Shown: positions 1 through 35,843 of the stretch, piece by piece
How positions within the stretch are numbered: the first letter of the stretch is position 1
How the letters are laid out: every line of letters starts with the position of its first letter
Origin: Fidelibacterota bacterium
GTDB lineage: Bacteria > Fidelibacterota > Marinisomatia > SCGC-AAA003-L08 > GCA-002704045
Assembly: GCA_002704045.1 (NCBI GenBank)
Contig: PAFF01000079.1
Span: forward strand, 6,785 to 42,627
Reading direction: 5' to 3'
DNA length: 35,843 nucleotides
The notes under the pieces: generated by a model
Databases searched by the model: none
Seen by the model: only the letters and a program-made list of their open reading frames with translations
What the model was told of the DNA's origin: nothing
Translations under genes and position numbers: made by a program

Positions 1-267
1 GATTTCAAAAAAAAAATAATTTTTATTATTTAAAACAATTGGTTGCTTTAGTAATTTTTCATAATGGTCATTCAATTCTAGTATATCAAATATATATTTA
101 TTCTTATAACTAGAATTTTCAACAGAAAAAAATTTATTTTTTATGATATGTTCCTTTTTATAATTTATATTATAATCAGAATCAGGTTTAATGTCAATAT
201 AGAAAAAATGTTCGACACAGCCGTTTAAAATAAAAATAAAAATAAAATAATGTAATTTTTTTTTCAT
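1..267 (-). CDS. hypothetical lipoprotein, N-terminal part only (gene runs off the left edge)
   Basis: A reverse-strand ATG lies at 265-267 and the frame stays open to position 1 (89 codons, no stop). The N-terminus MKKKLHYFIFIFILNGC looks like a signal peptide with a lipobox-like LNGC. It is absent from the ORF track because it is truncated. No family was recognised. Confidence 0.45.
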   Translation of the reverse strand, partial: MKKKLHYFIFIFILNGCVEHFFYIDIKPDSDYNINYKKEHIIKNKFFSVENSSYKNKYIFDILELNDHYEKLLKQPIVLNNKNYFFFEI

Positions 268-369
268 TAAATGTTTATAAATTTAATTAAGTAAAATTTA
301 ATAAATAATTAATATTGTTTAGAAAATTTCTTTTTAAATAAATTTTAATATTAAAATGTTTTATCATTT

Positions 370-441
370 GGCCCGTTCGTCTAGTGGTTAGGACTCAGGG
401 TTTTCATCTCTGCAACAGGGGTTCGATTCCCCTACGGGCTA
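370..441 (+). tRNA. tRNA-Glu (anticodon UUC)
   Basis: A cloverleaf was read by eye. The acceptor stem is GGCCCGT/ACGGGCT, with a G1-U72 wobble. The anticodon stem is CAGGG/CTCTG with loop TTTTCAT, placing TTC at positions 34-36. The T arm is AGGGG-TTCGATT-CCCCT and the discriminator is A. CCA is not encoded. Confidence 0.9.
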
Positions 442-446
442 CAAAA

Positions 447-474
447 ATGCTCAGATTTATCTGAGCATTTTTTT
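447..474 (+). terminator. rho-independent terminator after tRNA-Glu
   Basis: The hairpin ATGCTCAGA/TCTGAGCAT has a TTTA loop and is followed by a T-run. Confidence 0.6.
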
Positions 475-490
475 AATCAATAAATATCTT

Positions 491-1546
491 ATGAACTCTT
501 TTTTTTTATCAATAAAATTAGTTTTTTCTCTGTTATCCTATAAAAAAGATAATAAATACAAAATAAAAATATTAGATAGATACTATTTGGATCGCCATAA
601 AAATAAAGTTGTTTATAAAACTTTTATTCCTTCTAAACCTCGCAAGCTAAACTTTATAATTTATCCAGGAGCATCCCCAACTGCAGAGTCTCATCCAGGA
701 CTAATAATGCTGGGGACTATTTTATCAAAAATAGGTTATAACGTATACATTCCAAGAATACCATTACTAAAAAAATTAATTATAAACGAAGAAGTTATAA
801 AAGATTTCTCATTTTTTTATAATTGGATAATAAATGAAAAGCATATCAAATCAAGTAATATAGGTTTAATTGGTATTAGTTTTGGTGGAGTTATGACATT
901 AAAGATATTTGAGAACAAAAGTTTTGTGTCTCATCAACCAAAATCAATTTTTACGTATGGAACATACAATAATTTTAAATCAGCACTTGATTTTCTATCA
1001 TCAGGTTTGATTAAAATTGATAGAAAAGAAATAAAAATTTCGCCCCATCCTTGGGGACTGGTTGTAATGTTTTACAATTATTTCCATTCAATAAATACTA
1101 ATTTAAATGTAAAAAAAATTAATAAAGTCCTAGAATATCAAATTCAAGATAATACCAAACAAGTTAAAATATTTTTAGATAAATTATCTGATAATGAGAA
1201 AAAAGTTACTAATAAAATTTTAAATTGTAATATTGATAACGAAATATTGGGCTACATTAGTTTAATGATTAATATTAATAGAAAATCGTTAAATAAACTT
1301 TCATCAAGTAATGATAAATACAATGTAAATTCTAAGGTTTTTATATTTCACGGTGCGAACGATAATATGATACCTTATACTGAATCATTAGATTTGTCAA
1401 AAAATATTAAAGATGTTGAAGTATTTATTTCATACCTTTATGAACATAAGGAAATTGCGAACAATAACAACCCATTATTTAAATTTTTGGAAATTATTAA
1501 AATGATTAAATTTGTGTACTCATATATAAGTTATAATGAAAATTAA
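491..1546 (+). CDS. alpha/beta-fold hydrolase (esterase/peptidase-like), function unknown
   Basis: This is a 351-aa ORF. It has a GxSxG nucleophile elbow (GISFGG) and a C-terminal IFHGANDNMIPY block typical of the acid/His part of alpha/beta hydrolases. It overlaps the next gene by 11 nt, which suggests co-transcription. Confidence 0.65.
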   Translation: MNSFFLSIKLVFSLLSYKKDNKYKIKILDRYYLDRHKNKVVYKTFIPSKPRKLNFIIYPGASPTAESHPGLIMLGTILSKIGYNVYIPRIPLLKKLIINEEVIKDFSFFYNWIINEKHIKSSNIGLIGISFGGVMTLKIFENKSFVSHQPKSIFTYGTYNNFKSALDFLSSGLIKIDRKEIKISPHPWGLVVMFYNYFHSINTNLNVKKINKVLEYQIQDNTKQVKIFLDKLSDNEKKVTNKILNCNIDNEILGYISLMININRKSLNKLSSSNDKYNVNSKVFIFHGANDNMIPYTESLDLSKNIKDVEVFISYLYEHKEIANNNNPLFKFLEIIKMIKFVYSYISYNEN

Positions 1547-2183
1547 ATCTTTTTTAGGTGGATATGATAAAAATTTTTGTTATTTGATTTGGTGCAAAAA
1601 TACAAGATTTGCAGCTATAGTAGACCCTTCAGTTAAGATTGATGCAATAGCAGATTTCATATCTAAAAATAATTTAATTTTAAATAAAATTTTAATAACT
1701 CACACACACAATGATCACATATTTTATTTAAATGATTGGATTAAATTATACCCTAAAATAAGTTTATTTGGTTATGATTTAAAACTAAATCAAAAAGTAA
1801 AAATTTATAATTTATCTCACAATGATATTGTAAGTATTGGCCAAGAATTAATAACGACTTTGTATACACCAGGTCATTATGATGATAGTATATGCTTTTG
1901 GAATCAAAAAAATAATGCTATTTTTGCAGGAGATACAATATTTGTTGGTAGAACTGGTAGGACAGTTAGTTGCCGAAGTAATATTGATGATTTATATCAT
2001 AGTGTTTATAAAATCATTTTGAAGCTTCCAAAACAAACCATGATTTATCCTGGACATCATTATGGTCACAAACAAAATATTACTATTGAAGAAAACATAA
2101 AAAATTCTGATTTTTTCAATTGTAGCTCAAAGTTAGAATTTGTTGATGTAATGAAAAAATTTGAAGAAAATAGGAAGTACTAA
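1536..2183 (+). CDS. metallo-beta-lactamase-fold hydrolase (glyoxalase II-like)
   Basis: This is a 215-aa ORF carrying the HxHxDH zinc motif (HTHNDH). Downstream H and D residues (PGHYDD, PGHHYGH) are spaced as in the MBL superfamily. Confidence 0.8.
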   Translation: MKIKSFLGGYDKNFCYLIWCKNTRFAAIVDPSVKIDAIADFISKNNLILNKILITHTHNDHIFYLNDWIKLYPKISLFGYDLKLNQKVKIYNLSHNDIVSIGQELITTLYTPGHYDDSICFWNQKNNAIFAGDTIFVGRTGRTVSCRSNIDDLYHSVYKIILKLPKQTMIYPGHHYGHKQNITIEENIKNSDFFNCSSKLEFVDVMKKFEENRKY

Positions 2184-4363
2184 TTATTTTTAAGTAGTAG
2201 GGTGTTACATACTATACTAAGCGATGATAGAGTCATTGTAATTCCAGCAACCATAGGATTTAATAAAAATCCATTATATAAAAATAAAATACCCATAGCA
2301 ACAGGAATACTGACTATATTGTATATGAAAGCCCAGAAAAGATTTTGATTAATTTTTTTGATAATTTTTCTGCTTAGTTTCAAAGCCTCTAAAATACTTG
2401 TTATTTTTTGATTGATTAATACAACATCAGAGGTTTCAATTGCTACGTCTGTACCAGAACCAATTGATATCCCTATATCTGACTGTGCTATTGCAGGAGC
2501 GTCATTAATACCGTCTCCAATCATTGCAACTACTTTACCTTTAGATTGAAGTTTTTTAATTAGATCAGATTTACCTTTTGGTAGAACATTAGATACAACA
2601 TTTTTTATACCTAATAAATTGGCTGTATGTTTTGTTGTTATTTCATTATCGCCGCTTAACATCCATACTTCAAGGCCCGATTTCATTAGTTTATAAACTG
2701 TTTGTTCACTTTCAGGTTTAATTTCATCTTCTAATGCTACGAGTCCTATCCAATTTTTGTCTGAAGAACAGTGCATGATTGATTTTCCCTGTCTTCTTAA
2801 ACTAGTATCTTTTTTGATAGCATTATCAGGAATTTCTATTTTTTTATTAATTATGTACTCAATTTTTCCTATGAAAATATTATTTCCCTCAATTGTGCCT
2901 AAAATACCCTGTCCAGGAATTGTTTCTATATAAGAACACTTTAATCGATTTATTCTTTTATTTTTTGAATAATTCGTTATTGCTTTTGCATATGGATGAT
3001 CAGTGTTATTTTCTACTGAAAACAAAATTTCTAAAAAATCGTCTTCTGTTCTTTTAGTATAAATATCAGAAACATACATGTTGCCTTTAGTCAATGTTCC
3101 TGTTTTATCTAAAACAATAGTATCAATTTTATGCATAATTTGTAAAATTTTAGCTGATTTAAAATGAATTCCTTTTTCTGCAGCTAATCCTGTACCTACT
3201 AGAATTGCTGTAGGAGTAGCAAGACCTAGCGCACAAGGACATGCTATTATTAAAACAGATATTAGGATATTTAGACTAAAACCTAAATCATTGCTGTACC
3301 AGAACCAAAAAATTGAACTAATGGCACCTAGTAAACATACTGTTGGTACAAATATATATGATATTTTATCTACTATATTTTGAATAGGTGCTTTAGTAGC
3401 CTGAGTTTGTTCAACTAATTGAATTATTCTTGAAAAAAGAGTATCTTTACCAAGTGTTTCAGCTTGTACAATTAATCTACCATTACCGTTTATTGATGCA
3501 CTTAGAACTTTATCACCAGTTTTTTTTTCAATTGGATTAGATTCTCCGGTTATAGCAGATTCATCAACAAAAGAATGTCCCTCAATTATAATACCATCAA
3601 CAGGTACTTGTCCTCCTGGTTTGACTAATACCCATGTACCAATATTTATATCTTTTATATTAGTTTCAATCCAATCGCCATTTTTTTCTACAAAGCCAGT
3701 TATAGGCGCTTTTTTTAATAAATTTATGAGTGATTTTTTTGTATTGAATTTTGCTTTGTGTTCTAAGAATCTTCCTATTGTGATAAATAGTATTATAATG
3801 CCTGCACTTTCAAAATAAAGGTGATCAAATCCATTTATTTTCAAATTATAATATAAATTGATTGAAGATATTATAGAATAAAAATAAGCTGCACTAGTAC
3901 CAATAAAAATTAATGAATTCATATCGGGTTTGAGTCTCAAAATAGCATTGAATCCAATTATATGAAATTCTTTCCCTATAATCATAACAATTGTTGTAAA
4001 AATGAATTGAAATATTATAGAAAAATTAGAAACTTTCATTTCATTCATCATTTCATACATAGAAAAAACAAATAGTGGTAAGCCAAAGATTAATGTTAGA
4101 ATTAACTTAAATTTAATTGAATATTCCAATTCAGAGACTGTTGATTTTTTTTGTTCAACATCTATTATGAGTTCAAATCCTGATTTTTTTAAAATAGATT
4201 TAAATAAAATTGGAGAGATAGAATCTTCGTATTCAATTGCAACATTTTCTAGTGCTAAATTAACAGAAACGTAACTCACACCTGATATATCTTTAAGAAT
4301 TGATTCAATCTTTAGTACACAACTACTACAAGACATACCCTTAATTTTGTATTTTTCTTTCAT
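2180..4363 (-). CDS. copA: copper-translocating P1B-type ATPase
   Basis: This is a 727-aa ORF. It has an N-terminal HMA domain with GMSCSSC (GMxCxxC), a transmembrane CPC motif (ACPCALGLATP), the DKTGT phosphorylation site, TGES and GDGINDAP. Confidence 0.9.
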   Translation of the reverse strand: MKEKYKIKGMSCSSCVLKIESILKDISGVSYVSVNLALENVAIEYEDSISPILFKSILKKSGFELIIDVEQKKSTVSELEYSIKFKLILTLIFGLPLFVFSMYEMMNEMKVSNFSIIFQFIFTTIVMIIGKEFHIIGFNAILRLKPDMNSLIFIGTSAAYFYSIISSINLYYNLKINGFDHLYFESAGIIILFITIGRFLEHKAKFNTKKSLINLLKKAPITGFVEKNGDWIETNIKDINIGTWVLVKPGGQVPVDGIIIEGHSFVDESAITGESNPIEKKTGDKVLSASINGNGRLIVQAETLGKDTLFSRIIQLVEQTQATKAPIQNIVDKISYIFVPTVCLLGAISSIFWFWYSNDLGFSLNILISVLIIACPCALGLATPTAILVGTGLAAEKGIHFKSAKILQIMHKIDTIVLDKTGTLTKGNMYVSDIYTKRTEDDFLEILFSVENNTDHPYAKAITNYSKNKRINRLKCSYIETIPGQGILGTIEGNNIFIGKIEYIINKKIEIPDNAIKKDTSLRRQGKSIMHCSSDKNWIGLVALEDEIKPESEQTVYKLMKSGLEVWMLSGDNEITTKHTANLLGIKNVVSNVLPKGKSDLIKKLQSKGKVVAMIGDGINDAPAIAQSDIGISIGSGTDVAIETSDVVLINQKITSILEALKLSRKIIKKINQNLFWAFIYNIVSIPVAMGILFLYNGFLLNPMVAGITMTLSSLSIVCNTLLLKNN

Positions 4364-4486
4364 TAATTAAATTTAAAATAATTAATTGTTATTTAACTAA
4401 CATATTGGCATATACATTTAAAGTAAAACTAATTAAAGTTTAAATAGTATTATTTATAATAAGATTTGAGTACTAATTAATATCAA

Positions 4487-7400
4487 TCATTCTAATATTA
4501 AATTAATTATAATGAGAATGTCTAAAATATCAATCAAATTATTTGAATCCATATCAGATATGTTAATTTGAGTACCTGAAAGTAAAATTTGATCAAGAAT
4601 TATATTTACAATCATTACAATATCTGAAATATCTAATGATAAATCACAATTAATATCACCGGAGATTTGTTCTAAGCAAAGTTCAGTTTCTAAAATTTTA
4701 TATATTCCATTTCTTAAGGAATTTGATCTGTAAATATTCCAAGGTAAAATTTGTCCATTTACTTTGATATCAATTATTGATAATCCCTTTGAATCGCCTG
4801 TTATAATTTCTAAATCTTGATCATTATCAATATCATAAATAATAGGTGTATTTTCAATTATTCTGTTCAAATTCATTGGAAAATCATTATATGGATTGCC
4901 ATTTAATTGAAAAACATTTATATCTCCATTTTTTGATGAGAAAATAATTTCAGGTATATTATCAAAATTCAAATCCGCAAAACTACAAGATGATTTAATA
5001 TCTGAATTAATTTCTATTGGCCATCCTGGAATATTATAACCATTAATATCAATTCCATGGACTAAATTATTTTCAGATGTAAAAAAAATATAAGCATTAT
5101 TATTATATTCCAAAATAGATGGACTAGATCTGATAGGATAATCTAAGTTTCTAGTAAATTCAATATCTCCATTTTCATTTATACAATAAAAATCACCATT
5201 ATCATTACCAAAAAATATCAAATATTTTTGATTATTATCAAATGATGCAACGGATGGTGCTGAACGAATGTTATAGCCAGTATTAATTGTGAAATTATCG
5301 TTTAAACTACCATCGTTATTGATTAAATATAGATTTCCACTATCAGTGGAAATTAAAATCTCATCAATGTTATCATTATTTATATCCAAAACAGCTGCAC
5401 CAACCCATATTTTTTCATTAATTTCTAATGGGAAACCATCAACAAGTGTCCCATCGTGATTTATTACAAAAACTTTTCCCAAATTTGACATTGAACCAAT
5501 AACTATTTCTAAGTTTTCATCAGAGTCAAAATTGCCTATGACCGGTGTTGCTGTTAAGAACTGATTTGAATTAAAAGATGCTTCTTGATATCCATCTTTG
5601 TCGATTATATAAATATGCTTACTTTTTGAAGATATAATAAATTCAATTTCTTGATCATTATCAATATCAGCTGCACTAGGTGAGCCCCAAATATCATTTC
5701 CTGTATAAAAAGGTGTTTCCCAAATGTAATTCCCTTCAATATCAATTAAATAAACATATCCATCATTATCACAAAATAAAATACTCGAATTTTCTAAACC
5801 TAAACCAGGCTCTATAAAGAGTGGAGACGAGATAACTTCTTTATTAATATCAATTGGGAAACCATACTGTAATAAATTTATATTAATGTTTATATTAATC
5901 GTTTGTTCAAATGAACTATTTTCTAAATCCCCAAAAATATATAAATCAAAAGAATGAATACCAATTGGTGTATCTGGAGCAACATAAATATTGATAAGAT
6001 TATTAGATTCAACTGATGCAAATTCATATAAAGTTGGATAAGTTATTTCATCGTTGTTCACTGTTATATAGTCATTATTATTTTGTGGTATTGCTATCAA
6101 ATTTGATACAGTTTGGTTTGATGGGTTAAATAGCTCTGTTAAAATTGAGCCCGATTCTCCTGGATTTAAAATTTGATCGTTATCTCCATCAGTTTCTTGA
6201 ACATTGAGGCTATTAATAGTTAGAGTTGGAATATTTCTAAATGTTGCAGAAATAATGTTTTCATTTTGTTCAATATTAACGACACTTACTCCAGAAGGAT
6301 TTCCATTGTTAAAAGTTGAATTAGGTTGGGTATCAAAAGCAAAATTGGTATTATTGAAAGATCCTGGGAATGGATCACCAGGATCACCACTATTAACATT
6401 ATTATTTAGATTATAGAATCCATCTGACTGTTCCAAGTCAACTAATCTGTTCCAATCATTTTGATTATTATTCTGAGATTCATCAACATGCCATATAAGT
6501 AACCCGTGATATGGTAAATTTTGATCATAAAGGATTTTTTGTCTATTTTCAAATAAATAGTATTCACTTGTGTTATTTATTCCATCCATTCTGAGAACTA
6601 TTGGATTTTCTTGAACATTTTCAATATCATATTCAATTATAGGCTCATCTATTGTAATTGGAGTAATCCATCCAAGTTGGTATTTTATCCAAGCAGACAT
6701 ATGGACTGGATACCAGGGAGATCCTCCATTGCCTCCCCAAGATCCACCTGACATTAGACACCAGTTACCAACTCCAGGAGAAGAATAATCAGTATCATAT
6801 AAATCAGGTACTCCTAAAGCATGACCGAATTCATGAGCAAAAACACCAATGTGTACCATCCCGCCAGTACCCATTGTTGTTCTTTCAGGTTGAATTACAT
6901 AATTATTAATAATAACTCCATTACATTCAGTCGCATAATTACCTAATTGCCAAGAATGTGACCATATGTACGAGCTGTTACCTTCTTCAGCGCCGGCACC
7001 AGCATGTACTATATTTAATGCATCTACATATCCATTATTATCATTATCATAAATTGACCAATCAACTCCATTGATGCAGGCTTCATTTACAGCATCACGA
7101 ATCATAGTTCTCACCATATTGTATCCATCAGGTGCACCATCACCATAAACTGTATAACTTTCATTTGCCATATACCATCCCATAACATCTGTAATCGGAC
7201 TAAATTGACCATAGGATACTTCTTGAAAATAATCATAAAAACTACCTGTTTCTCCTTGGGATGATTCATAATTTTCCATATTCATCATATTATTAAATTG
7301 ATTTACTGAATTTATTGAGTTCAGATCTGGAAATTCTATTAATAGCATTGGAATTTTAAATGGCTCTCTAGATAAAGAATTAATTTCTGGTATATTATCT

Positions 7401-7723
7401 AATGGCTTTATTTTTTTTCTATTGGGTTTTATGTATTTTTCTATTTTAGTTAATTGATCGTTTAATTTTTGGTCTACTAAAATATTTGTTAATTCATATG
7501 AGTTATTTTTGAAAGATTTTACATATACCCATTCATTTTTAATATTTTTGGATATAGTATATCCAGTTTTAGTCTCATACCAATTTTGCCATTCATCTCC
7601 TTTTACGTAAGCTGCAAATTTTTCACCATTTGGTTGGGTTAAGGTTATTAGACCTGTGTAAGCAGGAACTGCAAACATATAAGTTGTAAAAATTAATATG
7701 ATTGTTGAACTAATTTTTATCAT
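4487..7723 (-). CDS. secreted M6-family (immune inhibitor A-like) zinc metalloprotease with FG-GAP/VCBS-like repeats and a C-terminal dockerin module
   Basis: This is a 1078-aa ORF with a signal peptide. The HEFGH motif is encoded at 6821-6835, within VFAHEFGHALGVPDLYD, and an IWSHSW block sits upstream, as in InhA/PrtV-type M6 peptidases. The central region has repeated DxDxDxxxE-type loops (DIDNDQEIEF, NFDSDENLEIV, DINNDNIDEIL, DLNFDNIPEII, DIDNDQDLEII), typical of FG-GAP/VCBS beta-propeller repeats. Its ATG overlaps the stop of the upstream S8 gene (ATGA at 7720-7723). Confidence 0.85.
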   Translation of the reverse strand: MIKISSTIILIFTTYMFAVPAYTGLITLTQPNGEKFAAYVKGDEWQNWYETKTGYTISKNIKNEWVYVKSFKNNSYELTNILVDQKLNDQLTKIEKYIKPNRKKIKPLDNIPEINSLSREPFKIPMLLIEFPDLNSINSVNQFNNMMNMENYESSQGETGSFYDYFQEVSYGQFSPITDVMGWYMANESYTVYGDGAPDGYNMVRTMIRDAVNEACINGVDWSIYDNDNNGYVDALNIVHAGAGAEEGNSSYIWSHSWQLGNYATECNGVIINNYVIQPERTTMGTGGMVHIGVFAHEFGHALGVPDLYDTDYSSPGVGNWCLMSGGSWGGNGGSPWYPVHMSAWIKYQLGWITPITIDEPIIEYDIENVQENPIVLRMDGINNTSEYYLFENRQKILYDQNLPYHGLLIWHVDESQNNNQNDWNRLVDLEQSDGFYNLNNNVNSGDPGDPFPGSFNNTNFAFDTQPNSTFNNGNPSGVSVVNIEQNENIISATFRNIPTLTINSLNVQETDGDNDQILNPGESGSILTELFNPSNQTVSNLIAIPQNNNDYITVNNDEITYPTLYEFASVESNNLINIYVAPDTPIGIHSFDLYIFGDLENSSFEQTININININLLQYGFPIDINKEVISSPLFIEPGLGLENSSILFCDNDGYVYLIDIEGNYIWETPFYTGNDIWGSPSAADIDNDQEIEFIISSKSKHIYIIDKDGYQEASFNSNQFLTATPVIGNFDSDENLEIVIGSMSNLGKVFVINHDGTLVDGFPLEINEKIWVGAAVLDINNDNIDEILISTDSGNLYLINNDGSLNDNFTINTGYNIRSAPSVASFDNNQKYLIFFGNDNGDFYCINENGDIEFTRNLDYPIRSSPSILEYNNNAYIFFTSENNLVHGIDINGYNIPGWPIEINSDIKSSCSFADLNFDNIPEIIFSSKNGDINVFQLNGNPYNDFPMNLNRIIENTPIIYDIDNDQDLEIITGDSKGLSIIDIKVNGQILPWNIYRSNSLRNGIYKILETELCLEQISGDINCDLSLDISDIVMIVNIILDQILLSGTQINISDMDSNNLIDILDILIIINLILE
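4490..4660 (-). other. dockerin-type module (two Ca-binding loop/helix repeats) at the C-terminus of the M6 protease
   Basis: The sequence is GDINCDLSLDISDIVMIVNIIL ... SDMDSNNLIDILDILIIINLILE. Both halves fit D-x-[ND]-x-[DN]-x-x-[ILVF]-[DN]-x-x-D followed by a hydrophobic helix, which is the dockerin type I repeat pattern. Confidence 0.75.
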
Positions 7724-9726
7724 TCAATTATTAAATTCAGTAAAACAACGATATCTAATATATCGAAAGTATTATCATCATTTAAATCGGCATTAATATC
7801 TGAATCAGTTGGATCAGTATTATCTAGAATTAGATTAATAACAATCACCACATCAAGTATGTTAACATTATTATCATTGTTTAAATCACCAAAAATAGAA
7901 TCATAAAAAACTGGAAAAGAAAGTGATATATCATTTTTATAAAAAAGGTTATCATTTTCGTTGGATTGAATATTAAAATTTAACATTAATGAATCTTGTT
8001 CAAAATGTGAATCTAGATTTAGGATAAAAGGTAGAGATTCATTTATGGCTGCTTCATCTGAATCAATATTAGGGAAATTTGATATACCATTTATAATATT
8101 TACATTGTTAGATATTGAGTTCATGTTTACAGAAATATTATTTGCATTTCCCCAACCAGCTTCATTGTAAATAACTAAAAATAAATGTAATTCATCACCA
8201 GGACTGATAGTGCCGTCATTATTATTAATAATTTCTAGATCATATCCCATTAATTCGAGTTTAGGGTATAATTCAGTTACAAGAGCTTGTAAAACATCCA
8301 CTCTCCCTGAACCAAGAGTACCTTCTAGATATGTTTCAGAATTGATACTATATATAATTGGATTAGCTGTTTCAATGATCATTGTTGCTAACTGTTCTGA
8401 ACTCCATTCTGATCTGAAAGCTTGTAACAAACCTATACAGCTAGCAACTATGGGAGTAGCCATTGATGTTCCACTCCAAGTTGAATAATTATTTATAACT
8501 GTTGATCGAATATTTTCTCCAGGCGCTGAAATATCAACTGTTTCATGATAATTAGCCCAATGATTCCAATTATCGTTACTACCTAATGCGGTCACCGATA
8601 TGACATTATCATAACTCGATGGATAATGAGTTCCATACAATTCACCGCCGTCACCATTTCCAGCTGCTGCTAAAACAATTGCTTTATATTGATTATGACA
8701 CACATTAATGACATCCTGTTCATAAGCATTATAACCAATTCCACCCCAGCTATTATTAATGATGGCAAAACTACCTGCACCATGACCTGCCTGAGCAGCA
8801 TATAAAATTCCTAAATAACCTTCCGTAATAAAAATTTGTCCTTGTTGACTTTCTCTAGATACCTTTACACTCATAACATTGCTGTTAAATGCAACAGATG
8901 AAATACCTAAATTATTATCAGTTGAAGAATTTAATAAACCAGCGACGTGTGTTCCATGTGACCATCCACCACCATTACCTGGTCTAGGATCATTATCTTG
9001 ATTACCATTGTAGCCAGAACAGTCCCAACCAATTAGATCGTCAATTAAGGTTGCAGGATCATTATCGTGATTATCGTCATCAATTTGATTTAGATCTCCA
9101 GGGTCTAACACCCATTGTCCATTAATATATTCAATAGTATGACCGTCTCCATCTGCATCCTCTCCTAAATTTTGCCAAATATTACCTACTAAATCTGGAT
9201 GGTCCCAATCTACTCCTGTATCAACTGAAGCTAAAATAATATTTGAGTTACCAGGTAGTTCTCCTTGCTGAATATTCCAAAAATCCCAACCTTGATTTGC
9301 ATTTACCTGATCTAAAAACCATTGACTATTGTATTGGGGATCGTTAGGAGTATAAAATGGTATTCTTGGATACACAAGTTCTGCTGAATGAATAAAAGAA
9401 AATTCTTGAATTTCATTAATTAATTCTTTTACATCTTTACGATTATTTACTAAAACTTTATATATTCGATTTAAGTAAACTGAACCAGAATGATCATTTT
9501 CTTTTGCAATTGGAAGCCATTGTTCAAGACTCGATACATTATTGTATTTTAACCAAGAATCCAATTCTGGAATACCAGTTTTAAAAGTATCATCTTTATT
9601 GATTTTTATTAGATTTACATTAGAATTCAAACAAAATAGAAATTGATCTTTTAAAAATCCTTTCTGATTTGATAAAAGTAGATTAACGAAAATTGTAAAA
9701 TATATTATTTTTAAAAAATGATTCAT
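7720..9726 (-). CDS. secreted subtilisin-like serine protease (peptidase S8) with a C-terminal dockerin module
   Basis: This is a 668-aa ORF with a signal peptide. The catalytic triad motifs are DTGVDWDHPDL (Asp), HGTHVAG (His) and GTSMATP (Ser). The C-terminal region carries a dockerin duplication. Confidence 0.9.
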   Translation of the reverse strand: MNHFLKIIYFTIFVNLLLSNQKGFLKDQFLFCLNSNVNLIKINKDDTFKTGIPELDSWLKYNNVSSLEQWLPIAKENDHSGSVYLNRIYKVLVNNRKDVKELINEIQEFSFIHSAELVYPRIPFYTPNDPQYNSQWFLDQVNANQGWDFWNIQQGELPGNSNIILASVDTGVDWDHPDLVGNIWQNLGEDADGDGHTIEYINGQWVLDPGDLNQIDDDNHDNDPATLIDDLIGWDCSGYNGNQDNDPRPGNGGGWSHGTHVAGLLNSSTDNNLGISSVAFNSNVMSVKVSRESQQGQIFITEGYLGILYAAQAGHGAGSFAIINNSWGGIGYNAYEQDVINVCHNQYKAIVLAAAGNGDGGELYGTHYPSSYDNVISVTALGSNDNWNHWANYHETVDISAPGENIRSTVINNYSTWSGTSMATPIVASCIGLLQAFRSEWSSEQLATMIIETANPIIYSINSETYLEGTLGSGRVDVLQALVTELYPKLELMGYDLEIINNNDGTISPGDELHLFLVIYNEAGWGNANNISVNMNSISNNVNIINGISNFPNIDSDEAAINESLPFILNLDSHFEQDSLMLNFNIQSNENDNLFYKNDISLSFPVFYDSIFGDLNNDNNVNILDVVIVINLILDNTDPTDSDINADLNDDNTFDILDIVVLLNLIIE
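7723..7890 (-). other. dockerin-type module at the C-terminus of the S8 protease
   Basis: The sequence is GDLNNDNNVNILDVVIVINLIL ... ADLNDDNTFDILDIVVLLNLIIE, giving two 12-residue Ca-loop motifs, each followed by a hydrophobic helix. Confidence 0.75.
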
Positions 9727-9918
9727 TTAATTTGTTTGTTTATAATTATTGATTCATCTAAAAGTTAATATTTATTAGTTGTTCAACTCTATATCAAATT
9801 GTAACAATTACAAAAGATTTTTTTTTTGAATTTAAATGAATAATCTTTTTAAATTATTCAACGTTCGTTTAAGTAAGATTTAATTTTAACATAACATAAA
9901 AAAAGAGAGGTAAATCAA

Positions 9919-10485
9919 TTGAAAAACGTAAAATTAATATTAGCAAGTTTTTGTTTAGTACTAGTAGGTTGTTCAGATGATGATGATCCAGCATCTTCAA
10001 CATCTTACACTTTAAGCGGAACATACAATGTTACTGCTGTGTCATTGGGAGATGATTGTGACAGTTTGGTATCAGGTATGTGCGAGGATCAAGTTTCAGC
10101 TGATGAAGCAGCTTGTACAGCAGCAGGTTCTACCTGGATGTCCTTGTTTGACATGATGGGTGAAGATGAAATTCCAACAATCACTTTTGTTGATGATGGT
10201 ACTTGTGGAGAAGGCTGCACATACACTTGTTCAAGTGCTACATCTTGTACTTTATTTAATGGCGGTACTTTGACAGTAAACGCTGATGGCACTGTAACAT
10301 CAACAATTGCAGATTCATGGGAAGCATATTGTACAGACGATTCAGATATGGAAGAGTATGATACATACACAACACAAGAAGCTTGTGAAGCAAATGGTTC
10401 AGCTGAAGGAGCTGGAGATGGTGTATGGGAAGAAGCTGGAAGCGATTGTACTGAAATGATTTGGACTGCAGCTTCAGGTAGTTAA
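9919..10485 (+). CDS. acidic Cys-rich lipoprotein, paralog 1
   Basis: This is a 188-aa ORF with a TTG start. It has a signal peptide and lipobox (LVLVGC), followed by SDDDD. The mature part is rich in D, E, C, T and G. It is homologous to the C-terminal ~115 aa of the 11649..13163 product: GMCEDQVSADEAACTAAGSTWMS matches GMCMDGVSTNESACTEAGQTWMS, and QEACEANGSAEGAGDGVW matches QADCEANGSAEGAADGVW. It has its own terminator. Confidence 0.75.
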   Translation: MKNVKLILASFCLVLVGCSDDDDPASSTSYTLSGTYNVTAVSLGDDCDSLVSGMCEDQVSADEAACTAAGSTWMSLFDMMGEDEIPTITFVDDGTCGEGCTYTCSSATSCTLFNGGTLTVNADGTVTSTIADSWEAYCTDDSDMEEYDTYTTQEACEANGSAEGAGDGVWEEAGSDCTEMIWTAASGS

Positions 10486-10507
10486 GTTTAATATAAACTT
10501 TTATTAT

Positions 10508-10539
10508 AAAAAAGCCCCATTTAATATGGGGTTTTTTTT
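10508..10539 (+). terminator. rho-independent terminator
   Basis: The hairpin CCCCAT/ATGGGG is flanked by an A-run and a T8 run. Confidence 0.7.
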
Positions 10540-10685
10540 GTATCAATTTTTATTGCAATTTAGTTGCATCTAAATTTATAATCTTAATAAATTCAAATAT
10601 CTCTTTTAAAATCAATTTAATTTTAAAAGTTGCTTAAACGAACGTCTTAAAGGTTAAAATAGTAGTAAATAGAGAGAAAAATCAA

Positions 10686-11540
10686 TTGAAAAACATTAAA
10701 TTAATATTAGCTAGCTTTTGTCTAGTTTTAGTAGGTTGTTCTGATGATGATGATGACAGCGTTGTGTCTCCATCGACAGCTGACGTATGTGCTGACTTTA
10801 CAGTTGAAGCAGATTGTGCAGCGTCAACAGATTGTGAATGGCACGCTGATGACAGTATGTGTGAAGATGTTGCAGATCACGATGATCACGCACATTGTGA
10901 AGACTACTTAACAGAATCAGATTGCGGCATGCATTCAGAGTGTGAGTGGCACGCTGATGACAATGCTTGTGAAGATGCAGATGATCACGCGGATTGTGAA
11001 GATGCAGATGATCACGCTGACGTTGATGGTTTTGTACTTGAACGCGATGGTGTTGAAATTTATAGACAATTTCAAGGCGCTGTAACAGGTGATGTTACAA
11101 TAGATGTTGGTGAAATGGTAGATATAGCTGTACATTTTCTTGATGAGAACGAAACTGTAATCGAAGGAGGCTATACCTCAGAATGTTACGGTTTAGAATT
11201 CGAGATTGCAGATCCAAGTATAATTTCTATTGAATTAGAGGATCACGATCACGAAGAAGCTCATTGCGATGACTTAACAAATCAAGCAGATTGCGATGCT
11301 TCAGATGAATGCGAATGGCACGCAGATGACAGTATGTGTGAAGAAGTTGGTCATGAAGATGGTGAACACGATGATGAGGATCATTATGAATTTGAATTAA
11401 CAGGTTTAGTAGAAAATTATACAACTTTTCAAATGTCAATTATGCATGCAGGACACGCAGATTATACATCAATGGATGTGCTTGTAACAGTTATTCCGTC
11501 GCCGGCAAACTTTGTATCAGAGAACCCATTAGATAATTAA
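10686..11540 (+). CDS. acidic His/Asp/Cys-rich lipoprotein, paralog 2 (candidate metal-binding protein)
   Basis: This is a 284-aa ORF with a TTG start. Its signal peptide (MKNIKLILASFCLVLVGCSDDDD) is almost identical to that of paralog 1. A ~25-aa Cys motif ending in CEWHADD[SN]xCE[DE] occurs three times. There are several His/Asp runs: DHDDHAHCED, DADDHADCEDADDHAD, EDHDHEEAHCDD and GHEDGEHDDEDH. Confidence 0.75.
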   Translation: MKNIKLILASFCLVLVGCSDDDDDSVVSPSTADVCADFTVEADCAASTDCEWHADDSMCEDVADHDDHAHCEDYLTESDCGMHSECEWHADDNACEDADDHADCEDADDHADVDGFVLERDGVEIYRQFQGAVTGDVTIDVGEMVDIAVHFLDENETVIEGGYTSECYGLEFEIADPSIISIELEDHDHEEAHCDDLTNQADCDASDECEWHADDSMCEEVGHEDGEHDDEDHYEFELTGLVENYTTFQMSIMHAGHADYTSMDVLVTVIPSPANFVSENPLDN

Positions 11541-11561
11541 CTAAAGTTAATACTTAGTGAT

Positions 11562-11591
11562 AAAAAAGCCCCGAGTTTTGGGGCTTTTTTT
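11562..11591 (+). terminator. rho-independent terminator
   Basis: The hairpin GCCCC/GGGGC has loop GAGTTTT and lies between an A-run and a T-run. Confidence 0.7.
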
Positions 11592-11648
11592 ATTATTCAA
11601 AAATAGTATATTAAGATGTTCAATTAATTAACAATGAGTAGATAACAA

Positions 11649-13163
11649 TTGAAAAATTTAAAATTAATATTACTTTGTATGTTGTTTGTTATTGGTTGTG
11701 ATGATACTGATGCATTGGACAACATAATTGACGGTACAGATGGAATTGATGTTATTCAATTATCTGAAGATGGTATGCTTGAGGGTTCGTTCCAATTCAG
11801 TGGGATAATAATTTATGAAAACACAGAATGCTCAGGAACAGCTATAACCTCTGTTTGTAATGAAGGTGATGGAGATTTTGGTGAAATTTCAGAAGCTCAA
11901 TGTGATTCTTTGGGAGGGTCTATGATCCCATTAATTGATTTATTTACAAATGGAGATCCTACCTGCGCACCTTATATCATTTTTGCTAGTGATGGTTCAT
12001 TTATAAATCCTGACTGTGAAACTTTTACTTATACAATAGATTCAACCTACACTGTACAAATTGATGAATCAGAATGTGAAGATCAAGACGGTAATGATAT
12101 TGAAAATATCACTACTCAAGCTGCTTGTGATTCTGTTGGAGGAAATTGGGAACTTGATATATTAGACGGATTTTTAAATACAGTAGATGGTTCTGTGACA
12201 ATCAATGGTACTGATGAGGGTGGATGTGATAATGACGAGTATGTTAATGAAAACGATTGTTATGATGCTGGTTATGACTGGGAAGATCCTGAGTGTTATC
12301 AATATACATTAACATATGCCCCAGATCATGATGGCACATGTACAGGTGAAGATCTATGTGATGATGGAAGTGATGGATGTGAATCTGATGACGATTGTGA
12401 AGATGGTGAGGAATGTTTAGATGGTGAATGTAATTTTTTCGAATGTCAAAGTTCGGACTTGGATTGCGGAACTAATCAGGAATGTGTAGATGGTGTATGT
12501 ATTGATCTTATTGAATGTGATTCCGATGAAGATTGCGAAGTTTATCAGCAATGTGATGGTGTATGTGTTGATTCTTACATATGTACAAACAATGCACAAT
12601 TATATTCTGATTACATAATTGGCTTACTTGCTGGAACAGCTACAGCATTAGATTGTCAAATAGCTATGAGTGGTTTATTGGAATGGTGTGAAGCTGGCTG
12701 TGAATATGCTGATGGTTATACAGATGAAGATCAAATTTGTACGGAAGAATTTTTAGGCTCTTCAGCTGAAGATATATCCCTAGAATGCGCAGTTTTGCAT
12801 CCTGATAATAGTGGATTTTTCTTAACTGGAACATTTACTGCCACTTCTTTTACGATGTATTCTACAGAAGATTGCTCAGGAGATGGAATGACAGGTATGT
12901 GCATGGATGGTGTATCAACAAATGAATCAGCTTGTACGGAGGCGGGTCAGACTTGGATGTCCTATTTAGACGTGATTGGAGACTTAAGTGTAACAACTCA
13001 ATCTGGAGATGCAGCATATTGTGCTGATTTTGATGATGAAATAGAATATGATTGGTATACAAATCAAGCAGATTGTGAAGCAAATGGATCAGCAGAAGGT
13101 GCTGCCGATGGTGTTTGGTATGATGCATCTTGTTCAGCAATAATATGGACTGAGTCTAATTAA
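11649..13163 (+). CDS. acidic Cys-rich lipoprotein, paralog 3
   Basis: This is a 504-aa ORF with a TTG start and signal peptide plus lipobox (FVIGC). It has a central run of CxDGxC-type repeats (CEDGEECLDGEC, CGTNQECVDGVC, CEVYQQCDGVC). Small xxxxC-x3-G-x-W motifs recur. The C-terminal domain is homologous to paralog 1. Confidence 0.75.
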   Translation: MKNLKLILLCMLFVIGCDDTDALDNIIDGTDGIDVIQLSEDGMLEGSFQFSGIIIYENTECSGTAITSVCNEGDGDFGEISEAQCDSLGGSMIPLIDLFTNGDPTCAPYIIFASDGSFINPDCETFTYTIDSTYTVQIDESECEDQDGNDIENITTQAACDSVGGNWELDILDGFLNTVDGSVTINGTDEGGCDNDEYVNENDCYDAGYDWEDPECYQYTLTYAPDHDGTCTGEDLCDDGSDGCESDDDCEDGEECLDGECNFFECQSSDLDCGTNQECVDGVCIDLIECDSDEDCEVYQQCDGVCVDSYICTNNAQLYSDYIIGLLAGTATALDCQIAMSGLLEWCEAGCEYADGYTDEDQICTEEFLGSSAEDISLECAVLHPDNSGFFLTGTFTATSFTMYSTEDCSGDGMTGMCMDGVSTNESACTEAGQTWMSYLDVIGDLSVTTQSGDAAYCADFDDEIEYDWYTNQADCEANGSAEGAADGVWYDASCSAIIWTESN

Positions 13164-13188
13164 AACTAATAAAAATTTAACCTAATAG

Positions 13189-13221
13189 AAAAAGCCCCAA
13201 ATTAGTTGGGGCTTTTTTTTT
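13189..13221 (+). terminator. rho-independent terminator
   Basis: The hairpin GCCCCAA/TTGGGGC is followed by a T9-10 run. Confidence 0.7.
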
Positions 13222-13294
13222 GATCAGATTTGCTTATTTTAAAAAGTGTGAATTGGTGTAAGTTTAGATAAGAAATAATTGGAAAATAATAGCT

Positions 13295-14584
13295 ATGAAT
13301 TCAAAAATTAAAAATATAAATACATTTACCAGGGAAGTTTCTGTTAATGTTCCTTGGGACAATTTAAAAGATGATTTTAAAAAATGTTTTTTTGATTTTA
13401 AAAAAGGTTACAGTATGCCAGGTTTTAGAAAAGGTAAAGTTCCTGATTCAATAGTAAAAAAAAATTATGGTCCTGCAATTGAAGCTGATTTTACAGAAAA
13501 ATCAATTAATAAATTTTATCAAATTTCTCTACAAGAATTAAAGCTAATTCCAATTAATAAAGCAGAAATAAAAAATTTAGAGTTTAAAGAAGGTGACAAT
13601 TTAAAATTTAAAGCAGTTTTTGAAGTCACACCCGACTTTAAAATACCGGACTACAAAAAAAAATACAAAATAAATGCCGTTAGAGTAAACCAAACAGAAA
13701 ATGATTTGAATGAAGCATTGATTTCTGTTCAAAAACAACACGGAAATGTAAAATCTGTTGATGATGGCGCAAAAATTGGCCATTATATTCAAGGAGATTT
13801 TCAAGAATTAGACGAATCAGATTTACCAATCATTGGAAAAAAATATGATAAACAATATATATGTTACGGGGAAGGTGTTTTTAGTGGACCAGGAGTATTG
13901 CAACTCGAAGGTGTAAAAGCAAATGAGTCTGTAAAAGTCAATATTGATTATGGAGATAATAAAAAAGTTAGATATGAAATTAAAGTAAATAGAGTTGATG
14001 AACAAGTATTGCCAGAATTAGACGATAAGTTGGCATCTTTAGCTAACCCAGAAACCAAAACATTAGATGAACTTAAAAATAAACTCAAAGATTCAATTCA
14101 AGAATCTTTAGACAGAGAATATAATAATCAGATTGATCAAAATATATCTAGATATTTAGTTGATAAAACTAAAATTGAAATTCCAATTTCAATGAGAAAA
14201 AATTATTTAGATAATGTAATTGAAGATTTAAAACAAAAAAATAAAGAAAATAAACCAATTATTAGGGAAGAAATTGAAAAAGCTTATAAAGATATAGCTG
14301 ATTGGAATATATCTTGGTATCTCATTAAAGAAAAATTAATAAAAGAAAATGAAATACAAGTTTCAAATGAAGATATTGAAAAAAAAATTAATCAAGCAGC
14401 CTCAAATAGTAAGTTAGATGTCAAACAGGTAAATGAATTTTATTCAAAACCAGAAAATAGAAACAAAATTGAAGATGATCTTTATAATGAAAAACTTTTT
14501 AAACATTTGAAAGAATTTGCTAATATTAAAGAAACAATTAAAACTACAGATCAAATCAAAAAAGAAAGAGAAAAAAATGGATAA
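13295..14584 (+). CDS. tig: trigger factor
   Basis: This is a 429-aa ORF. The N-terminal ribosome-binding signature GFRKGKVP is present. The overall length and the position directly upstream of clpP match the conserved tig-clpP synteny. Confidence 0.88.
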
Positions 14585-15182
14585 TCCAAAAAATTACATG
14601 GTTCCGGTAGTTATTGAGCAAACTGGAGCGGGTGAGAGAGCATTTGATATATATTCCAGACTTTTGAAAGAAAGAATTATTTTTCTTGGTACTCCAATTG
14701 ATGATACTGTTTCAAGTTTGATCATTGCACAGTTACTTTTCTTAGAGGCAGAAAATGCAAAAAAAGACATTTTCATGTATATAAATAGTCCAGGAGGGGT
14801 AATTACATCAGGTTTTGGTATTTTAGATACGATGAATTACATAAAGCCTGATGTTGCAACTATATGTATGGGTCAAGCTGCAAGTATGGCTGCTGTTTTG
14901 TTAAGTGCGGGAGCTAAAGGTAAAAGATCAGCTTTAGAAAATTCACGAGTTATGATTCATCAACCTTTAGGAGGGGTCCAGGGTCAAGCAACAGATATCG
15001 AAATTCATACAAAAGAAATTTTATTTTTAAGATCTAAATTAAATAAAATTTTAGCTAATAATACCGGTAATTCTGTTGAAACTATTGAAAATGACACTAA
15101 TAGAGATTTTTTTATGGATACTAAGGCTGCACTTAAATATGGAATTATTGATGAAGTAGTTCAATCACAGAAAAACCAATGA
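14577..15182 (+). CDS. clpP: ATP-dependent Clp protease proteolytic subunit
   Basis: The sequence [31 protein letters not shown] is the classic ClpP N-terminus. The catalytic Ser lies in GQAASMAA and the catalytic His in MIHQP. The start was moved from the track's 14517 to the ATG at 14577, which overlaps the tig stop by 8 nt. The 20 extra Lys-rich residues in the track are the tig 3' end read in another frame. Confidence 0.92.
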
Positions 15183-15206
15183 GAACAATAAGAATAATTT
15201 AGTATA

Positions 15207-15235
15207 AAACGGGACAATTTAAGGTCCCGTTTTTA
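15207..15235 (+). terminator. rho-independent terminator after clpP
   Basis: The hairpin AAACGGGAC/GTCCCGTTT is followed by Ts. Confidence 0.7.
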
Positions 15236-15242
15236 ATATAAT

Positions 15243-17219
15243 ATGAAAAAACTATTTTTAATATTCTTTACTCCAATATTATTATTTTGTCAAAATCTTA
15301 TTGTCATTGGAGATTCAAATTATAATGATTTAGATTATATTTCTTCTAGCTTGAATATTAATAATATGCAGCATCGTATATGGGATGACTATAGTAGCCA
15401 AGTTTTAGTTGATAGTATAATGCAATTAAATGATTCAATAGTATTATTTCAAATTGAATCATATTTAGATAGTACTATTGTAAATACTTTAGAAAACAAG
15501 GTAAACGATAACAATATTTTCTTAGTATTCTCTAACAAAATTGAAAATGATGATAATATGAATGATTTTTTTGGATTTATAAAAGTTAGAGATGGTTTAT
15601 CTGAATCAATCATGAATCTTGAAGATAATAGAGTTTGGAATTTTAATGAAAGTGAAACGATCTCTGAACTTAGTTGGATTGGAACAGCAGAACCTATATC
15701 GGTATTTTCTGAAACAAGTTCGTTTTCAATGATACAAAAAAAATATTCAATGGGATTAGTTTCAATAGCAGGTTTCAATTTATATAGCATTCAAGAATTG
15801 TCTAGTTACCTACAAGTTTTAATTAATACTGTTTCATCAATTTATAATCAAATTATAATTGAAGATGTTTCTGGTTATCCTGGAGACACATTGTATATTC
15901 CTATAAATTCTAACTTTGTTGATGATATTATAGGGTTATCGTTTTCAATTCAATCTGACCCTGAATATTTAGATTTTATTATTATTGAAAATGACTCTTC
16001 TAACAATAATTTTGAATGGGAAATTAGTCAATTACCATTTGGTATAGTTGAAATTAATGGAGCTGCAAACAGTGGTGTTCTTGAAAGTGGTCATAACAAT
16101 GTGGGTTTTTTAAAAGCAGTATTATATCCATCTGCTGCAAATAAAATTTCTTTAAGAGGATTAGAAAGCATCATAACTTATGAGTCAGGAGAATCTTTTC
16201 AAGGTTCATTTATAAATGGTGAAATTGACGTTTTTTACAATAGTCCAATCATTCATTTGAAAGCACCAAATTTGATCGAACCAGATTCATCAGGCACTAT
16301 GGAAATTCATTTGAATACAAATCATAATATTAGTGCAATACAATTATGTCTCAATTATAACTCTGATATACTAGATATTGAAAATATTTTATCAACAGAA
16401 AATATACCTGAAAATTGGTTTTTCTCGTACGTAAATAATAGTTCAAATAACAATGTAGAAATTTTTTGTTTTGGATTTGATCCTATTAGCACAGTGAGTG
16501 GAAAAATATTTGATGTTAAACTTAAATCATTGAATAGTTATGAACAACAAACATCAATATATTTTTGTGATATACTATTAGCTAGTGTCGATAATGAAAA
16601 TATTATTCCAATAAGTATCCCGACAGATATTTTAATTAGCTTTCCTGATCTAAGTATTCTTCCAAAAAAAATAATACAAAACAATAACCTAGATATATTG
16701 TACTATACAAATAATTTTCAAAATATTACCGGTTTTCAATTTGATTTGTTTTTTCAAGGTAATATAAATATAATTGAAACTTTTAATGGGAATATTGCAA
16801 AAAATTATTTTGGTAATTGGATTGCATTGAACGATACATCAGCAAGATTTATATACTTTGACAATAATCAACCTATTGATTCTAAAGTAATAGGTTATTT
16901 ATTAAATACCTCATTTCAAACTTATGAAAATACAGTTCAAAATGAATTTTACTTTGATGTAGAAAATATTATACTGACAAATCAAAATTATGAACCTCTA
17001 AAAGTAATATTTAATGATTTTATAATTGAAAACAATTCAACGATTATTGGTGATGTTAATGGTGATAATTTTATTGATATTTTAGATGTTTTAATCATTG
17101 TTGATTATATTACATGGAATTTGCAATTTGGTTATGCACAATCAAGTGTATCAGACTTAAATAATGATAATAATATTAATATTGAAGATATTTTGTTAAT
17201 TGTAAGTGATATTTTGTAA
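15243..17219 (+). CDS. secreted protein with three cohesin-like modules and a C-terminal dockerin (adaptor-scaffoldin-like)
   Basis: This is a 658-aa ORF with a signal peptide. Three modules of about 115-130 aa lie at roughly nt 15852-16235, 16248-16643 and 16686-17033. Each has the cohesin-like layout: an [enzyme-facing] start such as IIIEDVSGYPGDTLYIPIN, a strand such as IIGLSFSIQSDPEYLDF, ISAIQLCLNYNSDILDI or ITGFQFDLFFQGNINI, and a later GxxxxV/F strand. The assignment is by eye only. Confidence 0.7.
   Translation: MKKLFLIFFTPILLFCQNLIVIGDSNYNDLDYISSSLNINNMQHRIWDDYSSQVLVDSIMQLNDSIVLFQIESYLDSTIVNTLENKVNDNNIFLVFSNKIENDDNMNDFFGFIKVRDGLSESIMNLEDNRVWNFNESETISELSWIGTAEPISVFSETSSFSMIQKKYSMGLVSIAGFNLYSIQELSSYLQVLINTVSSIYNQIIIEDVSGYPGDTLYIPINSNFVDDIIGLSFSIQSDPEYLDFIIIENDSSNNNFEWEISQLPFGIVEINGAANSGVLESGHNNVGFLKAVLYPSAANKISLRGLESIITYESGESFQGSFINGEIDVFYNSPIIHLKAPNLIEPDSSGTMEIHLNTNHNISAIQLCLNYNSDILDIENILSTENIPENWFFSYVNNSSNNNVEIFCFGFDPISTVSGKIFDVKLKSLNSYEQQTSIYFCDILLASVDNENIIPISIPTDILISFPDLSILPKKIIQNNNLDILYYTNNFQNITGFQFDLFFQGNINIIETFNGNIAKNYFGNWIALNDTSARFIYFDNNQPIDSKVIGYLLNTSFQTYENTVQNEFYFDVENIILTNQNYEPLKVIFNDFIIENNSTIIGDVNGDNFIDILDVLIIVDYITWNLQFGYAQSSVSDLNNDNNINIEDILLIVSDIL
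17049..17216 (+). other. dockerin-type module at the C-terminus of the cohesin-like protein
   Basis: The sequence is GDVNGDNFIDILDVLIIVDYI ... SDLNNDNNINIEDILLIVSDIL, giving two Ca-loop/helix repeats. Confidence 0.75.
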
Positions 17220-17390
17220 AAAAATATCGTTTTAATTAATATTTGATATAGGACACAAATTTATATAGATTAATAATAGATATTTAAAATGATAAATTTA
17301 TTTGTAATCATTAAAGAAGTTGTTAAAAATACTAATAAAAATAGTATTTTTTTTTTTATATTTATTAATACTATTCACATAGGATAAAAA

Positions 17391-20300
17391 ATGCTCAGTT
17401 ATAAAAGTAAAATTATTAAAATGATATTCATTTTGACATTCATATCGAATGTATTTTCACAAGATGTAATATTAAATTTGGATGATGGTAGTCTAAATTA
17501 TACTAGCTCAGTTGAAATAGCTGGGTTTCAATTTGACCATAATGGATGTGTTGAGAATGCATCAGGTGGAGATGCTGCATCAAATGGATTTACGGTTTCA
17601 GCAAGTAGTTCCACAGTTTTAGCGTTTTCATTCTCTGGAGCTGTTATTCCATCTGGTGAAGGTACGCTTATTGAATTAGTAGGAACAATAACTGATACTT
17701 GCTTGAGTAATTTTGTTTTTTCTGGTTCTGGCGGGACATCACTTATTGTAGAATTTGGGAATAATACCCCACCACCTTGTGATGATATTGATAGTGATGA
17801 TATATGTGACGACATAGATGATTGTGTGGGTAACTATGATGAATGCGGTATATGCAATGGAGATGGAATAGCTGAAGCAGAATGTGATTGTGATGGTAAT
17901 GTTGTAGATATATGCGGTGAATGTGGTGGAGATGGTTCAAGTTGTATTGTAGAATTAAACTTTGGTGACTTTGGTGATGGTAGTATGGATATTATAATGT
18001 CAAGTAGTGTTGATGTAGCAGGCTTCCAATTTGATATATCTGGTGTAAATTTAATAGGTTCATCGGGTGGTAGTGCAAATGCTAATGGCTTTACAGTTTC
18101 ATCTAGTTCATCAACAGTATTAGGATTTAGTTTTAGCAGTAGTACAATTCCTGCTGGTGATGGTGTTCTTATAACGTTGAATTATGAAGCAACATCATTA
18201 AATGCTTGTTTTGATAATATAGTAATTTCAGGTTTAGGTGGTGTTTCACTTGAAACTTCTGCTGGAGATTGTATTACAGTTGGTGAACCATCTACAGTAA
18301 GCGTTCTCTATGATAGTATAGAAGATATCGCTGGTTTTCAATTTGGAGTAGAGGAAGGTGTTACTCTTTTGGGAGTCTCAGGCGGTGATGCGGCTGCTAA
18401 TGGATTTACCGTTACTGCTAGCGCATCAACTGTTTTAGGTTTTTCATTTTCGGGTTCAGTTATCCCTTCAGGTAGTGGTGTTTTAGTTGATCTTTTGGTT
18501 GATGATCCTTCAGCTCTTTGTTTAACAAATTTGGTGATTTCAGGTGAAGGTGGCGCATCTCTTGAAGCTTTTGTTGATGGTTGCAATACAATAGTTTATT
18601 CAGGTTGCACTGATGAAGACTCGGATAGTATTTGTGATAGTGAAGATGAGTGTATTGGTGAGTATGACGAATGTGGAGTATGTAATGGTGATGGTATAGC
18701 GGATGGATCTTGTGATTGTAACGATAATATAGAGGATTGTTCTGGTGTATGTGGTGGAGATGCTGTTGAAGATGAATGTGGAGTATGTAATGGTGATGGT
18801 CCAGATGAATACTATGATTGTGATGGAAACTGTTTAAATGATGAAGATGGTGATTTAGTTTGTGATGAATTAGATGATTGTATAGGTGAATATGATGAAT
18901 GTGAAATATGCAATGGTAATGGCTCAAGTTGTGCAGATCCAGATGTTACCTTAAGTTTAGATGGTGGGAATTTAAACTATGTAAGTTCTGTAGATATAGC
19001 AGGTTTTCAGTTTAATCATAATGGATGTGTTGTAAGTGCAACAGGTGGAGATGCCATAGCAAATGGATTTACGGTTTCAGCAAGTGGTTCTACTGTTTTA
19101 GGTTTTTCGTTTTCTGGAAGTGTCATCCCATCAGGTGAAGGTACATTAATTGAATTATCAGGAGACATAGTTGATGATTGCTTAAGTAGTTTTGTATTTT
19201 CTGGTACAAGTGGTACTTCACTTATTGTAGAATTTATAATTGGTATTGATAGTTATTATAATGTTGATTTAGTTGAAACTGGAAACTATCAATTAGTAAT
19301 TTTTCAATCATCCATTTCATTATTTGATTTGGGTGATGAAATTGGTGTTTTTGATGCAAATGGAATTTTAGAATCTTGCGATCCTTCATCTGGATGTATT
19401 GAACCATCGTACGGTGAGATTTTAGTAGGTTCTGGAATATGGGTAGGTTCGCAAATGGAAATTTCTGCAATAATGTCAGAGGATTTTTCAGATTTTGGTG
19501 GTTCCATATTAAATGGTGCGATTGATGGAAATCCATTACTAATTAAGGTATGGAAAGTAGCAGAGCAAACAGAATATATTGCTATTGCTACTTGGTCAGC
19601 AGGTGGTGGAGATTTTGGTGATTTAATTCTTGCAGTATCTGAACTTGAACTTGTTGGAGGTTCAGTTTTAGGATGTACAGATCCAAATGCGTGTAATTAT
19701 AATCCTGATGCTACTGAAGATGATGGAAGTTGTTTAGAGGAAGACTGTTTAGGACAATGCGGTGGAGATGCGGTTGTTGATGAATGTGGAGTATGTGATG
19801 GTGATGGTATAGCAGATGGAGCGTGTGATTGTGATGGTAATATAGAGGATTGTGCTGGAGAATGTGGTGGAGATGCAGTTATTGATGATTGTGGAGAATG
19901 TGGTGGAGATGGTTCAAGTTGTTCAGGTCCAGATGTTTATTTAACTCTTGATGGCGGTGATCTAAATTATACAAGTTCAGTAGATATAGCAGGTTTTCAA
20001 TTTAGTCATAATGGATGTGTTGAAAGTGCTGGTGGAGGAGATGCTGCATCAAATGGATTTACAGTTTCTTCAGGTGGTTCTACTATTTTAGCATTTTCAT
20101 TTTCTGGAAATGTTATTCCAGCAGGAGAGGGCACGCTGATTGAATTAGGAGGTGTTATAACAGATGACTGTTTGTTTGAGTTCATTTTTTCAGGAGAAGG
20201 TGGTATAACATTAGATGTAGAATTTTATTCTCCCCCTTGCGATGATATAGATAGTGATGAAATATGTGATGATGTAGATGATTGTGTTGGTGATTATGAT

Positions 20301-23300
20301 GAATGTGGAGTTTGTAATGGTAATGGAACGTCCTGCCCTGATACACCTCAGAACCTAGTGGCAACAGGAGATCTAAACCAAATAATATTAAATTGGTCAC
20401 CTGCTCAAGCTTCATTGAACCAAACTAATAATATTGATAGAGATACATGTGATCCAATTACTGGTTGGTGCTATACATTGAGTATAGAAAATTCTTATTA
20501 CATGTTTGAAAATATATACATAAATAATCAATTAATTCATGAAGGTTCTGTTACTGCCCCAACATCTTGTCCAAATTTAGATTGTGATGTCATAGGAGCT
20601 ATTTGTAATGATAATTTAGTTTCGTGGACATATCCTTTTTTCAATAGTGTATTTACTATACCAGTGATGGGACAAAGTGGTGTTACTCCTAATACTGAAG
20701 AATATTGTGGTAATGGACAAGTACCTTCTTTTGTTGTATTTGATATTTCATCGGGACAGGTTATTAATCTTGAATATATTGGAAACGACTCTATACCTGG
20801 GTTTACGAGTCTTCAAACTTATATGTTTGGTGAAGATTTTGATTATGATGGGTTTTTAAATGCATCGATTGAAATTTCATATAATGTTTACAGGGATGGA
20901 TTGCTTTATGCTGAAGGAATTCAAGAGACTACGTTCATTGATCAAAACCTTGAAGATAATGAATACCACTGTTATCAAGTAACTCAATTTGTAGGTGACC
21001 AAGAATCAGGATTTTCAAATCAGTCTTGTGCAACAACAGATATGCCAGGATGTACAAATATTGAAGCCTGTAATTATAACCCTGAAGCAACAATAGATGA
21101 TGGAAGTTGTTTAGAGGAAGACTGTTTAGGAGAATGTGGTGGTGACGCGGTGATTGATGATTGTGGTGTATGTGATGGTAACAACGATGATCAGGATTGT
21201 TTTGGTGAATGTGGTGGAGATGCAGAATTAGATGATTGTGGTGTATGTGATGGAGATGGTTTAACTTGTTATGCTAAAATCATCGTTGATTCACCATTAA
21301 CTGGATATATATCTTATAATGGAAAAGTAACAATTGTTATTAATGATGAACAATCAGAAATCAATTTAGATGATTCAGTTGAAGTTTTTATTGACAACTT
21401 TTCTGTTAAAAAAATACTTTATCAGGATATTTCAGATGATAATAGCTTTGAGGTTAATATAAAATATTTGTGGGATCATTTTATAAGTTTAGAAAGTGTT
21501 AATTTAAAATTGGTTGTATTAGATCCAACAGGAGAACCTTATACAAATAATGATGCAACTTTAGAAATTAATAATATTCAAGTTAGTCCTCCTTCAAATT
21601 TTGTAATAAATGGTGTTCAAGATACCTTATCAGTATTTACTTATTACATTAATAATGCTATTTACGAAAGTTATAGTTTAACTGAAGATGATTGGATAGG
21701 CTTTTTCTGTAATAATGAAGAAAATGGATTAAATATCATTGGCACTCAAAAGTGGGGATATATAAATCCAGAAGAATATCTTGAAATATTAGAAATAGAA
21801 ATTGATGAAAATTGGTGTCAATCAGAAGATGGCTTATGTACTTGGTCAAGGTTAAGATTATATCAGGATATAGTTGATAATGGGTCATGTGATATAGGAG
21901 ATACTTTATCAATTCAAATGTACATAGCTGAAAATGATAGTATTTTTCCTGCTATAACTCAAAATGAATATTTATTAGGCGAAAATAATATTTATATTGA
22001 TGATATTTGGGCAAATGTAGAGGATTGTAATGGTGTTGCCGGTGGTACAGCATTTTATGATGAATGTGACATATGTTCAGGAGGAGATACTGGTATAATT
22101 CCTAATGATACATTAGATTGTAATGGTGATTGTGATGGCTTAGCTCTAATAGATGATTGTGGAATATGTTGTGATGGAAATACATCTATTGAATGTTCAA
22201 CCTATAACAATGATGGAGACATTCCTGTGGTTACTGGTGTTATGGATTGCAATAATCATTGCCCAGGTGATTCTGATTATGGTATTGAATTTCCAGATTG
22301 TCAAGGAGATTGCTTTGGTGATGCTTATCTTGATGAATGTGAGATATGTGATTATGATTCTAATAATAATAATGAAACTTGCAGTGGTTGTATAGATCCT
22401 CTTGCTAATAATACTGATGAAGACGCAACATTAGATGATGGAAGTTGTACATATGACGTTCAAGTGGCTATTAATGAGTTTTTTTATAGAGCTACAATTA
22501 ATGTAGATATTCCAGATTATGTTGAGATTATTAACGTTACTCAAGAAACAAAAGATCTTAATAATTGGACAATTGAAACAAGTTCAGGAGATCATAATCT
22601 TAGTCAATATAATATTGAATTTTTACCACAAAGTTTAATTTTGATTACAGGTTCAGGTAATTTTTATGATTCTTTAGGAAATATAGTCAACCTTAACAAT
22701 AGGTATGTTATTCCTGGTTTTTCATTATCCTCTTATGATGACTACATTATTTTAAGAGACTCTGAAAATGATATTGTAGATGAGGTGATATATAGTGATG
22801 ATGATGTTTGGCCTGTTGGAAATTCTAACAGGGGGCATGCTCTAGAACTTAATAATTTTTATTATGATAATAATGATGTAGAATATTGGTTTTCAGCTGA
22901 TGAGAGCGTAATGAGTCCTTACATGTATAATTCAGATGGTGAACTTGAAAATTATGGAACACCTTTAGAAAATAATAGTAATTATATAGGTAATGAAATC
23001 GGTTGTGATGGAGTACTATTTAGTGATGCAACATTAGATGATTGTGATGTATGTGATGGAAATAATCTTTATAATATTATAGGAAATTCATCTAGTGGTT
23101 GGAATTGTGGTGAAAATTATGAAAATTGTGATGAAGTGGATTGTGAAGGAGACTGCATTGAAGGCACCCCAAATTGGGATTTAGGTGAGGATATTTTACC
23201 TGATTGTAATGGAATCTGTTTTGGTGATGCAGAATTTGATGATTGTGGTTTATGCGGGGGAGATAATTCAACTTGTTCAGATTGCGCAGGAATACCAAAC

Positions 23301-24473
23301 GGAGATACAGTAGTGGACGAATGTGGTCTATGTGATGGAGATAATTATAATTGTGAAGATCCTGACTCTTCATGTTTGTGTGCAGGTTGTATGGATAACA
23401 CTCCTGGTTTGGCACCTGATATATATGGATGTTGTGCTGATCAAGTATGGAATCCTAATGAAAGCATTTGTCAAGATGGAACTTCAGTAAATGAAGAAGG
23501 GTATTGTTTGGAAAACAATGGATACTACTTTACAAATTATGACCCATTAATACTGATAGATAACGGATCTTGTTCAACGTGGAATCCTGAAATTATTTCA
23601 ATAATCGATATCCCTGAAGATCAAGGATATCATGTTTATTTAACTTTCTCTAAAGCTCATTTTGATGATGAATCTTTGCCAAGAGAAACTGCGGGTTATT
23701 CAATTGAAAGATTAGATAATATTGAAGGTATTCAAACTTGGGTGAATGTAGCTTCAGGATTTGCTTATGGGCAACTTGAATATACTTATGAGGTTGAAAC
23801 TTTGATAAATTACATAGACAGTCTTAGTAATGGTAATACCACATTCAGAGTTATTGCATCTATGGATGAAGGATTATATTTGTCAGATGAATTTTCAGGT
23901 TTTTCTATTGATAATATAATTCCAAGTTCTCCAACTGGAATTAACATTTTAATTATTGATAACAATATAAATTTAAATTGGAATCAAAACCAGGATATTG
24001 ATTTAGATTACTATAATATTTATTATAAATATGTTGATGAAGAAGAGTGGAATTATGATGGTAGTACAAATCAAACAAATTATAATTTGGATTATGATTC
24101 TGATCTGGTAACTGAAATATTTATAACAGCAGTAGATATAAATGATAATGAAAGTGAAAGTTCTCAAATAGTTTCTACATTAGGACTAGCTGCAAATATA
24201 AATTTACCAAAAAGTTTTGAGATATTTGGTAGCTATCCTAATCCATTTAATCCAATAACAAATATAAGTTATTCTATCCCAAGTTCTGATTTAGTACAAG
24301 TTTCAGTTTATAATATCAATGGGATTTTAGTGAAAATAATATATGATGGAATCCAACAATCAGGCTTACATAATATTAAATGGGATGCTAACCTTTATGC
24401 ATCAGGAATTTATTTTATAAAAATCCATTACAAAAACAAGGTTGAGATTCAAAAAGTACTCTTATTAAAATAG
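17391..24473 (+). CDS. giant modular cell-surface protein (2360 aa) with five cohesin-like AGFQF modules, Cys-rich modules, a lamin-tail domain, FN3-like domains and a T9SS C-terminal sorting domain
   Basis: A single uninterrupted ORF with a signal peptide. It has five ~100-aa AGFQF modules. These are interspersed with Asp/Cys-rich modules such as [16 protein letters not shown] and [DE]ECG[VI]C[ND]G[DN]G. The [21 protein letters not shown] motif occurs three times. An LTD-like region lies at about nt 22458-22895 (VAINEFFY...DYVEIINVT...LNNWTIE...[17 protein letters not shown]). FN3-like segments are present ([37 protein letters not shown]...YYNIYYKY). The protein ends in a Por-type CTD. Confidence 0.85.
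   Translation: [2360 protein letters not shown]
17463..17756 (+). repeat. AGFQF (cohesin-like) module 1 of the giant protein
   Basis: Covers aa 25-122: [62 protein letters not shown]...SLIVEF. Similarity to modules 4 and 5 is also visible at the DNA level. Confidence 0.8.
17946..18275 (+). repeat. AGFQF module 2 (divergent)
   Basis: Covers aa 186-295: [57 protein letters not shown]. Confidence 0.7.
18291..18584 (+). repeat. AGFQF module 3 (divergent)
   Basis: Covers aa 301-398: [58 protein letters not shown]. Confidence 0.7.
18939..19235 (+). repeat. AGFQF module 4
   Basis: Covers aa 517-615: [62 protein letters not shown]...SLIVEF. Confidence 0.8.
19929..20225 (+). repeat. AGFQF module 5
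   Basis: Covers aa 847-945: [62 protein letters not shown]...TLDVEF. The downstream Cys/Asp linker (20235-20330) also repeats the linker that follows module 1 (17775-17870). Confidence 0.8.
24216..24470 (+). other. T9SS (Por) C-terminal sorting domain of the giant protein
   Basis: The last 85 aa are [22 protein letters not shown]...[14 protein letters not shown]...GLHNIKWDA...[24 protein letters not shown]. They match the YPNPF...x-Y-x-[LVI]...G-x-Y-F pattern of Por_Secre_tail-type CTDs. They align residue for residue with the tail of the 30536..34420 product. Confidence 0.8.
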
Positions 24474-24483
24474 GAATTAAAAT

Positions 24484-25251
24484 ATGAAAAAATTATTTTT
24501 TTTATATATATGCTCTTTTTTATACTCTAATGGTTTAGGCATCAATTTATCATTGATTGGACATTTGCCAAGAGGAGAATTTAAAGAAGAGCTGAAAAAT
24601 GATCAAGGTAATATAGCAAACGGCTATGGTTTTGATATTAATGCAATGTATTATGTAAATGATAATTTTGCTATTGGTATTAATGGTGGAAATAGTATTT
24701 ATGGTAATAATAGAAGATCAATTCCATTCAATTATTTTACTGATTTAATAACTATAACTGAAGAAACAAAAAACGCGATAAGCTATGGGCATTTATTTTT
24801 TAAAGTACTACCTTTTCAATCAAGAGTAAAGCCTTATTTCGAAGGATTAATTGGTATGAAAAATTTAAATACTAATACAAGATTATTTAATGAAAATTGT
24901 ACAGACGATCCAGAAACAGACCATGACGATTGTGAAATAGCTGAATCGACAAATTCATCAGATAATGCATTTAGTTATGGATTAGGATTAGGTTTTGAAG
25001 TTGTATTGATCGAATCATCAAGTTCAAATTTATTAGATTCAATAGATAAAATTTCTGATGAGGAATTTGCAGGTGAATTATCATTTCTTTTTAGTTTTAG
25101 ATATCTTTACGGAGATGAAGCTCAGTACTTGAAAGAAGGATCTATAGAATTTTCTAATCCTGAAGATGGACCTGTACAAACTTCATTTAATTACAGTAAT
25201 TCCAAAACAGATTTAATACAAATTAATATAGGTTTGAAAGTTAAGTTTTAA
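24484..25251 (+). CDS. small outer-membrane beta-barrel protein
   Basis: This is a 255-aa ORF starting 11 nt after the giant gene. It has a signal peptide, alternating amphipathic strands rich in G, Y and N, and a C-terminal beta-signal ending IGLKVKF (terminal Phe). Confidence 0.6.
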   Translation: MKKLFFLYICSFLYSNGLGINLSLIGHLPRGEFKEELKNDQGNIANGYGFDINAMYYVNDNFAIGINGGNSIYGNNRRSIPFNYFTDLITITEETKNAISYGHLFFKVLPFQSRVKPYFEGLIGMKNLNTNTRLFNENCTDDPETDHDDCEIAESTNSSDNAFSYGLGLGFEVVLIESSSSNLLDSIDKISDEEFAGELSFLFSFRYLYGDEAQYLKEGSIEFSNPEDGPVQTSFNYSNSKTDLIQINIGLKVKF

Positions 25252-25315
25252 ATTTATATAAAAAATAATTTCTCCTTACAATCCTGATTTATGTAAGTTT
25301 AAGCTATTAATTTTT

Positions 25316-25398
<83 letters not shown>

Positions 25399-25408
25399 CA
25401 TCGTTCAT

Positions 25409-25437
25409 CCCCCCTCTTAATCGAGGGGGTTTTTTTT
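25409..25437 (+). terminator. rho-independent terminator after tRNA-Leu
   Basis: The hairpin CCCCCTC/GAGGGGG has loop TTAATC and is followed by T8. Confidence 0.7.
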
Positions 25438-25452
25438 ATCCCTTGAGTTATA

Positions 25453-25480
25453 TTGATCAATCATTTTAAATCATTAAATA
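25453..25480 (+). promoter_or_regulatory. candidate sigma70-like promoter inside the repeat (TTGATC-N16-TAAATA), conserved in both copies
   Basis: TTGATC lies at 25453-25458 and TAAATA at 25475-25480. The identical sequence recurs at 34853-34880. It would give a leader of about 190 nt upstream of the 25678 gene. Pattern match only. Confidence 0.3.
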
Positions 25481-25677
25481 GTGCTTTGAAGGCACCTATC
25501 TGAAGGCACCTATTATTTGCTCTATATACTGTATATATGGTCTTTATCTGGTAGAATATTAATATCCTTATAAGAGGGACGCTATCCACACAATAGGAAG
25601 AAATGGGAAGTGTTTTCCTACCATCCCGACGATAACATCCTATCTACCAATCTCCCATTATTATTATATTATATGCT

Positions 25678-26553
25678 ATGAAAAAGGTTTTAGTTATAAT
25701 ATTAATTATATTTTTAAACTCATGCTCATCTTATAAAGTTAATAATCAATTATTTGAAGCAGATGAAAAAATTTGTTTAGTTTTGTCAGTAGGAAGCGAG
25801 AAAGGTATAGCACATTTTGGTGCGATTGATGCTCTTAAAGAGTTAAATATAGATATTAAATACATATATGGTAATAGTGCAGGTTCATTAGTTGGTGGCA
25901 TGTACGCTTTTAATCCTAATGTGAACTTTGAAACTGATTCAAAAAAAATTATAAATACCTACTTTAATAAAACTAAAAAAGAGAAAGTTAATAATACAAT
26001 ATTCAATACATTATTTTCAATGATTTTAACAGGAGGAGTTTTAGGATGGGAAAACTTATTTTTTGGTGGTCTTTCATATGCAAATGTTAAGAAAATTGAT
26101 TTTGATAGGTTTCATCAAGTCATAGATGAATATTTTAATTATTCGGATATTGATGATACAAAAATTTTATTTGCTACCTCTTATATGGATATTAATAAAG
26201 GAATTGTTATTAAAAATAATGGCAGTTTAGCTAGTGCAATTTCTAAAAGTTGCAATAATCCTTTTATATTTAAAGAAATTTCAAACGAATTTGACCCTGC
26301 TGCAGATAGATTATCAGTTACCCCAATTGAAGATGCATATAATCATTTTAATCCAGATAAAATAATTGCTATAAATGTTTCGCAAAGTCCTGCATATTAT
26401 TCAGAACAAATCAAGGCCAAAATTTTTGAGATACCAATAGAATTGAATGAATATGATTTAAATGACAAAAAAAATCAAGAAAATATTAAATCTATATATA
26501 ATGAATATTATTCAAAAGGATTCAATACAGTGATGGAATACTTCAATCAATAA
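25678..26553 (+). CDS. patatin-like phospholipase family lipoprotein
   Basis: This is a 291-aa ORF with signal peptide and lipobox (FLNSC). The sequence LVLSVGSEKGIAHFGAIDALKE...IYGNSAGSLVGGMYA matches the patatin layout: a Gly-rich oxyanion loop followed by the GxSxG serine. The usual DGG Asp motif is not obvious (FDPAAD), so activity is uncertain. Confidence 0.7.
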   Translation: MKKVLVIILIIFLNSCSSYKVNNQLFEADEKICLVLSVGSEKGIAHFGAIDALKELNIDIKYIYGNSAGSLVGGMYAFNPNVNFETDSKKIINTYFNKTKKEKVNNTIFNTLFSMILTGGVLGWENLFFGGLSYANVKKIDFDRFHQVIDEYFNYSDIDDTKILFATSYMDINKGIVIKNNGSLASAISKSCNNPFIFKEISNEFDPAADRLSVTPIEDAYNHFNPDKIIAINVSQSPAYYSEQIKAKIFEIPIELNEYDLNDKKNQENIKSIYNEYYSKGFNTVMEYFNQ

Positions 26554-26631
26554 TTATATTTACTAAATGAACCTTGTTTCACTGTTTATTTTTTTATATA
26601 AACATATCTTTTTAAATTCAAACTCAAAAAA

Positions 26632-28203
26632 ATGGATATTCATATGAAAATGACATTAAAAGTATTAATTATAGTTTTTTTTATATCATGTGGCGACAAA
26701 ACCCGCGAGGAAATATTGGAAAGACATGATAATGGTCAAATGAAACTTCTTGTTAAATTTCAGGGAGAAGGAAGCAATGAAAAAATAATAGAAAGAGTAA
26801 CATTTGATAAAAATGGTGATACTACCTCATTTGAATATCCAGTAAAAGGAGAAAAGATTTTAAAGACCTATTATGAAAATAGAGATTTAGAATCAATTAT
26901 AAATTATAAAAACGGAAAATTAAATGGACTTTATCAAACTTTTTTTGAAAATGGACAAACTGCAAATTTAGAATTTTATATTGATGATTCATTAAATGGC
27001 GAAATTTTAGAATATTTTAAAAATGGGAAACTTAAATTTAAAGGTAATGCTATAAATAATAAACTTGAAGGTGTAGTAGAGACTTATGAGGAAGATGGTA
27101 TAAAAGAAATAACAATTTATAAAGATGGTAAAAGGAATGGTTATGGAGAATGGTATAATGAAAAAGGAAATTTAATTTATAAAGATCCATATAAAAATGA
27201 TGAATTACACGGTGAATATTTTCATTATCACGAGAATGGGAATCTATGGGCTAAGGGTACATATAAAAATGGGAAAAATCATGGTAAAACTGAAGGGTTT
27301 TTTGAAAATGGTCAATTAAGTGGAACTTCAAATTTTTTAAATGGAATGTTTCATGGAATTTTCCAAATATTTCATGAAAATGGAAATCTTAGTAATTATC
27401 AAGAATGGGAATATGATGTTTTAAAAAAGGAATCGAAATATGATTTGAATGGCAATTTAATATCAAGCTTTGATAGTTCTATCCAAACTGAATACATAGA
27501 AACTAAAAGTGGACTTAAATATAAAGATTTAGTAAGAACAACTGGTGAGACACCTAACACTGGTGACAAGCTTGTTGTGCATTACACAGGCAAACTAGAA
27601 GATGGTACAAAATTTGATAGTTCAATAGATAGGAGGAGGCCTTTTGAATTTCCTCTAGGGCTGGGAAGAGTTATAAAAGGATGGGATGAAGGCTTAGCAT
27701 CTATGAGAGTTGGCGAAACAAGAGAAATTATAGTTCCACCTCATTTGGGCTATGGTGATACAAAAACAGGAAAAATTCCCCCAAATTCAACTTTGATTTT
27801 TGAGGTAGAATTAATTGAAATAAAAAAACAATTAAAAGATAACGATTTTGACCTTCCAGGTAAAGAAATTGTTTTTGAATCAGGTTTGAGAATTGTAGAG
27901 CATATTAAAGGACAAGGGCAAAAGCCAAAATCTGGAAATAAAGTTAAAGTACATTATTCTGGATATTTAGAAACAGGTGAAAAATTTGACAGTTCACATG
28001 ATAGAGGAAAAGAATTTGAATTTGTTTTAGGTCAAGGTCAAGTAATCAAAGGATGGGATGAAGGTGTTGCACAGATTAATAAAGGTGGAAAATCAACTTT
28101 AATTATTCCTCCAAATTTAGGGTATGGTGAAAGAGGTGCAGGAGGTGTAATTCCTCCAAATGCAACTTTATTATTTGAAGTTGAATTAATAGATTTTAAT
28201 TGA
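26632..28203 (+). CDS. lipoprotein with MORN-variant (YwqK-like) repeats fused to two FKBP-type peptidyl-prolyl isomerase domains
   Basis: This is a 523-aa ORF with a lipobox (FFISC). The true start may be the ATG at 26644 or 26650. The N-terminal half has about 8 repeats of the G-x-L-x-G-x-x-x-x-[FY]-[FY]-E-N-G type. The C-terminal half has two FKBP domains ([16 protein letters not shown]...VIKGWDEGL...[10 protein letters not shown] and [16 protein letters not shown]...VIKGWDEGV...[10 protein letters not shown]). Confidence 0.85.
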
Positions 28204-28205
28204 AT

Positions 28206-28238
28206 GAAGCCCTCATAATTTTATAAGGGCTTCTTTTA
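28206..28238. terminator. bidirectional rho-independent terminator between convergent genes
   Basis: An 8-bp stem GAAGCCCT/AAGGGCTTC is followed by Ts on the plus strand and preceded by A/T-rich sequence. It can serve both the FKBP gene and the reverse-strand small-ORF operon. Confidence 0.6.
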
Positions 28239-28240
28239 AT

Positions 28241-28360
28241 TTAGTTTTTTTTCTTTCTTATTTTATTTTGTTTTGGTTTGAATGATACTGTCCAATTTGC
28301 TTCGGTATAAACTGGATCTTTTGGATCTGTTATTAAACCTTTGTAAATAACTTTTGCCAT
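28241..28360 (-). CDS. small hypothetical protein (39 aa), third gene of a coupled reverse-strand operon
   Basis: The product is MAKVIYKGLITDPKDPVYTEANWTVSFKPKQNKIRKKKN. Its ATG directly follows the TAA of the upstream ORF (TAAATG) and GGAGA lies 5 nt upstream. It is below the ORF-track size cutoff. Confidence 0.3.
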   Translation of the reverse strand: MAKVIYKGLITDPKDPVYTEANWTVSFKPKQNKIRKKKN

Positions 28361-28513
28361 TTAATTCTCCATTCTATCTTCTGAAATAAGATATTTTATA
28401 TGATTTATTTCATTGGTTAAAGTGTTAACTTTTTTTTCTAAATCTGCTGTGTAGCTATACAAAAACTCAATGGTTTCATTTATACCAAAAAGTATATATT
28501 TATCTTTTTTCAT
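28361..28513 (-). CDS. small hypothetical protein (50 aa), coiled-coil-like
   Basis: The product is MKKDKYILFGINETIEFLYSYTADLEKKVNTLTNEINHIKYLISEDRMEN. A strong AGGAGG lies 5 nt upstream of the ATG. The start overlaps the 3' end of the upstream ORF by 14 nt. Confidence 0.35.
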   Translation of the reverse strand: MKKDKYILFGINETIEFLYSYTADLEKKVNTLTNEINHIKYLISEDRMEN

Positions 28514-28817
28514 TTATCCTCCTATTACTAAATGATATTGTAGCTGATTCATTATATATTCTATCATCTGATCTACAAAATGGAATGCCCAATTTAAATG
28601 CTAAAGCATCAATTTCATTTTTGGGATCTTCTTTTATTTCTTCATTTATCTCATCTGATTGAAATATCCAATCTCCATTTTTTAATAGAATCAATCTATC
28701 CCAAGTTTTAAACAAAGTCTCAGCATCAAACTGAGATGGTAATTCATTAGGATTATGTTTACTACATACTTTCTGTATATCCTTCTTTTTGTAATTTTTA
28801 AGAGTTCTATACTTCAT
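28500..28817 (-). CDS. hypothetical protein (105 aa)
   Basis: This is a trimmed version of the track ORF 28500..28862. The second Met (MKYRTLKNYKKK...) is preceded by AAGGAGA at 28822-28828, and a promoter-like element sits upstream of it. No family was recognised. Confidence 0.5.
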   Translation of the reverse strand: MKYRTLKNYKKKDIQKVCSKHNPNELPSQFDAETLFKTWDRLILLKNGDWIFQSDEINEEIKEDPKNEIDALAFKLGIPFCRSDDRIYNESATISFSNRRINEKR

Positions 28818-28852
28818 TTTATCTCCTTTTCTTAAGGAAATTGGAGGCAAGG

Positions 28853-28881
28853 TGTTTAGCACATCTTTATTGTGGTTGCAA
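28853..28881 (-). promoter_or_regulatory. candidate promoter of the small-ORF operon (TTGCAA-N17-TAAACA on the reverse strand)
   Basis: On the reverse strand, TTGCAA lies at 28876-28881 and TAAACA at 28853-28858. A near-identical element (TTGCAG-N17-TAAACC) lies at 28942-28970. Pattern match only. Confidence 0.3.
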
Positions 28882-28906
28882 GCCTCTCAAATCTCCACAT
28901 TAAACT

Positions 28907-28929
28907 AAAAAAGCACCAAAATGGTGCTT
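28907..28929 (-). terminator. terminator-like hairpin on the reverse strand between the two promoter-like elements
   Basis: The reverse strand reads AAGCACCATTTTGGTGCTTTTTT, a stem of 7-8 bp followed by T6. Confidence 0.4.
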
Positions 28930-29144
28930 ATCTTCCACTTCGGTTTAGCATTTATTTATTGTCGCTGCAAGTTGAATTAAATGACGACGATGTAATTTAC
29001 TAAAGATGAGTTCTATTAATGAATAATTTATTCAAAAATAATATTATATCTTTCCTGCATTGTATTAATTGTTATTAATCTTATAGTATTTAAATAAGTT
29101 TTATTTATTTAAATTTAGATATATAATAAAAGTGGAGTATCACT

Positions 29145-29702
29145 ATGAAATTTTTAAGCATTTTAATTTTTTTATTATTTAATTTTTCGTTTTCTCAATT
29201 ACGCATTGGTCATGATATTAATGCAGAGTTAGAACTATCTGGATATGGATTAGAAGAAACACATTCAGCAAATGGTATTTCGTTGGGTTATGAATCAGTA
29301 TTAAAAACTGATAAAAAATACACTTACGGTGCAGGTGGAGAATTTATGCTTCTAAGAACTTCTGAAACTTTTACAGGTGGTGGTGGTTTTGGTTTCAATT
29401 CTTTATATGGATTTGGACGATACAAAATTGATGAAAGACTTTATGGAACAGGAAGATTAGGCTATAATTTTTATATGGCAGATAGTGCTTTTAAATATTG
29501 TGGAGATGATTGTAGTACCGAACTAGATGGAGGATTATTTTATGGAATTGGAATTGGCATAATTTTGACACCTAAAATTAACCTCGAGGGTTTATATATT
29601 CACAATGAAGGTACTATGAGACGAGATTTAATCAATGGTTCTAGTTATAGTTTTGAATCTAATTATGCGAGAATGCATTTCTGTTTTGCATATACATTTT
29701 AA
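29145..29702 (+). CDS. small outer-membrane beta-barrel protein
   Basis: This is a 185-aa ORF with a signal peptide. It has alternating Gly/aromatic beta-strand patterning, and its C-terminus FCFAYTF ends in Phe. Confidence 0.6.
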   Translation: MKFLSILIFLLFNFSFSQLRIGHDINAELELSGYGLEETHSANGISLGYESVLKTDKKYTYGAGGEFMLLRTSETFTGGGGFGFNSLYGFGRYKIDERLYGTGRLGYNFYMADSAFKYCGDDCSTELDGGLFYGIGIGIILTPKINLEGLYIHNEGTMRRDLINGSSYSFESNYARMHFCFAYTF

Positions 29703-29711
29703 GGGGAAAAT

Positions 29712-30194
29712 ATGAAATTAATATTTATTATTTGCTTATTTATGATGTCGTGCCAAGAAGGCGATACAATCATTCAAAATGAAAATATTCATGGTTGCTT
29801 AGATAGTCAAGCTACAAATTATAATTCAGAAGCAACTATTGATAATAATAGTTGTGAATATGCTTATAATGACAATTCTCATTCAATTGTAGGTATTTGG
29901 AAAAGAGAAGCCAGATACGATGATGCGTGTTCTTTTGGTTATGTTCAGAACCAAAGATATGTTTTCAATTCTGATGGATCTTTTCATAATGATTATGATT
30001 TAATTTCTTCTAATAATTACACTTGGAATATTTTTGATACAAATAAATTAGCTATTAATTTTAGTTCTACTTACCACTATATATTTAGAATAGAAGAAGA
30101 TGAACTGCATTTATACCAATATAACCAATACACTAATGAAAATTATAATTTTGAAACAGATTGTGATTACTATATATGGGTAAGAGAAAATTAA
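29712..30194 (+). CDS. lipoprotein with an N-terminal CxDxxAxNYN...SC motif and a lipocalin-like body
   Basis: This is a 160-aa ORF with a lipobox (FMMSC). The motif GCLDSQATNYNSEATIDNNSC is shared with the giant protein and with the 35445 gene. A GIWK... segment is typical of small lipocalin-like lipoproteins. GGGGA lies upstream of the ATG, and the gap to the OMP gene is 9 nt. Confidence 0.6.
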   Translation: MKLIFIICLFMMSCQEGDTIIQNENIHGCLDSQATNYNSEATIDNNSCEYAYNDNSHSIVGIWKREARYDDACSFGYVQNQRYVFNSDGSFHNDYDLISSNNYTWNIFDTNKLAINFSSTYHYIFRIEEDELHLYQYNQYTNENYNFETDCDYYIWVREN

Positions 30195-30388
30195 TTTCTC
30201 ATTCTATTTTCTGCATCTATTATTGAATCTTCCCAGCGTTTTCTTTCAATTTTAGAAGGTCTTTTAGCTTTCATAGGCTCAATATTAACTGCCGTCGCTC
30301 GTTTATTCCATCTATAAAGTTCTTTCCTGCGATCAAGCCATCTGCGTTTTTTTTGATCTTCATAGCTTATTGCATCCGTTTCATTCAT
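30191..30388 (-). CDS. small basic hypothetical protein (65 aa)
   Basis: This is a track ORF that is very Arg/Lys-rich (KKRRWLDRRKELYRWNKR...KRPSKIERKRW). It converges on the lipoprotein gene and overlaps it by 4 nt. There is no clear RBS, so coding status is uncertain. Confidence 0.3.
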   Translation of the reverse strand: MNETDAISYEDQKKRRWLDRRKELYRWNKRATAVNIEPMKAKRPSKIERKRWEDSIIDAENRMRN

Positions 30389-30535
30389 ACCAGATGATGA
30401 GAATGGTAAACTTACATCCTTAAAGGTAAAAGTAAAACATATTTGATTCTTTTGGGATTAGGTATGTTCATACTTGTTGAAATATTCTATGGTTTATTTT
30501 AATATATATATATCATAAATAGGAAAAATACATAA

Positions 30536-33500
30536 ATGATTTTTTATAAAATTATAATTTTAGTTTCATTTTTAAATGCTTTACCATTGGAGGTTTTAAA
30601 ACAAAAAAATGAATTTACAAATCATACGATAAATAATTTGCCTGAAAGTCCGTTATTAGATAGAGCTAAAGGTTTATCTATAATTGGTAATGCACAGACT
30701 GCGATATCTAATTATGGGAATATGATTAATGGTTATGATCATCATCCTGGTGGTCTTTGGAATGGTAATTCTTATATTCCATCTTTATCCATTATGTCTT
30801 CAATACCAGGTTATAAATATTCTCATAATTATGATTGGGAATTACATGAAACTGGTTTATTTACTATTTGGAAATCAATTGAAGCAGGACAAAATTGGAT
30901 ACGACTTGGTGATTCAGTTTTTGTTGATTTTGTATTTAATGTTGAAAATGATAAGGGTGATTTGGGAGAAAGATATGGAAGTCATATAGATTTTAATAAT
31001 GCATATCAGTGGTCACTTGAAATTGATATTGAAGGTAGTTTAGTTTTATATATAACTACAGAAAGTGAACTTGAAAATCCTAATTATCATTATTCTAAAA
31101 TGGGATTGGTTTATCCTTGGGCAAAGAGGCCAATGTTTATTGGAAGAGATGAAAGTGTTTTACATGATTATTATGATACAGGACCAGATGCTATTCCATG
31201 GAATGAAGACGATAATTATAAATATTATGGAGCAAATACAAATGAATCTTGGTTTACTCGTTTTCCAGAAAGTTCAAACAGTGATTGGCAGCCTAAATCA
31301 AATGCATTAGGGAGCTCTCACAATTCTAATAGTATAATAACATATGGAGATATCTTTGGCTATACAAATTTTGTGAATTCATCAGATAGTTATCCAATTT
31401 TAGCCCATAGTAGTTTTGAAGAAACTTGGCCTTTAGCTTATAATGATGAACTTAGTGAATATGAACATTTTTGGCCTGGGATGTGGGCTGATGAATTTGA
31501 TTCATCTTTAATTGGATGTAATGGAAGTCCCACAGATAATGATTGTTGGATTGAATCTCCAGGTAATTTTAAATCTTTTAACGATATATATATGGAAATT
31601 GACGATAGATGGGCACATCAAGGTAATTATGTTAATCATGTAGATGAATATCAAAATACTGGTTACCCATTGGGTTTAACTATTCAAACTCAAGTTCATT
31701 CATATCCTTTATATCCATTTAATAATTCTATCTTTTTTTCATCAAAAATAATTAATGAAAGCGGTGATTATTTTAATGAAGATGGAATATTTGTTGAAAG
31801 CATGATTATGCCTGATGGTTCAAAGCTAAATGGAGGAGATGGATTTAATTACGAAAGAATGTTTTTAGGATTATATTTTGATGTTGATGCATTATGGGCA
31901 GATATAAATGGTTCGATGAGTAATCATACTAATGCAGATGATATGATGGGTTATTACAGAGATATCCCAGAAAATGGTGAAAATTTGTTGAGTTTTGCAT
32001 ATATATATGATTATGATGGTATTAGTAATTCGATTAATAATACAGCATACACTGCCTTAGTAATATTAGATACGCCTAGACTTCCTGTTCATGAAGAATC
32101 ATTAGATTTAGATTTGGATGGCTCACCTGATGTCCAACCTGGTGAAAAGTTAGGCATGACAAGTTGGCATTGGTTTGATTGGTATAACAGGCCAGGTGTA
32201 AGGATGAGAGAGTCTAATTCAAATTGTTGTGATGGGACAGCATCAAGACCATCTTCTGAGAATAGAGAAGAAATACAATACAAAATTCTAGCGGGTGATA
32301 CAGTTAATATTAGCGATAATGAAAAGTTGTGGTTTTTTCATACTTCTCAACCACAAAATGAAAATATATCAGATATAAATCCTCATTTTGATTCAATTGA
32401 AGGAATAATGCAATCGGATTTTTGGAATCAAGGAGCTGAGGGATTAGATTGTACAGTTATGGTAGGTTCTGGTCCTTTTTCTATTGAAGTAGGAGAGGAG
32501 GTATCTTTTTCATATGCAATTGTTTTTGCAGAAAACTTTGAAGATTTAATCGAAAATGTTAAAAACACGCAAAATCTTTATGATTCACATTTTAAATTAT
32601 TTAGTTCACCAAAAAAACCTCAATTGTCATTAACATCAGGAGTAGGGAGTATTACACTAAATTGGGATAATAATGCAGAAGAATCAATTGATTTTTTAGC
32701 TAATATCAATGATTTTGAAGGTTACAAAATATATAGGAGTATTGACAATGGAAATACTTGGGGAAATCCTATTTATGATTCTGAAGGAATGCAAATGGGT
32801 TGGGAGCCATATCAACAATTTGATTTAACTTATGAAGAAGATTATATTAAATTTGGAAGGGATATTAGTGGATATGATCCAGTAAATTCATGGATCAATT
32901 TAGGAAATAATACTGGAATAACTAATAATTTCATTGATTATGATGTTGAGCCAATTAATGAATATTGTTATTATTTAACTTCTTATGATAAAGGTTATAT
33001 AAATTCTGAATTAAATAATATTGAATTTGGAGATTGGGAAACATTATATGATGTTGGTATATCATCTATGGAATCTGTACGATCGAATATTATGTGTTTG
33101 TCTCCTGACACACTTGAAATTTATAATCCACCAACCGAAAATTTATTCATTCCTTCATTATTAAATATTGGAACACCTGAAATTTACTTTATACCTGATG
33201 ATGAACAAGAAATTATTGAAAATATGAATGAGCAAAAACGCTATAAAATAGAAATATTAGCAGATCAAAATAACAATGATTATAATTATTCATTACCAAT
33301 TAATAATACTATAAACCCTCGTATTTATATATGGGAGGTAGATTATAACAATTTACCTATTGAAACTCAATATTTCGAGTGTAATTTTGATGAAATATAC
33401 TATTATGATAAATTGCCTGGTTCTGATCAAATAGAAGTAGATTCTTTAAATAATGTAGCCTTATATGAGTTACCTATTTATTTAATACAAAATCAAAATA

Positions 33501-34420
33501 TCGATAATAATTGGATCTATTTTTCAGGAATGTACTTTAAAATTTCTGATGAATTAAATACAAATTTCAATTTAATACAATCACAAAATATTATAAATGA
33601 TATAATTTGGTCAAATACAGATAATGAGCATTTAATTAATTTTCATTTAGAGTGGTTCAATATTAATTCGTTCAATAGTCAATTTTATTCTGATTATCAA
33701 ATTGATTTTAGTTCTGAATCTATATTTGAAGTTGATAATGTAATTCCTGGTTCAGGATGTGAAGATGATGAAATATTTTATGTTCCTTTTGAAATAACAA
33801 ATTTAAATACAAATAAAAAAGTTGGTATTGTTGCTTTTGACAAAGGTTCTTGTAACTGTGGATCAGGTAGTGATCCAGATGTATTTGGATATAAAAATTG
33901 TCAGTGGGATCATAATGAAAAAATTGTCTTAGTTGATACTTTAAATACGATTGAAAATCCTTATGGAAATCATTATAATACATTTAATTTATATATAGAT
34001 TGGAATTATGATAGTTTAAATACATATCCTTGGAATAATAATGATAATGTTATAATTAAACCAAAATATAGACTTCACAATGGTGATAATTGGATTTTAG
34101 ATATGAGTCAATTTAATAACAGTCTATCAATTGATAAATTTCATTCTAGTATCCCAAAAAATTTCAATTTGGGTAAACCTTATCCAAATCCATTTAATCC
34201 AGTTACTAAAATTGATTTCACCTTACCAGAATTAGCTTATGTTAGTATTAATATTTATAATATAAAAGGTAGATTGATAGAAAAATTGCAAGATGGTATT
34301 TTGAATGGAGGTAAGTATCAAATACATTGGAATGCAAATAATTATTCATCAGGAATTTATTTTGTACAAATGGTATCAAACAATTATAAAGAAACTCATA
34401 AATTAGTTTTAATAAAATAA
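30536..34420 (+). CDS. large secreted protein (1294 aa) with an FN3-like domain and a T9SS C-terminal sorting domain; function unknown
   Basis: The ORF has a signal peptide. A central FN3-like segment reads PKKPQLSLTSGVGSITLNWDNN...FEGYKIYRSIDNGNTWG. It ends in a C-terminal Por-type CTD. No catalytic motif was recognised in the N-terminal ~680 aa. Confidence 0.8.
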   Translation: MIFYKIIILVSFLNALPLEVLKQKNEFTNHTINNLPESPLLDRAKGLSIIGNAQTAISNYGNMINGYDHHPGGLWNGNSYIPSLSIMSSIPGYKYSHNYDWELHETGLFTIWKSIEAGQNWIRLGDSVFVDFVFNVENDKGDLGERYGSHIDFNNAYQWSLEIDIEGSLVLYITTESELENPNYHYSKMGLVYPWAKRPMFIGRDESVLHDYYDTGPDAIPWNEDDNYKYYGANTNESWFTRFPESSNSDWQPKSNALGSSHNSNSIITYGDIFGYTNFVNSSDSYPILAHSSFEETWPLAYNDELSEYEHFWPGMWADEFDSSLIGCNGSPTDNDCWIESPGNFKSFNDIYMEIDDRWAHQGNYVNHVDEYQNTGYPLGLTIQTQVHSYPLYPFNNSIFFSSKIINESGDYFNEDGIFVESMIMPDGSKLNGGDGFNYERMFLGLYFDVDALWADINGSMSNHTNADDMMGYYRDIPENGENLLSFAYIYDYDGISNSINNTAYTALVILDTPRLPVHEESLDLDLDGSPDVQPGEKLGMTSWHWFDWYNRPGVRMRESNSNCCDGTASRPSSENREEIQYKILAGDTVNISDNEKLWFFHTSQPQNENISDINPHFDSIEGIMQSDFWNQGAEGLDCTVMVGSGPFSIEVGEEVSFSYAIVFAENFEDLIENVKNTQNLYDSHFKLFSSPKKPQLSLTSGVGSITLNWDNNAEESIDFLANINDFEGYKIYRSIDNGNTWGNPIYDSEGMQMGWEPYQQFDLTYEEDYIKFGRDISGYDPVNSWINLGNNTGITNNFIDYDVEPINEYCYYLTSYDKGYINSELNNIEFGDWETLYDVGISSMESVRSNIMCLSPDTLEIYNPPTENLFIPSLLNIGTPEIYFIPDDEQEIIENMNEQKRYKIEILADQNNNDYNYSLPINNTINPRIYIWEVDYNNLPIETQYFECNFDEIYYYDKLPGSDQIEVDSLNNVALYELPIYLIQNQNIDNNWIYFSGMYFKISDELNTNFNLIQSQNIINDIIWSNTDNEHLINFHLEWFNINSFNSQFYSDYQIDFSSESIFEVDNVIPGSGCEDDEIFYVPFEITNLNTNKKVGIVAFDKGSCNCGSGSDPDVFGYKNCQWDHNEKIVLVDTLNTIENPYGNHYNTFNLYIDWNYDSLNTYPWNNNDNVIIKPKYRLHNGDNWILDMSQFNNSLSIDKFHSSIPKNFNLGKPYPNPFNPVTKIDFTLPELAYVSINIYNIKGRLIEKLQDGILNGGKYQIHWNANNYSSGIYFVQMVSNNYKETHKLVLIK
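34163..34417 (+). other. T9SS (Por) C-terminal sorting domain
   Basis: The last 85 aa are FNLGKPYPNPFNPVTKIDFTLP...VSINIYNIKGRLIEKL...KYQIHWNA...SSGIYFVQMVSNNYKETHKLVLIK. They are colinear with the CTD of the giant protein. Confidence 0.8.
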
Positions 34421-34737
34421 AGTTTTTTTGAATTATCTACCTCAATCATTCTGCTAAAATTAAGCTATCTATTATTCAGAGATTTTCTACAATATAAGCA
34501 TATATGTAAACTTGGTAGGTTTGCAGGTCTTAATCCAAAGATAACGAATACTAAAAAGAGAACCAGAATCATAGGAGTTATAGATGATAATTCCTCGGTT
34601 GAACCATCCCCCCAAGATGTAAAAAAGCTATACGCCCCTTACCCCTTAATTGAATCACAACAAATCTAGGTGTAGGACACAAAATGAAGGACACGCTAAC
34701 AAAAAATGAGGCATTTATAAAGGAGGAATTGACTTAA

Positions 34738-34798
34738 ACACGCCAGATTTAGGATCTGGTGCTCTTTGGGCGTGAAGGTTCGATTCCTTTCCTCGGTA
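34738..34798 (+). pseudogene. 3' fragment of tRNA-Leu(UAG), covering the D-arm 3' side to the discriminator; the 5' 22 nt are missing
   Basis: It is identical over 61 nt to 25338-25398. The sequence upstream of 34738 (gacttaa) does not match the tRNA 5' part, so no acceptor stem can form. Confidence 0.9.
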
Positions 34799-35070
34799 CA
34801 TCGTTCATCCCCGCTCATAATCGAGGGGGTTTTTTTTATCCCATGAGTTATATTGATCAATCATTTTAAATCATTAAATAGTGCTTTGAAGGGAACATTC
34901 TGTAGAGAACGCTTTTTGCTCCATATACTGCATATATAGATTTTATTTAGGTAGAATATTAATATCGTTATAAGAGGGACGCTATCCACACAATGGGAAG
35001 AAATGGGAAGTATTTTTCTACTATCACGACTATAGCATCCTATCTACGAATCTCCTTTTTTATTATATAG
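34738..35070 (+). repeat. right copy of the imperfect direct repeat of about 335 bp
   Basis: See the left copy, 25338..25672. In this copy the terminator stem has a mismatch (CCCCGCTC versus CCCCCCTC). Confidence 0.9.
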
Positions 35071-35116
35071 TGATATCTTCTTAAATTAAACTATCATTAA
35101 GAGATTGGAGGACTTT

Positions 35117-35437
35117 ATGAAGAAGGTATTATTTATAATGATGTTAGGTTTGATGTTTGGGCAAAGTAGAACAATAATTAGATCGGAATCCATAGATGAA
35201 AATAACCCCTGTAAGGATGAAAAGTTTATTATGCTTAAAGAAAAACAACTTGACGAAATGTCAGAAAGAGAATATAAATATTTTTCACAAATGTCTAAAG
35301 ATTGTTCTGCATATCAAACAGCAGAAAGAACTACTAAACCTAATGATGCTATAGTTGATCAACAAAAAAAATATTGGGAAGCATATGTTGCTTTCAGCAT
35401 ATTAGGGATAATAATGTCTTTATTTTTATCAATATAA
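35117..35437 (+). CDS. small hypothetical membrane/secreted protein (106 aa)
   Basis: This is a trimmed version of the track ORF. The ATG at 35117 is preceded by GGAGG at 35107-35111. It has an N-terminal signal peptide ([17 protein letters not shown]) and a C-terminal hydrophobic helix ([18 protein letters not shown]). Confidence 0.55.
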
Positions 35438-35444
35438 TTATAAT

Positions 35445-35843
35445 ATGAAAAAACTATTACTTATAACAAAAATACTACTATTTAGTTGCACTACTGAACC
35501 TGAAGATGTATATGGTTGCACAGATGCTACTGCTTGTAACTTTAATGCTGATGCTAATATTAATAATAATAGTTGTTTATATACTGATGAGTGTGGTGTA
35601 TGTGGTGGTGATGGTGTGCTTGATGAATGTGGTGTTTGTAACGGTAACTGCGTAGGTTTGTTTACCTTGGATTTATCTGTATCAGAAACTCAAATATATG
35701 CTGATAATGAAGCAGATACTCAACAATATTCAAATACAACTGTCACGGCAACGCTTAGAGACTCATATGGTGCACCAATTTCAGGTAAAAACATTACATT
35801 TATTTATGAATATCAAAATGTTAGTGAACAGCCAGCAGAAGCT
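35445..35843 (+). CDS. lipoprotein with a CxDxxACNFN...SC motif, CGVCGGDG modules and an Ig-like (Big-type) domain; 3' end lies beyond the window
   Basis: An ATG at 35445 opens a frame that stays open to the window end (133 codons). The product begins [15 protein letters not shown] (lipobox), followed by [46 protein letters not shown]. It continues with [20 protein letters not shown], typical of bacterial Ig-like group 1 domains. It is not in the ORF track because it is truncated. Confidence 0.7.

What the first reader, a model, noticed from the sequence alone, without database searches (positions are those of the whole stretch)
4487..24473. Dockerin-tagged proteases clustered with cohesin-like scaffold proteins, one of them T9SS-anchored: candidate cell-surface protease assembly
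**Seen in the sequence.**
- Three proteins within 13 kb end in a duplicated 12-residue Ca-loop (D-x-N-x-D-x-x-[ILVF]-[ND]-x-x-D) followed by a hydrophobic helix, which is the dockerin pattern.
- Two of the three are proteases encoded by an overlapping (ATGA) operon: an M6 peptidase with HEFGH and an S8 subtilase with the full D/H/S triad.
- The third (15243..17219) also carries three cohesin-like modules, like an adaptor scaffoldin.
- The adjacent 2360-aa protein carries five related AGFQF modules. It has no dockerin and ends in a Por/T9SS CTD, like an anchoring scaffoldin.

**Established knowledge.**
- In clostridial cellulosomes, dockerin-bearing enzymes plug into the cohesins of scaffoldins.
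- Adaptor scaffoldins carry both module types.
- T9SS CTD cargo is typically attached to the cell surface.
- Non-cellulosomal cohesin and dockerin modules are known to be widespread, but their partners are mostly uncharacterised.

**Inference.**
- This locus may encode a hierarchical, cellulosome-style complex in a diderm. It would display proteases rather than glycoside hydrolases.
- The dockerin proteases have Sec signal peptides but no T9SS CTD, so their route across the outer membrane is unexplained.
Basis: partly seen in the sequence, partly recalled or inferred. Interest (0 to 1): 0.85.

Follow-up and report, generated by a model that had tools for sequence, protein, structure and literature searches.

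The report
Marine bacterium's dockerin proteases and cohesin scaffolds
An uncultured marine SAR406/Marinimicrobia bacterium encodes two proteases with dockerin tags beside two scaffold-like proteins built of cohesin and cohesin-like modules, one of which carries the signal for export to the cell surface. Together they look like a protein-digesting counterpart of the cellulosome, an idea already proposed from genomes in two other phyla and never tested in any.

Summary
- The window is a Tara Oceans scaffold. It is 91% identical at the adaptor protein to a Candidatus Neomarinimicrobiota genome (SAR406, now Fidelibacterota).
- Three proteins end in type I dockerins: an M6 metalloprotease, an S8 subtilase and a 658-aa adaptor.
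- The adaptor's three internal modules fold as true cohesins.
- The five AGFQF modules of the 2360-aa protein with a type IX secretion (T9SS) sorting domain are missed by Pfam Cohesin. They fold with high confidence as a compact nine-strand beta-sandwich whose best solved match is a cohesin. An intermediate family member matches both my AGFQF profile and Pfam Cohesin.
- The module family is large: 2,906 representative proteins, with up to 13 copies each. Eight of ten long members checked end in a T9SS sorting domain.

The adaptor and giant protein stay adjacent in relatives only 39% identical; the proteases do not. Other marine contigs carry dockerins on C25, C10 and probably M14 peptidases, once about 4 kb from an AGFQF protein and once together with a T9SS sorting domain.

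No binding was tested. The export route of the sorting-domain-less proteins is unexplained. Similar protease-displaying complexes were predicted for Planctomycetes (2019) and Cloacimonadota (2021). I file this as a new variant of a known kind, of moderate to high interest.

The parts
7720..9726 (-). S8 subtilase, 668 aa. Sec signal peptide, catalytic domain at aa 161-454 (nt 8365-9246), C-terminal type I dockerin at aa 611-668 (nt 7723-7896). No T9SS sorting domain.
   Evidence: - Peptidase_S8 scores 138.3 bits and Dockerin_1 27.4 bits, above the 22.9 cut-off.
- Asp, His and Ser motifs lie at aa 168, 257 and 419.
- Ca-loops lie at aa 614 and 647.
4487..7723 (-). M6 metalloprotease, 1078 aa. 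Sec signal peptide, M6 domain at aa 124-412 with HEFGH at aa 297 (nt 6821-6835), FG-GAP-type beta-propeller at aa ~640-1000, C-terminal dockerin at aa 1020-1078 (nt 4490-4666). Overlaps the S8 gene by ATGA.
   Evidence: - TIGR03296 scores 216.9 bits against a cut-off of 110.8.
- Peptidase_M6 scores 80.4 bits and FG-GAP_3 33 bits. Dockerin_1 scores 16.8 bits, below the cut-off.
- The lineage-specific dockerin profile scores 66.4 bits.
- The overlap is shown.
15243..17219 (+). Adaptor-like protein 'ScaA', 658 aa. Signal peptide; unknown alpha/beta domain at aa 17-198 (nt 15291-15836); three cohesins at aa 199-334, 335-468 and 469-598 (nt 15837-16244, 16245-16646, 16647-17036); dockerin at aa 601-658 (nt 17043-17216).
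   Evidence: - Pfam Cohesin scores 33.5 bits (cut-off 24.1) and Dockerin_1 28.0 bits.
- The AlphaFold model has pLDDT 73.7.
- Foldseek's top hit is the cohesin dyad 3l8q (E=1.6e-13). Single cohesins match at TM-score 0.72-0.77 on the target's length.
- Twelve homologues share the same architecture.
17391..24473 (+). Giant surface protein 'Big', 2360 aa. Signal peptide; five AGFQF cohesin-like modules; Cys/Asp-rich CGxCxG linkers; a domain at aa 620-765 that also exists as a stand-alone lipoprotein in relatives; lamin tail domain at aa 1691-1801 (nt 22461-22793); T9SS type A sorting domain at aa 2282-2356 (nt 24234-24458).
   Evidence: - Por_Secre_tail scores 35.1 bits and the lamin tail domain (LTD) 33.8 bits.
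- TIGR04183 scores 36.7 bits.
- Module positions come, the domain map.
17454..17768 (+). AGFQF module 1 of Big, the one that was modelled.
   Evidence: - The AlphaFold model has pLDDT 94.3 and nine strands.
- Foldseek's top hit is cohesin 2xdh: E=8e-4, TM-score 0.57 on the query's length.
17982..18263 (+). AGFQF module 2 of Big.
   Evidence: The AGFQF profile scores 94.7 bits.
18297..18575 (+). AGFQF module 3 of Big.
   Evidence: The AGFQF profile scores 102.9 bits.
18942..19238 (+). AGFQF module 4 of Big.
   Evidence: The AGFQF profile scores 150.6 bits.
19932..20228 (+). AGFQF module 5 of Big.
   Evidence: The AGFQF profile scores 147.2 bits.
13295..15182 (+). Housekeeping genes tig and clpP, directly upstream of ScaA. 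They are context, not part of the assembly. Their position next to the scaffold genes is conserved.
   Evidence: - The Trigger_N, Trigger_C and CLP_protease annotations come.
- The same order is seen in L006, L010, L013 and L014.

Best explanation
The locus belongs to an uncultured marine SAR406/Marinimicrobia (Fidelibacterota) bacterium. It encodes parts of a cohesin-dockerin docking system that probably displays peptidases on the cell surface.

**Shown**
- Big carries a T9SS type A sorting domain and five compact cohesin-like (AGFQF) modules.
- ScaA carries three canonical cohesin folds and its own dockerin.
- The co-transcribed-looking M6 and S8 genes encode catalytically intact proteases that end in near-symmetric type I dockerins.

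**Inferred**
- Big is exported by the T9SS and held on the outer membrane.
- ScaA's dockerin has a conserved G-x-AQ linker motif that the enzyme dockerins lack. I infer that it plugs into an AGFQF module.
- The protease dockerins plug, in a Ca-dependent way, into ScaA's cohesins, into AGFQF modules directly, or into both.
- The result would be a multi-protease surface array for degrading proteinaceous marine particles close to the cell's transporters.
- Other peptidase families with dockerins (C25, C10, M14) would use the same docking system in related genomes.
For: **Domains.** Dockerin motifs are far above chance.

**ScaA cohesins.** Foldseek gives E=1.6e-13 to cohesin dyad 3l8q, and TM-score 0.72-0.77 with rmsd about 3 A to five different solved cohesins.

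**AGFQF modules as cohesin relatives.**
- The model has pLDDT 94.3 and nine strands.
- Its best PDB hits by probability and TM-score are cohesins: 2xdh, 6kgc_A and 4dh2.
- Family member P0294 scores 35.4 bits on Pfam Cohesin, above the cut-off. The matched stretch (aa 935-1015) lies inside an AGFQF-profile domain at aa 933-1038.
- MAFFT and hhalign align ScaA cohesin 3 (ITGFQFD) with the AGFQF module.

**Surface location.** Eight of ten long AGFQF proteins end in Por_Secre_tail.

**Functional linkage.**
- The ScaA-Big adjacency, plus a further AGFQF/T9SS protein, is kept at 39% identity in L006 and L010.
- On an independent 1.03-Mb contig, three dockerin-bearing genes lie about 4 kb upstream of a six-module AGFQF protein with a T9SS sorting domain. 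Two have Pfam-confirmed dockerins (a C25 peptidase and a partial protein). The third, an M14 peptidase, has a dockerin found only by my own profile.
- A C25 peptidase carries both Dockerin_1 (27.9 bits) and Por_Secre_tail (39.4 bits), so dockerins in this group are exported.

**Two dockerin types.** The linker motif difference is seen.
Against: - No cohesin-dockerin interface was predicted or measured.
- None of 69 AGFQF modules hits Pfam Cohesin at E<=1. Profile-profile similarity to ScaA cohesin 3 is weak: E=0.0019, probability 14%.
- Fold similarity of the AGFQF module to cohesins is moderate, with TM-score 0.53-0.57. CBM2 domains also appear among the hits.
- The proteases are not syntenic with ScaA-Big in L006 or L010. 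tig and clpP separate them in the window.
- AGFQF proteins exist with no dockerin gene within 10 kb (L013) and alongside unrelated domains such as cupredoxin and DUF4397 (L015).
- M6, S8 and ScaA lack a T9SS sorting domain, so their passage across the outer membrane is unexplained.
- No T9SS machinery gene lies in the window.
Confidence: 0.5

Rival explanations
1. AGFQF modules are structural or adhesive beta-sandwich repeats of giant T9SS surface proteins, like the Ig-like repeats of other T9SS adhesins. They are not dockerin receptors. Any cohesin-dockerin pairing is limited to the enzymes and ScaA's three canonical cohesins, giving a small soluble or periplasmic complex that Big does not anchor.
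For: - The modules occur in up to 13 copies per protein, in 2,906 representative proteins, next to varied domains: cupredoxin, DUF4397, Cleaved_Adhesin and the lamin tail domain.
- L013 has an 11-module protein with no dockerin gene within 10 kb.
- The window's modules give no Pfam Cohesin hit.
- Fold similarity to cohesins is only moderate.
Against: - The best structural matches are cohesins, not Ig or Fn3 domains.
- P0294 bridges the family to Pfam Cohesin by sequence.
- ScaA sits beside AGFQF proteins across deep divergence. ScaA's dockerin needs a partner.
- Dockerin peptidases lie next to an AGFQF protein in a lineage with no ScaA gene in view.
Confidence: 0.22
2. The C-terminal dockerin-like tags do not bind cohesins here. 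They act as Ca-binding stabilisers, or they bind another ligand such as glycan, lipopolysaccharide or an outer-membrane protein. The neighbourhood with cohesin proteins is then incidental.
For: - From established knowledge: many non-cellulosomal dockerins have no identified partner (Peer et al. 2009, cited in PMC8542988; the paper itself could not be read).
- The proteases are not syntenic with ScaA-Big in distant relatives.
- The dockerin search returned 187 hits at E<=1, and all 120 listed are fragments of 114 aa or less, most on contigs of a few kb, so their gene context is not visible.
Against: - The same genomes invest heavily in cohesin and cohesin-like modules.
- ScaA combines cohesins and a dockerin in one protein, the hallmark of an adaptor.
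- Dockerin peptidases recur near AGFQF proteins in two independent lineages.
- Both repeats of each dockerin keep the full Ca-loop plus helix pattern.
Confidence: 0.15
3. The assembly exists, but it forms in the periplasm or on outer-membrane vesicles rather than on the cell surface. On this reading M6, S8 and ScaA never cross the outer membrane by themselves.
For: - All three have only Sec signal peptides and no T9SS sorting domain.
- No other secretion system is encoded in the window.
Against: - Big and other AGFQF proteins carry T9SS sorting domains.
- A related C25 peptidase has a dockerin followed by a T9SS sorting domain, which implies that dockerins act outside the cell.
- From established knowledge: free periplasmic broad-specificity proteases would be hazardous to the cell.
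Confidence: 0.1

Closest known systems
Clostridial cellulosomes with adaptor and anchoring scaffoldins (for example Acetivibrio cellulolyticus ScaA/ScaB/ScaC, C. thermocellum CipA/OlpB)
   Same: - Enzymes end in type I dockerins with two Ca-loop repeats.
- A non-catalytic protein carries several cohesins plus its own dockerin, like an adaptor.
- A second multi-module protein carries a cell-surface anchoring signal.
- ScaA's model matches the A. cellulolyticus ScaA cohesin dyad best.
   Different: - The host is an FCB-group bacterium, inferred to have two membranes, not a Gram-positive clostridium.
- The anchor signal is a T9SS sorting domain instead of SLH domains or sortase.
- The cargo seen is peptidases (M6, S8; C25, C10 and M14 in relatives), not glycoside hydrolases.
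- No CBM3 was found.
- The anchoring protein's modules are a compact, roughly 100-aa cohesin-like family that Pfam Cohesin misses.
Predicted cellulosome-like complex of Cloacimonadota 'Ca. Stygibacter' (Williams et al. 2021, PMC8542988)
   Same: - The host is also an FCB-group bacterium.
- It has dockerin-tagged S8 and C25 peptidases.
- It has a large non-catalytic scaffoldin with tandem cohesins and a C-terminal T9SS-type sorting domain.
- It was proposed to degrade polypeptides, and it is a genome-only inference.
   Different: - That scaffoldin has Pfam-recognisable cohesins plus CBM2/CBM3, and the cargo includes GH18 and GH57.
- No cohesin-plus-dockerin adaptor is mentioned in the passages I read.
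- Here there is an adaptor, no CBM was found, and the anchoring modules belong to the divergent AGFQF family.
- The phylum and habitat differ: open-ocean SAR406.
'Planctosome' of freshwater Planctomycetes (Andrei et al. 2019, PMC6461901)
   Same: - It is a hypothetical peptide-degrading cohesin-dockerin complex in a bacterium outside the clostridia.
- Its anchoring protein of about 2,200 aa has a lamin tail domain, thrombospondin-type Cys/Asp repeats and a cohesin.
- Its adaptor has a dockerin plus a cohesin.
- Its cargo is dockerin-bearing Zn peptidases.
   Different: - It has no T9SS sorting domain; anchoring was ascribed to the lamin tail domain.
- The peptidase families differ (M12B, M14).
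- It has single cohesins rather than arrays.
Non-cellulosomal cohesin of Archaeoglobus fulgidus (PDB 2xdh)
   Same: It is the best structural match of the AGFQF module: E=8e-4, probability 1.00, TM-score 0.57 on the query's length.
   Different: - Sequence identity is 15%.
- It has 138 residues against about 100 for the AGFQF module.
- It is an archaeal protein that is not part of a repeat array.
Ruminococcus bromii amylosome (PMC4611034, listed)
   Same: It is a precedent for cohesin-dockerin assemblies that organise enzymes other than cellulases.
   Different: - The host is a Gram-positive gut bacterium.
- The cargo is amylases.
- It has been demonstrated experimentally.

Membership tests
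Type I dockerin (Pfam PF00404) | Two tandem repeats of about 22 residues, each a 12-residue Ca-binding loop followed by a helix | tested here: met
   - Each of the three proteins has two loops followed by hydrophobic helices at its C-terminus.
- The ScaA model shows helices at aa 613-623, 631-637 and 647-657.
Type I dockerin (Pfam PF00404) | Profile score at or above the curated cut-off of 22.9 bits | tested here: met
   - S8 scores 27.4 bits and ScaA 28.0 bits.
- M6 scores only 16.8 bits, so it is not met for M6 by Pfam alone.
- The lineage profile gives M6 66.4 bits.
Type I dockerin (Pfam PF00404) | Ca-dependent binding to a cohesin | not testable with these tools
Cohesin (Pfam PF00963): ScaA modules | Nine-strand beta-sandwich jelly-roll that superposes on solved cohesins, plus a profile match | tested here: met
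   - Pfam scores 33.5 bits against a cut-off of 24.1.
- Foldseek gives TM-score 0.72-0.77 on the target's length and rmsd 2.8-3.3 A to 1g1k, 2vn5, 4dh2, 6kgc and 5nrm.
Cohesin (Pfam PF00963): AGFQF modules of Big | Profile match to PF00963 | tested here: not met
   - There is no Cohesin hit for Big.
- None of 69 family members hits at E<=1.
- Only divergent members of the wider family reach the cut-off, for example P0294 at 35.4 bits summed over its modules.
Cohesin (Pfam PF00963): AGFQF modules of Big | Cohesin-type fold | tested here: inconclusive
   - The model has pLDDT 94.3 and nine strands.
- The top PDB hits are cohesins, but TM-score is only 0.53-0.57 and rmsd about 5-6 A.
- CBM2 domains also appear, with lower TM-scores.
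- The module is about 100 aa against about 140 aa for a cohesin.
Cohesin (Pfam PF00963): AGFQF modules of Big | Binds a dockerin | not testable with these tools
   The evidence is indirect only: synteny with ScaA and proximity to dockerin peptidases.
T9SS type A cargo | Sec signal peptide plus a C-terminal Por_Secre_tail / TIGR04183 domain above the cut-off | tested here: met
   - Big scores 35.1 bits on PF18962 (cut-off 27) and 36.7 bits on TIGR04183 (cut-off 23).
- The N-terminal signal peptide is visible.
T9SS type A cargo | The genome encodes the T9SS machinery (PorK/L/M/N, SprA/Sov, PorU/V) | not tested
   - No such gene lies in the window.
- The rest of the genome could not be scanned.
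- A second protein with the sorting domain in the window (30536-34420) suggests that the system is in use.
Cellulosome in the strict sense | Dockerin-bearing glycoside hydrolases and a cellulose-binding CBM on the scaffoldin | tested here: not met
   No glycoside hydrolase or CBM family was detected in any of the nine proteins scanned. The cargo is peptidases.
M6 (immune inhibitor A) metallopeptidase | M6 catalytic domain with an intact HExxH | tested here: met
   TIGR03296 scores 216.9 bits. HEFGH lies at aa 297.
S8 subtilase | Asp/His/Ser triad in subtilisin order | tested here: met
   PF00082 scores 138.3 bits. The motifs lie at aa 168, 257 and 419.

The most novel reading that the evidence does not exclude
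The dockerin proteins that lack a T9SS sorting domain (M6, S8, ScaA) fold in the periplasm and dock there onto the cohesin or AGFQF modules of cargo that carries the sorting domain. They are then carried across the outer membrane with that cargo by the T9SS. Cohesin-dockerin pairing would then act as a cargo-recruitment ('hitch-hiking') mechanism for type IX secretion as well as a surface scaffold. The AGFQF family, with 2,906 representative proteins, would be the ocean-wide receptor set for it.
Probability: 0.1. Interest if true: 0.85.

Novelty: new variant of a known kind. Interest (0 to 1): 0.6.

Why it matters
**Ecology.** SAR406/Marinimicrobia is among the most abundant uncultured bacterial groups of the dark and oxygen-poor ocean (my own knowledge). 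How it attacks particulate protein is poorly understood. A surface-anchored, modular protease array would give a concrete mechanism for particle-attached proteolysis without losing the enzymes to diffusion.

**Reach of the docking principle.** It would extend cohesin-dockerin assembly from Gram-positive plant-fibre degraders to bacteria that use the T9SS.

**An unannotated domain family.** The AGFQF module is a compact cohesin-like domain that current Pfam models miss. It occurs in 2,906 representative proteins in the exhaustive search. Genome surveys that rely on PF00963 will therefore undercount scaffoldin-like proteins in marine FCB bacteria.

**A testable secretion question.** The mismatch between dockerin cargo without a sorting domain and T9SS-anchored scaffolds makes cargo selection in type IX secretion open to direct experiment.

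Tried and rejected
1. **Pseudo-complex prediction.**
   - I tried to translate straight through the ScaA-Big intergenic region, since both genes are in the same frame, to get a natural dockerin-linker-module chain.
   - No interface test was therefore possible.
2. **Profile-profile comparison of the AGFQF family with ScaA modules.**
   - The full-length run gave nothing, and one run used a wrong global-mode flag.
   - The local-mode run gave only a weak hit to cohesin 3: E=0.0019, probability 14%.
   - Even ScaA's own three modules barely match each other by sequence.
3. **AGFQF profile against PDB sequences.** Only a non-significant hit to an R. flavefaciens cohesin (E=1.1).
4. **Dockerin-profile homologue search, meant to list the cargo repertoire.** The 120 best hits listed are all fragments of 114 aa or less, so it gave little beyond a GH18 and two FG-GAP fragments.
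5. **Promoter and terminator scan.**
   - Promoter-like sites were fewer than in shuffles in this AT-rich DNA.
   - No terminator-like site lies in the intergenic gaps between clpP, ScaA, Big and the next gene. That is weak evidence for co-transcription.
6. **ScaA N-terminal domain against PDB sequences.** No match.
7. **CBM2 reading of the AGFQF module.** Considered and set aside. CBM2 hits have lower TM-scores (0.35-0.38) than cohesins (0.50-0.57).
8. **Phage or mobile-element origin.** Considered and rejected. The genes sit among tig, clpP, tRNA genes and a P-type ATPase, with synteny conserved across relatives.
Full report
**Origin and context**

The window has about 28% G+C. It lies on Tara Oceans scaffold TARA_SAMEA2591122 scaffold_680, where all the genes discussed here were also called.

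A scan of one genome per GTDB species found only three relatives of the 15243-17219 protein. The closest, at 91% identity, is 'Candidatus Neomarinimicrobiota bacterium isolate EAC11'. That name now maps to phylum Fidelibacterota in the FCB group, formerly Marinimicrobia or SAR406. Named hits of the AGFQF module are also Candidatus Marinimicrobia.

**Check of the observation**

- *Dockerin loops.* Six dockerin Ca-loop motifs occur in the six-frame translation. They fall as three pairs at the extreme C-termini of three proteins. Residue-shuffled proteins give 0.2.
- *Pfam Dockerin_1.* It passes its cut-off for the S8 protein (27.4 bits) and for the adaptor (28.0 bits). The M6 protein scores 16.8 bits, below the cut-off. 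A profile of this lineage's dockerins scores the M6 tail at 66 bits.
- *Proteases.* The two protease genes overlap by ATGA. M6 has HEFGH and a full TIGR03296 domain at 216.9 bits. S8 has its Asp, His and Ser motifs.
- *Giant protein.* The 2360-aa protein has exactly five AGFQF modules, no dockerin and a T9SS type A sorting domain above both curated cut-offs.

There are two corrections.
- Three acidic lipoprotein genes and the housekeeping genes tig and clpP sit between the protease operon and the scaffold genes.
- Pfam Cohesin does not see the AGFQF modules.

**The adaptor ('ScaA')**
- Pfam Cohesin scores 33.5 bits against a cut-off of 24.1.
- An AlphaFold2 model built on 13 homologues has mean pLDDT 73.7. 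It shows an alpha/beta N-terminal domain, three all-beta modules and a three-helix C-terminus.
- Foldseek against the PDB ranks the type II cohesin dyad of Acetivibrio cellulolyticus ScaA first (E=1.6e-13).
- Foldseek also superposes single modules on five different solved cohesins, with TM-score 0.72-0.77 on the target's length and rmsd about 3 A. These are genuine cohesins.
- The family is narrow: 12 homologues at 39-91% identity, and all but one truncated entry show the same full-length architecture.
- ScaA-type dockerins share a G-x-AQ motif in the inter-repeat linker that the two protease dockerins lack. This hints at two binding specificities.

**The AGFQF modules**

By sequence they are not a Pfam family. 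None of 69 members hits Cohesin at E<=1. A profile search of PDB sequences gives only E=1.1 to a Ruminococcus cohesin.

By structure they resemble cohesins.
- Module 1, modelled on a 69-sequence alignment, folds with pLDDT 94.3 into a nine-strand beta-sandwich.
- Its best PDB match is the non-cellulosomal cohesin of Archaeoglobus fulgidus (2xdh: E=8e-4, probability 1.00, TM-score 0.57).
- Further cohesins match at TM-score 0.50-0.55. CBM2 domains match only at 0.35-0.38.

Two sequence bridges support common ancestry with cohesins.
- ScaA's third cohesin carries ITGFQFD. Both MAFFT and hhalign place it on the AGFQF module along its whole length.
- The exhaustive profile search picked up P0294. 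Pfam Cohesin passes its cut-off on that protein (35.4 bits), and its best stretch (aa 935-1015) lies inside an AGFQF-profile domain at aa 933-1038.

I therefore read AGFQF as a compact, divergent cohesin-like family of about 100 residues. It works like a cohesin only by inference.

The family is large.
- It has 2,906 representative proteins at E<=0.001 and 1,866 at E<=1e-10.
- Proteins carry up to 13 modules and reach 4,996 aa.
- Eight of ten long members end in Por_Secre_tail.

**Conservation of the neighbourhood**
- *Distant relatives with ScaA.* In L006/L007 and L010, ScaA is 39% identical. The gene order is tig, clpP, a T9SS protein with three AGFQF modules, ScaA, a 171-aa lipoprotein and a Big orthologue. 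The L010 Big orthologue is 2038 aa, with YGFQFD modules, two lamin tail domains and a T9SS sorting domain. The ScaA-AGFQF pairing is therefore conserved.
- *Proteases in those relatives.* The protease genes are not conserved there. Upstream lie TPR and beta-helix genes.
- *Relative without ScaA.* In L013 the order is tig, clpP, clpX and then an 11-module AGFQF giant. There is no ScaA and no dockerin within 10 kb.
- *Close relative.* L014, on a 1.24-Mb contig, repeats the window's layout, including the S8-dockerin gene.

**Dockerin peptidases elsewhere**

A 1.03-Mb contig from another sample carries two relevant loci.
- *L012.* Three dockerin-bearing genes lie about 4 kb upstream of a frameshifted six-module AGFQF protein with a T9SS sorting domain.
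  - One is a partial protein (Dockerin_1 32.9 bits).
  - One is a C25 peptidase (Dockerin_1 35.7 bits).
  - The third is an M14 carboxypeptidase. Its C-terminal dockerin is detected by my profile at 38.6 bits but not by Pfam.
- *L011.* This locus holds three peptidase genes.
  - A C25 peptidase carries both Dockerin_1 (27.9 bits) and Por_Secre_tail (39.4 bits).
  - A C10 peptidase has an FG-GAP propeller and a dockerin (23.4 bits), the same layout as the window's M6 protein.
  - A further C25 gene is followed by a dockerin fragment.

L015 holds one protein with an AGFQF module, a dockerin (19.8 bits, below the cut-off) and a T9SS sorting domain.

Tagging peptidases of several families with dockerins is thus a recurrent trait of these marine bacteria. 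At least some of these dockerins are exported by the T9SS.

**Most likely mechanism (inference, confidence about 0.5)**
- Big is secreted and retained on the outer membrane through its T9SS sorting domain.
- ScaA docks onto an AGFQF module through its distinct dockerin.
- M6 and S8 dock onto ScaA's cohesins, onto AGFQF modules, or both, in a Ca-dependent way.
- The product is a surface protease array.

The domain identities, fold assignments and synteny are shown. Every binding step and the cellular location are inferred.

The main weak points are these.
- No interface could be tested.
- AGFQF modules also occur where no dockerin gene is nearby.
- M6, S8 and ScaA have Sec signal peptides but no T9SS sorting domain.

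**Comparison with what is known**

The architecture parallels adaptor and anchoring scaffoldins of clostridial cellulosomes. It fails the strict cellulosome definition, because no glycoside hydrolase or CBM was found.

Two genome-based papers have proposed the same concept.
- The 'planctosome' of freshwater Planctomycetes has an anchor with a lamin tail domain, thrombospondin repeats and a cohesin, an adaptor with a dockerin and a cohesin, and dockerin Zn-peptidases (PMC6461901).
- The complex proposed for Cloacimonadota 'Ca. Stygibacter' has dockerin S8 and C25 peptidases plus a 3,755-aa scaffoldin with a sorting domain and tandem cohesins (PMC8542988).

No paper in the searchable library combines Marinimicrobia, SAR406 or Fidelibacterota with dockerin or cohesin.

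What is new here:
- the phylum, an abundant ocean clade;
- the adaptor-plus-anchor hierarchy;
- the large cohesin-like AGFQF family that Pfam misses;
- the evidence that a dockerin and a T9SS sorting domain can coexist in one peptidase.

**Verdict**

This is a new variant of a known but experimentally unproven kind. Interest is 0.6.

Noticed in passing
window 9919-10485, 10686-11540, 11649-13163 (+): Three consecutive lipoproteins (lipobox LVGC or VIGC) lie between the protease operon and tig. They are very acidic and Cys-rich, and two share a C-terminal motif (…CEANGSAEGA.DGVW…). None has a Pfam or NCBIfam match. Equivalents are present in L008 and L014.
   Followed up: partly
window 14517-15243; L013 6714-9847: clpX is missing after tig and clpP in the window, and ScaA sits in that slot. 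In L013 the order is tig, clpP, clpX and then an AGFQF giant protein with no ScaA. The tig-clpP neighbourhood is therefore a conserved home for these surface-protein genes.
   Followed up: partly
window 19248-19685 (Big aa 620-765); L006 11943-12458: A domain of about 145 aa (…LVIFQSSIS…GDEIGVFD…) inside Big recurs as a stand-alone 171-aa lipoprotein between the ScaA and Big orthologues in L006 and L010. It also recurs inside the 1108-aa AGFQF protein. It has no family match.
   Followed up: no
window 15291-15836 (ScaA aa 17-198): The N-terminal alpha/beta domain of ScaA is conserved in all full-length homologues. It has no Pfam hit and no PDB sequence match, and part of it is modelled poorly (pLDDT below 50 at aa 114-161).
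   Followed up: partly
L011 3-2354; L015 13646-15340: One gingipain-like C25 peptidase carries both a dockerin and a T9SS sorting domain. Another protein combines an AGFQF module, a dockerin-like segment and a T9SS sorting domain. Once the sorting domain is removed, the dockerin would lie near the new C-terminus.
   Followed up: yes
L011 3417-5762: A C10 (streptopain-like) peptidase has an FG-GAP beta-propeller and a C-terminal dockerin, and follows an I69 inhibitor gene. It has the same peptidase-propeller-dockerin layout as the window's M6 protein.
   Followed up: partly
window 30536-34420 (+): A second T9SS cargo protein of 1294 aa (Por_Secre_tail 43.3 bits) has no other recognisable domain.
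   Followed up: no
window 2180-4363 (-); L016 27-2573: A heavy-metal P-type ATPase lies directly beside the dockerin end of the M6 gene. The same dockerin-ATPase adjacency is seen on an independent 122-kb contig.
   Followed up: partly
window 18460-18927 (-): This 155-aa His-rich ORF lies antisense to the G-rich part of Big, where GC skew reaches +0.43. It is almost certainly not a gene.
   Followed up: no
window 370-442 and 25316-25399 (+): tRNA-Glu(ttc) and tRNA-Leu(tag) are present. The latter closes the run ScaA, Big and an outer-membrane beta-barrel gene (24484-25251). No terminator-like site lies in the intergenic gaps of that run.
   Followed up: partly
window 26632-28203 (+): A lipoprotein-like protein combines MORN-type repeats with two FKBP peptidyl-prolyl isomerase domains. 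It may be a periplasmic folding helper, and it lies downstream of a patatin-like gene.
   Followed up: no
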